From assembly GCF_965284615.1 (NCBI RefSeq), contig NZ_OZ260098.1:2732318-2796317 (forward strand): a stretch of 64,000 nt of DNA, read 5' to 3'. This document shows positions 1 through 64,000 of the stretch, in pieces. The DNA comes from Methyloversatilis sp. Its GTDB lineage: Bacteria > Pseudomonadota > Gammaproteobacteria > Burkholderiales > Rhodocyclaceae. The notes below the pieces were generated by a model. That model saw only the letters and a list, made by a program, of their open reading frames with translations. It had not been told where the DNA came from and did not search any database. The translations under genes were made by a program, and so were the position numbers. Each line of letters begins with the position of its first letter. Position 1 is the first letter of the stretch.

Positions 1-2
1 GA

Positions 3-239
3 CACATTCACCTGCCCTTCGTGCGTCCGCTCGACGGCAGCGGACGCGCCGGCTGGGCGGTGCAGGCAGGCACGGCGGTATCGAGCCGCACGCGGCGCGA
101 CGCCGGCAATTCGGTCAACCTGATCCGCCGCCACACGCGCGCGGGGCGCGCGATCTGCACGGTCGAACGCTGGGACTACCGCAGCGCGGCCGACGAGTTC
201 GAAATGGCGGCGCTCAGTGCGCTGCCGCTCGGCAACTGA
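3..239 (+). CDS. Metallophosphoesterase (calcineurin-like), C-terminal fragment, 5' truncated
   Basis: Frame 3 reads HIHLPFVRPL...WAVQAGTAVSSRTR..GNSVNLIR, i.e. the (G)HIH metal-binding motif plus the QAGTA tail typical of this family. Confidence 0.7.
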   Translation, partial: HIHLPFVRPLDGSGRAGWAVQAGTAVSSRTRRDAGNSVNLIRRHTRAGRAICTVERWDYRSAADEFEMAALSALPLGN

Positions 240-252
240 CCTTCGCACGCCC

Positions 253-1038
253 ATGCACGCCTCTCTGAGCACGCCTGCACTGCTGGCCGAAACGGTCGCC
301 GCCAACCTGCTGCCGCTGTATTTCGCGCTGCTCGCCGGCGCACTGGCACTCGCCGCCTCGACGCTGCTATCGTGGCGCCGGCTGCGCCCGGGCGGCGCGG
401 CATCGGCAGCGCGCATCGCCGGCGCCGGCGCGCTGGGCGTCGCCCTCGCCGGCAGCGTCTTCGCGCTGATCGCCACCGCCGTGACCGCTGGTCACGCGCT
501 GACCGAGTTCGACGATACGCTGGTCACCGCGCTGAGCGCCACACAGCCGGCGGACACGCTGCGCGTATTCGCGCGCCTGACCCATTTCGGCGACACGGCG
601 ACGCTCACCGCGCTTGGCATCGGCGGCGCGCTGCTGCTGGCCTGGCGGCGACACCTCGTACTGGCGGCCACCTGGGCCGCGGCGATCGCTGGCAACGCGC
701 TGCTCAACGTGTCGTTGAAGGCGCTGTTCGAGCGTGTGCGGCCGGTGCACGACCACGGCATCACGATCGAAACCAGCTGGAGCTTTCCGAGCGGCCACGC
801 GTCCGGCACGGTGGCCGCCTGGGGCATCGCCGCCTACGTAATGCTGCGGCTGCTGCCGTCGCGCTGGCACCTGCCGGTGGTACTCGCGGCGGTGGCCATC
901 GCCGTCACCACGGCGGTGAGCCGCGTCGTGCTGCAGGTGCATTTCGCCAGCGACGTGCTGGCCGGCATGGCGTCCGGCGCAGCCTGGCTGACGCTGTGCA
1001 TCACGCTGTCCGAGTTGCTGCGCCGACGCGTGCCGTGA
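253..1038 (+). CDS. PAP2-family membrane phosphatase
   Basis: Motifs KALFERVRP, SFPSGHA and SRVVLQVHFASDV; multiple TM segments. Confidence 0.9.
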   Translation: MHASLSTPALLAETVAANLLPLYFALLAGALALAASTLLSWRRLRPGGAASAARIAGAGALGVALAGSVFALIATAVTAGHALTEFDDTLVTALSATQPADTLRVFARLTHFGDTATLTALGIGGALLLAWRRHLVLAATWAAAIAGNALLNVSLKALFERVRPVHDHGITIETSWSFPSGHASGTVAAWGIAAYVMLRLLPSRWHLPVVLAAVAIAVTTAVSRVVLQVHFASDVLAGMASGAAWLTLCITLSELLRRRVP

Positions 1039-1075
1039 AAAGATGCACCCGCCCTGCTGCCCCCGGAGACCCCGC

Positions 1076-2104
1076 ATGATCGACACTTCCCGCTTCGACG
1101 CCGCCTGGTGGGGCGGTTTCATCGGCGACGCGCTGGCGATGCCGGTGCACTGGTACTACACGCGCCACCGCATCGCCGAGGACTACGGCGACATCACCAC
1201 CTATCTGCCACCGCACAACCCGCATCCGGACAGCTTCCTGTGGCGCAGCGAATACACCTGCACCGGCAGCACCGACGACATCCTGCACGAGCAGGCACGC
1301 TGGTGGAGCGGCCCGCGCGACATCCACTACCACCAGTTCCTGCACGCTGGCGAGAACACGCTGAACGTGCGCCTCGCCATGCTGCTGGCCGAGTCGCTGC
1401 TGGCCTGCGGGCGCTACGACCGCGACGACTACGCGCACCGCTACACCGATTTCATGCTGACACCGGGCATGCACGGCGACACCTATGTCGAGGAATGCCA
1501 CCGCGCCTTCTTCCGCAACTACGGCAAGGGGCTGGAAATCGACGACTGCGGCAGCGTGGACATCCACATTGGCGGGCTGGCCACGCTGGCGCCGCTCATC
1601 CTGTTCCACGCCGATGACCGCGACGCGCTGCGTGCAGCGGTGATCCAGCATGTCAACCTGACGCACAAGGGCGAGGAAATGTCGGCTGCGGCGGCGCTGT
1701 ACGCCGACCTCGCCTTCCATCTGCTGCACGGCGCGACATTCGACGACGCGCTGTCGCGCGCCGAACCCGCCGGCCATCCTGCGCTCGCCTTCCCTTACCG
1801 CGACTGGGCGGCGACGCGCGCCGACGACGAGGTGATCGGGCGACAGTTCAGCCCGGCCTGCTACCTGAAGGATGCGCTGCCGGCGACGCTGCACCTCGCG
1901 GTGAAGTACGCCGACAGGCCGCGCGACGGACTGCTCGCCAATGTGCGGATGGGCGGCGACAACTGCCATCGCGGCGTCGTGCTCGGCACGCTGCTGGGTG
2001 CCGCGAACGGGATGGCGGCGCTGCCGACGGAATGGGTAAGTGGCCTGTACGCCGCCAGCGACTGCCGGCGGCTGCTGGAGGCGTTGCGCGCTCGCGCCGC
2101 CTGA
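1076..2104 (+). CDS. ADP-ribosylglycohydrolase family protein (J1-crystallin/SelJ-like clade)
   Basis: N-terminal GFIGDALAMPVHWYY and C-terminal ANVRMGGDNCHRGVVLGTLLGA. Confidence 0.85.
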   Translation: MIDTSRFDAAWWGGFIGDALAMPVHWYYTRHRIAEDYGDITTYLPPHNPHPDSFLWRSEYTCTGSTDDILHEQARWWSGPRDIHYHQFLHAGENTLNVRLAMLLAESLLACGRYDRDDYAHRYTDFMLTPGMHGDTYVEECHRAFFRNYGKGLEIDDCGSVDIHIGGLATLAPLILFHADDRDALRAAVIQHVNLTHKGEEMSAAAALYADLAFHLLHGATFDDALSRAEPAGHPALAFPYRDWAATRADDEVIGRQFSPACYLKDALPATLHLAVKYADRPRDGLLANVRMGGDNCHRGVVLGTLLGAANGMAALPTEWVSGLYAASDCRRLLEALRARAA

Positions 2105-2145
2105 ACCTCAGGTATGAACCTCGGGCTCGGACCTGAGGTTCAGGC
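2099..2145. terminator. 15-bp perfect inverted repeat between convergent genes (probable bidirectional terminator)
   Basis: GCCTGAACCTCAGGT (2099-2113) and ACCTGAGGTTCAGGC (2131-2145); the arms overlap both stop codons. Confidence 0.6.
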
Positions 2146-3078
2146 CAGTACGGCGCGATTGCGTCCGGCCTCCTTGGCCGCGTAGAGACGCTCGTCAGCG
2201 GTGCGGAACACGTGCATCAGTTCGTCGTTGGCAGCATCGATAAAGGCGCCACCGACCGACGTCGTCACCACGCCCCAGTCGGCGTTGCGCTCGTGCGGAA
2301 TGGCCAGTCCGCGCACTTCGGCGATCACCGTTTCGGCGATGCGCTCATAGACCGGCTTGCTGGCGACCGGCATCAGCACTGCGAATTCCTCGCCACCGTA
2401 GCGGGCGGCGAAAGCGCCTTCGGTCAGGCGTTCGGCGTTGAAGCGCTCGACCACGCCGGACAGCGCGTGCGCGACCGCGCGCAGGCAGTCGTCGCCGGCG
2501 AGGTGGCCGTAGTGGTCGTTGTATTTCTTGAAATGGTCGATGTCGAGCATCAGCAGCGCAAACGGGCGGCCGCTCTCGCGCGCCTCGCTCCACGCCAGAT
2601 CCAGCGTGAGATCCATGTGCCGGCGGTTGCTCAGACCGGTCAGACCGTCGCGGCTGGCCTGTTCCTTCAGCAGCCGGTTGGCGACCGACAAGCGCTTCCT
2701 CAGTGCGGCGATGCGGGTCATCGCCTTCATCTTCGCCTGCAGCACCGCTTCCGGCACCGACTTGACGAGGAAGTCGTCACCGCCAGCCTCGATCGCGGTG
2801 ATCAGGTTCTCCTGCGTGTCGGACGCGGTGAGGAAGAGGATGGGCGTCCACGCCCAGTCCTGCGTCGCTTCGATCGCGCGGATGCGCGCAGTCGCCTCGA
2901 AGCCGTTCATCACCGGCATTTCGATGTCCATCAGGATCAGATCGGGCGCGAGCTGCGCGAACTGCGCCACCGCGGCCTCGCCGTGCTCGGCCACCGTCAC
3001 CTCGTAGCCAAAGGAGGCCAGACGCACCGACATGACGGCCGCCATGGCGCGACTGTCCTCAACCAGCAATATCTTCAT
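2140..3078 (-). CDS. Response-regulator diguanylate cyclase (REC-GGDEF)
   Basis: KILLVEDS...DLILMDIEMPVMNG receiver; DIDHFKKYNDHYGHLAGD and RYGGEEF. Confidence 0.93.
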   Translation of the reverse strand: MKILLVEDSRAMAAVMSVRLASFGYEVTVAEHGEAAVAQFAQLAPDLILMDIEMPVMNGFEATARIRAIEATQDWAWTPILFLTASDTQENLITAIEAGGDDFLVKSVPEAVLQAKMKAMTRIAALRKRLSVANRLLKEQASRDGLTGLSNRRHMDLTLDLAWSEARESGRPFALLMLDIDHFKKYNDHYGHLAGDDCLRAVAHALSGVVERFNAERLTEGAFAARYGGEEFAVLMPVASKPVYERIAETVIAEVRGLAIPHERNADWGVVTTSVGGAFIDAANDELMHVFRTADERLYAAKEAGRNRAVLA

Positions 3079-3146
3079 GTGTTCCCCGCAGAGGCAGATT
3101 TCTTCTTCTCTTTGTGAACACTATTTCGGCCGCAGGCACATGCGCT

Positions 3147-4118
3147 TTAGGAGGAAAAATTACCCTCGCGCCCGCCGGCCAGCGCCCGCGTCAGCGCCGG
3201 CACGGCCTCGAAGATGTCTGCCACCAGCCCGTAGTCGGCAATGCCGAAGATGGGTGCGTCGGCGTCCTGGTTGATGGCGACGATGACACGCGAATCCTTC
3301 ATACCGGCCACGTGCTGGATGGCGCCGGAAATGCCCACCGCGATGTACAGCTCGGGCGCGACGACGCGCCCGGTCTGGCCGACCTGGCTGTCATTGCCGA
3401 CGAAGCCGGCATCGACCGCGGCGCGGCTGGCGCCGAGGGCGGCGTTCAAGGTGTCGGCCAGCGGTTCGAGCAGGCGGCGGAAGTTGTCGGCGCTGCCCAA
3501 TGCGCGGCCGCCCGACACCACCACACGTGCGCTGCCCAGGTCCGGGCGTCCGCCCTGCACCTGCTGGCGCGCGATCAGACGCGAGCAGGCCGGATCGGTG
3601 GCAGCGGCCAGCGGCAGCACCGGGCAATCGCCGCCGGTGGGCGCCGCGGCAAACGCGGTCGCGCGCACGGTGAGCACCTTCAGCGCATCGAGCGATTGCA
3701 CGGTGACGAGCACGTTGCCGGCGTAGATCGGGCGCACGAAGGTATCGGACGATTCGATGCGCACGACGTCGGTGATGGGGGCCACACCCAGCCGCGCCGC
3801 CACCCGCGGCAGCACGTTGCGGGCAAAGCCGCCGGCCGCCGCGACCACGTGCGTGTATTGATCCGCCGCACCGGCCAGCACCGCGCGCAGCAGTTCGGTC
3901 AGCGGCTCGGCCAGCTGATCGGCGTAGTGCGCGGCGTCGGCGTGCAGCACGCGGGCGACACCGGCGATCCGGCGCGCCTGTCCGGCCACGGCGTCGCAGT
4001 CATGACCGGCCACCAGCAGATCGATCTCGCCACCGCACTGCAGCGCCGCCGTGACCGCATGCAGCGTGACCGGGTGCAGCACGGCGTTGTCGTGCTCGGC
4101 AATCACCAGGGTTTTCAT
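3147..4118 (-). CDS. etfA: Electron transfer flavoprotein alpha subunit
   Basis: [50 protein letters not shown]. Confidence 0.95.
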
Positions 4119-4129
4119 CGCATCTCTCC

Positions 4130-4879
4130 TCAGATCACCTGCGCCTCGGCGCGCAGGCGTTCCATCAGCTGGGCCACGCTGTCAACGCGCACGCCCGGTG
4201 TGCGCGCCGGCGGCGGCGCCATGTGCAGCGTGCGCAGGCGTGGCGCGACATCGACGCCCAGCGATTCGGGCGTCACGCTGTTGACCGGCTTCTTCTTCGC
4301 CTTCATCAGATTGGGCAGCGACACGAAGCGCGGCTCGTTCAGGCGCAGGTCGGTGGTGAGCACCGCAGGCAGCGTCAGCGCCAGCACTTCGCTGCCGCCG
4401 TCGATCTCGCGCGTCACTTCGATGTGGCCGTCACCGGGCAGCAGTTTCGACGCGTTGGTCGCCTGCGGCCAGTCGAGCAGCGCGGCCAGCATCTGGCCGG
4501 TCTGGCCGGCGTCGTCGTCGATTGCCTGCTTGCCGCAGATCACCAGTTGCGGCTGCTCGCGCTCACACAACGCATGCAGCAGGCGGGCCACGGCCAGCGG
4601 TTGAAGTTCGGCCGCGGTATCGACCAGCAAGGCGCGGTCCGCCCCCATCGCGAGCGCGCTGCGCAGCGTGTCCTGACAGGCGGCGACGCCGCAGGACACG
4701 ACCACCACCTCGGTGGCGACGCCGGCCTCCTTCAGCCGCACGGCCTCCTCCACCGCGATCTCGTCGAACGGGTTCATCGCCCGCTTGGCGCTGCCGATGT
4801 TGACATCGCTGCCATCGGCCAGCACGCGCACCTTCACGTTGTGATCGACCACGCGCTTCACCGCCACCAGCACCTTCAT
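4130..4879 (-). CDS. etfB: Electron transfer flavoprotein beta subunit
   Basis: MKVLVAVKRVVD, MNPFDEIAVEEAVRLKE, GKQAIDDDAGQTGQMLA, DLRLNEPRF. Confidence 0.95.
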   Translation of the reverse strand: MKVLVAVKRVVDHNVKVRVLADGSDVNIGSAKRAMNPFDEIAVEEAVRLKEAGVATEVVVVSCGVAACQDTLRSALAMGADRALLVDTAAELQPLAVARLLHALCEREQPQLVICGKQAIDDDAGQTGQMLAALLDWPQATNASKLLPGDGHIEVTREIDGGSEVLALTLPAVLTTDLRLNEPRFVSLPNLMKAKKKPVNSVTPESLGVDVAPRLRTLHMAPPPARTPGVRVDSVAQLMERLRAEAQVI

Positions 4880-5172
4880 GACACGCCCTCCTCCAGCTCG
4901 CGCAGATAGGCCCACGGATAGATGCCGCGCCGGTGGCCGTCGGAGAACACGAGGTTCAGGCCGGCGTCCGCCATCGCGTGCGCTTCGGTAAGCACCACCC
5001 CGCTGCAATCCTCGGGGGCGGCACCGGCGCGCGCCGCCTTCGTGCAGAAGGCGCAGCGGCAGCGCGCGCGCAGCAGCGCGTGCGGCAGCGCGCTCTCGCT
5101 GCCGTCGTTCCACTCGATGCGCAGCAGGCGCGACGCGCTGTGCACGGTGACCGACCGCGGCAGCGCGCTCAC
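4876..5172 (-). CDS. DUF971 / gamma-butyrobetaine-hydroxylase-like N-terminal domain protein
   Basis: LRIEWNDG...LLRARCRCAFC...LNLVFSDGHRRGIYPWAYLREL; GTG start overlaps the upstream stop (GTGA). Confidence 0.85.
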   Translation of the reverse strand: MSALPRSVTVHSASRLLRIEWNDGSESALPHALLRARCRCAFCTKAARAGAAPEDCSGVVLTEAHAMADAGLNLVFSDGHRRGIYPWAYLRELEEGVS

Positions 5173-6047
5173 AGCATCGCTCCCACGCCCTCGGCGCCGA
5201 CGTGCCAGTCGTGCCCGGCGAGTCCGCCCTCCTTCAGTTCTCCACCCATGGCGGCGAGGCTTTCTTCGCGGATGAGCGCCTTCAACTGGCGGTGCAGCGC
5301 GAGGAAGGTGGGCGACGAGGTCATGTCGGGCGTGCGCGGGCGCGGCAGCGGCACCGGGATTTCCGCCTTGATGCGGCCGGGGCGCGCGGTCATCACGTAG
5401 ATCTTGTCCGACAGGAAGATGGCTTCCTCGATGTCGTGCGTAATGAACAGCACCGACAGCTGCAGCTGCTGCCACATATTGGTCAGGATCTCCTGCATCA
5501 CCACGCGGGTCTGCGAATCGAGCGCGCCGAAGGGCTCGTCCATCAGCATCACCTGCGGGCTGGTGGCCAGCGCGCGGACGATGCCGACGCGCTGCTTCAT
5601 GCCGCCCGAAAGCTGGTCCGGATAGTGGTTCTCGAAGGACAGCAGGCCAGCCAGGCCGAGCAGCGTGCGCGCCTTCACTTCGCGCGTGCTGCGGCTCACG
5701 CCCTGCATCTTCAGGCCGAACTCGACGTTCTGCCGCACGCTGAGCCAGGGGAACAGCGAATACTGCTGGAACACCACGCCACGGTCGGCACCCGGCGCGG
5801 TCACGGCACGGCCATCGACGGTGACCGTGCCCTCGTCGGCGCGCAGGAAGCCGGCGACGATGTTCAGCAGCGTTGACTTGCCGCAACCGGACGGTCCGAC
5901 GATGGACACGAACTCGCCCGGCCTCACGTCCAGCGACACGTTCTTCACCGCGTCGAAGGGCACGCCGTTCTGCGTGAAGCGGATGTTCACGTCACGGATG
6001 TCGATGTGGCCGGTGGCCGATCGGGTCTGTACGGTCGATGCGTTCAT
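5169..6047 (-). CDS. ABC transporter ATP-binding protein, nitrate/sulfonate/taurine family
   Basis: GPSGCGKST, LSGGMKQRV, LMDEPFGALD, VLFITHDIEEA. Confidence 0.95.
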   Translation of the reverse strand: MNASTVQTRSATGHIDIRDVNIRFTQNGVPFDAVKNVSLDVRPGEFVSIVGPSGCGKSTLLNIVAGFLRADEGTVTVDGRAVTAPGADRGVVFQQYSLFPWLSVRQNVEFGLKMQGVSRSTREVKARTLLGLAGLLSFENHYPDQLSGGMKQRVGIVRALATSPQVMLMDEPFGALDSQTRVVMQEILTNMWQQLQLSVLFITHDIEEAIFLSDKIYVMTARPGRIKAEIPVPLPRPRTPDMTSSPTFLALHRQLKALIREESLAAMGGELKEGGLAGHDWHVGAEGVGAML

Positions 6048-7012
6048 CGCGAGCTCTCCTTTCCGCTGCTTGCCTGCCAGGGCATCAGCAGCCGGCCGAG
6101 CAGGCGGATGCCACCGCTGCACACGAGGCCGAGCACGCCGATCACCAGCATGCCGATGACGATGTTCGAGTACTCGATCAGCGAGTACGCCTCCCAGGTG
6201 AAGTAGCCCACGCCGTACTGACCGGAAATCATTTCCGCGGCAATCAGCGACACCCAGGCCACGCCCATGCCCACCGCCAGACCGGTGAAGATGTGCGGCA
6301 TCGCACCGCGCAGCACCACCTGCGTCATCAGCGCGAACTCGGTGGCACCGAGACAGCGCGCCGCCCGCACCAGCACCGCATCCATCGACGCCACGCCGTG
6401 CATGGTGTTGAGCAGGATGGGGAAGAAGGCGCCGATGAAGGTGATGAACACGATGCTGGTTTCGGTGGTCGGCCACAGCATGATGGAGATCGGCACCCAG
6501 GCGATGGCCGGGATCGGGCGCAGGATTTCCATCGCCGGGAACAGCAGGCTGCGCACCTGACGGTAGCGCCCGATCAGCAAGCCGAGCGTCACGCCGAGCA
6601 CGGTGGCGATGGCGAAGCCCAGCATGATGCGACGCAGGCTCAGCATCACGTGCGTCGTGAAGCCCTTGTTGCCGAACAGGTTCAGCGCGTCGCTGAATAC
6701 CTCGACCGGCCCCGGCACGTTGGTGAAGCGGATGTAGAACACCCAGCGGTAGGTGGTGGCCAGGTGCCAGAAGCCGATCAGCAGCACGATGGACAGGGCA
6801 CCCAGCGCCAAGGTGGGCAGGCCGCGGCGCAACGTGCGCCCCAGCCGCTGCGCCGGCGTCAGCCGGGGCGGTGCGGCGACGGCCGGGGCGGCGGGCGCCC
6901 CGCCGGGCACCGCGACCGGCGCCACCGCGCGCACCGGCGCGGGTACGTCGGCCGGCACGGCGTCCGGCGGGGCGGCGTCATCGATCGAGTGCATCCTCAT
7001 GACGGTTGACAT
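6044..7012 (-). CDS. ABC transporter permease, nitrate/sulfonate/taurine family
   Basis: LRPIPAIAWVP, EAA-loop-like AARCLGA, LIAAEMI. Confidence 0.93.
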   Translation of the reverse strand: MSTVMRMHSIDDAAPPDAVPADVPAPVRAVAPVAVPGGAPAAPAVAAPPRLTPAQRLGRTLRRGLPTLALGALSIVLLIGFWHLATTYRWVFYIRFTNVPGPVEVFSDALNLFGNKGFTTHVMLSLRRIMLGFAIATVLGVTLGLLIGRYRQVRSLLFPAMEILRPIPAIAWVPISIMLWPTTETSIVFITFIGAFFPILLNTMHGVASMDAVLVRAARCLGATEFALMTQVVLRGAMPHIFTGLAVGMGVAWVSLIAAEMISGQYGVGYFTWEAYSLIEYSNIVIGMLVIGVLGLVCSGGIRLLGRLLMPWQASSGKESSR

Positions 7013-7015
7013 GGC

Positions 7016-8458
7016 TCACTTCCTCACGGTGGCGATGGCCAGTGCATCGGCGTAGCTGCCGAGCTTTCCGCCATGGGCGGCGGCATGCGCCTCGGCATCC
7101 TTCTTCAGCAGGAAGGGCGTGATGGCCGCACTTCCCTTGCCGCCCAGCGAGTAGAAGGCCTTGTCGGCGAACAGCTTGATCTTGAAGCTCTGGTCGAACA
7201 CGAAGGCCACACCCACCTTCTTGCCCGCCTTGGTCGCCGCATTGACCGCCGCCAGCGTGCATTCGGCCGACTTGTAGGCGGTCAGCGCGCCGCCTTCGAT
7301 CCACACCTCACCGGCTTCGCGCGGCTTGTCGATGCTGCCGCCGCACAGCGGGTCGGTCCCCGAGATTTCGTAACTGGCGAAGCTCGCCTTCTGCTTGGTG
7401 TAATCCAGCCCCAGTTCCTTGTAGGCCTGCATCAGGTAGGACTCGTCCACCCAGGCGTCGGCGTCGAACTCCTTCACCCGGCCCATGCGCTGCAGCACGC
7501 CGTGGTCGTACTTCACCGTCTCGACCCACTTCGGCTTGATGGTCGGATCCAGCGTATGCACGCCGCCCGGGCCGAGGAACATGTAGGCCACTTCCTTCTC
7601 GACCCGCGTCCACTCCTCGATCTTGGTCGCTGCCTCGACCGGGTTCTTGCGCACCCACTCGTTCGCCTCCATCAGCGCCTTGATGTAGGCGACGACGAAC
7701 TCCGGATATTTCTTCGCGAAGTCCTCGCGCACGACGACGCCGTGGAAGGTGGGCACCTTGGTTTCGACGCCGTCGAAGATCTTGCGTGCGAAACCGCGGT
7801 AGGGCAGCAGCTCGGCGAAGGGCACGAAGTCGGCGTGACCGTCGATGCGCTTCTCCTGCAGGCTGGAGGTGCCGACTTCCGGGCTCTGGCTCGACAGTTC
7901 CCAGACATCGCTCTTCCAGCCCTTGTCCTCCATCGCCTTCAGCAGCATGCCGTGCGCGGCCGAGCCGAAGGGCACCGACACCTTCTTGCCCTTCAGGTCG
8001 GACAGCTGGTAATAGGGCGAATCCTTGTGCACCACGATGCCGTTGCCGGCACCGTCGGCGTTGTAGGCAATCAGTGCGATCAGCCGGCTCTTCGTTTCCG
8101 GGCTGGCCTGGAAGGTGGCGCCATTCACCAGCAGCGGATAGTCGCCCATCATGCCGATCTGCAGCGTGTTGGCCACCATGCCGTTGGTCACCGGCGGGCC
8201 AGAGGTGAAGTTCTGCCATTCGAACTTGAACTGGATGTCCTTGTACTTGCCGGTCTTCGGCAGGTGCTTTTCGAGCAGACCCAGTTCCTTGATGACGATG
8301 CCGCCGGTCACCGTATTGGTCGTCGTGTTCTGCGTGCCGATGCCGACGGTGACGACCTCGGCCAGTGCGCCCGTGGCACAGCTGCCCAGCGCTGCGCCGA
8401 GCAGCAATGCGCGGGTCGTGCCGGTGACGCGACCCAGGGTCTTCTTCATAACGTTCAT
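7016..8458 (-). CDS. ABC substrate-binding protein (SsuA/TauA/NrtA-like) with C-terminal extension
   Basis: Signal peptide; NFTSGPP, GMMGDYP, VPFGSAAHG; GAGG RBS upstream of the ATG at 8458. Confidence 0.88.
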   Translation of the reverse strand: MNVMKKTLGRVTGTTRALLLGAALGSCATGALAEVVTVGIGTQNTTTNTVTGGIVIKELGLLEKHLPKTGKYKDIQFKFEWQNFTSGPPVTNGMVANTLQIGMMGDYPLLVNGATFQASPETKSRLIALIAYNADGAGNGIVVHKDSPYYQLSDLKGKKVSVPFGSAAHGMLLKAMEDKGWKSDVWELSSQSPEVGTSSLQEKRIDGHADFVPFAELLPYRGFARKIFDGVETKVPTFHGVVVREDFAKKYPEFVVAYIKALMEANEWVRKNPVEAATKIEEWTRVEKEVAYMFLGPGGVHTLDPTIKPKWVETVKYDHGVLQRMGRVKEFDADAWVDESYLMQAYKELGLDYTKQKASFASYEISGTDPLCGGSIDKPREAGEVWIEGGALTAYKSAECTLAAVNAATKAGKKVGVAFVFDQSFKIKLFADKAFYSLGGKGSAAITPFLLKKDAEAHAAAHGGKLGSYADALAIATVRK

Positions 8459-8532
8459 GGCTTCACCTCTTCCTGTCAGTTCAATGAATGAATCGAAGAT
8501 TTGCTGCGTGCTTGCGGTGTGCTGGGCGGCGC

Positions 8533-8862
8533 TCAGGCGCTCTCGAACAGGTAATGCCTCTTGTCCTTCACGTTGGCCCACTCGTCCGCCTCGGGCAGCG
8601 GATCGCGCGCCGCGGTGATCAGCGGCCATTCGGTGGCGAGGCGGGCGTTGATGGCCACGAACTCGATCTGGTCGGCCGGCAGATCCTCCTCGGCGAAGAT
8701 CGCCTCGGCCGGACACTCCGGAACGCAGACGCCGCAGTCGATGCAGGCCGCGGGGTCGATGACGAGAAATTCCGGCCCTTCGTGAAAGCACTCGACCGGA
8801 CAGACCGACACGCAGTCGGTGTACTTGCAGCGCACGCAGGCTTCGGTGACGACGAAGGTCAT
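8533..8862 (-). CDS. fdxA: 7Fe ferredoxin (Azotobacter FdI/FdxA type)
   Basis: [24 protein letters not shown]...[16 protein letters not shown]. Confidence 0.85.
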
Positions 8863-8872
8863 GGTGTTCTCC

Positions 8873-9820
8873 CTATTTCTGGGCCAGAGAAATGGCGGTC
8901 AGCGCGAGGCGCGACAGCTTGCGCACGTCCGGGTCGGCGTCGTCGAGCGCCTTTTCCAGCGCCGGAATGGCGCGCGGGTCGGCCAGTTCGCCGAGGGCGA
9001 TGGCCGCTTCCTTGCGCAGATTGCCGATCGGGTGGGCCAGCGCCTCGACCAGCGCCGGCAGCGCCGCCGCGGCCTTCAGCAGACCGAGGCTGCGCGCCGC
9101 CTTGACGCGCACCTGCCAGTACTCGTCCTGCATCGCGCGGATCAGGTCGGGCGCGGCCAGCGCGAGCCGCAGCTTGCCCAGCGTCTGCGCCGCCTCGTCG
9201 CGCACCATCCAGGCGACGTCGGTCAGTGCACGCGTCAGCGACGGCAGCACGCTCACTTCGCTCGAATAGCCGATGGCACCGATGGCGATGCGCCGCACTT
9301 CCGGGTCGGGGTCGCGCGCCGCGATCTCGGCCAGCGCACCGACCGCTTCGGGTTTGCGCAGATAGCCCAGCACGCCGACCGCCTCGCGCCGCACCGCAGG
9401 GTCGCTGTCCTGCAGCGCCTCCATCGCCGGTGCGAAGGCGGCATCGACCCGCAGCGCGCGTACCGCGCGCAGCGCCAGCATGCGCACTTCGGCCGTGTGG
9501 CCGCTGAGGAAGGGAATCAGCGGCGCGGCGGAGGCGCTTTCCTTCAGCTCCGACAGCACTTCGCCGGCGGCTGCCCGCACCGCCGCGTCGGCGTCGAGCA
9601 GCATCGGTGCCAGCGCCTCGACCACCTCGGCGTCCTCGTAGCCCTCGAGCGCACGCACCGCCTCGGTCCGCACGGTGGCGTCGGCGTCCTTCAGCCGCGG
9701 CAGCAGCAGCGGCACGATGTCGTCCTCGTCGCCGTAGGGCAGGTCGATCACCGCCAGCCGGCGCACTTCGGCGTCGGGGCTCTCCAGGCGCTCGGCCATG
9801 GAACAGGTCAGGGTATCCAT
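8873..9820 (-). CDS. HEAT-repeat (PBS-lyase-like) protein
   Basis: Repeated D.D..VR..A..ALG units; GAGGAG RBS before the ATG at 9820. Confidence 0.9.
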
Positions 9821-9830
9821 CGTCGGCTCC

Positions 9831-10064
9831 TCAGCGCAGCAGATAGGGAATCGACACGCTGACCGCACCGGTCGGGCAGTCGGTTTCGCACGGCAGGCAG
9901 TACCAGCACTCGTCGAACTTCATGAAGGCCTTCTTGGTGAGCATGTCGATGGCGAGCACGTCGAGCGGGCAGACGTTGACGCACACCGTGCAGCCTTTCT
10001 CCGCGATGCATTTGTCGTTGTCGACACTTACCGGCACCTGGGTCGGCGTAGCAGCGATGGTCAT
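9831..10064 (-). CDS. Small 2x[4Fe-4S] ferredoxin, AprB-like
   Basis: CIAEKGCTVCVNVCP and CWYCLPCETDCP; directly downstream of the AprA-like gene. Confidence 0.88.
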   Translation of the reverse strand: MTIAATPTQVPVSVDNDKCIAEKGCTVCVNVCPLDVLAIDMLTKKAFMKFDECWYCLPCETDCPTGAVSVSIPYLLR

Positions 10065-10095
10065 GGCGAACTCCTTGATGGATGTGTCGGTGGAA

Positions 10096-11826
10096 TCAGG
10101 CGGCTTCGGCGTTGCGGGCGACGCGCAGGCGCTGGTAGGCGCTGCGTTCCTCTTCGTCGATCGGCACGATGTAGGGCTCGATCGGCTTCTTGCGCATCTG
10201 CATGCGGCCGTCCTCGCCCTTGCTCAGCAGCGTGTGGCAGAACCAGTTCTCGTCGTCGCGCTCGGGGTGATCGACGAAGTAGTGGTAGAGGCCCCAGCGG
10301 CTTTCGGTGCGGAACAGCGAGGCGCGCGCGGCCATTTCGGCGCAGTCGAGAATGGAATGCGCTTCCATCGCGCGCATCAGTTCGTGCGGGTTGGAGGCGA
10401 ACATGGCTTCGGTGTCCTCGCGGATTTCGTCGAAGCGGCGCAGCGCGATTTCGTACTTGCGGGTGATCTTGGGCGGCTGCAGGTAGTCGTTCACCAGGCG
10501 GCGCGTCTTGTATTCGATCTGGAAGGGCGTGAGGCCGTCGGTGCGACCGAGCGGCGCCAGGATGCGCGCCTCCTCCGCCGCGACGTCGCCAGCGCTGACC
10601 GCACCCAGTCCGTGCTCGGCGCAGTAGGCGGCAGCGTTCTCGCCACACAGCCGGCCGTAGACGAAGGCGCCCAGCATGTAGTTGTGCGGCACGCTGGCGC
10701 AGTCGCCGGCGGCGTAAAGCCCCGGCACCGAAGTCGCGCCACGCGCGTCGGTGTGGATGCCGGACGCGCTGTGACCGCTGCAGAAGCCGATTTCCGAGAT
10801 GTGCATCTCGACCATCTGCTTGCGGTAGTCGTTGCCGCGCTTTTCGTGGAAGCGGCCGCGGCTCGGGCGTTCGTTGGTGTGCAGGATGTGCTCGATCTCG
10901 CTGATGGTCTCCTCGGCGAGGTGGTCGAGCTTGAGGAAGACAGGACCGTTGCCGCCTTCCAGTTCGTTGTAGAACTCCATCATCATCTGGCCGCTCCAGT
11001 AGTCGCACTCGATGAAGCGCTCGCCCTTGGAGTTGGCGGTGAAGCCGCCGAACGGACCGGTCACGTAGGCACAGGCCGGACCGTTGTAGTCCTTGATCAG
11101 CGGATTGATCTGGAAGCACTCGAGATTGGCCAGGTCGGCGCCGGCGTGATAGGCCATCGCGTGACCGTCGCCGCAGTTGGTCGGGTTCTCGTAGGTGCCC
11201 ATCAGGTAGCCGGAGGCGGGCAGACCGATGCGGCCGGCCGCGCCGGTGCTGAGCACCGCCGCCTTGGTGCGGATGACATAGACGTCGGCGGTGCGGCAGT
11301 CGAAGCCCATCACCGCGACCACTTCACCGCTTTCGCCGGTCAGCACGCGGGTGACGACGACGCGGTTGGTCACCTCGACGCGCGCCTTCTTCAGCTGGCG
11401 GTAGAGGATCTTCTTCATGTGGTGACCTTCGGGCATCGGCAGCACGTAACTGCCCAGGTGATGCACCTTGCGCACCGCGTAGTCGCCGGTTTCGTCCTTC
11501 TCGAACTTGACGCCCCAGCGGTCCAGCTCGTTGATCATGTCGAAGCTGTTGGCGGCGTAGGCCATCACCGCTTCCTGATCGACGATGCCGTCGTTGGCGA
11601 TGGTGATCTCCTTGACGTACTGCTCCGGCGTCGCGTGCCCGGGAATGACGGCGTTGTTGAGACCGTCCATGCCCATCGAGATGGCGCCCGAACGCTTCAC
11701 GTTGGCCTTGTCGATCAGCAGCACGCGCAGCTTGGGGTTCTTCTCCTTGGCCTTGACTGCGGCCATCGGGCCGCCGGTACCACCGCCGATGACGACGAGG
11801 TCGAATTCCATGTCGATGCGTTTCAT
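10096..11826 (-). CDS. FAD-dependent oxidoreductase of the SdhA/FrdA/AprA superfamily, AprA-like
   Basis: GGGTGGPMAA dinucleotide fold; KANVKRSGAISMG resembles the AprA N-terminus; GLYAAGD; RTESRWGLYH. Confidence 0.88.
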   Translation of the reverse strand: MKRIDMEFDLVVIGGGTGGPMAAVKAKEKNPKLRVLLIDKANVKRSGAISMGMDGLNNAVIPGHATPEQYVKEITIANDGIVDQEAVMAYAANSFDMINELDRWGVKFEKDETGDYAVRKVHHLGSYVLPMPEGHHMKKILYRQLKKARVEVTNRVVVTRVLTGESGEVVAVMGFDCRTADVYVIRTKAAVLSTGAAGRIGLPASGYLMGTYENPTNCGDGHAMAYHAGADLANLECFQINPLIKDYNGPACAYVTGPFGGFTANSKGERFIECDYWSGQMMMEFYNELEGGNGPVFLKLDHLAEETISEIEHILHTNERPSRGRFHEKRGNDYRKQMVEMHISEIGFCSGHSASGIHTDARGATSVPGLYAAGDCASVPHNYMLGAFVYGRLCGENAAAYCAEHGLGAVSAGDVAAEEARILAPLGRTDGLTPFQIEYKTRRLVNDYLQPPKITRKYEIALRRFDEIREDTEAMFASNPHELMRAMEAHSILDCAEMAARASLFRTESRWGLYHYFVDHPERDDENWFCHTLLSKGEDGRMQMRKKPIEPYIVPIDEEERSAYQRLRVARNAEAA

Positions 11827-11912
11827 GTTCTCTCCTTGATTTGGGGCTGCACTGTCGCGCCAGGGCGCGCCGTTGCGAACGAAGAATTCCTGCGTTGCTT
11901 TCCAGCGGTGGA

Positions 11913-12692
11913 TCAACTTCGGTCTATGCGCAGGCGGTACTGGAAGGCATCGCCGCGGTAGTAGAGGAATTCGAAATCGATGGGCCGGTCGTCGGCCCAG
12001 GTCAGGCGTTCGATGCGCAGCAGCGGCGAGGCTTCCGCGATGTCGAGATGACGGGCGAGCGACTCGTCGGCCGAGATCGCCTCGATCTGCACGTCGGCGT
12101 GCGTGAGGTTGCGGCCGAGGTCGTTTTCGAGAATGACGAAGATGTCGCGCGTGGCCAGGTCTTCCTGGGTCAGCCGTTCGCCGATGTCCGGCGGGAAGTA
12201 GCTCACGTTGACCGAGATGGGTTCGCGGTTCAGGTAGCGCAGGCGCTGTATCTCGAACACCGGCGCTTCCGGCTTCAGCTGCAGCCGCTGGGCCACCACG
12301 GCACTGGCGGCGACCGGCTTCGCGCTGAGCAGCAGCGAGTAGGTTTCGTAGCCGGAAGTGGACATCGCCTCGCCGAAACCCTGCAGCCGCGACAGGCTCT
12401 GGAAGGCCTTGGGCTTGGCGACGAAGCTGCCCTTGCCCATCACCTTGAAGATGAGCCCCTCCTTCTGCAGGTCGCCCAGTGCCTGCCGTATCGTGATGCG
12501 GCTGACATCGAATGCCGACATCATCTGGCTCTCCGACGGCATCTGCGAATGCGGCGGGTAACTGCCGTCGAGAATGCGCCGGCGCAGGATTTCGCGGATC
12601 TGCGTGTACAGCGGCATCTGCGATACCGGCGACAGCGCGTCCTCGACCTCCGCCGCGCCCGGGGGCGCGATCTGCTTGCGGTGGGGTGCCAT
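11913..12692 (-). CDS. GntR-family regulator, HutC/UTRA subfamily
   Basis: PLYTQIRE...MPSESQMMSAFDVSRITIRQAL...GKGSFV wHTH followed by a UTRA domain. Confidence 0.93.
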   Translation of the reverse strand: MAPHRKQIAPPGAAEVEDALSPVSQMPLYTQIREILRRRILDGSYPPHSQMPSESQMMSAFDVSRITIRQALGDLQKEGLIFKVMGKGSFVAKPKAFQSLSRLQGFGEAMSTSGYETYSLLLSAKPVAASAVVAQRLQLKPEAPVFEIQRLRYLNREPISVNVSYFPPDIGERLTQEDLATRDIFVILENDLGRNLTHADVQIEAISADESLARHLDIAEASPLLRIERLTWADDRPIDFEFLYYRGDAFQYRLRIDRS

Positions 12693-12711
12693 GTTCGAGC
12701 TCCTGTTCAAG

Positions 12712-12735
12712 AACCTGTTATGACGGGTCATGTCA
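12712..12735. promoter_or_regulatory. Palindromic operator, copy A (candidate site for the adjacent GntR)
   Basis: ACCTGTTATGACGGGT, an imperfect version of the perfect palindrome at 13690-13705. Confidence 0.65.
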
Positions 12736-12752
12736 TGCAAAGTCAGTGCCAA
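12736..12752 (-). promoter_or_regulatory. sigma54 (-24/-12) promoter of the gntR-aprA-like operon
   Basis: Minus strand TTGGCACTGACTTTGCA matches TGGCAC-N5-TTGC. Confidence 0.8.
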
Positions 12753-12778
12753 TTTTTTCGCTCCGCACAACACGTTCC

Positions 12779-12791
12779 GAAATCGTTGATT
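12779..12791 (-). promoter_or_regulatory. Putative IHF site
   Basis: Minus strand AATCAACGATTTC versus WATCAANNNNTTR (1 mismatch), about 30 bp upstream of the -24 element. Confidence 0.45.
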
Positions 12792-12819
12792 TGACTGCGA
12801 TTTTCGACGACAGACCGGT

Positions 12820-13635
12820 TCAGAACCGGCTATCGGATGCACCGCATTGCTGCACCGCCACAGTGCCCTGCACCAGTGCGACCGCATGTACCGGCCAGGC
12901 TGCGAGCGCACCGGTCGCCATCAGCAGGCACAGCACGACGCGACGGAAATGACGCGGATCCAGCCACCGGTAGAGCCGCTCGCCGATCAGTCCGCCGCCG
13001 TGAAAGAGCGGCGCCAGCAGCAGCGACAGGCCGAACAGCCCTGACAGCACGATGGCGATCAGCGCCAGCGGGTAGAGGCAGCCGAAATAGACGAGGAAGC
13101 TGGCGCGCGCCCGGTGGCTGTCGGTTTCCACGCCCAGCAGATAGAGGATGGCCGGCGGTCCGCTGACACCGCCGAAGCCGGTCAGCACGCCGCTGAACAG
13201 ACCGGCGGAGATCGAGCCCGCCCGACTGCGGCCGCGCACCAGACGGGCGCCGGTCAGCAGCACCACAGCACTGGCGATCACCGCGACGCCGATCACCTGG
13301 CCGAACAGCCGCGCCGGCAGCACGCTGACCAGCCACAGCCCGAGTGGAATGCCGGCACAGGCGGCGCCCAGCATGGGCAGCAGCACCCGGTGATCGACCA
13401 GCCGGCGCACCGACGGCGCCAGTGCATGCGTCAGCGGCAGCGCGTTCAGCAGCGTCACGATGCACAGCGTGTCGCGCGCCGACGCCACCGTAGAGAGCAG
13501 CGGCGCCATCAGCAGCGCCGCACCGAAGCCGGTCATGCCGCGCAGCACGCCGCCGGCGATCACCGCGCCGGCAATCACCGACCAGCTCGCGAGCGCGCGG
13601 TCCGGCCACAGCGTGTTCAGCAGCGAAGCATCCAA
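12820..13635 (-). CDS. TauE/SafE (TSUP) family sulfite-exporter-like membrane protein
   Basis: GGVLRGMTGFGAALLMAP and GVLTGFGGVSGPP repeats; likely TTG start at 13635 behind GGGGAG (the ORF track starts at 13698). Confidence 0.85.
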   Translation of the reverse strand: MDASLLNTLWPDRALASWSVIAGAVIAGGVLRGMTGFGAALLMAPLLSTVASARDTLCIVTLLNALPLTHALAPSVRRLVDHRVLLPMLGAACAGIPLGLWLVSVLPARLFGQVIGVAVIASAVVLLTGARLVRGRSRAGSISAGLFSGVLTGFGGVSGPPAILYLLGVETDSHRARASFLVYFGCLYPLALIAIVLSGLFGLSLLLAPLFHGGGLIGERLYRWLDPRHFRRVVLCLLMATGALAAWPVHAVALVQGTVAVQQCGASDSRF

Positions 13636-13688
13636 TCGGCTCTCCCCGGCGGGACGGACCGCCTGCGAATTCGGCAGCGTCTGCGCCC

Positions 13689-13712
13689 AACCTGTCATGA
13701 CAGGTCATGTCG
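13689..13712. promoter_or_regulatory. Palindromic operator, copy B
   Basis: Perfect 16-bp palindrome ACCTGTCATGACAGGT at 13690-13705; 26/30 identity with 12712-12741. Confidence 0.65.
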
Positions 13713-13729
13713 AGCAAAAGCCGGACCAG
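13713..13729 (-). promoter_or_regulatory. sigma54-type promoter of the tauE-like gene
   Basis: Minus strand TGGTCCGGCTTTTGC (GG-N10-GC), at the same offset from the operator as in copy A. Confidence 0.6.
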
Positions 13730-13863
13730 CACGCGCACACGCAACCCACCGGTCGTCAAACCCTGTGCAGTCGCAGCTTCTGTCGGTGCGCGGCGGTTGA
13801 TGCGCAGTGCCGCGGCAGTCCGGCACGGTGCGCCGGCCTCGGCGACGCCCTGCTTGCGTGCGT

Positions 13864-14874
13864 TCATGCCAGCGCTCCGAGGCTGACCAGGCCGAAGCCG
13901 GCAAGCAGCAGCCACAGCCACAGCAGCGCAGCCAGTGCCCACACACGCCAGCCCGCATGCGCCATGTCGGCCAGCCGGGTGTTGGCACCGAGCGCCGCCA
14001 GACCGACCGCCAGCAGCGCCTGCGCGGCTTCCGCACCGGCCGCCTGCAGCCACAGCGGCAAACGCCCCGACGCGTTGAGCGCCATCATCACGACGAAGCC
14101 ATACAGGAAGAGCGGCACGCCCGGGCTGCGCAGTGACGTGGCGCCCGGCGCGCGCAGTCCGGCGGCGATCAGCATCACCACCGGCGCCAGCAGCATCACG
14201 CGCATCATTTTCTCGACCAGCGCACCGGCGGCCGCCTCGGGTCCGGCCGCCGCCGCACCGGCAACGACGTGGCCGAGCTCATGCACTGAAAGACCGACCC
14301 AGAGGCCGAACGACAGATCGTCGAGACCGCTCAGCGGCCGCAGCAGCGGCAACAGATACATGCCCAGCGTGCCGAACACGACCACCGCCAGCACCGCCGC
14401 CGACACATGGCGAGCGCGCGCACCGATCACGCTGTCGGCAGCCGCCACCGCCGCCGCACCGCAGATGGCGCTGCCGCAGCCGATCAGCACCGCGGCCTGG
14501 GTGTCGAGCCCGAGCCGACGGCCCAGCGTCAGCGCCAGCGCCAGCGTGCTGAGCACGATGACCAGCGCCATCGCCAGCCCGCTCCAGCCCACGCTGCCCA
14601 GTTCATCGATGCCGATGCGCAGACCGTACAGCGCGATGCCGGCGCGCATCAGCGTGCCGCGCGCCAGACGGAATCCGTCGGCGCCGCGCGTCGGCAGCGC
14701 GGGCCACAGATTGCCGACCACGATGCCCAGCGCCACCGCCAGCGGCAGCCAACCGAAGCCGTGCGCCGTTACGCCCGGCACCGCAGACAGCGCCGCCGCG
14801 GCAGCCGCAACGGCCACCGACGCGACAAGGCCGGTCGGCAGGCTGGAAGCAGTGAGGGCGGTGGTCGAATTCAT
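13864..14874 (-). CDS. yeiH: YeiH family (putative sulfate/sulfite exporter) membrane protein
   Basis: LMRAGIALYG, LIGCGSAICGAAAV, WVGLSVHELGHVV, KMMRVMLLAPV. Confidence 0.88.
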   Translation of the reverse strand: MNSTTALTASSLPTGLVASVAVAAAAAALSAVPGVTAHGFGWLPLAVALGIVVGNLWPALPTRGADGFRLARGTLMRAGIALYGLRIGIDELGSVGWSGLAMALVIVLSTLALALTLGRRLGLDTQAAVLIGCGSAICGAAAVAAADSVIGARARHVSAAVLAVVVFGTLGMYLLPLLRPLSGLDDLSFGLWVGLSVHELGHVVAGAAAAGPEAAAGALVEKMMRVMLLAPVVMLIAAGLRAPGATSLRSPGVPLFLYGFVVMMALNASGRLPLWLQAAGAEAAQALLAVGLAALGANTRLADMAHAGWRVWALAALLWLWLLLAGFGLVSLGALA

Positions 14875-14957
14875 GGATGCGTCGCGGGCTGCAGGAAAGT
14901 GAGTGCAGCGTAAGCGGCGCGCCATTCATTCTTCTATATCATGCAAATCACTGATCG

Positions 14958-14972
14958 ATTACCTTGGGTAAT
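14958..14972. promoter_or_regulatory. LysR-type box in the yeiH/lysR divergent intergenic region
   Basis: ATTACC-N3-GGTAAT dyad containing T-N11-A. Confidence 0.55.
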
Positions 14973-14974
14973 GC

Positions 14975-15880
14975 ATGAATCTGCATCTTCTGCGCATCTA
15001 CGTGAAGGTCGTCGAGGTCCAGAGCTTTTCGCGCGCAGCGGAGGCGCTGGACATCACGCAGCCCGCCGTGTCGAAAGCGGTGCGCGAACTCGAATCCCAG
15101 CTCGAAACGGTGCTGCTGGACCGCCGCGGCAAGACCTTCCGGCCGAGTGAATCGGGTCGGGCACTCTATGAATACGGGCGCAGCATCCTGGCACTCGAAC
15201 GCGAGGCGACCGAAACCATCCGCGCCTACAGTTCGCTCGAACGCGGGCGGCTCACGATAGGCGCCAGCACCACCATCGCCACCTACTGGCTGCCGTCCTT
15301 CCTGGTCGATTTCCACGCCCGCCACCCTCAGGTCGAACTGCAGGTGATCAGCGGCAACACCCGGCAGATCGCCGACCTGCTGCTCGATTGCCGGGTTGAC
15401 GTGGCGCTGGTCGAAGGCGACGTGGACGACGCGCGGTTGAACCGCCGCATCTGGCGGCGCGACGAGATGGTCATCATCGCGCCACGCGACGCCGAACTGC
15501 CGCCAGGTGGCGCGCTGCGCCCGGCCGATCTGGCCGACCACAGCTGGATCGTGCGCGAACGCGGTTCCGGCAGCCGTGCCGCCACCGACCGCGTGCTCGA
15601 CGAAATGGGCCTGACGCCGGCGCGCACGATAGAGGTGGGCAGCAACGAAGCCATCGTGCAGACAGTCGCCGCCGGCCGCGGTCTGGGCATGGTGCCGCGC
15701 ATCTGCGCCCGCGACCAGCTGGCGCTTGGCCGCATCCGCCGGCTGCATCCGGGCGGCGCCGCGATCCAGCGCACGCTCTACCGCATCCGCCTGCCCGAGC
15801 GCCCGATCAGCCCCGCCGCCCTCGCCTTCGAGGCGCTGATCGCGGACACGCACACGGCCACGGACGCGGCGTCCGAGTGA
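14975..15880 (+). CDS. LysR-family regulator, YeiE/CysL-like
   Basis: SFSRAAEALDITQPAVS; GASTTIATYWLP; REKGS-like RERGSGSR; divergent from yeiH. Confidence 0.88.
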   Translation: MNLHLLRIYVKVVEVQSFSRAAEALDITQPAVSKAVRELESQLETVLLDRRGKTFRPSESGRALYEYGRSILALEREATETIRAYSSLERGRLTIGASTTIATYWLPSFLVDFHARHPQVELQVISGNTRQIADLLLDCRVDVALVEGDVDDARLNRRIWRRDEMVIIAPRDAELPPGGALRPADLADHSWIVRERGSGSRAATDRVLDEMGLTPARTIEVGSNEAIVQTVAAGRGLGMVPRICARDQLALGRIRRLHPGGAAIQRTLYRIRLPERPISPAALAFEALIADTHTATDAASE

Positions 15881-15899
15881 ACATCACGGCCCCGAAATG

Positions 15900-15926
15900 A
15901 AGAAGCCGGCTTGCGCCGGCTTCTTT
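15900..15926. terminator. Bidirectional intrinsic terminator between lysR and purL
   Basis: AAGAAGCCGGC-TTGC-GCCGGCTTCTT, 11-bp stem. Confidence 0.8.
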
Positions 15927-15941
15927 ACGTCCGCGGCGGGA

Positions 15942-18900
15942 TCAACCCACCCACACCCGCGCATTCCTGAACATGCGCATCCAAGGGCTGTCCTCGCCCC
16001 AGTGCGCCGGATGCCAACTCATCTGCACCGTGCGGAACACGCGTTCCGGGTGCGGCATCAGGATGGTGACGCGGCCGTCGTCGGTGGTGACCGAGGTGAT
16101 GCCAGCGGGCGAGCCGTTCGGATTGCGCGGGTAGCGCGTGGCGATGGCGCCGTCGTGGTCGATGTAGCGCATCGCGACCTGCGCCAGCGACTGCGCCTGT
16201 TCGTCGTCGAATACCGCGCGGCCTTCGCCGTGCGAAACGACGATGGGCAGCTTGGAACCGGACATGCCGCGGAACAGGATGGACGGCGAATCCGCCACTT
16301 CGACCATGGTGAAACGCGCCTCGAACTGCTCCGAGCGGTTGCGCTCGAAACGCGGCCAGTGCGCGGCGCCGGGGATGATGTCGCGCAGCTGGCTCATCAT
16401 CTGGCAGCCGTTGCAGACGCCCAGCGCGAAGGTATCCTCACGCTCGAAATATGCGGCGAAGGCGTCGCGCAGTTCGGGGTGGAACAGGATGGACTTGGCC
16501 CAACCGGAACCGGCGCCCAGCACGTCGCCGTAGGAAAAGCCGCCGCAGGCCGCCAGACCCTTGAAATCAGCCAGCTTGACGCGGCCGGCCATCAGGTCGG
16601 ACATATGCACGTCCTGCGCGTCGAAGCCGGCGCGATCGAAAGCGGCAGCCATCTCGACCTGACCGTTCACGCCCTGCTCGCGCAGGATGGCGATGCGCGG
16701 CCGCACGCCTTTGCTGATGAAGGGCGCCGCGATGTCCTGCTGCGGCTCGAAGGTCAGCGCAGCAAACAGGCCGTTGTCAGCCTTGTCGTCGAGCAGCGCG
16801 AATTCCTCGCGTGCGCAGTCGGCATCGTCGCGCAGCAGCGCGATGCGGTGGCTGGTTTCGGTCCACGCCTTCTGCAGTTCGGCGCGCGGCTCGCTGAAGA
16901 TGACCTTGGCGTTGTGCCAGAGACGGATTTCGTCGCGGTCGTTCGGGCTGCCGATGCCGTGCGTGACGCCTGAAAGACCCGCCTCGCGCAGGATGTCCAT
17001 CACCTGCGAGCGCTGGTCCACGCGGATCTGGATCACCGCGCCCAGCTCCTCGGCGAACAGCGCGGTGAAGGTGCGGTCGTTGAAACGGCCGCGCACCGCG
17101 TCCGGCTTCTTGGCCAGCGAATCGACGTTGACCAGCAGCGGATCGTAAGCCAGCGTGTCGAGATTTATCGACAGGCCCACCTTCGATGCGAACGCCATTT
17201 CGCACAGCGTGGCGAACAGACCGCCGTCCGAGCGGTCGTGATAGGCCAGCACCAGGCCGGCATCGCGCAGGCGGTTGATCGCCGGCAGGAAGCGGCCGAG
17301 CAGCACGGCATCGGCGTCCGGCGCGTGTTCGCCGACCACGCCGTAAGCCTGCGCCAGCGCCGAACCGCCGAGGCGGTTCTTCATCTGGCCGAGGTCGAGC
17401 AGCAACAGTTCGGTATCGATTTCCGGGTCGATCAGCAGTTGCGGCGTCAGCGTCTTGCGCACGTCCTCGACGCCGGCGAAGGCGGTAATGACCAGCGACA
17501 GCGGCGACACCACTTCCTTCTGCGCCTCGCCCTCGGTCCAGCGCGTCTTCATCGACAGGCTGTCCTTGCCGACCGGAATCGCCAGGCCCAGCGCCGGACA
17601 GAAGTCGAGCGCCACCGCCTTCACCGTGTCGAACAGCGCGGCGTCCTCGCCCTTGTGGCCGGCCGCTGCCATCCAGTTGGCCGACAGCTTGATGCGCTCG
17701 AAACTGCGCACGTCGGCGGCGGCCAGATTGGTGATCGCCTCACCGATGGCCATGCGGCCGGAAGCCGGCCCGCTGAGCAGCGCCACCGGCGTGCGTTCGC
17801 CCATCGCGAAGGCTTCGCCGCGGTAGCCGGTGAAGCTTTCGGTGGTCACGGCGACGTCGGCCACCGGCACCTGCCACGGGCCGACGAACTGGTCCCGCGC
17901 GGTGAGGCCGCCGACTGAGCGGTCACCGATGGTGATCAGGAAGGATTTGCTCGCCACCGCCGGCATCCGCAGCACGCGGTAGGCAGCGTCCTTCAGGTCG
18001 TAGCCGGCGACGTCCATCGGCGGCGCGTAGGCCGGACGGCGCTGCACCGTGCGGTGCATCTTCGGCGGCTTGCCGAGCAGCACGTCCATCGACATGTTGA
18101 CCGGCTTGGTGTTGAACAGCGGATCGGCCACCGTGAGCTGGCCGTCGGCGGTCGCCTCGCCGAGCACGGCGAAGGGGCAGCGCTCGCGTTCGCACAGCGC
18201 GCGGAATTCATCGATGCGCTCAGGGGCGATCGCCAGCACGTAGCGCTCCTGCGATTCGTTGCACCACAGTTCGGCCGGGCTCATGCCCGACTCTTCGCTG
18301 TGGATGGCGCGCAGGTCGAACCAGGCCCCGTGACCGGCGCCGTGCGCCAGTTCCGGCAGTGCGTTCGACAGGCCGCCAGCCCCGACGTCGTGCACGGCGA
18401 GGATGGGGTTGTCGTCCTGCATCTGCCAGCAGCGGTCGATCACTTCCTGCGCGCGGCGCTCGATTTCCGGGTTGCCGCGCTGTACCGACGCGAAGTCGAG
18501 GTCGGCGGTATTGGTGCCGGTGGTCATGCTCGACGCCGCTCCGCCGCCCAAGCCGATCAGCATGGCCGGGCCGCCGAGCACGATGAGCTTGGTGCCGGCC
18601 GGGAACTCGATCTTCAGCGCGTCGCGCGCGGCGATGTTGCCGATGCCGCCGGCGATCATGATGGGCTTGTGATAGCCGCGCATCTCGCCCATGAAGGGCA
18701 GTTCGAAGGTGCGGAAATAGCCGGCAAGGTTCGGACGGCCGAATTCGTTGTTGAAGGCGGCAGCACCCAGCGGGCCGTCGATCATGATCTGCAGCGCCGA
18801 GGCGATGCGTTCCGGCTTTCCGTACAGCTCGCCGTTCACGCGCTCCCACGGCTGTTCGAAGCCGGGGATGTTCAGGTTGGACACCGAGAAGCCTGCCAGA

Positions 18901-19913
18901 CCGGCCTTGGGCTTGGCGCCACGGCCGGTCGCGCCTTCGTCGCGGATTTCGCCGCCGGCACCGGTGGCGGCGCCGGGGAAAGGCGAAATCGCCGTCGGGT
19001 GATTGTGCGTCTCGACCTTGGCCAGGAAATGCATGGGCTCGGAATGCCAGCCCCAGCGGCCGTTGCGGTCCGGGTAGAAGCGGTTGACCGGCGCCGTGGT
19101 GGCGCCCTCGATCACCGCCGCATTGTCCGAATAGGCGACCACCGTGTGCTGCGGCGTCGCGCGATGGGTTTCGCGGATCATGCCGAACAGGCTCATGTCC
19201 TGCGTCGCGTAATCGATGTTCCAGCTGGCGTTGAAGATCTTGTGGCGGCAGTGCTCGGAATTGGCCTGCGCGAACATCATCAGCTCGACGTCGGTCGGGT
19301 CGCGGCCCAGCTTGGTGTAGGCGTCGAGCAGGTAATCGATTTCGTCGTCCGACAGCGCCAGACCCAGTTCGACGTTGGCGCGCTCCAGCGAGCCGCGGCC
19401 GTCGGCCAGCGACACGCTGAGCAGCGGGCGTGGTGCGACGTGGCTGAACAGCGCCTCGGCGTCGTCGAGCGAGGTGAGCACCGATTCGGTCATGCGGTCG
19501 TGCAGCAAGGCAGCCAGCGCTGTGCGCTCCGCATCGTCCAGACCGCCGCCGCCCAGAAGGCCGCGCGGCAGATCCAGCTCGTACAGCAAGCCGCGTTCGA
19601 CGCGCTGCACGCTGTCCAGGCCGCAGTTGCGCGCGATATCGGTCGCCTTCGACGACCACGGTGAAATCGTGCCCAGACGGGGCGTGACCAGCAGGACATC
19701 GCCTTCGGCCGCGGCTGCCGGCTGCGCATTGAGCAGGGCGCACAGCTTGCTCAGCTCGTCGGCCGACGGCTGCGCCGTGCACTCAACGAAGAAGTACTGG
19801 GTGGCGGTGAGCTCGCGCAGCTTGGGAAGCGCAGTGCGGCATTCGTCGGACAGGCGCGCCAGACGCGCGGCGGAATATGCGGGCGAGCCGCGGAGCTTGA
19901 GGAGATGGGCCAT
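15942..19913 (-). CDS. purL: Phosphoribosylformylglycinamidine synthase (large single-chain form)
   Basis: [46 protein letters not shown]. Confidence 0.98.
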
Positions 19914-19965
19914 GAAAGGACAGCGGGGAAGTGGGCCGCGCACCTGTGTGCGCGGATAAAACCCG

Positions 19966-19971
19966 ATTATA
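19966..19971 (-). promoter_or_regulatory. Probable sigma70 -10 box of purL
   Basis: TATAAT on the minus strand about 55 bp upstream of the ATG. Confidence 0.5.
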
Positions 19972-20002
19972 CGGGTTCGCCCCGCCCGCTGCCCCTGCGT
20001 GC

Positions 20003-20407
20003 TTACTGCTGGAAGCGGGCCTTGGCCTGCTCGACGCACGCATCCTTGGCGTTGCCGCTCATTTCATTGCAGCGGGCCTTGGCGGCCGCGTATTGGGCTT
20101 CGAGACGGTCCTCCGCCGTGTCGGCCCTCGCCTCCCCGGCCTTGCGTCTCACTTTGGCGTCGGCCAGTGCCGATTCGCGAGCGGCCTTGGCTTCCTTGAC
20201 GCAGGTCTTCTTGGCGCTCGAATCCAGCGCATCGCAGCGGGTCTTCGCCGCGTCGTAATCCATGTCGGCGCGCTTCTTCGCCGCGTCGTACTGGGCTTCG
20301 GTCTGCGCCTCGATGCGGTCTTCGACGTCGGCAGAGGCGGCGGGCAGCGAGAACGCGGTCAAGGCGATCGAACACAGTACGGTCAGCACTCGGGCTTGAG
20401 TTTTCAT
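20003..20407 (-). CDS. Secreted helical hypothetical protein with two C-x10-C repeats
   Basis: AGGAG RBS, signal peptide, repeats [19 protein letters not shown] and [19 protein letters not shown]. Confidence 0.75.
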
Positions 20408-20713
20408 TGGAGACTCCTTGGTTCGTTTGATGATGGCCTCCTCAAAAGAGGCCGTCGGATGTTTCAGAGGCAGCACAAGCAGGGCCGCGCCCCGATGACT
20501 TCAGCCTAGCCCCGGCCGCGCTGGAGGCGCGTAAGACGTCGGGGCGCGCCATGTAGGAGAACACCACCCGCGGCTGTCGGACCCGCCGAACTGGCGGAAC
20601 ACGCCCGCTTCGCAATAGCATCTGCACCTGCGGCCTGCGCGCCCGGGCACTGCTCCGGGACACCGACCAGCCTGTCGGCCGGCGAGCGCCGCGCGAAAAG
20701 GAGCCGAAGCACG

Positions 20714-21586
20714 ATGTCCGCCGTTGTCCCTCTCCCCGACGTGATCGACGCGAACCTGACCAATTTCCAGCGCGACGTGATCGACGTGTCCCAGCGCATG
20801 CCGGTACTGGTCAACTTCTGGGCACCGTGGTGTCAGCCCTGCCGTGTCCTGACCCCCAGACTGGAGGCGCTGGCCGCCGACTACGCCGGCCGGGTGCGCC
20901 TGGCCAAGATCAATTCCGACGACAACCCGGAACTCGCGCGCCGTTTCGGCGTGCGCGGCATCCCCAATGTGAAGGCCTTTGTCGGCGGCGTGGTGGTCGA
21001 TGAATTCACCGGCGTGCTGCCGGACCGCGAACTGCGCGATTTCATGGACGCGCTGCTGCCGTCGCCCGCCCTGTCCGCCTTCGAAGAGGCGCAGGCCGCG
21101 CTCGCGCGCGGCGACGCCACCGCCTCGCTCGGTCTGTTCCAGGGCGCGCTGGCCATCGATCCGGGATTCGAACCGGCTGTGCTCGGCCGGGTCGAGGCTC
21201 TGATTGCGCTCGGTCGGCTCGACGACGCCCAGGCTGCGCTCGACGCGCTGCCCTACGAACAGGACGACCGTGCACGCATTGGCACGCTGTATGCGCGCAT
21301 TGCCATCGCGCGCCGCCAGCCGGGCGATGACGACGAGAACTACGCCGCCCGCATCGCGCGCAATCCGGGCGACCTGACCGCCCGCCTCGCCTTCGTTGCG
21401 GAACTCGCCGCGCGCGAACAATGGGAGGAAGCGATGGAACAGGCGCTGGAAGTGGTCCGCCGCGACCGCAGCTTCGAGGACGACGCCGGCCGCCGCGCTT
21501 TGCTCGACCTGTTCGCGCTGCTCGGCTCGGACGACGAACGGGTGCGTCGCTACCGGCGCGAACTGGCCGCCGTCCTCAATCGCTGA
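20714..21586 (+). CDS. cnoX: Thioredoxin-TPR chaperedoxin (YbbN/CnoX)
   Basis: FWAPWCQPC, GVRGIPNV, C-terminal RYRRELAAVL. Confidence 0.9.
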   Translation: MSAVVPLPDVIDANLTNFQRDVIDVSQRMPVLVNFWAPWCQPCRVLTPRLEALAADYAGRVRLAKINSDDNPELARRFGVRGIPNVKAFVGGVVVDEFTGVLPDRELRDFMDALLPSPALSAFEEAQAALARGDATASLGLFQGALAIDPGFEPAVLGRVEALIALGRLDDAQAALDALPYEQDDRARIGTLYARIAIARRQPGDDDENYAARIARNPGDLTARLAFVAELAAREQWEEAMEQALEVVRRDRSFEDDAGRRALLDLFALLGSDDERVRRYRRELAAVLNR

Positions 21587-21591
21587 CCACG

Positions 21592-22155
21592 ATGGTGGAA
21601 CGGGTACGCTGCTTTCCGCCGGTGGCCGACCCGGCCACCGCGCGCCTGCTGATCCTGGGCTCCATGCCCGGCGTGGCCTCACTGACGGCGCAGCGCTACT
21701 ACGCCCATCCGCGCAACCAGTTCTGGCCCATCATGGGCGCGCTGTTCGGCGCCGGTCCCGACCTGCCCTACGCCGAGCGGCTGCGCGCACTGACCCGGGC
21801 CGGCATTGCGCTGTGGGACGTGCTCGAAAGCTGCGAGCGCGCGGGCAGCCTGGACGCCGCGATCGACGTCCGCAGCGCGCAGGCCAACGACTTTGCCGCC
21901 TTTTTCGATGCGCACCCGGGCATCGTGCGCATCGCCTTCAATGGCGGCACGGCGGAAAAGCACTTCCGCCGCGACGTGATGCCGCATCTGCGGCCCCCTG
22001 TGCGGACGCTGGATCTGCTGCGCCTGCCCTCAACCAGTCCGGCGCACGCTGGCATGGGTGCGCAGGAAAAGCTCGCGCGCTGGCGTGCAGCGCTGCAACC
22101 CCTGTGCGCGTCCGCGGTCGAAGCGCCGCTTTCAACCGACACCGTTCACACATGA
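21592..22155 (+). CDS. UDG-superfamily glycosylase (Mug/TDG or hypoxanthine-DNA glycosylase-like)
   Basis: LILGSMPG, YYAHPRNQFW, IALWDV, LPSTSPA. Confidence 0.88.
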   Translation: MVERVRCFPPVADPATARLLILGSMPGVASLTAQRYYAHPRNQFWPIMGALFGAGPDLPYAERLRALTRAGIALWDVLESCERAGSLDAAIDVRSAQANDFAAFFDAHPGIVRIAFNGGTAEKHFRRDVMPHLRPPVRTLDLLRLPSTSPAHAGMGAQEKLARWRAALQPLCASAVEAPLSTDTVHT

Positions 22156-23246
22156 CCACCCTGCTCCTGTTCGCGCTCGGCCTGGGCGCGCTGATCGCCG
22201 GCGCCGAACTTCTGGTGCGCGGCGCCTCGAAACTGGCCCTGTCCTTCGGCATCTCGCCGCTGGTGGTCGGGCTCACCATCGTCGCCTTCGGTACCAGTTC
22301 GCCAGAAATGGCGGTGTCGGTGCAGTCGGCCTTGGCGGGCAAGACCGATATGGCGGTCGCCAACGTGGTCGGCAGCAATATCTTCAACGTACTGTTCATC
22401 CTCGGGATTTCAGCACTGATCACGCCGCTGCTCGTCGACAAGCAGCTGATTCGGCAGGAAGTGCCAATCATGATCGGCGCCACGCTGCTGTTCGCTGGCC
22501 TCAGCCTCGACGGCGGGCTGTCGCGTAGCGAAGGGGGCCTGCTGTTCGGCCTGCTCGTTGCATACACCGTTTTCCTCATCGTGCAGAGCCGTCGCCAGAG
22601 CGCCGGCTTGAGCGAGGAATACGCCGACAGCCTGCACAGCGCGGACTTCGCAGCCCACCCTGAGGCTTGGGACGCGCGGCTGCCCGTTCAGCTCGCGCTC
22701 ATCGCCGGCGGTCTGGGGCTGCTGGTGGTGGGCTCCAACCTGATGGTCAACGCCGCCATCGTGTTCGCCCGTCATCTGGGCATCAGCGACACCGTGATCG
22801 GCCTCACCGTGGTCGCCGCCGGCACCTCGCTGCCCGAGGTCGCCGCGTCGATCACCGCCGCTCTGCGCGGCCAGCGTGACATTGCGGTCGGTAATGTCGT
22901 CGGCAGTAACACCTTCAACCTGCTGGGGGTACTTGGTCTGTCGTCTATTGTGGCGCCCGACGATCTGACGCTCGGTACCGCCATGCTGTCGTTCGACATC
23001 CCGGTCATGGTGGCGGTCAGCCTCGCCTGTCTGCCCATCTTCGCGACCGGCAACCTGATTGCGCGCTGGGAGGGCGGCCTCTTCTTGGCCTACTACTGTG
23101 CCTATACGCTCTATCTGATCCTGGCAGCGAAGGATCATGACAATCTCGCCGATTACGCATTCGTGATGCAGACCATCGCGCTGCCGCTGACGGCGGTAAC
23201 GCTGATCGTCATCAGCGTGCGCCACTGGCGGCGGCCCAGGAGCTAG
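22152..23246 (+). CDS. Ca2+/cation antiporter (CaCA, YrbG-like)
   Basis: GTSSPE...NVVGSNIFN and GTSLPE...GNVVGSNTFN alpha repeats. Confidence 0.93.
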   Translation: MTTLLLFALGLGALIAGAELLVRGASKLALSFGISPLVVGLTIVAFGTSSPEMAVSVQSALAGKTDMAVANVVGSNIFNVLFILGISALITPLLVDKQLIRQEVPIMIGATLLFAGLSLDGGLSRSEGGLLFGLLVAYTVFLIVQSRRQSAGLSEEYADSLHSADFAAHPEAWDARLPVQLALIAGGLGLLVVGSNLMVNAAIVFARHLGISDTVIGLTVVAAGTSLPEVAASITAALRGQRDIAVGNVVGSNTFNLLGVLGLSSIVAPDDLTLGTAMLSFDIPVMVAVSLACLPIFATGNLIARWEGGLFLAYYCAYTLYLILAAKDHDNLADYAFVMQTIALPLTAVTLIVISVRHWRRPRS

Positions 23247-23369
23247 ATACCGGCCCTCCGCGCCGCATCCGCGCGCCGTCAGCATCGTGCAAGCAATCCG
23301 CAGGCATACTGGACAGATGAGCCGATCGACGCCATTGCCGACCGCACGCCGCACAGGTGCATGTGAACG

Positions 23370-26300
23370 ATGACGCTTCGCCGGCCGACATCGATTGCAG
23401 GGCTGCTGATCGTGCTCATCGTCACCACCGTGTCGGTCCTGCTGACAGCGGTCGGCGCGCTGGCCTATCGCGCATACAGCGTCGCCGAGCAGGGCGAATT
23501 CGAACGCTCGATCGAGCTGGCCGCCGATCAGCTCGCGGTCGGTCTGGCGCCGGCGGCCTGGAATCTCGAATACGAGCAGGTGCGCAAGCTGATGGAAAGC
23601 CGCATGCGCGACCGCTCGATCTATGGCGTCGTCGTGCAGCTGGACACCGCACGTTTCGCACTGCAGCGCAACGAGGACTGGGAACTGCAGTCGGTCGATG
23701 GCGACATCAACAGCACGGGCCTGTTCGTCAGCGAGCAGCCGGTGACCTTCGGCGAACAGCACATCGGCCAGGTGCGCGTCATCGGCAGTCCGCGTTTCGT
23801 CGACCAGGACCTGCGCAGCGCACTGGCCACCATGGTGCTGTTCACCGTTCTGCTCGATGTGGTGCTGACGCTGGCGCTCTATATCGCGCTGCAGCGCATG
23901 GTGCTGCAGCCCCTGCGCCTGGTCGAGCGCCACGCCGATGAGGTGGCACGGCACGGGCGGTCCACCACCGCGCTGGGCGATCTGAGCTTCCTCGGCGAAC
24001 TGCAACGGCTGACGCAGTCGGTTGACGCCATGGTGACGCAACTTGAAGCGCGCAACGCCGAGCTCGAACGTTCGAACGAGCGCTTCAGGCGGGTGATCCG
24101 CCTGCTGCCGCTGCCGATCAGCCTGTTCGATCGAGACGGTCGCATCCTGTACGTGAACGACTGCTTCGTGGACACCTTCGGCTACACGCTCGAAGACATT
24201 CCGGACGCGCACACCTGGTTCGGACTGGCCTACCCCGACCCGGCCTATCGCGCAGAAGTCCTGCAGACCTGGGGGCAGGAGCTGGCGAGCGCGCAGGGTG
24301 CGTCAGGACTGGTGCGCGCCCGGCCCTATGTGGTGACCTGCAAGGACGGCAGCCGCAAGATCGTCGAGATCGGCGGCATGCTGGCCGACGACCCCAACAT
24401 CACGGTGCTCAACGACATCACCGACCGCACCCGCGCCGAAGAGGAACTGGCGCGCCACCGCGACCACCTCGAAGAACTGGTGTCCAGCCGCACGGCTGAG
24501 CTCGAAGCGGCCAATCGCCGGCTGGAGGAAACCCAGTTCGCGCTCGATCATGCGGGCGTCGCGATCCAGTGGATCGACGCCGCCAGCGGCTGTTTCAGCT
24601 ACGTGAACGATCACGCCTGCACGCTCTACGGCTATCCGCGCGAACGTCTGCTCGGCATGCCGGCACACAGCGTGATCGACGACTTCACAGGCGCACGCCT
24701 GAGCGCACTCGAACCGGCGCTGCGCGCGCAGGGCCAGGCGCGGATCGAGGCCGATGCGCGGCGTGGCGACGGCCGCGTCGTGCCGGTCGAGATCGGCATC
24801 TATTTCGATCCGCCGGCCGACGGCGCTGCTGCGCACTACATCGCCTTCTCGATCGACATCACGCCGCGGCGGGAAGCGGAGCAGGCGCTGATCGCCGCGC
24901 GGCTCGCCGCCGAGAGCGCGGCGCAGGCGCGCAGCGAGTTCCTGGCCAACATGAGCCACGAAATCCGCACGCCGATGAACGCCGTGATCGGCATGACGCG
25001 GCTGGCGCTGCAGACCGAACTGACCGCGAAGCAGCGCAATTTCGTGGCCAAGGCCAACGCGTCGGCAGTGGCGCTGCTGGGCATCCTGAACGACATCCTC
25101 GATTTTTCGAAGGTCGAGGCGGGCCAGATCACCATCGAATCGGTGCCTTTCCGGCTGGACCGCGTATTCGAATCGCTGCTGTCCGTGGTGTCGCTGCGCG
25201 CCGAGGAAAAGGGCCTGGACCTGCTGTTCGACGTCGCGCCCGACGTACCGCCGGTGCTGGTCGGCGACCCGCTGCGCATGGGCCAGATACTGACCAATCT
25301 GGCCGGCAACGCGATCAAGTTCACCGAGCGCGGCGAGGTGCTGGTGTCCTGCCGCGTCATTGCGCGCGAAAGCCAGCACGCGACGCTGGCTTTCGGCGTG
25401 CGCGATACCGGCATCGGCATGAATGCCGATCAGCTGGACGGCCTGTTCCGCCCCTTCATGCAGGGTGACACCTCGATTTCACGGCGCTTCGGCGGCACCG
25501 GTCTCGGCCTCGCGATCAGCCGGCGTCTGGCCGAGCTGATGGGCGGCACGCTGAGCGCGCACAGCGTGGAAGGCCAGGGCAGTACCTTCACCTTCACCGC
25601 ACGCTTCGAAACCGGCGAGTTGCCGGACAGTGCCCGGCGTACGCTGCCGTCGGCACTGCACAAGCGTCGCGTGCTGGTGGTCAACGACAACCCGGAAGCG
25701 CTGCAGATCCTCTGTCGCGACCTCGAACATCTGGGCCTGAGCACCGAGCGCGCGCAGTCAGGCCCGCAGGCACTCGAACTGCTACGCAGCCGGCCACCGT
25801 TCGCGCTGCTGGTGTGCGACTGGAAGATGCCGGGCATGGATGGCATCGAACTGATACGCCGCGTGCAGTCCTGCGACGATCTCGCGCATCCTCCCGCGGT
25901 CGTCATGGTGAGCGCCTATGGCGCGGACGACCTGCAGCAGGCCGGCGCCGGTCTGGCCATCGCCGGCGTACTCACCAAGCCGGCCAGCACCTCGTCGCTC
26001 TACGACGCCATCGTTTCGGCGCTCGGTCATCAGGTCACAGCCGAAGGCAGCAGCGGCGACGCGCCCGGCAGCTTCCGCAGCGACGCGCTGCGCGGACGCC
26101 GCGTGCTGCTGGTCGAGGACAATCCGATCAACCAGGAACTGGGCGTCGAAATTCTGACCGGCGCCGGTGTCCGTGTCACCGTCGCCGAGAACGGTGCCGA
26201 GGCGTTGCGACGGCTCGACGCGGAGGAATTCGACTGCGTGCTGATGGACGTGCAGATGCCGGTGATGGACGGCCTCGAAGCGACCCGCGAAATACGCCGT

Positions 26301-27101
26301 CGCGAGCGACTGAACACACTGCCGGTGATCGCGATGACCGCCGGTGCCATGCCCTGGGAGCGCGAGCAGACGCGCGCCGCCGGCATGGACGACCATGTGA
26401 CCAAGCCAGTCGATGTCGACGAATTGCTGCGCACGTTGACGCGCTGGCTGGGCAGCGTACCGCCGGCGGAGCAGGCCTCGGGCAATTCCGCGCCGACTGC
26501 CGAAGCCGCGCCGCTGCTCGACACCGCCGCCGCGCTGCGCAGCATGAATGGCGCCCGCGCGACCTATCGACGCGTGCTCGGCATGTTCCTCGACAGCGCG
26601 GACGCCGCGCAGACGCAGCTGAAGCAGGCTTGGGCCGATCGCGACTTCGATACGCTCGGGCAGCTGGCGCACCGACACAAGGGCAGCGCGGCAACGCTCG
26701 GGGCGCGTGCCCTGAGCACGGCGCTGGACGCCGTGGAAATGGCCTGCCGTGCCGGCGATCCGGCAGCGATCGACGTTGCGATGACGGACAGCACGCAGGT
26801 GTTCACCGCCACCGTCGAGGCGATGAGGGTGCAGGCGGACGCCGGCTCGCCCGCGCCACCCTCGGCCACCGAACTGGAGATGCTGCACGTTCTGCTGAGC
26901 AGCAACGACAGCGACGCGCAGGAAGCGATCGCCCGCCTGCTGACGCGCCCTCAGCCCGCCGGCATCCTGCCCGTGCTGCGGCAGATGTCGCGCGCCATGG
27001 AGCGCTACGACTTCGACGCTGCCTTGCTGCAGCTGGCTCAGCTGCGTGCCGCGATCGCCGCTGGCGCAGCGGACGCGAGCGGTGTCGAGGGCCTCATCTA
27101 G
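23370..27101 (+). CDS. Hybrid sensor histidine kinase (2TM periplasmic sensor, PAS x2, HisKA/HATPase, REC x2, HPt)
   Basis: FLANMSHEIRTPMN; GGTGLGLAIS; CDWKMPGMDG; MDVQMPVMDG; LAHRHKGSA. Confidence 0.93.
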   Translation: MTLRRPTSIAGLLIVLIVTTVSVLLTAVGALAYRAYSVAEQGEFERSIELAADQLAVGLAPAAWNLEYEQVRKLMESRMRDRSIYGVVVQLDTARFALQRNEDWELQSVDGDINSTGLFVSEQPVTFGEQHIGQVRVIGSPRFVDQDLRSALATMVLFTVLLDVVLTLALYIALQRMVLQPLRLVERHADEVARHGRSTTALGDLSFLGELQRLTQSVDAMVTQLEARNAELERSNERFRRVIRLLPLPISLFDRDGRILYVNDCFVDTFGYTLEDIPDAHTWFGLAYPDPAYRAEVLQTWGQELASAQGASGLVRARPYVVTCKDGSRKIVEIGGMLADDPNITVLNDITDRTRAEEELARHRDHLEELVSSRTAELEAANRRLEETQFALDHAGVAIQWIDAASGCFSYVNDHACTLYGYPRERLLGMPAHSVIDDFTGARLSALEPALRAQGQARIEADARRGDGRVVPVEIGIYFDPPADGAAAHYIAFSIDITPRREAEQALIAARLAAESAAQARSEFLANMSHEIRTPMNAVIGMTRLALQTELTAKQRNFVAKANASAVALLGILNDILDFSKVEAGQITIESVPFRLDRVFESLLSVVSLRAEEKGLDLLFDVAPDVPPVLVGDPLRMGQILTNLAGNAIKFTERGEVLVSCRVIARESQHATLAFGVRDTGIGMNADQLDGLFRPFMQGDTSISRRFGGTGLGLAISRRLAELMGGTLSAHSVEGQGSTFTFTARFETGELPDSARRTLPSALHKRRVLVVNDNPEALQILCRDLEHLGLSTERAQSGPQALELLRSRPPFALLVCDWKMPGMDGIELIRRVQSCDDLAHPPAVVMVSAYGADDLQQAGAGLAIAGVLTKPASTSSLYDAIVSALGHQVTAEGSSGDAPGSFRSDALRGRRVLLVEDNPINQELGVEILTGAGVRVTVAENGAEALRRLDAEEFDCVLMDVQMPVMDGLEATREIRRRERLNTLPVIAMTAGAMPWEREQTRAAGMDDHVTKPVDVDELLRTLTRWLGSVPPAEQASGNSAPTAEAAPLLDTAAALRSMNGARATYRRVLGMFLDSADAAQTQLKQAWADRDFDTLGQLAHRHKGSAATLGARALSTALDAVEMACRAGDPAAIDVAMTDSTQVFTATVEAMRVQADAGSPAPPSATELEMLHVLLSSNDSDAQEAIARLLTRPQPAGILPVLRQMSRAMERYDFDAALLQLAQLRAAIAAGAADASGVEGLI

Positions 27102-27109
27102 GGCCTGCT

Positions 27110-29164
27110 CTAGCGCTTCAGATAGCCCGAATCACGCATCAGCCGCGTCACCTCGGCCTGCGATCTGCGCAGCGCGGTATCGACGTCCTGCTCGCCTTGC
27201 AGAGCACGCGCCAGCTCGGAGCCGACGGCGTGACCGATGGCGGGAAATTCCGCGATGCCGACCCACTGCACACCGCTGTAGTGGCGCCCCGGCAGTTGCG
27301 TGTGCGAACCGGCGATGGCTTCGTTCACGAAGCGCGAGAACGGCGCGGCGTCGCGATAGCCGGGTGCATCGTAGGTTGACTGTCGGGTGCCTGGCGGCAC
27401 CGCGACCCAGCCCCGGCGCGCCGCCACCAAACGAACGTAATCGGCCGACGTCGCCCACTCGACGAAGCGGCGCGCCAACGCCTTGTTCGGCGACGAATCG
27501 GGCACCGCCAGCGACCACACCCACAGCCAGTTCGCGCCGTCCCGGACGCGCTCGACCGGCGCCGGCGCAAAGCCAAGGCTGGCGGCGACCGACGAGGTCC
27601 GCGGATCGAACAGCAAGCCGGCCGCCACGGTTGCATCGATCCACATCGCGCAGCGGCCGCGGGCAAACAGGTCGAGCGTTTCCGGAAAGCCGTTGAGGTG
27701 GGAATCGGGCGGCCCGTAGCGACGCAGCAGATCGATATAGAGCGACGCCGCCTCGCGCCACGGTGCGCTGTCGATCTCCGGTCGCCATTGCGGATCGAAC
27801 CAGCGGCCGCCGAAGGTATTCACCATGGTCGTGAGCACCGGCACGTTCTCGCCCCAGCCGGGTCGCCCGCGCAGGCAGATGCCGTAGATGCCCTTGGCCG
27901 GATCGTGCAGCCGCGCCGCCAGTCGCCGGATGTCGGTATAGGTCGGCTGCGCCGGCATGACGACATCGGCAGCGCGGAACAGATCGCGCCGGTAGAAGGT
28001 CATCGAGCTCTCGGCATAGAAGGGCAAGGCATACAGCTCGCCGCGATAGGACAGACTGTCGCGGACCGGCGCCAGCAGGTCGTCGGCGCGGTAGCCGGCC
28101 GGCAGATCGCGGAACGGCGCGAGCCAGCCGCGCGCGGCCCACAGCGGTGCCTCATAGGAGCCGATGGTCATCACGTCGAACTGGCCGTCGGCAATCGCCA
28201 GATCGGTCATCAGACGCGTGCGCAGCGAATTCTCGTCCAGCACCCGCCACTCGATCTGCACGCCCGGGTTCTGGCGCGTGAACTCGGCGGACAGCGACTT
28301 CAGCAGCAGCATGTCCGGATTGTTGACCGTAGCCACCGTGATCACGTCGCGTCCCGAGCCCTGTGGCTTGCGCACGCTCAGCCCGTGCCGCATCAGGATG
28401 TCCTCGACGCGCCCTTCGCGCACCAGCGCCGACAGTCCGCGATTGAAGTCGGCGCGCAGCCGCTCGTGCCGTGGCGCGCGCCGCGAGAAGGCGACGTGAA
28501 AATCGCTGCGGAACAGGGGTGGCCGCAGGAATTCGAGCTGCCCGATAAGGTGCGGGCGGTGCAGGATCATCAGATCGCTGGCGCGGAATTTGTTGACCAC
28601 CATCAGATCGATGCGGCCCAGCGCCAGCTTGTCGAGGTTCTGCAGGTCGCGATCGACGTACTCGCGCTTGAGGAAATCCGCGCCGTCGAACGCGGCTGAG
28701 ACCGATGCGCCGCGCACGGCGCCAAAACGCAGATGCGACAGCTGGCGCAGCGTGTCCAGCGGTCGCGTCGCCGCGTCGGCCGGATAGGGAATGGCGAGCG
28801 AACGCTTCTTCAGCAGACCGCCGTTGGCGCCGGGAAAGGGCGCGGACAGCACGAACTCGCTCTCCAGCGAACCGGAGTCAGGCGCCGGCAACAGTCCGTT
28901 GACCTGCCCCGAAGCCGCGACGCTGCGGGCGCGCGCCGGCGGATAGAAGCGGAGATCCACCGTGTAGCCGACGCGCTCGAACGCGCTACGGACAAGCTCT
29001 GCAACATAGCCCTCGCGTGCGTGCGTCGGTCCGATGTAGGGCGACAGCTCAGCAGCGACCAGGCGGACCGTGCCCGCCGCGCTGGCCGCGGACGCGCCGA
29101 AAGACAGCGCGAGCAGGCACGGCAGGAAGACGCACAGGAAACAACGGTACTTGAGCGGACGCAC
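27110..29164 (-). CDS. Tandem periplasmic binding protein: family-3-like N-half fused to a polyol/sugar (SmoE/MtlE-like) family-1 C-half
   Basis: N-half ELSPY...GYVAELVRSAFERVGY; C-half ITVATVNN.DM...GQFDVMTIGSYEAP...YALPFYAESS; single continuous ORF. Confidence 0.8.
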   Translation of the reverse strand: MRPLKYRCFLCVFLPCLLALSFGASAASAAGTVRLVAAELSPYIGPTHAREGYVAELVRSAFERVGYTVDLRFYPPARARSVAASGQVNGLLPAPDSGSLESEFVLSAPFPGANGGLLKKRSLAIPYPADAATRPLDTLRQLSHLRFGAVRGASVSAAFDGADFLKREYVDRDLQNLDKLALGRIDLMVVNKFRASDLMILHRPHLIGQLEFLRPPLFRSDFHVAFSRRAPRHERLRADFNRGLSALVREGRVEDILMRHGLSVRKPQGSGRDVITVATVNNPDMLLLKSLSAEFTRQNPGVQIEWRVLDENSLRTRLMTDLAIADGQFDVMTIGSYEAPLWAARGWLAPFRDLPAGYRADDLLAPVRDSLSYRGELYALPFYAESSMTFYRRDLFRAADVVMPAQPTYTDIRRLAARLHDPAKGIYGICLRGRPGWGENVPVLTTMVNTFGGRWFDPQWRPEIDSAPWREAASLYIDLLRRYGPPDSHLNGFPETLDLFARGRCAMWIDATVAAGLLFDPRTSSVAASLGFAPAPVERVRDGANWLWVWSLAVPDSSPNKALARRFVEWATSADYVRLVAARRGWVAVPPGTRQSTYDAPGYRDAAPFSRFVNEAIAGSHTQLPGRHYSGVQWVGIAEFPAIGHAVGSELARALQGEQDVDTALRRSQAEVTRLMRDSGYLKR

Positions 29165-29291
29165 GGATGCTGCACCTCATGCCTGAGCATAGCGGCCCAG
29201 CATATCGCGCCGCTGGCGGGGACGCATCGACATTACGACACGCCCGTGCGCGCGGAAGGCGTCATACAGGGGAGGTGGCGGGCCTGGAAAG

Positions 29292-29327
29292 CAGAACGGG
29301 GACGCCTCGAAAGGCGTCCCCGTTCTG
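29292..29327 (-). terminator. Intrinsic terminator downstream of the tRNA cluster
   Basis: 16-bp stem CAGAACGGGGACGCCT/AGGCGTCCCCGTTCTG followed by TTT on the minus strand. Confidence 0.8.
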
Positions 29328-29332
29328 GGTGT

Positions 29333-29408
29333 TGGAGCGGGAAACGAGGCTCGAACTCGCGACCTCAACCTTGGCAAGGTTGCGCTCTACCAACTGAGCT
29401 ATTCCCGC
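29333..29408 (-). tRNA. tRNA-Gly(GCC)
   Basis: GCGGGAATAGCTCAG...TTGCCAA...GTTCGAGCC...CTCCA, 76 nt. Confidence 0.97.
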
Positions 29409-29440
29409 GTATCGGCACTTGCGTACCGACCGAATTGTCC

Positions 29441-29514
29441 TGGAGGCGAGGGTCGGAATCGAACCGGCGTCCACGGCTTTGCAGGCCGCTGCATGACCAC
29501 TCTGCCACCTCGCC
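29441..29514 (-). tRNA. tRNA-Cys(GCA)
   Basis: GGCGAGGTGGCAGAGTGG...CTGCAAA...GTTCGATTCC...CTCCA, 74 nt. Confidence 0.97.
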
Positions 29515-29544
29515 GGTGGTGCAGCCCGGTCAGGGGCTGCAAAT

Positions 29545-29573
29545 AAAAAGGGGAAGAAGAACTTCCCCTTTTT
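29545..29573. terminator. Terminator-like or processing hairpin between tRNA-Gly and tRNA-Cys
   Basis: AAAAAGGGGAAG / CTTCCCCTTTTT, 12-bp stem. Confidence 0.55.
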
Positions 29574-29580
29574 CAAATCT

Positions 29581-29656
29581 TGGAGCGGGAAACGAGGCTC
29601 GAACTCGCGACCTCAACCTTGGCAAGGTTGCGCTCTACCAACTGAGCTATTCCCGC
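29581..29656 (-). tRNA. tRNA-Gly(GCC), second identical copy
   Basis: Identical 76-nt sequence to 29333-29408. Confidence 0.97.
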
Positions 29657-29662
29657 AAGACA

Positions 29663-29697
29663 GGCGCGCATTATAGGCCTGCCGAAAAAGCTGTGAA
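29663..29697 (-). promoter_or_regulatory. sigma70 tRNA promoter with GC-rich discriminator
   Basis: TTCACA-N16-TATAAT-GCGCGCC on the minus strand. Confidence 0.7.
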
Positions 29698-29727
29698 CAC
29701 TTCGCGCCGAAGATTTTTGCGGCGCGC

Positions 29728-30300
29728 TCAGATCGCCTTGCGCGCACGCAGTTCGGGCCATGCCTTTCGCATGTAGTACACCATGGACCACACGGTCAGC
29801 ACCGCCGCGATCCAGATCAGCTTGCCGCCGATGAACCCGACGTCGATCCCGAACAGCGGATCGAAGTACAGCAGCATCGGGATCGCGATCATCTGCGCCG
29901 TCGTCTTCACCTTGCCTATCATCGACACGGCGACGCTGCGCGCAGCCCCCACCTTGGCCATCCATTCGCGCAATGCGGAAATGGTGATTTCGCGACCGAT
30001 GATGATGAGGGCGATGACGGTGCTGGTGCGGTCGAGCTCGACCAGCATGATCAAGGCCGCCGCCACCATAAGCTTGTCGGCCACCGGGTCGAGGAAGGCA
30101 CCGAAGGCGGAGGTCTGGTTGAGCGTGCGGGCGAGATAGCCGTCGAGCCAGTCGGTGATGGCCGCGATGACGAACACCACGGTAGCGATCAGGTTCTTGT
30201 CCGGCATGACCAGCGTCTGATCAGGCAGGAAGAAAACGCCGACGAACAGCGGAATGAGCAGGATGCGCGCCCAGGTCAGCGCGGTTGGCAGCGTAAACAT
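29728..30300 (-). CDS. pgsA: CDP-diacylglycerol--glycerol-3-phosphate 3-phosphatidyltransferase
   Basis: TDWLDGYLAR...GAFLDPVADKL; uvrC-pgsA-tRNA synteny. Confidence 0.96.
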   Translation of the reverse strand: MFTLPTALTWARILLIPLFVGVFFLPDQTLVMPDKNLIATVVFVIAAITDWLDGYLARTLNQTSAFGAFLDPVADKLMVAAALIMLVELDRTSTVIALIIIGREITISALREWMAKVGAARSVAVSMIGKVKTTAQMIAIPMLLYFDPLFGIDVGFIGGKLIWIAAVLTVWSMVYYMRKAWPELRARKAI

Positions 30301-30305
30301 GTGCC

Positions 30306-32084
30306 CTAGTTTAACTGCCGCTGTATCTGTTCGGCGAGCTTGCGGCTGATGCCTTCGACCCGGCACAGATCCTCGACCGTGGCGTTGCGTACGCCAGCCA
30401 GCCCGCCGAAGGTCGTGAGCAGACGCTTGCGGCGCGCCGGACCGATGCCCGGAATGTCTTCCAGCGTCAACGTGAGGCGCTTCTTCGCGCGCTTGGCACG
30501 GTGCCCCGCGATGGCGAAACGGTGCGCTTCGTCGCGGATTTCCGCGATCAGGTGCAAGGCCGGATGGTCGGGCCCGAGCACCAGACCGGCCGCGACACCG
30601 GGGCGTATCAGCTCTTCCGCCCCCATCTTGCGCTCTTCGCCCTTGGCCACGCCAACCAGCGGCAGATCGAGTCCGAGTTCGGCCATCACCTCGACCGCGA
30701 TACCGAGCTGGCCCTTGCCGCCGTCGATCAGCACCAGGTCGGGCCGCGCGCCCTCGCCGCTCGCTACCTTCTCGTAGCGCCGCGTCAGCACCTGACGCAT
30801 CGCTGCGTAGTCGTCACCCGGGGTGATGCCGTCGATGTTGTAGCGGCGGTACTCGCCGTTGCGCATCGCGCCATGGGCCCACACGACGCAGGAAGCGACC
30901 GTCGCCTCACCCATCGTGTGGCTGATGTCGAAACATTCGATGCGCTCGGGCGCGACGTCGAGCTGGAGCGCATCGACCAGTGCCGCCACACGATGCGAGG
31001 CGCGCGCGCCGGCGTCGATCTTGGCGCGCAGCGCGATCTCGGCGTTCTTCAGTGCCATGTCCGCCCACGCGCGTTCGCGCTCGTTGCGCGCGAGCGCAAG
31101 CGTCGAGCCCGGCAGCGGGGCCTCCACTTCATCCTCCGGCAGCACATTGACGACGATGCGCTTGGGCGCGTTGCCGCTTGCGTAGTGCTGGCTCAGGAAG
31201 GCCACCAGCATGTCGGCCGCACTGCCCTGCCCGGCCGCCGGGAAGTGGGCGTGATCGCCGAGGTGGCGCCCGCCGCGCACCATCGCGTGATTGACGCAGG
31301 CGGCGCCGTCACGCTCGATCGCCACGACGATGTCGAGGTCCTCGTCGCGCGCGCTGTCGGCGAACTGCTTGTGCAACACCTTGGACAGCGCCCGGATCTG
31401 GTCGCGTATCTGCGCCGCCTTCTCGAAGGCGAGCGCCTCGGCGGCAGCGTTCATCTGCGCCGACAGCTTGTCGATCACCTCGGAATGACGGCCGTTCAGG
31501 AAAAGCGCGGTCAGCCGCACGTCCTCGTCGTAGTCCTCCTTCGACACGAGGTTGACGCAGGGCGCGGAACAACGGTGGATCTGGTGCAGCAGACAAGGCC
31601 GCGAGCGGTTGGCGAACACGCTGTTCTCGCAGGTGCGCAGCAGGAAGGCGCGCTGCACCAGCTGTATCGTGTCGCGCACCGCCCACACGTTCGGCAGCGG
31701 CCCGAAGTAGCGCGCATCGCGCCCCACGGTGCCGCGGAAAAAACCGATGCGCGGAAAGCGGTCGTTGCTGATCCGGATGTAGGGATAGGACTTGTCGTCC
31801 CGGAACAGGATGTTGTACTTCGGCCGCAGGCTCTTGATCAGGTTGTTCTCGAGGATGAGGGCCTCGGCTTCCGACCTGACGACGGTGATGTCCACCCGCG
31901 CGACCTGCGCCACCATGAGGCCGATGCGCGGACTCGACGGCGTGCGCTGGAAGTAGGAGGACACGCGCCGGCGCAGGTTCTTCGCCTTGCCGACGTAGAG
32001 CACGTCCTCCTCGGCGCCTATCATGCGATAGACACCGGGGTCTTCCGGCACCGTCGGCAGCCAGGCCTTCGCGTCGAAACCCAT
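30306..32084 (-). CDS. uvrC: Excinuclease ABC subunit C
   Basis: PGVYRM...LYVGKAKNLRRRVSSYF; IECFDISH; RDEAHRFAI; HhH tail. Confidence 0.97.
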   Translation of the reverse strand: MGFDAKAWLPTVPEDPGVYRMIGAEEDVLYVGKAKNLRRRVSSYFQRTPSSPRIGLMVAQVARVDITVVRSEAEALILENNLIKSLRPKYNILFRDDKSYPYIRISNDRFPRIGFFRGTVGRDARYFGPLPNVWAVRDTIQLVQRAFLLRTCENSVFANRSRPCLLHQIHRCSAPCVNLVSKEDYDEDVRLTALFLNGRHSEVIDKLSAQMNAAAEALAFEKAAQIRDQIRALSKVLHKQFADSARDEDLDIVVAIERDGAACVNHAMVRGGRHLGDHAHFPAAGQGSAADMLVAFLSQHYASGNAPKRIVVNVLPEDEVEAPLPGSTLALARNERERAWADMALKNAEIALRAKIDAGARASHRVAALVDALQLDVAPERIECFDISHTMGEATVASCVVWAHGAMRNGEYRRYNIDGITPGDDYAAMRQVLTRRYEKVASGEGARPDLVLIDGGKGQLGIAVEVMAELGLDLPLVGVAKGEERKMGAEELIRPGVAAGLVLGPDHPALHLIAEIRDEAHRFAIAGHRAKRAKKRLTLTLEDIPGIGPARRKRLLTTFGGLAGVRNATVEDLCRVEGISRKLAEQIQRQLN

Positions 32085-32102
32085 GCCTCGCGGTGTCCTC
32101 TG

Positions 32103-33137
32103 TCAGGCGATCAGGCGCTGCACCGTGCCGAGGGCATCGCGGTAGCGCGCGTCCTGCGCCAGCACCGTGCGGTCACCGTAGGGCTGGCGTGGCATCAGCG
32201 ACTCGACGCGCGCGCTGCGCACGCTGTCGAACGCCGGCCGCCAGCCGTCGATCAGCTTCACCGCCTGGTCGCGCGCGTTGCACACGAGCACCATGTCGCA
32301 GCCCGCGTCCCACGCGGCTTCCGCGCGCGCGACCACATCGCCCGCCACCGACGCGCCTTCCATCGACAGGTCGTCGCTGAACACCACGCCGTCGAAAGAG
32401 AGCTTGTCGCGCAGGATGCCCTGCACCCAGGCGCGCGAAAAACCGGCCGGCATTCGATCGACCGCCGGATAGATCACGTGCGCCGGCATCACCGCGTCGA
32501 TCTGCTTGCCGAGGTCGATGTAGGGGCGGATGTCGTCGGCCCAGAGGGTGTCAAAATCTCGCTCGTTGACCGGAATCGCGACGTGCGAATCCGCCTCGAC
32601 GAAACCGTGGCCGGGGAAGTGCTTGCCGACCGACTTCATGCCGGCGGCACGCAGGCCTTCCGCCAGTGCACCAGCCAGCGGTACGACGATGGCCGGATCG
32701 CGATGGAAGGCGCGATCACCGATCACGCGGCTGCGGCCGAAGTCGAGATCGAGCACCGGCGTGAAGGACAGGTTGACGCCGAGCGCGCGCAATTCGGCCG
32801 CCAGCACGTAACCGGCGGCGCGCGCGTCGGCCAGCGCGCCCTGCGCATCCGCCTCGTAGCGCGTACCCAGCGTGCGCATCGACGGCAGATGGTTGAAGCC
32901 ATCGGACTTGAAGCGCTGCACCCGGCCACCTTCGTGGTTGACGGCGATCAGCAGTGGCGGTCTGCGCACAGCGTGGATGGCTTCGGTCAGCGCGGCCAGC
33001 TGTTGCGCGTCGTGGAAGTTGCGGGCGAACAGGATGAGCCCGCCGACCGACGGGTGAGCCAACAGTTCGCGGTCTTCAGCATCCAGTTCGAAACCGGCCA
33101 CGTCGATCATGACCGGTCCGGGCGGGGTCGTTCTCAT
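32103..33137 (-). CDS. nagZ: beta-N-acetylhexosaminidase
   Basis: GGLILFARN, HEGGRVQRF, KHFPGHG, FSDDLSMEGA. Confidence 0.95.
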   Translation of the reverse strand: MRTTPPGPVMIDVAGFELDAEDRELLAHPSVGGLILFARNFHDAQQLAALTEAIHAVRRPPLLIAVNHEGGRVQRFKSDGFNHLPSMRTLGTRYEADAQGALADARAAGYVLAAELRALGVNLSFTPVLDLDFGRSRVIGDRAFHRDPAIVVPLAGALAEGLRAAGMKSVGKHFPGHGFVEADSHVAIPVNERDFDTLWADDIRPYIDLGKQIDAVMPAHVIYPAVDRMPAGFSRAWVQGILRDKLSFDGVVFSDDLSMEGASVAGDVVARAEAAWDAGCDMVLVCNARDQAVKLIDGWRPAFDSVRSARVESLMPRQPYGDRTVLAQDARYRDALGTVQRLIA

Positions 33138-33523
33138 GCAGTGTTCTCCATGCGCTCGACCACCACGAAGGCGAGCGCGTGTTCGGTTTCGTCCGACAGT
33201 GACAGATGAGCACGCAGGCCGCGTGTGCTCATCCACGCCGTGAACGTTTCGTCGTAGGCGAAGGCCGGTTTGCCCAGATCGTCGTGGGTCACGGCGATCG
33301 AGCGCAGCAGCACCGGCGTCCGGATGCCGGTGCCCAGCGCCTTGCCCAGCGCCTCCTTGGCAGCGAAGCGCTTGGCCAGGAAGTGCGCCGGCTGCTTCGC
33401 CGATTCGTACTCGGACACTTCGGCGGCGGCCAGAATGCGCCGCGCGATGCCGTCACCGTCCTCCGCCAGCATGCGCTCGAAACGCGCGATGCCGCACAGG
33501 TCGGTGCCGATGCCGAAGATCAC
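33134..33523 (-). CDS. acpS: Holo-ACP synthase
   Basis: [23 protein letters not shown]. Confidence 0.95.
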
Positions 33524-34275
33524 GCAGCCCTCCCGGCCGCCTCGCGCATCAGTGCCTTCATTTCGCGCACCGCCTCGCGCAGGCCGACGAACACCGAGCG
33601 GCTGACGATGGCGTGTCCGATGTGCAGTTCGCGCACGCCCGGCAGTTCGGCCACCGGCTGGACGTTGGCGTAGTTCAGCGCGTGACCCGCGTTGAATCGC
33701 ATGCCGAGGTCGCGGATCATCTTGCCGCCGGCACGCACCTTGTCCAGCTCGACCACCACGGCCTGTGATTCACGGTCGCGGCCAAGTCCGTGGAAGGCAT
33801 GCGCGTAGGGGCCGGTGTGCACCTCGCACACCTGCGCGCCGATGCGGGCGGCCGCCTCGATCTGCGCCGGCTCGGCATCGATGAATACGCTGGTGACGAT
33901 GCCGGCGTCGCGCAGGCGGCCGACCACACCGATAAGGCGCTCTTCCTGCGACACGATGTCCAGCCCGCCCTCGGTCGTCACCTCGTGCCGGCCTTCCGGC
34001 ACCAGCATGGCCATTTCCGGCTTCAGTGCGCAGGCGATGCCCACCATTTCCTCGGTGGCCGCCATTTCGAGATTGAGCTTGATGTGCACCAGATCGCGCA
34101 GCCGGCGCACGTCGTCATCCTGGATGTGGCGGCGGTCCTCGCGCAGATGCACGGTGATGCCGTCGGCACCGCCCAGATGGGCCTCGACCGCCGCCCACAC
34201 CGGATCCGGTTCGTAGGTGCGGCGCGCCTGCCGTATCGTGGCCACGTGGTCGATATTGACGCCCAGTTCGATCAT
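33520..34275 (-). CDS. pdxJ: Pyridoxine 5'-phosphate synthase
   Basis: [35 protein letters not shown]. Confidence 0.97.
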
Positions 34276-34277
34276 GT

Positions 34278-35009
34278 TCAGAGATCCTGTAGTTCGATGA
34301 AAACGCGCCGCGTGCGCAGCTCCTGTCCCTGCAGATAATGCGCGATCAGCACGCGCATCAATGTCTTCGCCAGCCGCGCGACCTGCGTGTCGGCGTAGTC
34401 GTCAGCGTGGATGGCCAGCGCCTGCGCGCCGCTCAGGCTGACGTCGTCCACGCCACCCTCGCCTTCGAGCAGACCGAGTTCGGGCTTGTACATGTAGTGC
34501 GCCGCCGGATCGATCGCGTCGCCGTTGGCGTCGTGATCGAGCGTCAGCCCGTAGCCCAGTTCACGCAGCAGCGCCTTTTCGAAACCGCGCAGCAAGGCTT
34601 CGTGACGCACCGTTTCGGCCGGCGCCAGCGCGAGCTTCTGAACGGCTTCGGCATACAGGTCGAAAAGCGCCGGATGCGCGTCGTCGCGCGCCAGCAGACG
34701 CTGCAGCAATTCGTTCAGATAGTAGCCCAGCAGCAGGCGCGGACCGGACAGCATGGGCCATGCACGCTGCCATTCGGCACGCGCCAGCGTGCGTAGTTCG
34801 CCGGCACCGAACCAGCCCAGATCCAGCGGCTGGAATTCGACCAGCACGCCCCGCAGCTGCGAACGCGGCCGCTTGGCACCGCGCGCGACCAGACCGATGC
34901 GGCCGAAGTCGCGGCTGAACACGTTAACCACCAGGCTTGTTTCGCGATAGGGGTGGGACTGCAGCAGGAAGGCCGGCTGGCCGTCCACCCGCTGCTTGCC
35001 GGAGGTCAC
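34278..35009 (-). CDS. recO: DNA repair protein RecO
   Basis: [23 protein letters not shown]. Confidence 0.95.
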
Positions 35010-35067
35010 GGCACGGCCTTCCCGGCAGTGGGCCCGTCAGCGCAGATGGCGCGCATCGCCAACGAGG

Positions 35068-35958
35068 TCATGGCTCGAAGCCCAGGCTCTTCAGCGCACG
35101 CTCGTCGTCGGCCCAGCCGCTGCGGACCTTCACGTGCAGTTCGAGGAAAACCTTGGAACCGAACACCTTCTCCATGTCGCTGCGCGCTGCCGAGCCGACC
35201 GACTTCAGTACCTCGCCACCCTGCCCGATCACGATGCCTTTGTGTGCCTCGCGACTGACGATGACACAGGCGGCGATGCGGCGCAGATTGCCTTCCGCCT
35301 CGAAGCGCTCGATCTCGACCGCCAGCCCGTAAGGCAGTTCGTCACCCAGTTGCCGGAACAATTTTTCGCGGATGTATTCGGCAGCGAGGAAGCGCTCGCT
35401 GCGGTCGGTGAAGTCGTCAGCGTCGAACATCGCCTGACCTTCAGGCAGCAGTTCGCCGGCTACCTTCAGCAGCGCGTCCAGCCCGTCGCCGCGCTGCGCG
35501 CTGACCGGCATGATGGCGTGGAAGTCGTGCAGCTTCGCGATGCGCTCGACAAAGGGCAGCAGCTTGGCGCGATCGCCCGTCTTGTCGGTCTTGTTCAGCA
35601 GCAGCAATACCGGTCGGTCCTTCGGCAGCAGCGCGATCACCTCTTCGTCGGCCTCGGTCAGCCGACCGGCTTCGATCACGAACAGGATCACGTCCACGTC
35701 GGCCAGCGCCTGCGTGACCGCGCGATTCATCACGCGGTTGAGCGCGTTGCGGTGCTTGGTCTGGAAGCCGGGCGTATCGACGAACACGAACTGATGCGCG
35801 TCGCGCGTCAGCACGCCGTGGATGCGGTGACGCGTGGTCTGCGCCTTGGCCGAGGTGATGCTCACCTTCTGGCCGATCAGCCGGTTCATCAGCGTCAACT
35901 TGCCGACGTTGGGTTGACCGACGATGGCGATGAAGCCGCAATGAGTGATGTCGGTCAT
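35068..35958 (-). CDS. era: GTPase Era (P-loop altered as read here)
   Basis: QTTRHRI, FVDTPG, NKTD and KH domain; G1 reads GQPNVGKLT instead of GRPNVGKST. Confidence 0.95.
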   Translation of the reverse strand: MTDITHCGFIAIVGQPNVGKLTLMNRLIGQKVSITSAKAQTTRHRIHGVLTRDAHQFVFVDTPGFQTKHRNALNRVMNRAVTQALADVDVILFVIEAGRLTEADEEVIALLPKDRPVLLLLNKTDKTGDRAKLLPFVERIAKLHDFHAIMPVSAQRGDGLDALLKVAGELLPEGQAMFDADDFTDRSERFLAAEYIREKLFRQLGDELPYGLAVEIERFEAEGNLRRIAACVIVSREAHKGIVIGQGGEVLKSVGSAARSDMEKVFGSKVFLELHVKVRSGWADDERALKSLGFEP

Positions 35959-36632
35959 GACTGCCCCTGAAGTTGTTCGAGTGCGCGCGTGGCGGCGGCC
36001 TGCTCGGCGTGGCGGCGGCTGCGCCCCTCGCCTTCAGTGCGCAGACCATAGGCTTCGACGATGCAGGCGGCGCAGAACACCGGTGCGTGCGCCGGGCCGG
36101 AGGTGGAGGCGATTTCGTAGCGCGGCGGTTTCTTGGCCCGCGCGTGCAGCCATTCCTGCAGCGCCGTCTTCGGGTCGCGGGCGTCGCGCTCGGGATTCAG
36201 TGCATTCAGGCGGGCATCGAGCAGGCGCGCGACCACCTTGCGCGCCGCTTCGTAGCCACCTTCGAGAAAGACTGCGCCGATCAGCGCTTCGAGTGCATTC
36301 GCCAGCAGCGCCGGGCGGCTGCGACCGCCGGTCTTCAGCTCGCCCGCGCTGAGCCGCAGCGCGTCGCCGACAGCGATGGCGGCAGCGATTTCGGCCAGCG
36401 TGTCTTCCTTCACCAGCGACGCGCGCAGCCGCGACAGCAGACCTTCGGGCACGTCCGGAAAGCGACGGAAAAGCAGATCGGTGGCGACGCAGTCGAGCAC
36501 CGCGTCGCCCAGCAGTTCGAGCCGCTCGTTGTGGGTGGAAGAGAAGCTGCTGTGCGTCAGCGCCTGTGCGAGCAGTGCGCGCGACGCGAAAACGTGGCCG
36601 AGCGCCTGCTCGATCTGGGCATCCGGGTTCAA
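35955..36632 (-). CDS. rnc: Ribonuclease III
   Basis: HNERLELLGDAVL, dsRBD DPKTALQEW; TTG start. Confidence 0.93.
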   Translation of the reverse strand: MNPDAQIEQALGHVFASRALLAQALTHSSFSSTHNERLELLGDAVLDCVATDLLFRRFPDVPEGLLSRLRASLVKEDTLAEIAAAIAVGDALRLSAGELKTGGRSRPALLANALEALIGAVFLEGGYEAARKVVARLLDARLNALNPERDARDPKTALQEWLHARAKKPPRYEIASTSGPAHAPVFCAACIVEAYGLRTEGEGRSRRHAEQAAATRALEQLQGQS

Positions 36633-36636
36633 CGCG

Positions 36637-37002
36637 TCAGTTCGACCCCGAGGCCGACCCTTCGAATTCGAACAACAGGCTCACCGGCCCCCACAGCGGT
36701 ACCTTGCGCTGATAGGCGAAAGAAATCTCGACGCCCTGGGTGTCCTTGACGATGTCGAGATCGGCCGGCGTGACGCTGGACATTTCGTCCATGATGGCGC
36801 GCTTGGCGTAGGCATTGCGGTAGTCGGCGACGGTGCCGCCCTTGACCTCGCCGCTCTTCACGATGGCTTTCACGTTCTTCAGGATGGTGTAGTACTCGAT
36901 CACCGCCGGCACCGATTTCATGCCGAGAATGACGACGATGGCGATCAGACCCGCCACCAGAATGAATCCCACCATGCTCAGACCGGACTGCTTGCGCTGC
37001 AT
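36637..37002 (-). CDS. DUF4845-like protein (lepB-rnc intergenic family)
   Basis: RKQSGLS pilin-like N-terminus; position between lepB and rnc. Confidence 0.8.
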   Translation of the reverse strand: MQRKQSGLSMVGFILVAGLIAIVVILGMKSVPAVIEYYTILKNVKAIVKSGEVKGGTVADYRNAYAKRAIMDEMSSVTPADLDIVKDTQGVEISFAYQRKVPLWGPVSLLFEFEGSASGSN

Positions 37003-37046
37003 CGCTGTCTCCCTGTTGCCTGTTCTGATTGTCTGACGCTGCCGGA

Positions 37047-37859
37047 TCAACGGAAGCTGCCGATGCGGCCGAAATCGATGCCCTTCGGCGGCACGATGGC
37101 ATCCGCGTGGAACCAGACGAAGAAGGCCTTGCCGACGATGTTGGCGTCGGGCACGAAGCCCCACACACGGCTGTCCGCACTCTGGTCGCGGTTGTCGCCC
37201 AGCACGAAATAGTGGCCGGCCGGCACCTCGCAGCGCACCCCTTCGTGATTGTAGACACAGTTCTCGCGGCCCGGAAAATCGAGCGCCATCGGTACGTCGG
37301 CGCGGGCGTCGCGGTCGTTCAGGATGGAGTGTTCGACCTCGCCCAGCGTTTCCGAGTAACGATTGGAATAGTAGGCACGTTCCTTGTGGAAGTAGTCCTC
37401 CTGCGCCTTCACCGGCACCTCGACGCCGTTGATGGTGAGTCGCTTGTTCTGGTAGGCGATCTTGTCGCCCGGCAGGCCGACCACGCGCTTGATGTAGTTG
37501 ACCGACGGATCGGCCGGGTAGCGGAACACCATCACATCGCCGCGCTGCGGATCATTCATGTTGACGATCTTGGTGTTGAGCACCGGCAGCCGCACGCCGT
37601 AGGTGTATTTGTTCACCAGGATGAAGTCGCCCACCAGCAGGGTCGGAATCATCGAGCCGGACGGAATGCGGAAGGGCTCGACAACGAAACTGCGCAGCGT
37701 GAACACGACGATGATGACGGGGAAGAAGCTGGCACCGTATTCGACCCACCACGGGTCGGGGCTGCCGGCCGGGCGTTGCTTGGCGAACACCGCCTTGTCC
37801 ATCACCCACAGAATGCCCGTGAGCACACACAGCACAAAAAGAATCAGTGCGAAATTCAA
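37047..37859 (-). CDS. lepB: Signal peptidase I
   Basis: EPFRIPSGSMIPTL, YIKRVVGLPGD, GDNRDQSADSR. Confidence 0.96.
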   Translation of the reverse strand: MNFALILFVLCVLTGILWVMDKAVFAKQRPAGSPDPWWVEYGASFFPVIIVVFTLRSFVVEPFRIPSGSMIPTLLVGDFILVNKYTYGVRLPVLNTKIVNMNDPQRGDVMVFRYPADPSVNYIKRVVGLPGDKIAYQNKRLTINGVEVPVKAQEDYFHKERAYYSNRYSETLGEVEHSILNDRDARADVPMALDFPGRENCVYNHEGVRCEVPAGHYFVLGDNRDQSADSRVWGFVPDANIVGKAFFVWFHADAIVPPKGIDFGRIGSFR

Positions 37860-37928
37860 GATGGAAATCCAGTCGTATTGTCGGGCATCCGGGCGGACGC
37901 CTCGTTTGTCGTCCGAGCCTGTTGGTCC

Positions 37929-39722
37929 TTACTTGTCGTTAACCCGCAGCACGGCAAGGAAGGCCTCCTGCGGAATTTCCACATTGCCCACCTGCTTCAT
38001 GCGCTTCTTGCCGGCCTTCTGCTTTTCCAGCAGCTTCTTCTTCCGCGTGATGTCGCCGCCGTAGCACTTGGCCAGCACGTTCTTGCGCAGCGCCTTGATC
38101 GTTTCACGCGCGATGATGTGCGCACCGATCGCCGCCTGCACCGGCACGTCGAACATCTGGCGCGGAATCAGCTCGCGCATCTTCGCCGCCACCTCGCGGC
38201 CCCGGAACTGCGCGTTGGCTCGGTGCACGATGACCGACAGCGCATCGACCTTCTCGCCCGCCACCATAAGATCGAGCTTCACCACGTCGGCGGCGCGGTA
38301 TTCCTTGAACTCGTAGTCGAGCGAGGCATAGCCGCGTGACACCGACTTCAGCTTGTCGAAGAAGTCGAACACCACTTCGGCCATCGGCAGGTCATAGGTC
38401 AGCTGCACCTGACGGCCGTGGTAGAGCATGTTCACCTGCTGACCGCGCTTCTGTTCGCACAGCGTGATCACCGCACCCAGGTAATCCTGCGGCATGAAGA
38501 TGACCGCCTTGATGATGGGCTCACGGATTTCAGCAACCTTGGACGTTTCCGGCAGCTTGGACGGGTTCTCGACCATGACGACGCTGCCGTCGTTCATCAG
38601 CACCTCGTACACCACGGTCGGCGCCGTCGTGATGAGGTCCATGTCGAACTCGCGCTCCAGCCGCTCCTGCACGATTTCCATGTGCAGCATGCCGAGGAAG
38701 CCGCAGCGGAAACCGAAGCCCAGTGCCTGCGACACTTCCGGCTCGTACTGCAGCGAGGCGTCGTTCAGCTTGAGCTTTTCCAGCGACTCGCGCAGCTGGT
38801 CGTACTCGCTGGCCTCGACCGGATACAGACCGGCGAACACCTGCGGCTTGATTTCCTTGAAGCCGGGCAGCGGCGCGTCGGCGCGGCGGTCGGCCAGCGT
38901 AATGGTGTCGCCCACCTTGGCGGCCTGCAGTTCCTTGATGCCGGAAATGATGAAACCCACTTCGCCAGCCGACAGACTGGTCTTCTGCACCGATTTCGGC
39001 GTGAACACGCCGACCTGGTCGCACTGGTACTGGGCACCGGTTGACATCAGCAGCATCTTGTCCTTGGGCTTCAGCGCGCCATCGACCACACGCACCAGCA
39101 TCACCACGCCGACGTAGTTGTCGAACCAGGAATCGATGATGAGCGCCTTCAGCGGTGCAGCCGGATCACCCTTGGGCGCCGGAATGCGCGCGATCACCGC
39201 TTCGAGGATGTCGTCGATGCCCATGCCGGTCTTGGCCGAACACGGAATGGCGTCGGTCGCGTCGATGCCGATCACGTCCTCCACTTCCTGCTTCGCGTTG
39301 TCCGGATCGGCCTGAGGCAGGTCCATCTTGTTCAGCACCGGCACCACCTCGACGCCGAGGTCGAGCGCGGTGTAGCAGTTCGCCACCGTCTGCGCTTCGA
39401 CACCCTGAGATGCGTTGACCACCAGCAGCGCGCCTTCGCAGGCGGACAGCGAGCGGCTCACCTCGTAGGAAAAGTTGACGTGCCCCGGGGTATCGATCAG
39501 GTTCAGGTTATAGACCTGACCGTCCTTGGCCTTGTACGACAGCGCAGCGGTCTGCGCCTTGATGGTGATGCCGCGCTCGCGCTCCAGATCCATCGAGTCA
39601 AGCACCTGCGCCTCCATCTCACGGTCGGACAGGCCGCCGCAGCGCTGGATCAGCCGGTCCGCCAGCGTGGACTTGCCGTGATCGATGTGGGCGATGATGG
39701 AAAAATTTCGGATGTGCTGCAT
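37929..39722 (-). CDS. lepA: Elongation factor 4
   Basis: [45 protein letters not shown]. Confidence 0.98.
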
Positions 39723-39824
39723 CAGTCGAATGGAATCGGGAACGGAATCAAAAAAGGGCGGCGGAAAACAAAAAAGGGCGCCGTGGCGGGCACCCCTGTG
39801 CGGTCAGCCGGACCGGGCCTGCAG

Positions 39825-40082
39825 TCAAGCGCGCGATTCTAGCAGATAGGCCCGTACAGCCCCCTCGTCCAGCCGGTGCCGGCACAGTTCGCGATCGCCC
39901 GCACAGAGCACCGGAATGTGCTCGCCATAGGCGTCCTCGAATTCCTCGTGCTCGTCGATATCGATTTCGCGCACACTGATCCCCTGGCCGGCGATCAGCG
40001 GCTCGAGCGCCTCGATCAGCTCGTCGCACAGGTGACACCAGCGCCGCAGGTAGAGCGTCAGTTCGCGCGGAGCGCCGCTCAC
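39825..40082 (-). CDS. Glutaredoxin-like protein (DUF836)
   Basis: WCHLCD CxxC; IPVL; mucD-lepA synteny. Confidence 0.85.
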   Translation of the reverse strand: MSGAPRELTLYLRRWCHLCDELIEALEPLIAGQGISVREIDIDEHEEFEDAYGEHIPVLCAGDRELCRHRLDEGAVRAYLLESRA

Positions 40083-41521
40083 TTGCCGTCGCCCTGCCCG
40101 TTCGGCGCGCGCAGCGTCAGGAAGGTCTGGCTGTCGCCGCGGCGCACCAGCACCGTCAGCCCGACCTTGGGTTCGATGCTGGAGAGGATCTTGTTGAACT
40201 GCTCCAGCGTGCCGACCGGTGTCTGCTTGCCGCGGGCGATCACCGCCAGGATGATGTCGCCGGCACGCAGGTCGGATCGCTGGTTGCCCGCGACTTCCTC
40301 CACCTTCAGCCCGCCCTCGACCTTCAGTTCGCGCTTCTGCTGCGGCGTCAGCTCGGACAGCACCAGCCCCAGCCGGTTGGGTGCGGGTGCCGCCTCGGGC
40401 GCCGCGCCACGGCGGGCCTTGCGCGGGTCGATGCGTTCGTCACTCAGTTCAGCCACGGTGACGCGGATGTCACGCGTCGCACCGTTGCGCCAGATCTGCG
40501 CAACCGACGCCGTGCCTGGCTTCGTTCCGCCCACCAGCCGCGGCAGATCGCCCGACTTTTCGACCTGCTTGCCGTCGAAACGCAGGATCACGTCGCCGGG
40601 TTCGATGCCCGCCTTCTCCGCCGGGCCGCGCGGCTCGACCGAACTGACCAGCGCACCTTCGACGTTCGGCAGGCCAAAGGAGTCGGCCAGTTCCTTCGTC
40701 ACTTCCTGTATGACCACGCCTATGCGTCCGCGCTGAACGCGGCCGGTGGCGCGCAGTTGCGACTGCACATCCATCGCCACGTCGATCGGAATGGCGAAGG
40801 ACAGGCCCATGAAACCGCCGTTGCGGCTGTAGATCTGCGAATTGATGCCCACCACCTCGCCGCGCAGATTGAACAGCGGCCCGCCCGAATTGCCGGGGTT
40901 GATGGCGACGTCGGTCTGGATGAAAGGAACGAAGTTTTCCTGCGGCAGCGAGCGACCCTTGGCCGACACGATGCCGGCGGTGACCGAGCTTTCGAAACCG
41001 AAAGGCGAGCCGATGGCCACCACCCACTCGCCCACCTTGAGCTTGCTGGCGTCACCGAAGCGAACGACCGGCAGGCCGGTGGCGTCGATCTTGAGCAGCG
41101 CGACGTCGGTACGCTTGTCGGCGCCGATCACGCGCGCCCGGAATTCGCGCTTGTCGGACAGGCGGACGGTGATTTCGTCGGCTTCGTCCACCACGTGAGC
41201 ATTGGTCATCAGATAGCCGTCGGCCGAAATGATGAATCCTGACCCGAGGGATCGGGCGTCCTGCGAGCCCGGCACACCGGGTTGCTGCGGAACGAAGCGG
41301 CGGAAGAAATCGAACATTGGATCGTCTTCGTCCAGCCCAGGCGGCAGCTGCGGCATCGCCCGCGTACTGACCTTCTGCGTCGTGCTGATATTGACCACCG
41401 CCCGCCCCTGCTGCTCGACCAGTTGCGAGAAATCCGGCAGTTCGCGCTGCGCGCTGGCCGGAGGAACGATGGCAAACAGGCAACTCAGGCTGAACATCGC
41501 AGCCGCGAACAGGGATTTCAT
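40079..41521 (-). CDS. mucD: DegP/DegQ-family serine protease (MucD)
   Basis: SLGSGFII, TNAHVV, AINPGNSGGPL, two PDZ domains. Confidence 0.93.
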   Translation of the reverse strand: MKSLFAAAMFSLSCLFAIVPPASAQRELPDFSQLVEQQGRAVVNISTTQKVSTRAMPQLPPGLDEDDPMFDFFRRFVPQQPGVPGSQDARSLGSGFIISADGYLMTNAHVVDEADEITVRLSDKREFRARVIGADKRTDVALLKIDATGLPVVRFGDASKLKVGEWVVAIGSPFGFESSVTAGIVSAKGRSLPQENFVPFIQTDVAINPGNSGGPLFNLRGEVVGINSQIYSRNGGFMGLSFAIPIDVAMDVQSQLRATGRVQRGRIGVVIQEVTKELADSFGLPNVEGALVSSVEPRGPAEKAGIEPGDVILRFDGKQVEKSGDLPRLVGGTKPGTASVAQIWRNGATRDIRVTVAELSDERIDPRKARRGAAPEAAPAPNRLGLVLSELTPQQKRELKVEGGLKVEEVAGNQRSDLRAGDIILAVIARGKQTPVGTLEQFNKILSSIEPKVGLTVLVRRGDSQTFLTLRAPNGQGDGK

Positions 41522-41946
41522 GATCTGGGCGAAAGGTCGCGACCGGAAAGGATACGTACGGAAGGAATGAGCGTGCTGCGCGAGCGACTGCCGCGCAGCC
41601 AGCCCGCAGCGGCGATCAGACCGACCACGGCCCCTGCTGCCACTGAGAGGTCCGAATCGCCGGCCAGCAGCATCGCCAGTGCAACACCCACGAACAGCGC
41701 GAGCAGCGCGACGCCGTAGGTCAGCAGCGCTGCAATCAGCGGCGCCCGCTGCGACACGACGACATCGACGCGTTCGCCTGGCAGCACGGCGACGTTGACG
41801 GGTATGACGTAGGTCGCCGCGGCCGATTCACAGGCCCGACCGCAGCCACCGCTTTCGGCACATCGACCGCAACCACTCTGCCGCTCCACATCGACCCAGG
41901 CGAAACCATCGGCGACGCGGCGGACCTGACCCGAACGGACGTTCAT
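41518..41946 (-). CDS. rseC: RseC/MucC family protein
   Basis: RQSGCGRCAESGGCG Cys motif plus two TM segments. Confidence 0.88.
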   Translation of the reverse strand: MNVRSGQVRRVADGFAWVDVERQSGCGRCAESGGCGRACESAAATYVIPVNVAVLPGERVDVVVSQRAPLIAALLTYGVALLALFVGVALAMLLAGDSDLSVAAGAVVGLIAAAGWLRGSRSRSTLIPSVRILSGRDLSPRS

Positions 41947-42914
41947 CAACGCTTCTGTCCCACCGCGTCCGCCATGCGCTGCAGACTGTGCGGCGGCACT
42001 TCGCCGAGCGCGGTAATGACGTAGCCCGCCAGCCGTCGCTTGTACACGTTCACGGCGCCATGCTTCATCGGCCCGACGACGTTTCCGTCTTCCTTGCGGT
42101 AGGGCTCGATGAATACCGAGATCGCAGCGAGGCCATCGGAGAAAACCATATGGACCATGTCGGGGCGGTCCGGGCCGAGCGACCGCTTCATGCCGGCGAT
42201 CTGGCGGAAGCCAGGCACGTCGCCATTCATCGTCCAGCCGAGGTCGGCATTCTGAGCCTGGGTCGAATTCGCCGTATGCACCTTCCAGCCCGACGACGAG
42301 GCGGCCAGCCTGGATTGCACGTCCTCGCGCGTCAGCGCCGGACCGAGCTGCAGCTGGGCGAAGGCGAACTGCTCTATCGGTTCGCTGCGCTCGTTCACCA
42401 TGCGCGCCTTCAGCAACAGGCCGGTCTGTGCCTCGATCCAGAACATGTGACCGTAACGGTAACCGTCCTTCGGCTCGAGCAGCACGGACTGGGTATCGAA
42501 GCCTGCGACGCGGCCGGGCGGGCCTTTGCGAACCGTGTAGTAATCGCTGAGCGCACCGACCGACTCCGGCAACAGCGACGGGAAAGTCTTCCGCGCGCCA
42601 CGCCGGTCCTCGATGATGATCTTTTCCTTTGGCAGGTAGCAACGCACCTCGTCATTGACGCGGATAACCTCGCGCGGGCTGCCGTCGAGCACTTCCAGCC
42701 GTTCGACCGAATTGCCGTCGGTGTCAACGTAGTGCGCGACACGCGAGGTTTCGACGTTCGAACCGCTCTGATAGACGAAAGTGCCAATGTAGGAGGTGCG
42801 CTGCGAGGCGCTCACCGCTCGCCCGAGGAGGGACAGCGCTTCAGGCTGCCCCTGGGCCAGCGCGCCCTGCGCAAACAGCAGGGACGCAAACAGCCAGACT
42901 GCCCGCACGATCAT
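41946..42914 (-). CDS. rseB: Sigma-E regulator RseB/MucB
   Basis: SYIGTFVYQ, LDGSPREVIR, FSDGLAAISVFIE. Confidence 0.92.
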   Translation of the reverse strand: MIVRAVWLFASLLFAQGALAQGQPEALSLLGRAVSASQRTSYIGTFVYQSGSNVETSRVAHYVDTDGNSVERLEVLDGSPREVIRVNDEVRCYLPKEKIIIEDRRGARKTFPSLLPESVGALSDYYTVRKGPPGRVAGFDTQSVLLEPKDGYRYGHMFWIEAQTGLLLKARMVNERSEPIEQFAFAQLQLGPALTREDVQSRLAASSSGWKVHTANSTQAQNADLGWTMNGDVPGFRQIAGMKRSLGPDRPDMVHMVFSDGLAAISVFIEPYRKEDGNVVGPMKHGAVNVYKRRLAGYVITALGEVPPHSLQRMADAVGQKR

Positions 42915-43417
42915 CGACGGTCGTCGGTCTGCGGATCCGAAACGCCGCGCGCGTAGAGCGCGACGCCCTGCATGCTGCCGGTCGGCGAGTAACCCTGATG
43001 CGCGACAAGATAGGCGCGAAGGGGCGATTCGGTCTGTGCAAGCTGCACCGGCACGACCACCGGAGCAACCGCCAGTTGCGGCTGCACGTCGGGCGCGGAC
43101 ATGAGGTCGAGCCCCAGCCAGGACACCAGCGCGACGCCGGCGACGGCCGCCGCGGCAGGCATCCACAGTCGCTTCGCTTCGGGCTGGACGCGGAAGGCAA
43201 CCGGCGCCAGCACCGTGGGCTCGTCGTCGAGCCTGCTCATGACCGACGCCGTGAAACGCGCGTCGAAACCATCGTCGCCGCGCAGTACATCGCCAATCAT
43301 CACCTGCAATGCAAACTCATCGCGCAGATCGCCGTCCGCGTGCAGGCGATCCAGCACCTGCTGCGACGTGCGCTCATCGAGCTCGTTGTCGATGAATGCG
43401 CTCAGATTCTCTCTCAT
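42911..43417 (-). CDS. rseA: Anti-sigma-E factor RseA/MucA
   Basis: ENLSAFIDNEL, IGDVLRG, single TM, YLVAHQ. Confidence 0.9.
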   Translation of the reverse strand: MRENLSAFIDNELDERTSQQVLDRLHADGDLRDEFALQVMIGDVLRGDDGFDARFTASVMSRLDDEPTVLAPVAFRVQPEAKRLWMPAAAAVAGVALVSWLGLDLMSAPDVQPQLAVAPVVVPVQLAQTESPLRAYLVAHQGYSPTGSMQGVALYARGVSDPQTDDRR

Positions 43418-43422
43418 GCCTG

Positions 43423-44022
43423 TTACCACCTCTTGTCGGGAGCCGTGTCGAGCAGCGGCCGCAGCTTCTCGGCGATCGCCTCCCGGGCACGGAAAATGCG
43501 CGAACGCACCGTCCCGATCGGACAATCCATCACTGTCGCGATCTCCTCGTAGGCCATGCCTTCGAGCTCACGCAGCATGATGGCTGTGCGCAGTTCTTCG
43601 GGCAGTGCTTCCATTGCGGAGGTCACCGTCTGTCCGATCTGCTTGGTCAGCAGCAGCCGCTCGGGGGTGTTGATGTCCCGGAGGTTGTCGCTGTCGTCAA
43701 AGTTTTCCGCCTCTTCGGAATCGAACTCCGTGCTGGTCGGGGCCCTGCGCCCCTGCGACACGAGGTAGTTCTTCGCCGTATTGACGCCTATTCTGTACAG
43801 CCACGTGTAAAACGCGCTCTCACCGCGGAACGAGGGCAACGCACGGTAAGCCTTGATGAAGGCCTCCTGTGCCACGTCCTCTACTTCGGCCGGGTCGCGT
43901 ATCAGGCGCGACAGCAGCCGTCCGAGCTTGCGCTGATACTTGCTGACCAACAGACCGAAGGCCTGCTTGTCGCCGCGCTGCGCACGCTCGACAAGCAGCT
44001 GGTCAACCTCTCGCTCGCTCAT
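43423..44022 (-). CDS. rpoE: RNA polymerase sigma factor RpoE
   Basis: DVAQEAFIKAYRAL, FYTWLYRIG, CPIGTVRSRIFRAR. Confidence 0.97.
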   Translation of the reverse strand: MSEREVDQLLVERAQRGDKQAFGLLVSKYQRKLGRLLSRLIRDPAEVEDVAQEAFIKAYRALPSFRGESAFYTWLYRIGVNTAKNYLVSQGRRAPTSTEFDSEEAENFDDSDNLRDINTPERLLLTKQIGQTVTSAMEALPEELRTAIMLRELEGMAYEEIATVMDCPIGTVRSRIFRAREAIAEKLRPLLDTAPDKRW

Positions 44023-44145
44023 CTGGGCCGATGTTGTGCCACCCGGGTCTTTCACCGGCGCGGGTTTTGAACTGGCGCGCAGTATATCCGAGCGCGCAGG
44101 CCTGGGTACCACTTGAAGGGGGTGTAGTGTCGCGTCCATGCCAGC

Positions 44146-44172
44146 ACAGACCGGGGGCTTCCGACAAAGTTC
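44146..44172 (-). promoter_or_regulatory. Sigma-E-dependent (autoregulatory) rpoE promoter
   Basis: GAACTT-N16-TCTGT on the minus strand. Confidence 0.75.
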
Positions 44173-44254
44173 ATTGCAGTCGGCACGTCCGCGGCCGGCA
44201 TCCTCTCGCTGCGCTGCGATATAGTGCAGCCCTCCCATTGAACTGCTGATCGCC

Positions 44255-45871
44255 GTGCAGACATTCGACGTGCTGGTACTCGGAAGCGGCCTGGCCGGAC
44301 AGGCGCTCGCTTTGCGACTGGCGGAAGCCGGTCGCCAGGTCGCCCTGGTCACCAAGCAGAAGCTGGAGGACTCGGCGTCCAGCTGGGCCCAGGGTGGCGT
44401 GGCCGCCGTGCTCGACAGCGAGGACTCGGTCGAGGCGCATCTGCGCGACACGCTGGTCGCCGGCGCCGGACTGTGCGACCCGGAAGCCAGCCGCTTCGTG
44501 GTCGAGAACGGCCGACGCGCGATCGAGTGGCTGATCGGCCGCGGCGTCCCCTTCACGCGCGACGACCAGACCTCGCTCGGTTACCACCTGACTCGTGAGG
44601 GCGGCCACAGCCACCGCCGCATCGTGCATGTGGCCGATGCGACCGGCTCGGCCATCCAGATGACGCTGACCGGTCAGGTCAAGGCGCACCCGAACATCCA
44701 CATCTTCGAACGCCATCTGGCGGTCGATCTGATCGTCGGCTGGAAGATCGGTCGCCCAGAACTGGGCTGCGCCGGCGCCTACGTCCTCGACATCGAGAAC
44801 GACCGCGTCGATACCTTTGCAGCGCCAGTGGTCGTGCTGGCCACCGGCGGTGCCGGCAAGGTCTACCTGTACACGACCAATCCGGATACCGCGACCGGCG
44901 ACGGCATCGCGATGGCGTGGCGCGCCGGTTGCAGGGTGGGAAACATGGAGTTCATCCAGTTTCACCCGACCTGTCTCTACCACCCGCACGCCAAGTCCTT
45001 CCTGATCACCGAGGCGATGCGCGGCGAGGGCGGCCTGCTGCGGCTGCCCGACGGCGAACGCTTCATGCCGGCGCACGACGAACGCGCCGAACTGGCGCCG
45101 CGCGACGTCGTGGCACGGGCGATCGACTACGAAATGAAGAAGCGCGGTCTCGACTGCGTCTATCTTGACGTGTCGCACAAGCCGGCCGACTTCCTGATCA
45201 GCCATTTCCCGAACATCCATGCACGCTGCCTCGAACTCGGCATAGACATCACGCGGCAGCCGATTCCGGTGGTGCCAGCGGCGCATTACACATGCGGCGG
45301 CGTCAAGGTTGACCAGCGTGCGCATACCGATGTCGATGGCCTGTACGCGATCGGCGAGACCAGTTACACCGGTCTGCACGGCGCCAACCGGCTGGCCAGC
45401 AACTCGCTGCTGGAATGCCTCGTCTATGCCGAGTCTGCGGCACAGGACATCCTCGCTCGACCCGGCTCTTCCCTGCCCGACCTGCCGGCCTGGGACGAAA
45501 GCCGCGTAACCGACGCCGACGAAGAGGTGGTGATCGCGCACAACTGGGACGAACTGCGCCGCTTCATGTGGGACTACGTCGGCATCGTCCGCACCAACAA
45601 GCGCCTTGAACGCGCACTGCATCGCATCCGCCTGCTCGAACGCGAGATCGACGAGTACTACGCGCACTTCCGCATCAGCAATGACCTGATCGAATTGCGC
45701 AATCTGGTCATGACCGCCCATCTCATCGTGCGCAGCGCGATGCAGCGGCACGAGAGTCGCGGCCTGCATTTCAGTCGTGACTACCCCGATACCAGCGACG
45801 CAGCCAGCCCAACCATCCTGCGTCCGCGTCGCTCGCGTCAGCCAGAAGAACTGCACGCAACCACAGTCTGA
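44255..45871 (+). CDS. nadB: L-aspartate oxidase
   Basis: [38 protein letters not shown]. Confidence 0.96.
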
Positions 45872-46250
45872 AGCGCCGGTAATCGTTGACGCTGTCGAAC
45901 TGGTCCGCAAACAGCAGCAGGTGCTGTCGCCCGCCATCGCCTTCCAGCGTGACCGAAGTCCAAGCACGCCCCATTCTCGCTGCGCAGGGGCGGCCGCTCA
46001 GCGCTTCGCCGACGGACTGAACGCAAGTGAGGGATTCGCCATCCTCGCTCGCCAGCCCGCACAGGCGCCCCGCTCGCACGCGCACCGCTACCGTCAGCGG
46101 CAGCGAGAGCGCACAGAGCCCGATGGCGAGAGGGCCTAGCAGTACCGACGCAACGACAGCGGCAAGCGAGGCGAAAAAAAGGGCCACGTCGCGAAGACGT
46201 GACCCTTTCAGATGCATCTGCCGGAAGCCCTGAAGCCGCTCGCGGTTCAA
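45771..46250 (-). CDS. YgfX/CptA-like small membrane protein
   Basis: Two TM helices then LLLFADQ...YRRFRLWLR; start uncertain (46250 TTG or 46217 ATG). Confidence 0.55.
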
Positions 46251-46263
46251 GGCCGGTCTCTCC

Positions 46264-47502
46264 TCACATGCGACGGAAGACCAGCGTCGCGTTCGTACCG
46301 CCGAAACCGAAGGAATTCGACAGCGCGGAACGGATGTTGATCTCGCGCGGCACCAGCGGCACGTAATCGAGATCGCAGGCCGGATCCTGGTCGCGCAGAT
46401 TGGCGGTCGGCGGCGCGATCTGCTTGTGGATCGCCATCACCGTCACCACCGCCTCGATACCCGCGGCCGCGCCCAGTGCGTGACCGGTCATGGACTTGGT
46501 CGAGCTGACGCACAGCGTTTTGGCGTGCTCACCAAAACAGCGCTTGATCGCCACCGTTTCGGCAATGTCGCCCAGCGGCGTGGATGTGCCGTGAGCGTTG
46601 ATGTAGTTGACCTCGTCCAGCGCCACACCACCGTTGCGCAGCGCATTCGCCATGCTGCGCGATGCACCTTCACCGTCCTCGCAGGGCGCAGTGATGTGAT
46701 GCGCGTCGGCACTCATGCCGTAGCCGGCGAGCTCGCAGTAGATGCGTGCGCCGCGGGCCTTCGCGTGCTCGTACTCCTCGAGCACCAGCACGCCAGCACC
46801 TTCACCCAGCACGAAGCCGTCACGACCGCTGTCCCACGGACGGCTGGCGGTCTCCGGATCATCGTTACGGCCCGACAGCGCCTTGGCAGCCGCGAAGCCG
46901 GCCACGCCCAGCGGGCACATCGTCGATTCGGCACCTCCGGCAATCATCACGTCGGCGTCGCCATACTCGATCAGACGCATCGCTTCGCCAATCGAGTGGT
47001 TGGCCGTCGCGCAGGCACTGACGGTCGCAAAGTTCGGGCCCTTGAAACCGTAGTTGATCGCCACGATGCCGGAGATCATGTTGATGATCGAGCCCGGCAC
47101 GAAGAACGGCGACACCTTGCGCACGCCGCCGGCCAGCATTGCGTTGTGCGTTTCCTCGATCATCGGCAGACCGCCGATGCCCGAGCCGACGCAGACGCCG
47201 ATGCGCTCGGCGTTGGCCGGATTCGCCTCGAGTCCGGCATCGCGGATGGCATCCATCGAGGCAGCAATGCCGAAATGGATGAAGGTGTCGAAACGCCGTG
47301 CCTCTTTCGGAGACAGGTAGTTGGCGACGTCGAAATCGCGCACTTCGCCCGCGATCTGGACAGGCAGTTCGGACGGATCGAAACGCGTGATGCGACGGAT
47401 CCCCGACTTCGCCGCCAGGATGTTCTCCCAGGCTTGTCCGACCGTGTTCCCGACCGGGGAAATGATGCCCAGGCCGGTGACAACTATTCTTTTACGTGCC
47501 AA
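46264..47502 (-). CDS. fabF: beta-ketoacyl-ACP synthase II
   Basis: ACATANH, NAHGTSTPLGD, SKSMTGH-like, SNSFGFGGTN. Confidence 0.97.
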   Translation of the reverse strand: MARKRIVVTGLGIISPVGNTVGQAWENILAAKSGIRRITRFDPSELPVQIAGEVRDFDVANYLSPKEARRFDTFIHFGIAASMDAIRDAGLEANPANAERIGVCVGSGIGGLPMIEETHNAMLAGGVRKVSPFFVPGSIINMISGIVAINYGFKGPNFATVSACATANHSIGEAMRLIEYGDADVMIAGGAESTMCPLGVAGFAAAKALSGRNDDPETASRPWDSGRDGFVLGEGAGVLVLEEYEHAKARGARIYCELAGYGMSADAHHITAPCEDGEGASRSMANALRNGGVALDEVNYINAHGTSTPLGDIAETVAIKRCFGEHAKTLCVSSTKSMTGHALGAAAGIEAVVTVMAIHKQIAPPTANLRDQDPACDLDYVPLVPREINIRSALSNSFGFGGTNATLVFRRM

Positions 47503-47526
47503 AACGTACTCCGCTCGATGAAACGA

Positions 47527-47772
47527 TCAGGCCTTGCTGGCCAGATGACGGTTCACGTAATCGATGGCCTGTTGCACCGAGGTGATCTTCTCGGCTTCTT
47601 CGTCGGGGATTTCGCATTCGAACTCTTCTTCGAGCGCCATGACCAGTTCAACCGTATCGAGCGAGTCAGCGCCCAGATCGTTGACGAAAGACGATTCGTT
47701 CTTGATCTCGGCTTCGTTGACGCCCAGTTGTTCGGCAACGATCTTCTTGACGCGTTGTTCGATGTTTTCCAT
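47527..47772 (-). CDS. acpP: Acyl carrier protein
   Basis: [20 protein letters not shown]. Confidence 0.98.
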
Positions 47773-47908
47773 TGCGGTACTCCTTCCCTGTGTATGCCCT
47801 GACTAGAGCGTGAGAGCGCGAAAAAAAAGTGGCGCGAGTGTAACAGAAAGCCTGGTCCACTTCGCCTTTGGAGGTGTATGGCTCTTGCGCGCCGCACACC
47901 GCCGAATA

Positions 47909-48655
47909 TCAATGCATGAACATCCCGCCGTTCACATGCAAGGTACTGCCGGTCACGTAGGCGGCGAGCGGCGACGCGAGAAACACGACGGCAGCGGCCA
48001 CTTCGTCAGCCGAACCGAGGCGTCCCAGCGGAATCTGGCCCAGCAACGCGTCACGGGCGGCGTCGCCCAGCGCCTCGGTCATGTCGGTGGCGATGAAGCC
48101 CGGCGCCACGCAATTCACGGTGATGTTGCGCGAACCGAGTTCGCGCGCCAGCGCCATGCTCATGCCGGCGACGCCTGCCTTGGCGGCGGCGTAGTTGGCC
48201 TGCCCCGGATTACCCGTTTCGCCGACCACCGACGTGATGTTGATGATGCGGCCGCTGCGCGCCTTCATCATGCCCTTCATCACGGCGCGCGACATCGTGA
48301 ATACCGCCTTCAGGTTGGTGTCGATGACCGCCTGCCACTCGTCGTCCTTCATCCGCATCGCGAGGTTGTCGCGCGTGATGCCGGCGTTGTTCACCAGCAC
48401 GGAAACGGTGCCGAAGTCCTTCTCGATCGCGCTGATCGCGGCGGGAATCGCCGCAGTATCGATCACGTCGAGCACGATGCCCCGCCCCCGGACGCCTGCG
48501 GTCTCGAACGACTGCTGTATGCCTGCAGCGCCGGCTTCACTGGTCGCGGTGCCGATCACCGTGGCGCCCGCCTGGCCGAGCGCCAGCGCAATCGCTCGGC
48601 CGATGCCTCGGCTGGCGCCGGTCACCAGCGCAATCTGTCCGTCGAGAACCCCCAT
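47909..48655 (-). CDS. fabG: 3-oxoacyl-ACP reductase
   Basis: TGASRGIG, NNAGITRD, YAAAK. Confidence 0.97.
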   Translation of the reverse strand: MGVLDGQIALVTGASRGIGRAIALALGQAGATVIGTATSEAGAAGIQQSFETAGVRGRGIVLDVIDTAAIPAAISAIEKDFGTVSVLVNNAGITRDNLAMRMKDDEWQAVIDTNLKAVFTMSRAVMKGMMKARSGRIINITSVVGETGNPGQANYAAAKAGVAGMSMALARELGSRNITVNCVAPGFIATDMTEALGDAARDALLGQIPLGRLGSADEVAAAVVFLASPLAAYVTGSTLHVNGGMFMH

Positions 48656-49602
48656 CAATTCACTCCGATCTGTTGAGCAAGCTGTTCCAGCGCAGCACCG
48701 TCGGACAGCGCCACACCATTCAGGTTGCGGTCGATGCGCTTGGTCAGGCCGGCCAGCACCTTGCCCGGGCCGCACTCGGCGACCGTGACGACGCCCAGTT
48801 CTGCCATGCGCTGAATCACCTCGACCCACCGCACCGGCGCCGCCGCCTGACGGACCAGTGCATCGCGGATCGCGTCCGGCTCTTCCGGCGAAGCGACATC
48901 GACGTTATTGACCAACATGATCTGCGGCCGGCGGAATTCGACGTCGGGCAGCGCCTGGGCCAGCTTTTCGGCCGCCGGCTGCATCAGGCTGCAATGAAAG
49001 GGCGCACTGACCGGCAGCGCGACCGTGCGCTTGGCACCGCGTTCCGACAGCAGTGCCATCGCGCGCTGGACGGCAGCGGCATGGCCGGCAATCACTGTCT
49101 GCTCAGGCGAGTTGAAATTCACCGCAGCGACCACTTCACCTTGTGCGGCGTCGTCGCAGCAGGCCTGCACTGCGGCTGCGTCCAGACCCAGCACGGCGGC
49201 CATCGCGCCGGTACCGGCGGGCACGGCGTCCTGCATTGCCTGCGCGCGCAGACGAACCAGCGGCACGGCATCCTTCAGTCTGAGCACGCCGGCAGCGACC
49301 AGCGCTGCGTACTCGCCCAAGCTGTGCCCGGCGACGACATCAGGGGTACGACCGGTACGCTTGACCCAGCTGCGGAACACCGCGACGCCGGCAGTCAGCA
49401 TCAGCGGCTGCGTGTTGGTGGTCAGCGACAGGCGCTCGGCAGGACCGTCGGCCGCCATCGCCCACAGATCTTCACCGAGCGCGAGCGAAGCCTCGTCAAA
49501 AGCCGCGCGGATTTCGGCGTCGTCGCCATAGGCGGCCATCATGCCGACCGATTGCGAACCCTGGCCCGGAAAAACGAAAGCGAATTTCTGCATGGAAGAC
49601 AT
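48655..49602 (-). CDS. fabD: Malonyl-CoA:ACP transacylase
   Basis: FPGQGSQ, GHSLGEY, VSAPFHC. Confidence 0.97.
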   Translation of the reverse strand: MSSMQKFAFVFPGQGSQSVGMMAAYGDDAEIRAAFDEASLALGEDLWAMAADGPAERLSLTTNTQPLMLTAGVAVFRSWVKRTGRTPDVVAGHSLGEYAALVAAGVLRLKDAVPLVRLRAQAMQDAVPAGTGAMAAVLGLDAAAVQACCDDAAQGEVVAAVNFNSPEQTVIAGHAAAVQRAMALLSERGAKRTVALPVSAPFHCSLMQPAAEKLAQALPDVEFRRPQIMLVNNVDVASPEEPDAIRDALVRQAAAPVRWVEVIQRMAELGVVTVAECGPGKVLAGLTKRIDRNLNGVALSDGAALEQLAQQIGVN

Positions 49603-49632
49603 CGGAAAATCGGTGGATCGGAAGCGAGTGGA

Positions 49633-50595
49633 TCAGAAGCGCAGCAATACGCCGCCCCAGGTGAAACCGCCGCCTACACCCTCGAGCATCACGTTCTGGC
49701 CCCGCTTGATGCGGCCGTCACGGACGGCGATATCAAGCGCGAGCGGCACCGACGCAGCCGACGTATTGCCATGCTCGGCCACCGTGGTAACGACCTTGTC
49801 CATCGACATGTCGAGTCGCTTGGCGGTCAACTGCAGGATGCGGATATTGGCCTGGTGAGGCACCAGCCAGTCGAGCGCAGTCATCGGCAGTTCGGCTGCC
49901 TGCATCAGTTCGACCGCGGTATCGCCCAGCACGCGCACGGCGAACTTGAAAACCGCCTGGCCGTCCATCTGCAGCAAGGGCTTGCCGGCAACAGCGCCAT
50001 TGCAGACCTGGCCCGGCACCGACAGGATGTCGTGATAGTGGCCGTCGGCATGCAGCGCCGATGACAGGATGCCCGGCTCGCTCGATGCCTCGAGCACCAC
50101 TGCGCCGGCACCGTCACCGAACAGCACGCAGGTGCCGCGGTCGTTCCAGTCGAGGATGCGCGAGAACACCTCGGCACCGACGACCAGCGCACACTTGTGC
50201 GAACCCGAACGGATAAACTTCTCGGCGATGGTCAGCGCATAGACGAAACCCGAGCACACCGCCTGCACGTCGAACGCGGTCGCCACGCGGTTACCCAGCT
50301 TGTGCTGCAGCAGGCAAGCGGTACTCGGGAAAACCTGATCGGGCGTTGACGTGGCGACGATGATCAGATCGACCTCGCCCGCCTCGCGACCGGCCATTTC
50401 GAGCGCCCGACGGCTCGCATTCAGCGCGAGGTCGCTGGAATGTTCGTGCTCGGCGGCAAAGTGACGGAAGCGGATGCCGGTACGATCGGCGATCCACTCG
50501 TCCGACGTTTCGATGCCCCGTGCGACCAGATCATGGTTCGACACCGGCGCGCCGGGCAGATAGCCGCCCGTGCCGGTGATGCGGCAAAAACTCAT
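49633..50595 (-). CDS. fabH: beta-ketoacyl-ACP synthase III
   Basis: [28 protein letters not shown]. Confidence 0.97.
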
Positions 50596-51605
50596 GCAGC
50601 TACCTCGGTACGTGTCATGCATTCGGTGATGCGGGCGATCAGATCATTGCGCACTGCATCGGCTGCGCGGGCGATGGCCTGCTCGAATCCGTAGGCATCG
50701 CTGGAGCCGTGGCTCTTCACGACGACACCGCGCAGGCCGAGCAGACTGGCGCCATTGTAACGACGATGATCGACACGGCGGCGGAAGGCGGCAATGACCG
50801 GCCGGGCAACCAGGTACATCAGCTTGCGCAGCGGTCCGCGGCTGAATTCCTCGCGCAGGAAGGTGCCTATCATCTGCGCCAGACCTTCCGACGTCTTCAG
50901 CGCGACATTGCCGACGAATCCATCGCAGACCACGACGTCGGTCGTGCCCTTGTAGATGTCGTTACCCTCAACATTGCCGTAGAAGTTGAGATCACTGGCG
51001 CGCAGCAGATCGGCTGCACCCTTCACCGCTTCATTGCCCTTGATCGCTTCCTCGCCGATGTTGAGCAACCCGACGCTCGGGCGCTCGCGCGACTCGAGCG
51101 CCGACACCAGCATCGCGCCCATAAGGCCGAACTGGAACAGGTGCTCGGAGGTGCAATCGACATTGGCGCCGAGGTCCAGCACGTAAGTGTGGCCCTTTAC
51201 GGTCGGCAGGATGGAGGCAATCGCCGGCCGGTCGATGCCGGGCAGCGTCTTCAGGACGAACTTGGAGATCGCCATCAGCGCGCCGGTGTTGCCGGCGGAC
51301 ACCGCGGCCTGCGCGCGACCTTCCTTCACCAGGTCGATCGCCACACGCATTGATGAATCCTTCTTGCCGCGCATGGCTTGCGCCGGCGGCTCGTCCATGC
51401 CCACCACTTCGGACGCATGGACGACAGAAATCCGCGGCTCGTCGCTCACACCGAGGCGCTTCAATTCAGCATCGAGCACATCCTTGAGCCCGACGAGCAG
51501 CAGACTGCAGGCAGGATCCCTTCGCAGATAGGCAAGGGATGCCGGCAGGGTGACAGACGGACCATGATCCCCGCCCATGCAATCGATGGCCAGGGTGTAG
51601 CTCAT
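50592..51605 (-). CDS. plsX: Phosphate acyltransferase
   Basis: [24 protein letters not shown]. Confidence 0.96.
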
Positions 51606-51684
51606 GCCGCGCATCCGATCAATTCAAAGTCGTCCGGGGAGGCCGCACAGGTGCGGCGTGCCGGAAAAAACGACAAAGCGATGA

Positions 51685-51864
51685 TCACTCGCCCTTGGTC
51701 TTGAGCACCTTCTTGCCGCGGTAGAAACCGCTCGGCGAGATGTGATGACGCAGGTGGACCTCACCCGTGGTTGACTCGACGGCGGTGGCCGGCGCGGTCA
51801 GAAAATCATGCGCACGGTGCATGCCGCGCTTCGACGGCGACTTCTTGTTTTGCTGAACAGCCAT
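51685..51864 (-). CDS. rpmF: 50S ribosomal protein L32
   Basis: [17 protein letters not shown]. Confidence 0.97.
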
Positions 51865-51940
51865 GAACAACTCCCCCGGATAACCGGATAAAAAACCACA
51901 CAACCGCGCCCGCCGGATCGGATGATCCAGCCAGCCTCAT

Positions 51941-52510
51941 TCAATTCCGTTTCAGCTGCCCGAGCACCGCGAACGGTGACGGCTTAGCCGAAGTCGTTTC
52001 CTGCTCGTTCACGCCTGCTGCCGCCGGCGCCTCGCACTGGTCGTGCAGTGGTACCGCGGGCAACGCAAGCAGCACTTCGTCCTCAACCAGTGCTGCCAGA
52101 TCGAGCGGCCCGTCGAGTTCCAGCGCCTCGAAACTGTCGTCGTCGAGATCTTCGTCGCCCCAGGCCTCGCCGGCAAATACCAGGCGGAAGCGGGACTCGC
52201 TATGCACATCGATCTGCACGTCGCCGAGACAGCGCTGGCATTGCATCACCACATCGGCCGCCACCGCGAGGGTCAACCAGCAGGCGCCTTCGGCATCTAC
52301 CGAACCGGTGAGCGACCACTCGATTCCATCGGCACTGCGGCACTCCGCCGCCAGTCGCCCGAACGATGCCAGCGCGACACGACCGGTCAGACGCTGCTGC
52401 GCACGCGCCAGCTGCTGTGCGTCGAGCCGGACACGTACTTCGTCGCCGCTCGATTCATTGCCGGCCGACACATTACCCGTTGACTTTCCGGCTCCGGCTG
52501 CTTCGGTCAT
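51941..52510 (-). CDS. yceD: DUF177/YceD protein
   Basis: CQRCL, VEDEVLLALP; upstream of rpmF. Confidence 0.9.
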   Translation of the reverse strand: MTEAAGAGKSTGNVSAGNESSGDEVRVRLDAQQLARAQQRLTGRVALASFGRLAAECRSADGIEWSLTGSVDAEGACWLTLAVAADVVMQCQRCLGDVQIDVHSESRFRLVFAGEAWGDEDLDDDSFEALELDGPLDLAALVEDEVLLALPAVPLHDQCEAPAAAGVNEQETTSAKPSPFAVLGQLKRN

Positions 52511-52650
52511 GAACGTCTGCTTGCCCGATGATGCAACGGGCGGAGAAACAAACCCAAAATGATACTATCCCCTTGAAGCTGCTGTCAAAGCACGTTCAGA
52601 CTTTCGGCCTGCGAAGACGCGGGCCGGCACTCCGTTTCCCTCGTCCGCAT

Positions 52651-53241
52651 ATGTCCCCAGATCTTCCTCCACTGGTCCTCGGCTCGTCCTCACGCTATCG
52701 CCAGGAGCTGCTGTCCCGGCTGCGCGTTCCCTTCACCACTGCGTCACCGGACATCGACGAGTCGATGCTCGGCGACGAAACGCCACGCGAACAGGCCATA
52801 CGCCTCGCGCGCAGCAAGGCCGAAGCGATCGCGGCGCGCTTTCCCGGCGCCTGTGTCATCGGCTCCGATCAGGTGGCCTCCTGCGGCGGACGTCGCTACG
52901 GCAAGCCGGGCAGCCGCGACGCCGCCATCGCCCAGCTGGCGGAACTGAGCGGCCGGACCGTCGTGTTCGACACTGCGCTGTGCGTGATCGATGGCCGCAA
53001 CGGCACACGGCATGAAGCCCTGGTGCCGACCGAAGTCGCGCTCCGCCCGCTGTCTCGACCGGAAATCGAGCGCTACGTCGATCTCGATGACCCGCTGGAC
53101 TGCGCTGGCGCCGCCAAATCCGAATCGCTGGGCATTGCTTTGCTGGAGCGGCTGAGCGGCGACGACCCGACAGCGCTGGTCGGCCTGCCGCTGATCCGTC
53201 TCAGCGCCTTGCTGCGTGACATCGGTTACCCGCTGCCATGA
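52651..53241 (+). CDS. Maf-family nucleotide pyrophosphatase (YceF type)
   Basis: LVLGSSSRYR, VIGSDQV, CAGAAK, LVGLPL. Confidence 0.92.
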   Translation: MSPDLPPLVLGSSSRYRQELLSRLRVPFTTASPDIDESMLGDETPREQAIRLARSKAEAIAARFPGACVIGSDQVASCGGRRYGKPGSRDAAIAQLAELSGRTVVFDTALCVIDGRNGTRHEALVPTEVALRPLSRPEIERYVDLDDPLDCAGAAKSESLGIALLERLSGDDPTALVGLPLIRLSALLRDIGYPLP

Positions 53242-53966
53242 GCACGATGACCTCGGCGGGCACGCTCTACATGCTGCCCAGCCCGCTCGACGTCGGCGCC
53301 GATTGCGCGCTCGACACGCCAGCCGCAGTGCGCGACTGCGCACACCGCCTCGACTACTTCCTAGTGGAGAGCGCCAAGTCGGCCCGCGCCACGCTGAAGC
53401 GTCTCGAGCACCCGACGCCGCTGCGCGAGCTCGAAATCGTCGAGTTGCCGCCGGAAAAGGACGGCCGTCTGCTGCGCGACCTGCTGGCGCCCGTACTCGC
53501 CGGCCGCAGCGCCGGCGTGATTTCCGACGCAGGCTGCCCCGGCGTTGCCGACCCGGGTGCGCTGGCGGCACGTACCGCCCACACGATGGGCATCCCGGTC
53601 ATGCCGCTGGTTGGCCCATCGTCCATCCTGCTCGGTCTGATGGCGTCCGGCCTGAACGGGCAATCGTTCGCCTTCCACGGCTATCTGCCGGTCGAGGACG
53701 GCGCGCGGGCGAAGACACTGGCGGAGCTGGAGAAGCAGTCGGCGCGACTCAGACAGACCCAACTGTTCATCGAGACGCCCTATCGCAACCTGAAAATGTT
53801 CGACGCCATTCGCTCGCATTGCCGCGGCAGCACCTTGCTGTGCGTGGCGGCGGCGCTGACGGCGCCCGATCAGTTCGTGCGGACGAAGCCAGTGTCGAAG
53901 TGGACGGTGGAGGAGATCGGACGCATCGACCGCCGCCCGACACTTTTCCTCCTGCTGGCCGATTAA
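53238..53966 (+). CDS. Tetrapyrrole-methylase-family SAM methyltransferase (RsmI-like)
   Basis: ISDAGCPGVADPG, FHGYLP, FIETPYRN. Confidence 0.88.
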   Translation: MSTMTSAGTLYMLPSPLDVGADCALDTPAAVRDCAHRLDYFLVESAKSARATLKRLEHPTPLRELEIVELPPEKDGRLLRDLLAPVLAGRSAGVISDAGCPGVADPGALAARTAHTMGIPVMPLVGPSSILLGLMASGLNGQSFAFHGYLPVEDGARAKTLAELEKQSARLRQTQLFIETPYRNLKMFDAIRSHCRGSTLLCVAAALTAPDQFVRTKPVSKWTVEEIGRIDRRPTLFLLLAD

Positions 53967-53982
53967 GGCGTCGCCAAACGCT

Positions 53983-54948
53983 TCAGCGCATCCCTACGCG
54001 GTTCAGCACGCCGGTCACGCTCTCACCCAGATCGGCGCCCAGTTGCTTGGCAAAACGCTCGGCGATGTTCTGACGCTGCGTGAAATCGACGATGTCGGCA
54101 GCCTTGACGACGTCGCGCGCAACGTACTCGACGCTGCCCAAGTCGTCGGCCAGACCCAGTTCGATACTGCGCGAGCCGCTCCACATCAGGCCGGAGAACA
54201 TGTCCGGCGATTCCTTCAGCCGCTCGCCGCGGCCCTTGCGCACCACCTCGATGAACTGCTGATGCACGTCGCCGAGAAGCTGACGCGCATGATCCTTGTG
54301 CCGTTCATCCTGCGGCGAAAACGGATCGAGAAAACCCTTGTTCTCGCCAGCCGTCAGCAGCCGGCGCTCGATCCCCACCTTGTCCATCAGTCCAGTGAAA
54401 CCGAAGCCATCCATCAGCACGCCGATCGAACCGACGATGCTCGCCTTGTCCACGTAGATGCGGTCAGCAGCGACGGCGACGTAATAGCCGCCGGATGCAC
54501 AGATGTCCTCGACCACGGCGTACAGCGGCGTATCCGGATAAAGCGCACGCAGCCGGCCGATCTCGTCGTTGATGATGCCGCTCTGCACCGGACTGCCGCC
54601 CGGGCTGTTGATCTTCAGGATGACGCCCTGAGTGTTCTTGTCGTCGAAGGCCGACTGCAGCGAGGACACGATGCGCTCGGCGCTCGCTTCGCCGTTCGGC
54701 GCGATGACACCGCTGAGCTCGACCAGCGCCGTGTGCTTGCGGTGTTCGGCCTGACTGAAAAGGGAACTCCAGTCGATCAGCGCAAAGGTGAGCACGCCAA
54801 GGTAGGCGAAGCCGATCATCCGGAAAAAGATGCTCCAGCGCCGACGACGGCGCTGTTCGGTGACCGATTCGAGCGCGAGACGCTCGATCAGCTTGCGCTC
54901 CCAAGTGGCGTCAGGACGTTTATCTGAAGAATTGTCGGGTTCGGACAT
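53983..54948 (-). CDS. S49-family peptidase (SppA-like)
   Basis: INSPGGSPVQS, ASGGYY, SIVGSIGV. Confidence 0.92.
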   Translation of the reverse strand: MSEPDNSSDKRPDATWERKLIERLALESVTEQRRRRRWSIFFRMIGFAYLGVLTFALIDWSSLFSQAEHRKHTALVELSGVIAPNGEASAERIVSSLQSAFDDKNTQGVILKINSPGGSPVQSGIINDEIGRLRALYPDTPLYAVVEDICASGGYYVAVAADRIYVDKASIVGSIGVLMDGFGFTGLMDKVGIERRLLTAGENKGFLDPFSPQDERHKDHARQLLGDVHQQFIEVVRKGRGERLKESPDMFSGLMWSGSRSIELGLADDLGSVEYVARDVVKAADIVDFTQRQNIAERFAKQLGADLGESVTGVLNRVGMR

Positions 54949-54958
54949 GATGGTTTAC

Positions 54959-55321
54959 TTACTCGCTGCGTGCTTCGGACAGCCACACCTGTCCATCGGA
55001 TTCTTCGAGCTTCACCGGTTCCAGTCTTGCGCCGCGGCAGGGACCGCCGACACACAGCCCGGTGTCCGGTGCATAAAGGGCGCCGTGAGTGGAGCAGATC
55101 AAGTATAACTTTGAAGTATCGAAGAACTCGCCGTGATTCCAGTCGAGTTCTATCGGCACATGGCGACAGCTATTTATATAGCCGTGCACCCGCCCGCGGA
55201 AACGTACGGCGAAGGCCTGCCGCGGTTTGTCGCCAGCGCCCGCGATCTCGAACCGCACCCCTGCTCCGCCTTCCTCCAGCGCGTCCGACGCGCAGACGCT
55301 CACGCGTGACATCGCAGCCAT
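54959..55321 (-). CDS. Rieske [2Fe-2S] small protein
   Basis: CRH...CSTHGA Rieske motifs; start at 55321 or 55312. Confidence 0.88.
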   Translation of the reverse strand: MAAMSRVSVCASDALEEGGAGVRFEIAGAGDKPRQAFAVRFRGRVHGYINSCRHVPIELDWNHGEFFDTSKLYLICSTHGALYAPDTGLCVGGPCRGARLEPVKLEESDGQVWLSEARSE

Positions 55322-55956
55322 TCCGTCAGCTCGGCCACGCTGGCAGCGTGCGCTCGCGGCGCCACGTCGAGCAGTTCGTGCAGAGGATGCGCACCGTAAC
55401 TCACGGCAACCGCCTCGCAACCGGCGTGACGCGCCATCAGCAGATCGTGCGTCGTATCGCCGATGACCAGTGTGCGCTCAGGCGCGTGCGACAGTTCGTC
55501 CATCAGTTCCAGCACCATGTCGGGCGCCGGTTTCGACACCGATTCGTCGGCACAGCGGGTGGACGCGAACATCGGCCCCAGGCCGGTGTGACCGAGCGCG
55601 CGATTCAGGCCGACGCGGCTCTTGCCGGTGGCCACCGCGAGCGTGTGACCGCGCCCGCGCAATTCGTCGAGCAGTTCAGGCACGCCGTCGAACAGTGTCA
55701 ATTCGTGGTCGCGCGCCAGGTAGTGATAGCGATAGCGGCCGGCCAGTTCCTGGTGGCGTGAGGCGGGCAGTGCGGGGACGGCACGCGCCAGCGCGTCGAT
55801 CAGCCCGAGGCCGATCACCGAGCGCGCGGTCGCGTCGTCCGGCGGCGCGACACCCAGGTCGTCGCAGGCGTGCTGGATGGCATGGACGATGGCCGCCGCC
55901 GAATCGAGCAGCGTGCCGTCCCAGTCGAAAACGATGAGGTCAAACTGTGCGGGCAT
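55300..55956 (-). CDS. HAD-family phosphatase (Gph-like)
   Basis: VFDWDGTL, ATGK, KPAP, GDT..D. Confidence 0.92.
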   Translation of the reverse strand: MPAQFDLIVFDWDGTLLDSAAAIVHAIQHACDDLGVAPPDDATARSVIGLGLIDALARAVPALPASRHQELAGRYRYHYLARDHELTLFDGVPELLDELRGRGHTLAVATGKSRVGLNRALGHTGLGPMFASTRCADESVSKPAPDMVLELMDELSHAPERTLVIGDTTHDLLMARHAGCEAVAVSYGAHPLHELLDVAPRAHAASVAELTEWLRCHA

Positions 55957-56938
55957 GGTCTTGTTCAGTGTTGCGGGGAGCGCGATCGAAGTCGCGCGGA
56001 TGGTGCGCATCGAGCCGGCGCACGAAACCCGCCAGATCCTCCGGCAGCGGCGCCTCGATCTGCAGGCGTTCGCCGGTGAGGGGGTGGTTGAGTGCCAGAC
56101 TGTGCGCGTGCAGGAACATGCGCGGCAGCCCTTCCTTGCGCAAAGCCTTGTTCAGCGGGAAATCGCCATACTTCTCGTCGCCAGCGATCGGAAAACCGCT
56201 GGACGCCAGGTGCACGCGGATCTGGTGCGTGCGGCCGGTCTTGATGCGCACACCGAGCAGGCTGTAGCCGGGCCAGCGCGCCTCCAGTTCAACGATCGAG
56301 TGGGCCGCCTTGCCGTCGGGGTCAACCGCTACGCGGCGCTCGCCCGACTCCGTCAGATACTTGGTCAGCGCCAGCTTGATGTGCTGCAGCGGATTGAGCC
56401 AGCGGCCCTTCACCAGCGCGTAGTAGCGCTTGTCCATGCCGCCGTCGCGGAAGGCGTCGTGCAGTGCGGTCAGCGCCGAACGCTTCTTCGCCACCAGCAG
56501 GATGCCCGAGGTTTCACGGTCCAGCCGGTGCGCCAGCTCGAGCAGCTTCGCCTGCGGCCGCGCCCGGCGCAGGCTTTCGATCACGCCGAAACTGACGCCG
56601 GAGCCCCCGTGCACGGCGATACCGGCCGGCTTGTTGATGGCCAGGAAGGCGTCGTCCTCGTACAGGATGTCGAATTCGAGCGCCGGAATGGCCGCTGGAG
56701 TACCTGGATCGGCCATGCGGACAGGCGGAATGCGCACCTCGTCGCGCTCGGCCAGCCGGTAGGTCTGGTCAACCCGCTTGCTGTTAACACGCACTTCGCC
56801 GGAGCGCAGGATGCGATAGACGTGACTCTTCGGCACGCCCTTGCACACCCGCAGCAGGAAGTTGTCAATGCGCTGCCCAGCCTCCTCCGCATCCACGACA
56901 TGCCGCACAACTTTCGGAGCTTTACCCAACTCCTTCAT
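55940..56938 (-). CDS. rluC: 23S rRNA pseudouridine synthase C
   Basis: GQRIDNFL S4 domain, HRLDRETSG, GRTHQIRVH; divergent from rne. Confidence 0.94.
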   Translation of the reverse strand: MKELGKAPKVVRHVVDAEEAGQRIDNFLLRVCKGVPKSHVYRILRSGEVRVNSKRVDQTYRLAERDEVRIPPVRMADPGTPAAIPALEFDILYEDDAFLAINKPAGIAVHGGSGVSFGVIESLRRARPQAKLLELAHRLDRETSGILLVAKKRSALTALHDAFRDGGMDKRYYALVKGRWLNPLQHIKLALTKYLTESGERRVAVDPDGKAAHSIVELEARWPGYSLLGVRIKTGRTHQIRVHLASSGFPIAGDEKYGDFPLNKALRKEGLPRMFLHAHSLALNHPLTGERLQIEAPLPEDLAGFVRRLDAHHPRDFDRAPRNTEQDHARTV

Positions 56939-57316
56939 TTCAAATATACTGCGACGGGTTTTCGGTCTGATTTCGAAGCAGACGCAGTGCGGAGCACATC
57001 CAGCTCGAAGTGGCGGACGCCGGGTGACAGATTGACGGTGAAGTGCTTCCTCATGCAGTCCTTCTTGGCAGACGAAAACCGGATCACGGGTTAATCCCGC
57101 TCACCCAAAGTAGCGAGTGTACTGAGTAGCGCGAGTACCGTACAGGCAGAATCCCCCAGGCAGTCGCGAAAGCGCGGCTGCATTGAGAGTTGGCAGACCC
57201 CTCCACGTCCCCCAGTCCGTTCCCATCGAAAAAACCCGATTGCAGCCGACACGATAGACGTTATTTACTGACGAGCGGTTTGTCCTGCCCGTGTGCGGTG
57301 CGCGCGGGAGAAGTTG
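56939..57316 (+). promoter_or_regulatory. rluC/rne intergenic region including the long rne leader
   Basis: About 380-bp lower-GC gap; long autoregulatory rne 5' UTRs are known in proteobacteria; structure not resolved here. Confidence 0.4.
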
Positions 57317-60247
57317 ATGAAACGAATGCTCTTCAACGCGACGCAGGCCGAAGAGCTGCGCGTCGCGATTGTCGATGGCCAGAAGCTTGTTGACCTCGAC
57401 ATTGAGTCATCCAGCAAGGAACAGCGCAAAAGCAACATCTACAAGGCAGTCATCACCCGCATCGAGCCCAGCCTCGAAGCATGCTTTGTCGATTACGGCG
57501 CAGACCGCCACGGCTTCCTGCCGTTCAAGGAAGTTTCCAAGTCCTATTTCAAGCCCGATCTCGAACCCGGCCGCGCCCGCATCCAGGACGCACTGTCGGT
57601 GGGTCAGGAACTGATCGTCCAGATCGACAAGGACGAACGCGGCAACAAGGGCGCCGCACTCACCACCTTCATTTCGCTGGCCGGCCGCTATCTGGTGCTG
57701 ATGCCGAACAACCCGCGCGGCGGTGGTGTTTCGCGCCGCGTCGAAGGCGACGACCGCGCCGAACTGCGCGAAACCATGGATCAGCTCGAAGTGCCTGGCG
57801 GCATGAGCCTGATCGCCCGCACCGCCGGCATCGGTCGCAACGCCGAAGAACTGCAGTGGGACCTGAACTACCTGCTGCAACTGTGGACCGCCATCGAAGG
57901 CGCCGCCCAGTCGCAGTCCGGTGCCTTCCTGATCTACCAGGAAGGCAGTCTGGTCATCCGCGCGATCCGCGACTACTTCCAGCCTGACATCGGCGAAATC
58001 CTGATCGACACCGACGAGGTGTACGACCAGGCCTACACCTTCATGGAACACGTGATGCCCGGCAACGTGGCGCGCGTGAAGCGTTACCGCGACGACGTGC
58101 CGCTGTTCTCGCGCTTCCAGATCGAACACCAGATCGAGTCCGCCTATTCGCGTCAGGTGAACCTGCCTTCGGGCGGCGCCATCGTGATCGACCACACCGA
58201 AGCACTGGTGGCGGTGGACGTGAACTCCGGCCGCTCGACCAAGGGCAGCGACATCGAGGAAACCGCGCTGCGCACCAACTGCGAAGCGGCCGACGAAATC
58301 GCCCGCCAGTTGCGTCTGCGCGACCTCGGCGGCCTGATCGTCATCGACTTCATCGACATGGAAAACCCGCGCGCCCAGCGCGAGGTGGAAACCCGCCTGC
58401 GCGACGCGCTGCATCACGACCGTGCGCGCGTGCAGATGGGCAAGATCAGCCGCTTCGGTCTGCTCGAACTGTCGCGCCAGCGCCTGCGTCCGGCGCTGGC
58501 CGAAACCAGCTACATCCCCTGCCCGCGCTGCAGCGGCACCGGCCACATCCGCTCGACCGAATCGGCTGCGCTGCACATCCTGCGCATCCTCGAAGAAGAA
58601 GCGATGAAGGAAAACACGGGTGCCGTGCACACCCAGGTGCCGGTCAACGTCGCCACCTTCCTGCTGAACGAGAAGCGGGCCGACATCAACGCGATCGAAC
58701 TGCGCCACAAGGTCAACATCGTCCTGATCCCGAACAAGTATCTGGAAACGCCGGCGCACGAGATCACCCGTCTGCGCCACGACCAGCTGAACCTCGAAGG
58801 CGTGGCCCAGCCGTCCTATCAGATGGCGGTGAATCCGTCGGCGGAGAGCTATCAGCCGCCGTCCGCCATCCCGGCCGACGAGCGCCCGAAGCGTCAGGAA
58901 GCCGCAATCAAGCACATCACGCCGGACCAGCCGGCGCCTGTCGTGGCCGAGGTCGCACCGCCCGCACCGGTCGCTGCTGCTGCGGCGGCTGCACCCGCGG
59001 CCAAGGGCGGCTTCTTCGGCTGGATCGCCGGGCTGTTCGGCGGTGGCGCTGCCGCGCCTGCCCCGGCGCCCGCTCCGGCCCCGGAAGCGAAGCCCGCGCA
59101 AACGCGCGAACGCGGTCCGCGTGGCGAGGGCGAACGCGGTCGCAACCGCAACCGTCGCGACAACCGCGAAGGACGTGAAGGTCGCGAGGGCCGCGAAGGT
59201 CGCGAACAACGCGAGCCGCGAGAGCCACGCGAAGCGCAGAGCAAGGGCGAAGGCCGCGACGGTCAGCGCAAGCAGCGTGAACCCCGTGAGCCGCGCGAAC
59301 CGCGTAACGAGCAGGAAGCTGCCACGCCGCGCGAACCGCGTCCGCCGCGCGAGCCGCGCCCGCCGCGTGAGCCGCGTGAGCCGCGCGAGCGTGCCGCCAA
59401 TGACGCACGCGAACAGCAGCAGGCACAGACCGATCTGCCGCTGGTCGCTGCCACCGGCACTCAGCCCGAGAATGTCGCGCCGGCCGAGGGTGGCGAAGGC
59501 GCCGCACCGCGCAGCCGCCGTCGCCGTGGCGGCCGCCGCGAACGTGGCGAGCGCCGTCCGGACGGCGTGGAAGGCGCAGTTGCCGATGTCGCCGCAGTCG
59601 AGGGCGATCTGACGGTGACCGACTCCGCCGCCAATGAGGTGCCGGCTGCCGCCGCCGAAGCCCAGGCCGCGTTGCCGCTGGATGTCCCCGCAGCAGCACC
59701 GATCGCCGCCGAGCAGGCCCCGTTGGCCGACGCCGCACCGGTGACCGAAACCGCTGCTGTGGCCGAAGCGCCGGTAGAGCCTGTTGTGCCGGCACCGGTG
59801 GTGTCTGCACCGGTAGCCCCGGAGCCGGCTGTGACCGAACCCGTCGCAGTGGAAACACCGGTGACCGAGCCCGTCGTGGCTGCAGTCGCTGCACTGCCGG
59901 TCGTCGAAGTGGCTGCCGAACCGGTGGCCGCACCGGCACCCGTCGTCGATCAACCGGCGCAGATCGCGGCCTCGTTGAACGATGCTGGTGAATCGACCCT
60001 GGTGCGCGCAATGGAAAGCTTCGGCTCGACGCCCCAGCCGTCCGCGCCGGCGCCTGCAATCGCACCGGCGGCCGATCTGCAGAGCACGCTGGCCGATAGC
60101 GGCCTGGTCATGGTGGAAACCTCGGCCGAGCGCGCTGCCGGCATCGAACCCGTCATCGTCGAACAGCCGCAACTGGGCCGTCGCCGTCGCCCGGCGCCGG
60201 TGATCGCCAACGAACCGATGCAGCAGGTGGAAACACGCAACGAGTAA
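57317..60247 (+). CDS. rne: Ribonuclease E
   Basis: [21 protein letters not shown]-like IVIDFIDM, Zn-link CPRC, amphipathic [12 protein letters not shown], Arg-rich and Ala/Pro/Glu-rich CTD. Confidence 0.97.
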
Positions 60248-60265
60248 GGCGCTGACACCGCAAGA

Positions 60266-60294
60266 AGGGGCCCGGCACCGTCCGGGCCCTTTTT
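60266..60294 (+). terminator. rne intrinsic terminator
   Basis: GGGCCCGG/CCGGGCCC stem followed by TTTTT. Confidence 0.8.
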
Positions 60295-60409
60295 GCATGC
60301 ATGGCGGGATCCACGCCCGGCGCCGGGTGATTTTCCCGTGCCGGCGCCGCCCGTTTTCACCGACACTGCGCACGCTTTTTTCAATCACAACAAACGAGGA
60401 GAACACCCC

Positions 60410-60925
60410 ATGCGTCTTTTTGCAGCCCTGCTCGCCATTGTCGCCAGCACCACGGTCTTCGCGCACGGTCCGTCGCGCCTGAAGGCCAACGAAACGATCA
60501 CGCTGAAGGCCAGCCCGGACGCCGTTTGGGCCAAGGTGAAGGACTTCACGCAGCTGCAGTCCTGGCACCCGGCCGTCGAGAGCAGCATCGCCACTGCCGG
60601 CAGTGATGTCGGTTCGGTGCGCACGCTGAAGATCAAGGGCGGCGGCGAAGTGGTCGAGAAGCTGGAAGCGATTTCGGATGTCAACCGCAGCCTCACCTAT
60701 ACCGCCCAGGACGGCGGCGCGCTGCCGGTGAGCAAGTACAAGTTCACGATTACCGTGAAGCCGGCCGACGGTGGCGGTTCGACGGTGGAGTGGAAAGGCG
60801 TGTTCTTCCGCGCCGACGCGAGCGAGCATCCCGCTGCCGGCAAGGACGACGAGGCGGCCACCGGCACGATCAAGGCGGTCTATACCGACGGTCTGAAGAA
60901 TCTGAAGGCGCTGCTGGACAAGTAA
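60410..60925 (+). CDS. mxaD: Periplasmic SRPBCC protein, MxaD-like
   Basis: Signal peptide then AHGPSR...ITLKASPDAVWAKVKDF...SWHPAV; C-terminal VYTDGLKNLKA; GAGGAG RBS. Confidence 0.7.
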   Translation: MRLFAALLAIVASTTVFAHGPSRLKANETITLKASPDAVWAKVKDFTQLQSWHPAVESSIATAGSDVGSVRTLKIKGGGEVVEKLEAISDVNRSLTYTAQDGGALPVSKYKFTITVKPADGGGSTVEWKGVFFRADASEHPAAGKDDEAATGTIKAVYTDGLKNLKALLDK

Positions 60926-60971
60926 TCGTCGCGACAGCGAAAGCGGAACGGGCGGCCATGGCCGCCCGTTT

Positions 60972-61442
60972 TCATTTGAGCCGTTGCTGCAGCTCGCGGA
61001 TCAGGCCGTCGGCCGCGTCCTCGATCAGATCGAGCACTCGCTCGAAGCCCGCCGGACCACCATAGTAGGGGTCGGGTACCTCGTCCTCATCGAAGCGTTC
61101 GGCGTGCTGGAGGAACAGCGCCAGCTTGTGACGCAGCGGTTCCGGGCAGTTGCGTTCGAGATTGCGCAGGTTGTCGCGGTCCATCGCATAGATCAAGTCG
61201 AACTGCATGAAATCGGCCACATCGACACGACGCGCGCGGATGCGTGTCAGATCGACGCCGCGCGAAGCCGCCGCCGCGGCCGCACGCGGATCAGGCTTGC
61301 TGCCGACGTGGTGGGCGTGCGTACCGGCCGATGCGACCTCGACGCGTTCGTGCAGACCCGCGGCTTCGAGCCGCGCGCGCACCACGCCCTCGGCGGTCGG
61401 CGAACGACAGATGTTGCCCATGCAGCAGAACAGTATCTTCAT
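60972..61442 (-). CDS. Low-molecular-weight protein-tyrosine phosphatase
   Basis: CMGNICRSPTAE, DPYYG. Confidence 0.95.
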   Translation of the reverse strand: MKILFCCMGNICRSPTAEGVVRARLEAAGLHERVEVASAGTHAHHVGSKPDPRAAAAAASRGVDLTRIRARRVDVADFMQFDLIYAMDRDNLRNLERNCPEPLRHKLALFLQHAERFDEDEVPDPYYGGPAGFERVLDLIEDAADGLIRELQQRLK

Positions 61443-61485
61443 GTCGGGATCCCGTGCGGCACGCAGCGGCCGGCGCATCCAGCGC

Positions 61486-62433
61486 TCAAGCACAGCCACT
61501 TCCCGTAGCTATATCGAGGCGGACCGGGATGCCGCTCATCGCGTCTTCGTCGCCCCATGAACGGACGGGCAGCTCGGGCGGATCGAAGGCGGTATCCCCC
61601 TCCTCCACCACACTGCCCGGCTTCAGGCCGGCGAAATCGAACAGCTTCTGATCGGCCAGGTGCGAGGGCACGACATTGCGCATCGCCGTGGCCATCGATT
61701 CGATGCGTCCCGGATACAGCCGCGCCCACTCCTGCAGCATCGCCTTCACCTGCTTGCGCTGCGCGTTCTCCTGCGAGCCGCACAGATTGCAGGGAATGAT
61801 GGGGTAATCCATCACGCGGGCGAAGCGCTCGATGTCGCGCTCGGTGCAGTAGGCCAGCGGCCGGATGACGATGTGACGGCCGTCGTCGCTGACCAGCTTG
61901 GGCGGCATCGACTTGATCTTGCCGCCGAAGAACATGTTCAGGAACAGCGTTTCCAGCAGGTCGTCGCGGTGGTGGCCCAGCGCGATCTTGGTCGCGCCCA
62001 GTTCGGACGCCACGCGGTAGATGATGCCGCGGCGCAGCCGCGAACACAGACCGCAAGTGGTCTTGCCCTCGGGAATCTTGTCCTTGACGATGGAGTAGGT
62101 GTCTTCGGTCTCGATGCGGTACTCGACGCGGATCGACTCGAAATAGGCCGGCAGGATGTGATCCGGAAAGCCCGGCTGCTTCTGGTCGAGATTGAAGGCG
62201 ATCAGCCGGAAGCGCACAGGCGCCCGCTCCTGCAGGCCGCGCAGCAGTTCCAGCATCGTGTACGAATCCTTGCCGCCGGACATGCACACCATGATCACGT
62301 CGCCGTCCTCGATCATCGAGTAATCGCCGATGGCCTGCCCCACGGCGCGTTCGAGACGCTTGCGGAACTTGAGGAAGGTGTTGGACAGCGGCTCGGCAGC
62401 GGCGGCCGGAACGGGAGCGAGGACCTGCGACAT
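61486..62433 (-). CDS. ttcA: tRNA 2-thiocytidine(32) synthetase
   Basis: SGGKDS PP-loop, [24 protein letters not shown]. Confidence 0.96.
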
Positions 62434-62811
62434 GGTGAGCGACGCAGCTGCGCTGCGCGACATGATCTGAAGCGCTGATTATAGCCGGCTCATCGACGGC
62501 CCGGCCCGTGCGCCGCGCCCCGGCCAGGGTACCTTTGCCCACCGCCGGTCTCCGACGAGATCTGCAGATCCCTTCACGGGCCGTCGGTGCACATCGGACG
62601 ATGCCGTTGGAGGCGGCCATATGCGCTTTCCTGCGTCGAGTCATGGCTGCGCCCTTGGACTGCGACAGCCTCGCCAGCATCGCGCAGGGGAGGGCGGCGA
62701 CAGGCTGGCGGACACCATTCCATTCGCAAAAGACTGTGTCCTGCGCACACATTCATCGATACGGCATCAGCACGAACTAAAATGCGCTGACCATTTTTCA
62801 GCCCATTCGTC

Positions 62812-63489
62812 ATGCTCCGCATCCTTGTCCTGATACTCGGCACTCTCATCAGTCAGGCCGCTCTTGCACAGGCCGTCAGGGCACCCGAATTCGACCGTCT
62901 CGCCGGCAATTCGCGCATCGTCCTGATGCCGCTCGACGTTGAACTGTTCACGATGACCGCCGGCGGGATGACCGAGCCACAGGCGCACTGGACCGAACAG
63001 GCACGAAACCATCTGCTCGCGTCGCTCAGACGGCGGGAGGCCGCGATGGACACGCCGCTGATCGAGCTCGCTGATCAGGACATAAAGGTGGCGGAACTGA
63101 ATCACCTGCACGGTGCCGTCGCCGGTGCCATCGCCCTGCACCACTACCTCACCCATTACGAATTGCCGACCAAGGAAAAGCGCATGGACTGGCATATCGG
63201 TGCCGACACCGACTGGCTGCGCGAGAAGACCGGAGCCGACTACGCACTGTTCCTTTTCGTGCGCGACAGCTACGCCACTGCCGAGCGCAAGATGACGATG
63301 TTCCTTGCCGCCATGCTCGGCGTCGGCATTCCGGCGGGCATACAGATCGGCTACGCCTCGCTGGTTGACCTTCAGACCGGCCAGATCGTGTGGTTCAACC
63401 GACTGGTGCGTGGCACCGGCGACCTGCGGGAAGCCGAACCGGCGGAAGAATCCATCACCGCGCTGCTCGACAAGTTTCCGCGCCAATGA
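62812..63489 (+). CDS. Exported hypothetical protein
   Basis: Signal peptide; GADYALFLFVRD...ASLVDLQTGQIVWFN (CsgG/TolB-N-like tail); ATGA-coupled to the next gene. Confidence 0.7.
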   Translation: MLRILVLILGTLISQAALAQAVRAPEFDRLAGNSRIVLMPLDVELFTMTAGGMTEPQAHWTEQARNHLLASLRRREAAMDTPLIELADQDIKVAELNHLHGAVAGAIALHHYLTHYELPTKEKRMDWHIGADTDWLREKTGADYALFLFVRDSYATAERKMTMFLAAMLGVGIPAGIQIGYASLVDLQTGQIVWFNRLVRGTGDLREAEPAEESITALLDKFPRQ

Positions 63490-64000
63490 CGCAGCGTCGC
63501 GATGCCTCGCCGGCCGATATGTACCGGCGCGACCTCCTGTGCAGTTGCTGCTCCGGCGCACTACTGTCGCTGCTGCCCTCGCTCGCGCGGGCTGCGTACG
63601 ACATGCCGGCCCGCTTCGAGCGTCCGGACATCGCCACCGACGAGGGCGGGCTCTGGGCCATGATGGACCGCGAGGAGGAGAAGCTCAGACACTCGCGCTT
63701 CCTGCTCGGCGACGCCGAACTGCAGCGCTATGTGTCCGATATCGCATGCCGGCTTGCCGGCAATCACTGTCCGGACATGCGCGTGTATCTGGTGCGCACG
63801 CCATTCTTCAACGCCAGCATGGCACCCAACGGCATGATGCAGGTGTGGAGCGGACTGCTGCTGCGCGCCTCCAATGAAGCCCAGCTGGCGGCCGTGCTCG
63901 CGCACGAGGTCGGCCACTACCTGAAGCGTCACAGCCTGGAGCGGATGCGCGACGCGCGTTCGAAGTCAGCGCTGGCCCAGTTCGTGGGCATGGCACTGGG
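63486..64000 (+). CDS. M48-family zinc metallopeptidase, 3' truncated
   Basis: FNASMAPNG...EAQLAAVLAHEVGH; RRDLL twin-arginine-like leader. Confidence 0.88.
   Translation, partial: MTQRRDASPADMYRRDLLCSCCSGALLSLLPSLARAAYDMPARFERPDIATDEGGLWAMMDREEEKLRHSRFLLGDAELQRYVSDIACRLAGNHCPDMRVYLVRTPFFNASMAPNGMMQVWSGLLLRASNEAQLAAVLAHEVGHYLKRHSLERMRDARSKSALAQFVGMAL

Follow-up and report, generated by a model that had tools for sequence, protein, structure and literature searches.

Near-absence of GTCGAC from a 64-kb Methyloversatilis chromosome segment: very probably a motif-specific consensus error

The window analysed here is a 64-kb part of a Methyloversatilis (Betaproteobacteria) chromosome. It carries, among others, genes for ETF beta, PurL, UvrC, NagZ, Era, LepB, LepA, FabF, FabH, and RNase E, and no DNA methyltransferase was found within these 64 kb. 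GTCGAC occurs only four times (10020, 22434, 23799, and 26415), while GTTGAC, GTCAAC, and GTTAAC are present on the plus strand 37, 17, and 3 times, respectively. Related words are plentiful, with 62 copies of ATCGAC, 75 of CTCGAC, 39 of TTCGAC, and 51, 67, and 56 of GTCGA followed by A, G, or T. Under a 4th-order Markov model, no other of the 4096 hexamers falls as far below expectation as GTCGAC (4 observed vs 50.1 expected, z = -6.5); dinucleotide-preserving shuffles gave 31.7±5.8 copies. Counted on both strands, GTTGAC (i.e., GTTGAC plus GTCAAC) reached 54 compared to 26.0±5.1 in shuffled sequence, a value attained in 0 of 100 shuffles. Counts, Markov model, and shuffles thus bear out the loss of GTCGAC and gain of GTTGAC/GTCAAC that a first-pass annotation had reported.

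We compared the window with X1, contigs (word depth 70-90) of a different public run of this strain. Over the 64 kb, all differences (55 bases) fall within 53 hexamers, and the main X1 contigs show no indels. As listed in Table 1, X1 reads GTCGAC at 48 of the 53 hexamers, GTCAAC at 4, and GTCGGC at 1. The 48 GTCGAC sites appear in the window as GTTGAC (33), GTCAAC (13), or GTTCAC (2). At 3-4 places the real DNA has GTCAAC where the window reads GTTAAC or GTGAAC, and one further error lies at a GTCGGC site; beyond these sites, the window is error-free relative to X1. Corrected by X1, it contains 52 GTCGAC, 12 GTTGAC plus GTCAAC, and 1 GTTAAC; the assembly miscalls 48 of these 52 GTCGAC. Alignment to close relatives, which the first-pass annotation had proposed as a check, showed the canonical base at all covered sites: 21/21 between 30000 and 48000 in two other strains (X3 and X4), and 5/5 in eight conspecific Methyloversatilis assemblies (L001-L008, 96.7-99.3% identical). 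X29, a second run of the sample that gave the read set X2 described below, has the canonical base at 13/13 covered sites and no other difference from the window.

Table 1. GTCGAC and related hexamers in the window (true reading > window reading), effect on the product, and reading in other sequences; fractions give conservation among relatives
Position	Hexamer	Gene and effect	Other sequences
114..119	GTCAAC, native, correct		X1 same
1652..1657	GTCGAC>GTCAAC	ADP-ribosylglycohydrolase D>N	X1 G at 1655; X2 contig GTTGAC
4181..4186	GTCGAC>GTCAAC	ETF beta, synonymous	X1 G at 4184; X2 GTTGAC
4280..4285	GTCGAC>GTTGAC	ETF beta D>N	X1 C at 4282
4799..4804	GTCGAC>GTTGAC	ETF beta D>N	X1 C at 4801
5872..5877	GTCGAC>GTTGAC	ABC ATPase Walker A Ser codon, synonymous	X1 C at 5874; X2 mixed, depth 22.3/69.5
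7005..7010	GTCGAC>GTTGAC	intergenic	X1 C at 7007; X2 contigs end 7006, restart 7009
9975..9980	GTCGAC>GTTGAC	4Fe-4S ferredoxin CVDVCP D>N	X1 C at 9977
10020..10025	GTCGAC, intact		X2 contig GTTGAC
12207..12212	GTCGAC>GTTGAC	GntR/UTRA regulator D>N	X1 C at 12209
15395..15400	GTCGAC>GTTGAC	LysR regulator, synonymous	X1 C at 15397
17127..17132	GTCGAC>GTTGAC	PurL D>N	X1 C at 17129
18096..18101	GTCGAC>GTTGAC	PurL PVDM D>N	X1 C at 18098
18834..18839	GTCGAC>GTTCAC, two wrong bases, one transversion	PurL D>N	X1 CG at 18836-18837; X2 contig end 18836
19083..19088	GTCGAC>GTTGAC	PurL D>N	X1 C at 19085
20810..20815	GTCGAC>GTCAAC	thioredoxin-TPR (CnoX-like) LVDFW D>N	X1 G at 20813
22434..22439	GTCGAC, intact		X1 = X2 = window
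22746..22751	GTCGAC>GTCAAC	Na/Ca exchanger D>N	X1 G at 22749
23799..23804	GTCGAC, intact		X2 contig GTTGAC
24021..24026	GTCGAC>GTTGAC	hybrid sensor kinase, synonymous	X1 C at 24023; X2 GTCAAC
25680..25685	GTCGAC>GTCAAC	sensor kinase receiver domain LVVDDN D>N	X1 G at 25683; X2 contig start 25684
26415..26420	GTCGAC, intact		X2 contig GTCAAC
26435..26440	GTTGAC, native, correct		X1 same
27375..27380	GTCGAC>GTTGAC	solute-binding protein, synonymous	X1 C at 27377; X2 contigs end 27376/start 27381
28322..28327	GTTGAC, native, correct		X1 same
28592..28597	GTCGAC>GTTGAC	solute-binding protein D>N	X1 C at 28594
28898..28903	GTCGAC>GTTGAC	solute-binding protein D>N	X1 C at 28900; X2 contigs end 28899/start 28902
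29693..29698	GTCAAC (X1) vs GTGAAC (window), ambiguous	intergenic	X1 C at 29695; X2 = window
30466..30471	GTCGAC>GTCAAC	UvrC RLTSTL S>L	X1, X3, X4 G at 30469; X29 agrees; Ser 18/18
31551..31556	GTCGAC>GTTGAC	UvrC D>N	X1, X3, X4 C at 31553; X2 contigs end 31552/start 31555; X29 agrees
32565..32570	GTCGAC>GTTGAC	NagZ D>N	X1, X3, X4 C at 32567; Asp 44/44
32772..32777	GTCGAC>GTTGAC	NagZ D>N	X1, X3, X4 C at 32774; X2 contigs end 32773/start 32776; Asp 42/44
32937..32942	GTCGAC>GTTGAC	NagZ AVDHEGG D>N	X1, X3, X4 C at 32939; X2 GTCAAC; Asp 44/44
33240..33245	native GTCAAC>GTGAAC	AcpS L>F	X1-X4 C at 33242; X29 agrees; Leu 50/50
34923..34928	native GTCAAC>GTTAAC	RecO D>N	X1-X4 C at 34925
35894..35899	GTCGAC>GTCAAC	Era P-loop GKS S>L	X1-X4 G at 35897; X29 agrees; Ser 71/71
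35913..35918	GTCGAC>GTTGAC	Era G1 motif R>Q	X1, X3, X4 C at 35915; X29 agrees; Arg 71/71
37497..37502	GTCGAC>GTTGAC	LepB SVDYIKR D>N	X1, X3, X4 C at 37499; X2 GTCAAC; X29 agrees; Asp 71/76
37560..37565	GTCGAC>GTTGAC	LepB D>N	X1, X3, X4 C at 37562; X2 contig end 37561; X29 agrees
37938..37943	native GTCAAC>GTTAAC	LepA C-terminus D>N	X1-X4 C at 37940; X29 agrees
39040..39045	GTCGAC>GTTGAC	LepA, synonymous	X1, X3, X4 C at 39042
39414..39419	GTCGAC>GTTGAC	LepA VVDAS D>N	X1, X3, X4 C at 39416; Asp 80/80
39474..39479	GTCGAC>GTTGAC	LepA DTPGHVDF D>N	X1, X3, X4 C at 39476; Asp 78/80
41794..41799	GTCGAC>GTTGAC	RseC D>N	X1, X3, X4 C at 41796; X29 agrees
42723..42728	GTCGAC>GTCAAC	RseB, synonymous	X1, X3, X4 G at 42726; X29 agrees
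44002..44007	GTCAAC, native, correct		X1 same
45308..45313	GTCGAC>GTTGAC	FAD flavoprotein, synonymous	X1, X3, X4 C at 45310; X2 contig end 45309; X29 agrees
45885..45890	GTCGAC>GTTGAC	intergenic	X1, X3, X4 C at 45887; X2 GTCAAC
46606..46611	GTCGAC>GTTGAC	FabF D>N, variable in relatives	X1, X3, X4 C at 46608; X29 agrees
47680..47685	GTCGAC>GTTGAC	acyl carrier protein, change to N	X1, X3, X4 C at 47682; X29 agrees
47716..47721	GTTGAC, native, correct		X1 same
49826..49831	GTCGAC>GTCAAC	FabH S>L, variable in relatives	X1 G at 49829; X2 mixed, 32.3/69.7; X2 contig end 49827
50345..50350	GTCGAC>GTTGAC	FabH, synonymous	X1 C at 50347; X2 contig start 50349
51770..51775	GTCGAC>GTTGAC	ribosomal protein L32, synonymous	X1 C at 51772; X2 GTCAAC; L001-L008 C
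52272..52277	GTCAAC, native, correct		X1 same; L001-L008 agree
52479..52484	GTCGAC>GTTGAC	YceD, synonymous	X1 C at 52481; L001-L008 C
53610..53615	GTCGGC>GTTGGC, near-cognate, 1 of ~190 such sites	synonymous	X1 C at 53612; X2 contigs end 53601/start 53613; L001-L008 C
56321..56326	GTCGAC>GTCAAC	pseudouridine synthase, synonymous	X1 G at 56324; X2 GTTGAC; L001-L008 G
56768..56773	GTCGAC>GTCAAC	pseudouridine synthase, synonymous	X1 G at 56771; X2 GTTGAC; L001-L008 G
56783..56788	GTTAAC, native, correct		X1 same; L001-L008 agree
57389..57394	GTTGAC, native, correct		X1 same; L001-L008 agree
58643..58648	GTCGAC>GTCAAC	RNase E VPVDVA D>N	X1 G at 58646; X2 contig start 58647
58712..58717	GTCAAC, native, correct		X1 same
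60680..60685	GTCGAC>GTCAAC	SRPBCC protein D>N	X1 G at 60683; X2 GTTGAC
60742..60747	GTCGAC>GTTCAC, two wrong bases	SRPBCC protein S>F	X1 CG at 60744-60745; X2 G at 60745 only
63364..63369	GTCGAC>GTTGAC	synonymous	X1 C at 63366

Missense changes account for 35 of the 53 differences. Comparison with up to 80 betaproteobacterial relatives, their number varying by protein, shows that some of the residues lost in Era, LepA, NagZ, AcpS, and UvrC are invariant or nearly so (fractions in Table 1), and no other record contains the LepA product in the form that the window gives it. All 12 residue repairs listed in the first-pass annotation (two in LepA and one each in LepB, NagZ, the kinase receiver domain, CnoX, FabF, FabH, UvrC, RNase E, PurL, and ferredoxin) agree with X1. 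Its family-consensus argument is weak for FabF and FabH, whose positions are not conserved in relatives, but X1 nonetheless reads GTCGAC there. Among its five synonymous examples, 5872, 39040, and 50345 are errors relative to X1, whereas 44002 and 57389 are native; its guess that 28322 is native fits the lack of a difference from X1. The rule given there, C-to-T at the inner C throughout, describes 49 of the 53 sites but not the rest. Overlooked were two GTCGAC sites that no longer resemble GTYRAC (GTTCAC at 18834 and 60742), two GTCAAC sites written as GTGAAC (29693 and 33240), and the GTCGGC site at 53610. Two of the three GTTAAC (34923 and 37938) go back to native GTCAAC rather than to GTCGAC.

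X2, a fragmented read set from the same strain as the window, is broken or carries the opposite-strand variant exactly at hexamer positions 3/4. Its contigs end and restart at positions 2/5 (7006/7009, 27376/27381, 28899/28902, 31552/31555, and 32773/32776), it has the opposite-strand variant of the window's error at 1652, 4181, 24021, 32937, 37497, 45885, 51770, 56321, 56768, and 60680, and two alleles with split depth are present at 5874, 32774, and 49829. These breaks and variants show that the X2 reads disagree among themselves at these hexamers. X2 is also miscalled at three of the four GTCGAC sites left intact in the window. X1 and X2 are Logan contigs without strand information, and strand-specific miscalling is therefore deduced from contig breaks and alternative alleles rather than read by read.

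Loss of GTCGAC as a property of the organism's DNA is ruled out, since the canonical hexamer is present at 53/53 sites in X1, a run of this very strain. We reject both real hypermutation by 5mC deamination, the alternative named in the first-pass annotation, and restriction-site avoidance. The near-absence of GTCGAC is very probably a motif-specific consensus error, in which reads systematically miscall the two central bases. Such a modification-dependent error was the reading preferred in the first-pass annotation, and it is supported by X1, X29, X3, X4, the eight assemblies, and the heterogeneity of X2. No platform is recorded for the public runs, X2 included, or for the assembly, and public run records filtered for the word NANOPORE listed no run; the artefact outcome, for which short reads showing GTCGAC had been named as the check, thus rests on run-to-run comparison and not on confirmed short reads. 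MAGs named with '.ont.bin' have normal GTCGAC counts (L056, 35 observed vs 37.9 expected; L013, 10 vs 16.1), showing that long-read assemblies do not lose this context as a rule and that a strain-specific factor is needed.

This factor is most likely a DNA modification at GTCGAC, as had been proposed. The modified base is not necessarily the inner C: it may be N6-methyl-A at position 5 or 5-methyl- or N4-methyl-C at position 3. Errors at native GTCAAC/GTTGAC sites suggest that the target is probably broader, i.e., GTYRAC. The strain would carry the modification on both strands of GTCGAC, and probably of every GTYRAC. When native DNA is sequenced as single molecules (nanopore-type), a modified base would distort the signal from whichever strand is being read, so that each read would miscall the central base of its own strand, G-to-A before 'AC' being equivalent to C-to-T after 'GT'. 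As GTCGAC is palindromic, plus-strand and minus-strand reads would show two different wrong hexamers and hardly any read the true one, so that the polisher would choose between two wrong versions. At the half-sites GTCAAC and GTTGAC only one strand would be affected, making the consensus wrong less often. The plus-strand excess of GTTGAC over GTCAAC among the window errors (33:13, p = 0.0045) is left unexplained by this model and is a point against it.

Methylation-associated, strand-biased G-to-A errors (C-to-T in reference orientation) have been described in R10.4.1 data, where they can rise above 50% and remain in the data as false SNPs (bioRxiv 10.64898/2026.01.14.699587). Consensus errors confined to a motif are known from Listeria at GAAG(6mA)C/GT(4mC)TTC (bioRxiv 10.1101/2024.07.12.603236) and, from another study, at GCAGC/GCTGG (PMC10687267). 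In contrast to the 48/52 (92%) in the window, roughly 2% of methylated GAAGAC sites were affected in Listeria (bioRxiv 10.1101/2024.07.12.603236), and this gap is a further point against our explanation. M.HgiDII is a GTCGAC-specific m5C methyltransferase (PMC6329791), and an m5C GTCGAC restriction-modification system is predicted in Burkholderia pseudomallei (PMC12714287). In the 64 kb of this Methyloversatilis record, 35 amino acids are thus written wrongly.

The window comprises 64,000 bases at 66.2% G+C and contains four intact GTCGAC hexamers, together with 37 GTTGAC, 17 GTCAAC, and 3 GTTAAC on the + strand. Hexamers that differ from GTCGAC by one base but retain the TCGA core are present in 39 to 75 copies each. 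Relative to a fourth-order Markov expectation, GTCGAC is the lowest of all 4096 hexamers (4 vs 50.1, z = -6.5), and dinucleotide-preserving shuffles contain 31.7±5.8 copies. On both strands taken together, GTTGAC was observed 54 times vs 26.0±5.1, a number reached in 0 of 100 shuffles. The first-pass annotation had tallied this loss of GTCGAC by eye; direct counts, the Markov model, and the shuffles show that its tally was accurate and that the deviation is far above chance.

A search of public sequencing runs revealed near-identical sequence in many of them. The best was X1, a run of the same strain labelled lake water metagenome, which contains 94% of the sampled 31-mers of the window; the missing 6% is approximately the loss expected from one altered hexamer per ~1.2 kb. 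We compared X1 with the whole window in four pieces. Over the full 64 kb, its contigs differ at 55 bases, all of which sit in 53 hexamers that read GTCGAC (48 sites), GTCAAC (4), or GTCGGC (1) in X1. Between the main X1 contigs and the 64-kb window, we found no insertions or deletions and no other base differences. With the X1 bases restored, the window contains 52 GTCGAC, 12 GTCAAC/GTTGAC, and 1 GTTAAC, and the consensus is wrong at 48 of the 52 true GTCGAC sites (92%). X29, a second run of the sample that also gave the fragmented read set X2 in the same study, covers the organism at a depth of 3-6x and has the X1 base at 13/13 covered sites, with no other differences between its contigs and the window. 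At each of the 21 sites between 30000 and 48000, two more distant strains (X3 and X4) match X1. The eight conspecific assemblies and metagenome contigs L001-L008 share 96.7-99.3% identity with the window over ~7 kb; they have the X1 base at 5/5 covered sites and match the window at three native sites of the same ~7 kb. The GTCGAC depletion is an assembly artefact and no feature of the genome.

One of the conspecific assemblies (L003, GCA_018780585.1; 97.3% identity to the window over ~7 kb) is Methyloversatilis discipulorum_A (PMC10576062). In the NCBI taxonomy, the genus belongs to Betaproteobacteria, Sterolibacteriaceae. When LepA was compared with representative genomes, the matches listed belonged to other genera, at 77-86% protein identity, and the closest among them came from Rhodocyclaceae (85-86%). 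The same strain, identical over 64 kb bar the motif sites, is present at about 80-130x word depth in two runs, one labelled lake water metagenome and the other labelled with a single other organism. Close relatives were found in soil, rice paddy, freshwater, sludge, and biofilm runs as well as in several runs labelled as other organisms. The strain may accompany a culture or stem from laboratory or water contamination.

The second data set from this strain, X2, carries a single-organism sample label and consists of 830,456 contigs totalling 286 Mb, which is compatible with noisy long reads but is not proof of them. Away from GTCGAC-like hexamers, X2 is equal to the window. At these hexamers, its contigs stop before position 3 and resume after position 4, read GTCAAC where the window has GTTGAC or the reverse, or carry two alleles with split depth; X2 is also wrong at 3 of the 4 sites that are correct in the window (see table). 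A clonal genome carrying fixed mutations cannot give this picture. It is the output of a k-mer assembler when two read orientations carry different miscalls at one palindrome. As the contigs have no direction, the heterogeneity is visible at the sites, but not the strand of a miscall. X2 additionally contains a few miscalls of its own at near-cognate hexamers, which could reflect star methylation or a general basecaller weakness in GTC-G/G-AC contexts, and a 1-base deletion close to one altered site.

Altered hexamers, X2 conflicts, affected residues, and other features. Positions are those of the window unless a locus handle is given.
Feature	Position	State	Number or scope
GTCGAC intact in window	10020, 22434, 23799, 26415	GTCGAC	4 sites
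Altered hexamer		X1 GTCGAC, window GTTGAC	33 sites
Altered hexamer		X1 GTCGAC, window GTCAAC	13 sites
Altered hexamer	18834, 60742	X1 GTCGAC, window GTTCAC (includes G-to-C)	2 sites
Altered hexamer	34923, 37938	X1 GTCAAC, window GTTAAC	2 sites
Altered hexamer	29693, 33240	X1 GTCAAC, window GTGAAC (C-to-G)	2 sites
Altered hexamer	53610	X1 GTCGGC, window GTTGGC	1 site
X2 contig end/restart	31552/31555, 32773/32776, 27376/27381, 28899/28902, 7006/7009		
X2 opposite miscall	24021, 32937, 37497, 45885, 51770	X2 GTCAAC, window GTTGAC	
X2 opposite miscall	1652, 4181, 56321, 56768, 60680	X2 GTTGAC, window GTCAAC	
X2 two alleles	5874, 32774, 49829	split depth	
X2 wrong, window correct	10020, 23799, 26415		3 of 4 sites
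X2-only near-cognate miscalls	8319-8324, 16788-16793, 29900-29905, 37251-37256	GTCGTC to GTTGTC (twice), GTCGAG to GTTGAG (once), GTAGAC to GTAAAC (once)	absent from window and X1
X2 1-base deletion	32563	two bases 5' of the 32565 site	
LepA VVDAS		Asp	80/80 relatives
LepA DTPGHVDF		Asp	78/80 relatives
Era G1 motif G-R-PNVGK-S		Arg; Ser	71/71; 71/71 relatives
NagZ, three sites		Asp	44/44, 44/44, 42/44 relatives
AcpS		Leu	50/50 relatives
UvrC		Ser	18/18 relatives
LepB SVDYIKR		Asp	71/76 relatives
LepA with Asn, Rhodocyclaceae MAG '.ont.bin.546'	L013:10001-11788	codon context GTTAAC	
LepA with Asn, complete chromosome of Ralstonia sp. 25C	L074:10001-11797	codon context GTCAAC	
Putative sulfonate or sulfur-compound cluster	5169-14874		

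Reading frames at the sites were assigned by codon-usage log-likelihood and gene names were taken from Pfam. The 53 altered hexamers comprise 35 missense, 15 synonymous, and 3 intergenic changes, and the missense changes hit 26 of the 62 predicted genes. Most common is Asp to Asn, arising from in-frame GTC-GAC. Three changes are Ser to Leu (UvrC, Era, and FabH); in addition, Era has an Arg-to-Gln change, AcpS a Leu-to-Phe change, and an SRPBCC protein a Ser-to-Phe change. For the proteins listed in the table, comparison with up to 80 betaproteobacterial loci showed that X1 encodes the family residue and the window does not. The P-loop Ser/Thr of a GTPase (G1 motif GxxxxGK[S/T]) coordinates magnesium, and Leu at this position would therefore inactivate Era. 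Restoration of GTCGAC had been argued beforehand to repair family-consensus residues. This argument holds for LepA, NagZ, UvrC, and LepB and is weak for FabF and FabH, where the positions are variable, although X1 still has GTCGAC there. An exact look-up of the window's LepA product in a large protein collection returned no other record, which fits errors private to this assembly. In two relatives (L013 and L074), LepA has Asn in place of the otherwise invariant Asp of DTPGHVDF. Motif-wide loss of GTCGAC was tested in both and is absent; their Asn residues resemble either isolated errors of this type or rare genuine variants.

The genes of the window are housekeeping genes throughout, among them purL, uvrC, nagZ, acpS, pdxJ, recO, era, rnc, lepB, and lepA, the rpoE-rseABC-degP cluster, fabF-acpP-fabG-fabD-fabH-plsX-rpmF, and rne. 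One further cluster encodes an ABC transporter (ATPase, permease, and NMT1-type binding protein), two ferredoxins, a HEAT-repeat protein, an FAD flavoprotein of the fumarate-reductase/AprA type, a GntR/UTRA regulator, a TauE/SafE sulfite exporter, and a PF03601 membrane protein. Its predicted gene content suggests a putative role in sulfonate or sulfur-compound metabolism. No DNA methyltransferase domain was detected when all 62 predicted ORFs were scanned with Pfam.

The errors are confined to one motif in an otherwise perfect assembly, the reads of X2 conflict at the same columns, and most errors are transitions at the palindrome centre, seen as C-to-T or G-to-A. By analogy, published native-DNA nanopore data show this pattern for bacteria with methylation that is badly handled by the basecaller. 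A modification-dependent consensus error was the reading preferred by the first-pass annotation, and it is supported by the canonical hexamers of X1, X29, and the conspecifics and by the mixed reads of X2. We propose that the GTCGAC palindrome would be modified on both strands, which would explain the very high error rate (48/52). Each read orientation would then contribute its own wrong hexamer, the minus-strand version complementary to the plus-strand one, almost no read would retain the true one, and the polisher would pick between two wrong versions. The two GTTCAC sites would represent one error from each orientation. At half-sites, one orientation would be affected and the consensus would be wrong less often (3-4/12). 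The choice between the two wrong versions is uneven: at the 46 GTCGAC sites with one transition, GTTGAC outnumbers GTCAAC 33 to 13 on the + strand (binomial p = 0.0045), and the same split on the coding strand is 32 GTCAAC to 11 GTTGAC, with gene strand, + strand, and probable replication strand confounded in the window. No asymmetry of flanking bases from -5 to +5 was found behind the choice of GTTGAC over GTCAAC. The bias probably stems from the polisher and is tied to assembly orientation.

Three published cases resemble this one. In R10.4.1 data, one study found that substitutions in excess in native over amplified DNA sit in methylation motifs with G-to-A dominant, that some positions show the alternative base in >50%, and that the surviving false SNPs are strand-biased, C-to-T in reference orientation (bioRxiv 10.64898/2026.01.14.699587). 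Error class, location in methylation motifs, and the passage of false SNPs through filters are shared with the window; the scale differs, with 28 surviving calls in six genomes vs 53 in the 64-kb window, and GTCGAC is not named in the sections consulted. In Listeria monocytogenes, near-perfect assemblies contain 18-23 errors each at GAAG(6mA)C/GT(4mC)TTC (bioRxiv 10.1101/2024.07.12.603236). There, too, all errors fall in a single short motif that a strain-specific restriction-modification system methylates, and they yield false alleles in conserved genes (bioRxiv 10.1101/2024.07.12.603236). GTCGAC consists of the two half-motifs (GT-C... and ...G-A-C). However, ~2% of roughly 1000 Listeria motif sites are wrong, compared with 92% in the window, and platform and modification are documented there, whereas they are inferred here. 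In addition, the Listeria motif is asymmetric, whereas both read orientations hit the same two columns of the GTCGAC palindrome. Third, ONT genomes of roughly Q30 result from lineage-specific modification at GCAGC or GCTGG and are corrected by Modpolish (PMC10687267). The window, with 55/64,000 wrong bases, lies at about Q30.7, and conservation in close relatives served for correction in both cases (here X1 and L001-L008), although motif and organism differ and the R9.4/R10.4 data of that study are of known provenance. Literature searches on GTCGAC with nanopore errors and on GTYRAC with 6mA returned no report of this motif as an error source.

Known methyltransferases for GTCGAC or GTYRAC differ in the base they modify. 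M.SalI and GTYRAC enzymes of the HincII/HindII type (M.HincII/M.HindII) make m6A. M.HgiDII is an m5C methyltransferase for GTCGAC (PMC6329791), and in Burkholderia pseudomallei a GTCGAC system, predicted to be m5C, is located on a mobile segment (PMC12714287). The recognition sequences match the miscalled set, GTCGAC always and GTCAAC/GTTGAC sometimes, but no such gene lies among the 62 ORFs of the window. Native GTCAAC/GTTGAC sites, i.e., those written in this form in X1, are miscalled at 3-4/12 positions vs zero errors in ~63,600 non-motif bases, which makes it probable that half-sites are modified too. On this indirect evidence from miscalls, the target specificity is probably GTYRAC, HincII/HindII-like, rather than GTCGAC alone.

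Two assignments of the modified base are about equal in our rating, and each is a serious candidate without being the probable one. The first is N6-methyladenine made by a HincII/HindII-like enzyme (GTYR-m6A-C), with the G 5' of m6A read as A and sometimes as C. The errors at native half-sites fall on the base pairing with the G of the GTTGAC strand, and the single native GTTAAC site, where neither strand has G at position 4, is correct (0/1 miscalled), in keeping with a miscalled G beside methylated A. G-to-A dominates the methylation-associated errors of R10.4.1 data (bioRxiv 10.64898/2026.01.14.699587), and the worst published motif, GAAG(6mA)C, shares the G-6mA-C end (bioRxiv 10.1101/2024.07.12.603236). 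Nevertheless, GTC and GAC are reverse complements, so that C3 read as T equals G4 read as A on the opposite strand, and by this symmetry all observations fit a miscalled C at position 3 equally well; moreover, 8/12 native half-sites are correct, and the window has yielded no enzyme. The second candidate is modification of the inner cytosine of GTCGAC, either m5C as in M.HgiDII or m4C, which would be read as T. Documented or predicted m5C methyltransferases for GTCGAC, Burkholderiales included, argue for it (PMC6329791, PMC12714287), and the methyl group common to 5-methyl-C and T would make a C-to-T miscall chemically intuitive. The other strand of the Listeria motif, GT(4mC)TTC, has the same GT-4mC start (bioRxiv 10.1101/2024.07.12.603236). 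A strict GTCGAC enzyme, however, leaves the errors at native GTCAAC (33240, 34923, 37938) unaccounted for, and a relaxed GTCRAC specificity would be needed. Less likely by far is a bulkier or unusual group, e.g., a 7-deazaguanine derivative replacing the central G or a backbone phosphorothioate, which would explain why the proportion of wrong sites so greatly exceeds that at the worst Listeria methyl motif.

It is similarly improbable that the errors arose without DNA modification, through a context failure of basecaller, assembler, or polisher or through a chemistry that converts methyl-C to T. The X2 miscalls at GTCGTC, GTCGAG, and GTAGAC, which are presumably unmodified, speak for such an origin, and the strand-asymmetric choice of error resembles software bias. 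Yet ONT-named MAGs of other organisms keep GTCGAC at normal counts (L056, 35 vs 37.9 expected; L013, 10 vs 16.1), which indicates that the GTCGAC context itself is not the problem. Conversion chemistry would not yield the G-to-C and C-to-G changes listed in the table. Published paired native and amplified data place such errors in methylated motifs (bioRxiv 10.64898/2026.01.14.699587).

Real mutation, in which the inner C of GTCGAC is 5-methylated and deaminated genome-wide so that GTTGAC/GTCAAC is the true sequence, had been offered as the alternative in the first-pass annotation. We reject it as very improbable. Although 49/53 changes are C-to-T or G-to-A at CpG in a hexamer with known m5C methyltransferases, X1 is unmutated at 53/53 sites and identical at every other base of the 64 kb, and X29 is likewise unmutated wherever it covers a site. 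The swaps of GTCAAC and GTTGAC between X2 and the window, and the X2 breaks at these sites, are impossible for fixed clonal mutations, and four sites carry transversions. Real mutations would also destroy the Era P-loop Ser, the LepA VVDAS Asp, and other invariant housekeeping residues, and ~50 changes at one motif with none elsewhere in 64 kb constitute an implausible history.

Purging of GTCGAC by the lineage under a SalI-like restriction enzyme is hardly credible: palindromes are mildly low in the group (pooled O/E of relatives 0.79 for GTCGAC and 0.67 for CTCGAG), GTCGAC stays mildly low after correction (52 vs 75, Markov), and CTCGAG is truly depleted in the window (12 vs 41-44 expected), but the same strain and conspecific genomes have GTCGAC at these very positions, 80 relatives show O/E values of about 0.5-1.0 with none near 4 vs 50, and selection would take synonymous escapes (GTG GAC, GTC GAT) and not Asp-to-Asn at invariant residues. 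A mixed population carrying two mutant alleles at each site was rejected, given the wild-type hexamer in X29 and X1. The XhoI site CTCGAG ranks second among the under-represented hexamers of the window (z = -4.8), with an O/E of about 0.29 vs the pooled value in high-GC betaproteobacterial relatives. This depletion is native, since X1 has no differences at CTCGAG sites, and it may represent genuine restriction avoidance of the lineage.

Modification-dependent miscalling is a known phenomenon, and the loss of GTCGAC is not real as a genome feature. For data quality, it means that a public sequence has a wrong base about every 1.2 kb (about Q31), always at the same motif. Among the 35 false substitutions in 64 kb are changes to catalytic or invariant residues of Era, LepA, NagZ, UvrC, AcpS, LepB, and ACP; extrapolated at the same density, each megabase of chromosome would contain about 800 erroneous bases and about 500 spurious missense changes. 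Such false variants spread to protein databases, SNP phylogenies, and selection analyses, and they are easily repaired by short-read or methylation-aware polishing. For the biology of the organism, the depletion itself has little meaning, as its DNA has a normal GTCGAC complement. The error pattern is nevertheless a hint of the strain's methylation motif without a methylome experiment, likely GTCGAC and probably the wider GTYRAC, with a small chance, in view of the unusually high per-site error rate, that the modification is other than a simple methyl group.

What the first reader, a model, noticed from the sequence alone, without database searches (positions are those of the whole stretch)
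3147..15880. Candidate uncharacterised sulfur-bond-cleaving system: AprAB-like reductase with sulfonate-type importer, ETF and sulfite exporters
Seen: one co-oriented, tightly spaced minus-strand run, partly ATGA/GTGA-coupled, of gntR, AprA-like flavoprotein, AprB-like ferredoxin, HEAT protein, 7Fe ferredoxin, SBP/permease/ATPase (TauABC/SsuABC family), DUF971 and etfB-etfA, next to tauE-like and yeiH/lysR genes. Known: AprAB cleaves the S-O bond of APS through a flavin-N5-sulfite adduct and normally works with Sat/Qmo/Dsr. None of those partners, and no TauD dioxygenase or SsuD/MsuD monooxygenase, is encoded in this window. Inference: an imported sulfonate, sulfamate or sulfate-ester-like compound is cleaved by O2-independent flavin chemistry, with ferredoxin/ETF electron transfer, releasing sulfite that is then exported. 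I recall a similar core string in Pseudomonas (PA2292-PA2299 region) as functionally unassigned; that recollection needs checking. The added ETF, second ferredoxin and two exporters would be an expanded version.
Basis: partly seen in the sequence, partly recalled or inferred. Interest (0 to 1): 0.85.

Follow-up and report, generated by a model that had tools for sequence, protein, structure and literature searches.

The report
Ferredoxin-fed AprA-like reductase uptake module
The genes are real and form a widespread but unstudied bacterial module that imports a small sulfonate-like compound and most likely reduces it with ferredoxin electrons on an enzyme related to sulfate-reducing APS reductase. 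The ETF genes and one of the two "exporters" are local additions, not part of the conserved system.

Summary
The gene string exists as described: gaps run from -4 to 86 nt, with three 4-nt stop/start overlaps. A survey of 80 genomes, taken from more than 590 species with a match, gives the conserved core. It is a GntR/HutC regulator, an AprA-related flavoprotein (NCBIfam NF006131), a 77-aa 2x[4Fe-4S] ferredoxin, a HEAT protein, a NitT/TauT ABC importer and DUF971.

ETF was found in 0 of 80 loci, only in the window's own lineage. TauE and YeiH recur only sporadically. TauE does carry the module's conserved 20-bp GntR operator here, as it does in Azoarcus and Sulfuriferula.

The flavoprotein is sister to APS/PAPS reductases (90% bootstrap) and lies outside SdhA and NadB. 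It has lost two of the four AprA active-site invariants (Arg265 to Leu, Trp234 to Tyr) and the AMP channel, so it is not an APS reductase. It is also not AsfA (22% identity).

The binding protein keeps the sulfonate-contacting positions of TauA. Related loci place ferredoxin-reducing systems (Fpr, Rnf, an Nfn-like fusion) in the cluster; Rnf and three Nfn-like copies also sit behind the same operator. This favours a ferredoxin-driven reduction.

The substrate and the release of sulfite remain inferred. I found no published function.

The parts
13688..13707 (.). Operator-like palindrome CAACCTGTCATGACAGGTCA at the tauE start, in the yeiH-tauE spacer
   Evidence: A position weight matrix built from 63 sites upstream of gntR in other genomes scores this site 25.8. 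It is the best site in the whole 64-kb window; the third-best site scores 6.3. An operator also sits just upstream of tauE in L004, L037 and L098-L100.
12820..13698 (-). TauE/SafE (TSUP) family membrane protein, a putative anion (sulfite/sulfonate) exporter
   Evidence: Pfam PF01925, 86 bits against a cut-off of 32.6. It lies next to the module only in the window's lineage, Azoarcus indigens L004, Sulfuriferula L037 and a Pseudanabaena plasmid. It carries the module's operator.
12711..12730 (.). Operator palindrome upstream of gntR (GAACCTGTTATGACGGGTCA on the plus strand)
   Evidence: PWM score 22.2. An equivalent site lies 13-135 nt upstream of gntR in most loci.
11913..12692 (-). GntR-family regulator of the HutC subfamily (HTH plus UTRA effector domain)
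   Evidence: Pfam GntR and UTRA. Present in 74 of 80 loci directly upstream of the flavoprotein gene. Also present in the actinobacterial version L081.
10096..11826 (-). FAD flavoprotein, 576 aa, of the AprA/PAPS-reductase-related family NF006131 (PRK08275). Proposed catalytic subunit.
   Evidence: NF006131 scores 1063 bits (cut-off 587); AprA models score 280 and 164 bits, below their cut-offs. The best PDB match is PAPS reductase alpha 8a8o_A, E 2e-53. Tree. Active-site mapping.
9831..10064 (-). 77-aa 2x[4Fe-4S] ferredoxin, partner of the flavoprotein. It corresponds to the AprB ferredoxin core without the tail.
   Evidence: Pfam Fer4_7 and related models; aprB TIGR02060 scores only 34.6 bits against a cut-off of 135.65. 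Present in 79 of 80 loci directly after the flavoprotein gene.
8873..9820 (-). HEAT-repeat (PBS-lyase-like) protein, probably a scaffold or partner of the flavoprotein
   Evidence: HEAT_2, 168 bits. It matches the C-terminal part of NF010374/PRK13800, a flavoprotein-HEAT fusion. The fusion was seen in Streptomyces P0122/L081. Present in 58 of 58 full-length loci.
8533..8862 (-). 7Fe ferredoxin FdxA, proposed electron carrier to the enzyme
   Evidence: NF045490 FdxA_Protbact, 158 bits against a cut-off of 135. Present in 17 of 80 loci, all with the window-like gene order. In related loci it is followed by Rnf or an Nfn-like reductase.
7016..8458 (-). Periplasmic substrate-binding protein, 480 aa: an SsuA/TauA-like core plus a C-terminal extension of about 120 aa with weak NosL likeness
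   Evidence: SsuA_fam scores 121 bits, below its cut-off of 163.5. Best PDB matches are TauA 6ssy and SsuA. Sulfonate-contact positions are conserved. NosL scores E 4e-4.
6044..7012 (-). ABC permease of the NitT/TauT family
   Evidence: BPD_transp_1; best NCBIfam matches are NtrB, TauC and SsuC, all below their cut-offs. Present in 61 of 80 loci.
5169..6047 (-). ABC ATPase of the NitT/TauT family
   Evidence: ABC_tran; best NCBIfam matches are SaoA, TauB and NtrCD, all below their cut-offs. Its start overlaps the permease stop as ATGA.
4876..5172 (-). DUF971 (GBBH-like N-terminal domain) protein, a probable Fe-S cluster maintenance factor for the module
   Evidence: PF06155, 72 bits. Present in 51 of 58 full-length loci. 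Replaced by Mrp/NBP35 in cyanobacterial plasmids. DUF971 has been linked to Fe-S maintenance by mutant cofitness (bioRxiv 10.1101/072470).
4130..4879 (-). EtfB, canonical group-1 electron transfer flavoprotein beta subunit. Lineage-specific addition with an unproven role in the module.
   Evidence: Best PDB matches are Paracoccus 1efp_B (273 bits) and human ETF (263), against 95 bits or less for bifurcating ETFs. Its start overlaps the DUF971 stop as ATGA, here and in the 95%-identical relative L100. Absent from 80 of 80 other loci.
3147..4118 (-). EtfA, electron transfer flavoprotein alpha subunit. Lineage-specific addition.
   Evidence: Pfam ETF and ETF_alpha. Absent from 80 of 80 other loci.
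13864..14925 (-). YeiH/PF03601 membrane protein. A neighbour that is probably its own unit with the divergent LysR gene at 14975-15880.
   Evidence: PF03601, 233 bits. No operator site. PF03601 genes do recur next to the module in L002, L003, L008, a Pseudanabaena plasmid, and next to the sister-clade flavoprotein P0126.

Best explanation
The window holds a complete copy of a widespread, horizontally mobile and so far uncharacterised uptake-and-reduction module.

Proposed working:
1. A HutC-type GntR repressor binds a conserved 20-bp palindrome. It is presumably released by the substrate.
2. A NitT/TauT ABC importer brings in a small polar oxyanion. The binding protein keeps the sulfonate-contacting positions of TauA/SsuA but not the amine-binding ones.
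3. In the cytoplasm a two-subunit iron-sulfur flavoenzyme acts on it. This is the AprA/PAPS-reductase-related FAD protein plus its 77-aa 2x[4Fe-4S] ferredoxin, helped by a HEAT-repeat partner and matured by DUF971. It reduces the compound with two electrons delivered by reduced ferredoxin (here FdxA).
4. The most likely chemistry is reductive cleavage of an X-SO3 bond. The sulfite released is assimilated or, at high flux, exported by the co-regulated TauE.

Shown: the gene content, its conservation, the operator, the family placement, the loss of the APS-specific residues, and the co-location of ferredoxin-reducing systems.

Inferred: the direction of electron flow, the sulfur nature of the substrate, sulfite as product, and any role of the ETF pair. 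ETF sits where other genomes have Fpr or an Nfn-like ferredoxin reductase.
For: (1) Conservation. Flavoprotein plus ferredoxin occur in 80 and 79 of 80 loci, HEAT in 58 of 58, GntR in 55 of 58, DUF971 in 51 of 58 and the ABC importer in about 48 of 58 full-length loci. The actinobacterial version has the same parts, with HEAT fused to the flavoprotein.

(2) Family placement. NF006131 scores 1063 bits. The best solved relative is M. thermolithotrophicus PAPS reductase, followed by A. fulgidus AprA. In the neighbour-joining tree the family is sister to the AprA/PAPSR clade at 90% bootstrap, with SdhA and NadB outside at 95%. Asn74 and His398 of AprA are kept (N57, H352).

(3) Binding protein. 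The closest solved relatives are TauA and SsuA. TauA's sulfonate contacts (Gln30, Gly61, Gly79, Thr132; PMC6906117) map to the motifs IGTQ, S86-G87, the MGDYP loop (G105 itself varies) and S166-A167, which are conserved across 62 orthologues.

(4) Electron input. Fpr follows DUF971 in L001, L002, L003 and L008. A second copy of the operator precedes rnfABCDGE in L042. It also precedes a 1150-1170-aa GltD-like plus PyrK/SudB-like fusion in L017, L019 and L028. The same fusion occurs in L013, L029, L057 and on A. caldus pTcM1. The sister-clade flavoprotein P0140 is paired with a GltD-like protein.

(5) Sulfur context. The operator sits in front of tauE in four lineages. A Pseudanabaena plasmid has flavoprotein-Fd-HEAT-Mrp-YeiH-TauE. 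A Nostoc plasmid has two extra SsuA-like binding proteins, metX and O-acetylhomoserine sulfhydrylase nearby.

(6) Fe-S helper. DUF971 is exchanged for Mrp/NBP35 in cyanobacteria.

(7) Transcription. RNA contigs of a related strain span the gene borders from gntR to the ATPase gene.
Against: - Arg265 and Trp234, two of the four invariant AprA residues that polarise the sulfate or sulfite at N5, are Leu243 and Tyr212 here. The AMP channel is replaced. Flavin-N5-sulfite chemistry is therefore not guaranteed.
- The module occurs in sulfur oxidisers that should never be short of sulfur: Thiobacillus, Sulfuriferula, Halothiobacillus, Acidithiobacillus caldus.
- The regulator is a substrate-type GntR, not a CysB/SsuR-type sulfur-starvation regulator.
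- The exporters are next to the module in only a small minority of loci.
- The binding protein scores below the SsuA and TauA family cut-offs.
- The canonical ETF in this window is normally an electron acceptor of dehydrogenases.
- No experiment on any member was found.
Confidence: 0.42

Rival explanations
1. The substrate is not a sulfur compound. The module imports another small anion (a nitro/nitronate compound, carboxylate, N-heterocycle or similar) and reduces it at the flavin. The likeness to AprA reflects shared ancestry only.
For: The catalytic Arg265 and the AMP channel are lost. Sister-clade flavoproteins P0132 and P0140 are paired with TctCBA carboxylate-type transporters. NitT/TauT binding proteins also carry nitrate, cyanate, bicarbonate and pyrimidine precursors (general knowledge of the family). 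The module occurs in sulfur-rich lifestyles. The P. aeruginosa metabolic model labels PA2294-96 a nitrate transporter, by homology only.
Against: The sulfonate-contacting positions of TauA/SsuA are conserved in the binding protein. TauE is under the module's operator. Cyanobacterial plasmid contexts are sulfur-related. The nearest characterised enzymes all act on sulfite or sulfate esters.
Confidence: 0.22
2. It runs in the oxidative direction. The flavoprotein dehydrogenates the imported compound (for example a sulfinate, sulfite plus an acceptor, or a C-C or C-N bond next to the sulfonate). Electrons leave through the ferredoxins to ETF (in this organism) or to NAD(P)+ through Fpr or the Nfn-like enzyme.
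For: AprAB is reversible and works oxidatively in sulfur oxidisers (PMC2211403). The module is common in sulfur oxidisers. The window's ETF is the canonical type that accepts electrons from dehydrogenases, and it is translationally coupled to the module.
Against: Rnf, Fpr and Nfn-like enzymes in aerobic heterotrophs normally make reduced ferredoxin. A dedicated, operator-controlled rnf operon (L042) is hard to explain for an electron sink. ETF is absent from 80 of 80 other loci. The 7Fe ferredoxin FdxA has a very low potential (general knowledge), which makes it a poor acceptor for most dehydrogenations.
Confidence: 0.15
3. Like AsfAB in arylsulfonate use, the flavoprotein and ferredoxin are only an auxiliary electron-transfer module, with a dedicated importer. 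The actual bond cleavage is done by an oxygenase encoded elsewhere (Ssu/Msu type).
For: The architecture is the same as the asf locus: an FAD_binding_2 flavoprotein, a small 2x[4Fe-4S] ferredoxin and an SsuA-like binding protein with its ABC transporter. I saw this in C. metallidurans CH34. The asf system is described as a reductase/ferredoxin 'tool-kit' that complements ssu (PMC4267179). In the tree AsfA falls with the AprA-like group rather than with SdhA, at 95%.
Against: Identity to AsfA is only 22%, and the published asfA primers match neither the window nor the 80 loci. The flavoprotein is extremely conserved (at least 71% identity across Proteobacteria), with an invariant capping domain, a catalytic-type His and invariant Cys residues. 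This is typical of a substrate-binding catalyst, not a mere electron shuttle. The module occurs in organisms such as cyanobacteria and chemolithotrophs as a self-contained unit, and no oxygenase is conserved nearby.
Confidence: 0.13
4. It is an ordinary APS or PAPS reductase of sulfate assimilation or dissimilation.
For: The best solved relatives are PAPS and APS reductases. One database record names a Pseudomonas orthologue 'adenylylsulfate reductase subunit alpha'.
Against: AprA models score far below their cut-offs (280 against 557; 164 against 642). Arg265, Trp234 and the AMP-binding residues are replaced. The ferredoxin lacks the AprB tail. No sat, qmo, dsr or cysC gene is conserved nearby. 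An ABC importer with a sulfonate-type binding protein makes no sense for APS.
Confidence: 0.02

Closest known systems
Dissimilatory APS reductase AprAB and the AprAB-like PAPS reductase of Methanothermococcus thermolithotrophicus (PDB 1jnr/2fja, 8a8o)
   Same: It has the same fold and two-subunit layout: a non-covalent FAD subunit of the fumarate-reductase superfamily plus a 2x[4Fe-4S] ferredoxin subunit. These are the closest solved relatives (E 2e-53 and 5e-37; Foldseek first hit 8a8o). The family is sister to them in the tree. Asn74 and His398 equivalents and the AprA-type 'PH' motif after GLYAAGD are kept.
   Different: Identity is only about 25-35%. Arg265 is Leu and Trp234 is Tyr. The AMP/adenine channel (Tyr95, Glu141, Gln145, Val273, Gly274, Leu278) is replaced by family-specific invariant motifs (VHHLGSYVLPMPEG, INPLIKDYNGPACAYV). 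There is a Cys two residues before the catalytic His. The ferredoxin lacks the AprB tail. The partners are a HEAT protein, DUF971, an ABC importer and a GntR regulator instead of Sat/Qmo/Dsr or APS kinase.
AsfAB(C), the reductase/ferredoxin/binding-protein 'tool-kit' for arylsulfonate desulfonation (Pseudomonas putida S-313, Variovorax, Cupriavidus)
   Same: It has the same kind of parts: a superfamily flavoprotein, a small dicluster ferredoxin and an SsuA-like binding protein with a TauT-family ABC transporter. Its distribution in soil Beta- and Gammaproteobacteria and Actinobacteria is similar. Like the present module, its mechanism is not understood biochemically.
   Different: It is a different protein family: 22% identity, AsfA scores 56 bits on NF006131, and the primers do not match. 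AsfR is a LysR regulator. The CH34 locus has no HEAT or DUF971 gene. The asf system depends on SsuD/SsuE oxygenase chemistry.
TauABC/SsuABC alkanesulfonate importers
   Same: The transporter family is the same. The binding protein's best solved relatives are TauA and SsuA, and the Gln/Gly/Gly/Ser-Thr sulfonate contacts are conserved.
   Different: All three components score below the equivalog cut-offs. TauA's amine ligands Glu106 and Asp205 are Asn139 and His239. There is an extra C-terminal domain of about 120 aa with weak NosL likeness. No TauD or SsuD gene lies in the cluster.
Pseudomonas aeruginosa PA2292-PA2299 (annotated only as probable oxidoreductase, ferredoxin, ABC transporter and regulator)
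   Same: The 8-gene Pseudomonas form of the module (gntR-flavoprotein-Fd-SBP-permease-ATPase-HEAT-DUF971) matches the published annotations of PA2299, PA2298, PA2297 and PA2296-PA2294 in order.
   Different: I did not compare with PAO1 sequence directly. The window has the other gene order (HEAT and FdxA before the transporter), plus FdxA, TauE and ETF.

Membership tests
NCBIfam NF006131 / PRK08275 (generic name 'fumarate reductase/succinate dehydrogenase flavoprotein subunit') | Whole-protein HMM score above the curated cut-off (587 bits) | tested here: met
   1063 bits over residues 5-573.
Dissimilatory APS reductase AprA / AprAB-like PAPS reductase | HMM score above the curated cut-offs (NF005331 557 bits; TIGR02061 641.75 bits) | tested here: not met
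   280 and 164 bits.
Dissimilatory APS reductase AprA / AprAB-like PAPS reductase | [quoted passage not shown] | tested here: not met
   N57 and H352 are kept. W234 is Y212 and R265 is L243, both invariant in the family. The alignment is stable in phmmer and MAFFT.
Dissimilatory APS reductase AprA / AprAB-like PAPS reductase | AMP/adenine channel residues (Tyr95, Trp144, Phe261, Val273, Gly274, Phe277, Leu278; Glu141, Gln145) | tested here: not met
   They map to E73, Y127, Q239, A251, C252, V255 and T256. The 141-145 loop is replaced, with a 4-residue insertion.
Dissimilatory APS reductase AprA / AprAB-like PAPS reductase | AprB partner: a 2x[4Fe-4S] domain plus a C-terminal tail that wraps AprA | tested here: not met
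   The partner is 77 aa, ferredoxin core only. aprB TIGR02060 scores 34.6 bits against a cut-off of 135.65 and covers model positions 2-64 of 132.
Dissimilatory APS reductase AprA / AprAB-like PAPS reductase | Genomic partners for sulfate activation and electron supply (Sat, Qmo, Dsr or APS kinase) | tested here: not met
   No such gene is among the families conserved across the 80 loci or in window positions 1-20000.
Dissimilatory APS reductase AprA / AprAB-like PAPS reductase | APS- or PAPS-dependent sulfite formation | not testable with these tools
   Needs an enzyme assay.
Succinate dehydrogenase / fumarate reductase flavoprotein (SdhA/FrdA) and L-aspartate oxidase NadB | HMM scores above cut-off, and grouping with bona fide members in a tree | tested here: not met
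   TIGR01812 scores 172 bits against 567; nadB scores 107 against 453. E. coli SdhA and Ralstonia NadB lie outside the AprA-like group at 95% bootstrap.
Succinate dehydrogenase / fumarate reductase flavoprotein (SdhA/FrdA) and L-aspartate oxidase NadB | Dicarboxylate-site motifs (the His of 'FHPT', the Arg of 'GANRLGSNSL') and the covalent-FAD His of 'RSH'. These motifs are from my own knowledge of the family. | tested here: not met
   The window has 'INPL', 'SVPHNYMLGAF' and 'RSGA' at these places.
AsfA/AsfB arylsulfonate desulfonation proteins | Sequence membership: similarity to an AsfA that the published asfA primers recognise | tested here: not met
   The primers hit C. metallidurans CH34 AsfA/AsfB but neither the window nor the 80 loci. 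BLASTP identity is 22%, E 7e-12.
AsfA/AsfB arylsulfonate desulfonation proteins | Requirement for growth with arylsulfonates as sulfur source | not testable with these tools
   Needs mutants and growth tests.
TauABC / SsuABC sulfonate ABC importers | Equivalog HMM cut-offs for the binding protein, permease and ATPase | tested here: not met
   SsuA_fam 121 against 163.5; TauA 73 against 304; TauC 139 against 342; SsuC 124 against 347; TauB 255 against 357; SsuB 173 against 395.
TauABC / SsuABC sulfonate ABC importers | Conserved sulfonate-coordinating positions of the binding protein (TauA Gln30, Gly61, Gly79, Thr132) | tested here: met
   Q43 of IGTQ, S86-G87, the MGDYP loop and S166-A167 occupy these places. 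The motifs are conserved in 62 orthologues; G105 itself varies, but the contact is made by the backbone.
TauABC / SsuABC sulfonate ABC importers | Measured binding or transport of a sulfonate | not testable with these tools
   Needs ITC/DSF or uptake assays.
Canonical (group 1, non-bifurcating) electron transfer flavoprotein | Closest to Paracoccus and human ETF rather than to bifurcating ETFs, with the 'DLRLNEPR..LPN.MKAKKK' recognition loop | tested here: met
   1efp_B scores 273 bits and 1efv_B 263, against CarD 95 and 4kpu_B 84. The motif DLRLNEPRFVSLPNLMKAKKK is present in the translation.
TauE/SafE (TSUP) and YeiH (PF03601) membrane proteins | Pfam gathering scores | tested here: met
   PF01925 scores 86.4 against 32.6; PF03601 scores 232.7 against 24.5. 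Export of sulfite or sulfate by these particular proteins is not testable here.

The most novel reading that the evidence does not exclude
The module encodes a third, oxygen-independent route of organosulfur use in ordinary aerobic bacteria, among them Pseudomonas aeruginosa, Acinetobacter baumannii, Burkholderia, rhizobia and cyanobacteria. In this reading it is a ferredoxin-driven iron-sulfur flavoenzyme, evolved from APS reductase, that reductively cleaves the C-S (or X-S) bond of an imported sulfonate and releases sulfite without TauD/SsuD-type oxygenases or glycyl-radical enzymes.
Probability: 0.28. Interest if true: 0.85.

Novelty: new variant of a known kind. Interest (0 to 1): 0.66.

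Why it matters
The flavoprotein is one of the most conserved proteins of unknown function I met here. It is at least 71% identical across Beta-, Gamma- and Alphaproteobacteria and about 55-60% identical in Actinobacteria and cyanobacteria. It occurs in more than 590 species representatives, often on plasmids. Every database record calls it 'fumarate reductase/succinate dehydrogenase flavoprotein subunit', apart from one that names a Pseudomonas orthologue 'adenylylsulfate reductase subunit alpha', and that label is almost certainly wrong.

If it is a ferredoxin-dependent desulfonating (or other X-SO3-cleaving) reductase, that would add a new enzyme class to the sulfur cycle. It would also explain sulfonate use where oxygenases cannot work.

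Even if the substrate turns out not to be a sulfur compound, the module is now sharply defined. The parts, the operator and the electron-input partners are known, and clear experiments follow in model organisms with existing mutant libraries.

Tried and rejected
(1) AsfA identity. I suspected the flavoprotein was AsfA of the arylsulfonate asfRABC system. The published primers and a direct comparison with the C. metallidurans CH34 AsfA/AsfB locus showed it is a different family.

(2) Literature. Searches for PA2292-PA2299, AprA-like proteins, and DUF971/HEAT/flavoprotein combinations found no functional study. They gave only transcriptome and Tn-seq table entries and a homology-based 'nitrate transporter' label. 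The SaoA/SaoP/SaoX models that hit the transporter belong to an unrelated selenoprotein system and score below cut-off.

(3) Direct check of PA2298. A homologue search with a P. paralcaligenes orthologue returned no P. aeruginosa entry among its best 120 hits. The PAO1 link therefore rests on published annotations only.

(4) Names of sister-clade proteins. All are generic.

(5) Riboswitches and other RNA. There was no credible Rfam hit in positions 1-20000. The simple promoter and terminator scan was uninformative.

(6) Structure models. The binding-protein model was too poor to use (pLDDT 56). The flavoprotein model (pLDDT 62, capping domain unresolved) confirmed only the superfamily fold, with PAPS reductase as first hit.

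(7) Other conserved neighbours. All-against-all clustering of ORFs from the 80 loci found nothing beyond the core.

(8) Bifurcating ETF. Rejected: the ETF is the canonical type.

(9) RNA evidence. Only assembled metatranscriptome contigs of a related strain were available. They are weak evidence for co-transcription and say nothing about inducing conditions.

Full report
**1. What is in the sequence**

The region has 64-72% G+C and many spurious long ORFs. Profile searches pick out one co-directional minus-strand string:
- YeiH 13864-14925 (PF03601)
- TauE 12820-13698 (PF01925)
- GntR with a UTRA domain 11913-12692
- a 576-aa FAD_binding_2 flavoprotein 10096-11826
- a 77-aa 2x[4Fe-4S] ferredoxin 9831-10064
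- a HEAT-repeat protein 8873-9820
- the 7Fe ferredoxin FdxA 8533-8862
- a 480-aa NMT1/SsuA-like binding protein 7016-8458
- an ABC permease 6044-7012
- an ABC ATPase 5169-6047
- DUF971 4876-5172
- EtfB 4130-4879
- EtfA 3147-4118

A divergent LysR gene lies at 14975-15880. From gntR to etfA the gaps are 86, 31, 10, 10, 74, 3, -4, -4, -4 and 11 nt. The three overlaps are ATGA or GTGA. One correction: the 'AprB-like' protein is only a ferredoxin core.

**2. Which genes belong together**

A pattern scan of one genome per species found more than 590 relatives of the flavoprotein. The best 80 loci, all at least 71% identical, were fetched with 10-kb flanks. tblastn with the window's proteins gave these counts in the 58 loci with full flanks:

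| Gene | Loci with it (of 58) |
|---|---|
| 77-aa ferredoxin | 58 |
| HEAT | 58 |
| GntR | 55 |
| DUF971 | 51 |
| ATPase | 50 |
| Permease | 48 |
| Binding protein | 47 |
| FdxA | 7 (17 of all 80) |
| YeiH | 3 (4 of all 80) |
| TauE | 1 |
| EtfA / EtfB | 0 |

Three layouts exist:
- The window-like order: gntR-flavoprotein-Fd-HEAT-fdxA-SBP-permease-ATPase-DUF971. It occurs in Variovorax, Polaromonas, Azoarcus, Sulfuriferula and Halothiobacillus.
- The Pseudomonas/Paraburkholderia order: gntR-flavoprotein-Fd-SBP-permease-ATPase-HEAT-DUF971.
- A version without the transporter.

All-against-all clustering of ORFs found no further conserved neighbour.

In Streptomyces the same parts occur with HEAT fused to the flavoprotein (925 aa). 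This fusion is the NCBIfam model NF010374. The family also sits on plasmids of rhizobia, Methylobacterium, Methylocystis, Acidithiobacillus caldus and cyanobacteria, and in Acinetobacter baumannii.

The 8-gene Pseudomonas form fits the published annotations of PA2299 (regulator), PA2298 (oxidoreductase), PA2297 (ferredoxin) and PA2296-PA2294 (ABC transporter). I could not compare with PAO1 sequence.

**3. The flavoprotein**

It scores 1063 bits on NF006131 (cut-off 587). It scores 280 and 164 bits on the two AprA models, 172 on SdhA/FrdA and 107 on NadB, all below their cut-offs.

The best solved relatives are the AprAB-like PAPS reductase of M. thermolithotrophicus (8a8o_A, E 2e-53) and A. 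fulgidus AprA (E 5e-37). SdhA and FrdA follow at about E 1e-25 to 1e-27. A moderate AlphaFold model (pLDDT 62) again finds 8a8o first.

I built a neighbour-joining tree with 100 bootstraps:
- The family itself has 100% support.
- It joins uncultured sister clades (36-42% identity) at 100%.
- That group is sister to the AprA/PAPSR clade at 90%.
- E. coli SdhA and Ralstonia NadB lie outside at 95%.

The active site is nevertheless not that of AprA. AprA has four invariant residues around the sulfate or sulfite at flavin N5: Asn74, Trp234, Arg265 and His398 (PMC2211403). The window keeps Asn (N57) and His (H352). It has Tyr212 in place of Trp and Leu243 in place of Arg, and both are invariant in the family.

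The AMP channel is replaced by family-specific invariant motifs. A Cys (C349) sits two residues before the catalytic His. This Cys also occurs in four of the six sister-clade sequences aligned (P0130, P0131, P0140, P0143), and one position earlier in P0132. It is absent from AprA and PAPSR. PAPSR-like proteins (P0161, P0195, P0203) keep the Arg. Plain APS or PAPS reduction is thus very unlikely.

**4. The importer**

The binding protein's closest solved relatives are TauA and SsuA. In TauA, taurine's sulfonate is held by Gln30 and by the backbone of Gly61, Gly79 and Thr132. Its amine is held by Glu106, Thr132 and Asp205 (PMC6906117).

These positions map as follows in the window protein:
- Sulfonate contacts: Q43 (IGTQ), S86-G87, the MGDYP loop (G105 itself varies), and S166-A167. 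The motifs are conserved across 62 orthologues of both gene orders.
- Amine ligands: N139 and H239, which are also conserved.

This fits a sulfonate-like head group on a small polar, non-amine body. It is not proof, because all three transporter components score below the Tau/Ssu equivalog cut-offs. A C-terminal extension of about 120 aa with weak NosL likeness is kept in length but not in sequence.

**5. Regulation**

A 20-bp palindrome, consensus xAACTTGTCATAACAAGTTx, lies 13-135 nt upstream of gntR in most loci; 63 sites were used to build the matrix. A weight matrix built from these sites finds just two strong sites in the whole 64-kb window:
- 12711-12730, in front of gntR (score 22.2)
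- 13688-13707, at the start of tauE (score 25.8)

The next best site scores 6.3. The same double arrangement occurs in Azoarcus indigens, in Sulfuriferula, and in the 95%-identical relatives L098-L100. TauE is therefore a regulon member in these lineages.

YeiH/LysR has no site and looks like the usual divergent pair. PF03601 genes nevertheless recur beside the module in three Burkholderiales genomes, in a Pseudanabaena plasmid, and beside a sister-clade flavoprotein.

**6. Direction of electron flow**

In other window-like loci the position after DUF971 or FdxA is occupied by ferredoxin-reducing machinery:
- An Fpr-type ferredoxin-NADP reductase in L001, L002, L003 and L008.
- A full rnfABCDGE operon behind a second operator in L042.
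- A 1150-1170-aa fusion of a GltD-like module and a PyrK/SudB-like module, which is the NfnAB/SudAB architecture. It lies behind a second operator in L017, L019 and L028. It is also present in L013, L029, L057 and on A. caldus pTcM1.
- The sister-clade flavoprotein P0140 is paired with a GltD-like protein.

Several independent ferredoxin-reducing systems sit in the cluster, some under the same operator. This argues that the enzyme consumes low-potential electrons, so I favour a reduction.

In the window's lineage the same position holds a canonical, non-bifurcating EtfBA. It overlaps the DUF971 stop and so is probably co-transcribed. Its role as donor, acceptor or mere passenger is unknown.

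**7. Fe-S helper and HEAT**

DUF971 has been tied to Fe-S cluster maintenance by cofitness with Mrp, BolA and YggX (bioRxiv 10.1101/072470). In cyanobacterial plasmids the DUF971 position is taken by an Mrp/NBP35 protein, which supports that role. The HEAT protein is probably a structural partner of the flavoprotein, given the actinobacterial fusion.

**8. Sulfur context elsewhere**

- Pseudanabaena pPg_02 has flavoprotein-Fd-HEAT-Mrp-YeiH-TauE, with a NitT/TauT transporter and a LysR gene upstream.
- Nostoc pNe_5 has two SsuA-like binding proteins, an FAD/metallo-beta-lactamase fusion, metX and O-acetylhomoserine sulfhydrylase around the module.
- In P. aeruginosa, PA2298 and PA2299 fall slightly (log2 -0.7) on N-acetylcysteine. 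This is weak evidence.

Against a pure sulfur-scavenging role: the module is frequent in sulfur oxidisers, and its regulator is not of the sulfur-starvation type.

**9. Comparison with known systems**

I tested whether this is the asfRABC arylsulfonate system (PMC4267179, PMC2864759). The published asfA primers find AsfA/AsfB on the C. metallidurans CH34 megaplasmid, next to an SsuA-like ABC transporter. They do not match the window or any of the 80 loci. AsfA is 22% identical to the window protein. The asf system is therefore an architectural analogue and not the same family.

The DiSCo 'AprAB-like' assimilatory clade corresponds to the PAPSR-like group, which keeps the Arg.

**10. Verdict**

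The finding is real and more than chance. It is better defined in others (operator, HEAT and DUF971 as fixed parts, ferredoxin-reducing partners).

My best explanation is a substrate-induced importer feeding a ferredoxin-driven AprA-derived reductase that probably releases sulfite from a small sulfonate-like compound. I hold it at about 0.4. The rivals are a non-sulfur substrate (0.22), the oxidative direction (0.15), an AsfAB-like auxiliary role (0.13) and a plain APS/PAPS reductase (0.02).

No function has been published in the open literature I could search. I class it as a new variant of the AprAB kind of iron-sulfur flavoenzyme, of solid interest because it is so widespread, so conserved and now directly testable.

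The organism is probably a Rhodocyclales bacterium. The best hits are Azoarcus and Parazoarcus at 88-91%, with synteny to A. indigens. It is found in freshwater, aquifer and soil metagenomes.

Noticed in passing
window 7016-7420 (C-terminal ~120 aa of the binding protein): The binding protein carries an extra C-terminal domain with weak NosL (copper-chaperone) likeness (E 4e-4). All orthologues keep the extra length (about 450-490 aa), but the sequence, including the two Cys, is poorly conserved. Some orthologues have a precomputed PF05573 hit. Its role is unknown.
   Followed up: partly
window 10096-11826 (residues C237, C252, C349): Three Cys are invariant in the flavoprotein family. C349 lies two residues before the catalytic-type His (CSGH). 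It also occurs in four of the six sister-clade sequences aligned (one position earlier in a fifth), but not in AprA or PAPS reductase (IVGGH). This hints at thiol-based chemistry.
   Followed up: partly
window 2140-3078 versus L098 537-1475: The response-regulator/GGDEF gene lies downstream of etfA in the window. In a 95%-identical relative it lies upstream of lysR. The block from lysR to etfA therefore appears to have been inverted or relocated between close relatives.
   Followed up: no
L028 6995-10513; L093 10574-14035; also L013, L017, L019, L029, L057: A 1150-1170-aa single-chain fusion of a GltD-like NAD(P)H/FAD/Fe-S module with a PyrK/SudB-like module (NfnAB/SudAB-like architecture) accompanies the module in seven loci. 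It scores 541 bits on NF005128, below the cut-off of 1072. It may be an uncharacterised ferredoxin reductase.
   Followed up: partly
L042 7081-12054: A complete rnfABCDGE operon sits directly after fdxA, behind a copy of the module's GntR operator, in a Thiohalomonadales genome. This would be an unusual case of an Rnf complex dedicated to a single catabolic or assimilatory module.
   Followed up: partly
L090 (C. metallidurans CH34 megaplasmid NC_007974, 922000-930000): The asf locus of CH34 was located by primer matching. AsfA is at L090 28213-29862 (-) and AsfB at 27881-28216 (-). Beside them are an SsuA-like binding protein, ATPase and permease (23389-26117) and an amidohydrolase-like 557-aa ORF. 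The PLSDB record carries no annotation there.
   Followed up: partly
L096 12-3358 (Acinetobacter baumannii record CM018764): About 7 kb upstream of the module lie genes for an MBL-fold hydrolase, a TIGR01244 phosphatase-like protein and a TSUP (TauE-family) transporter. This trio is typical of sulfide and persulfide detoxification. It may be coincidental.
   Followed up: no
window 1043-2104 and 15942-20039: The flanking genes are an ADP-ribosylglycohydrolase-family gene (plus strand) and a long purL (FGAM synthase) gene (minus strand). Neither is conserved next to the module in other genomes.
   Followed up: no
window 5579-12712 (RNA contigs of run X25): A metatranscriptome of a related strain (about 96-97% identity) has contigs spanning permease-SBP-fdxA-HEAT, HEAT-Fd-flavoprotein and flavoprotein-gntR at similar depth. 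The tauE and yeiH region has almost none. Assembled contigs are only weak evidence, and DNA carry-over cannot be excluded.
   Followed up: partly
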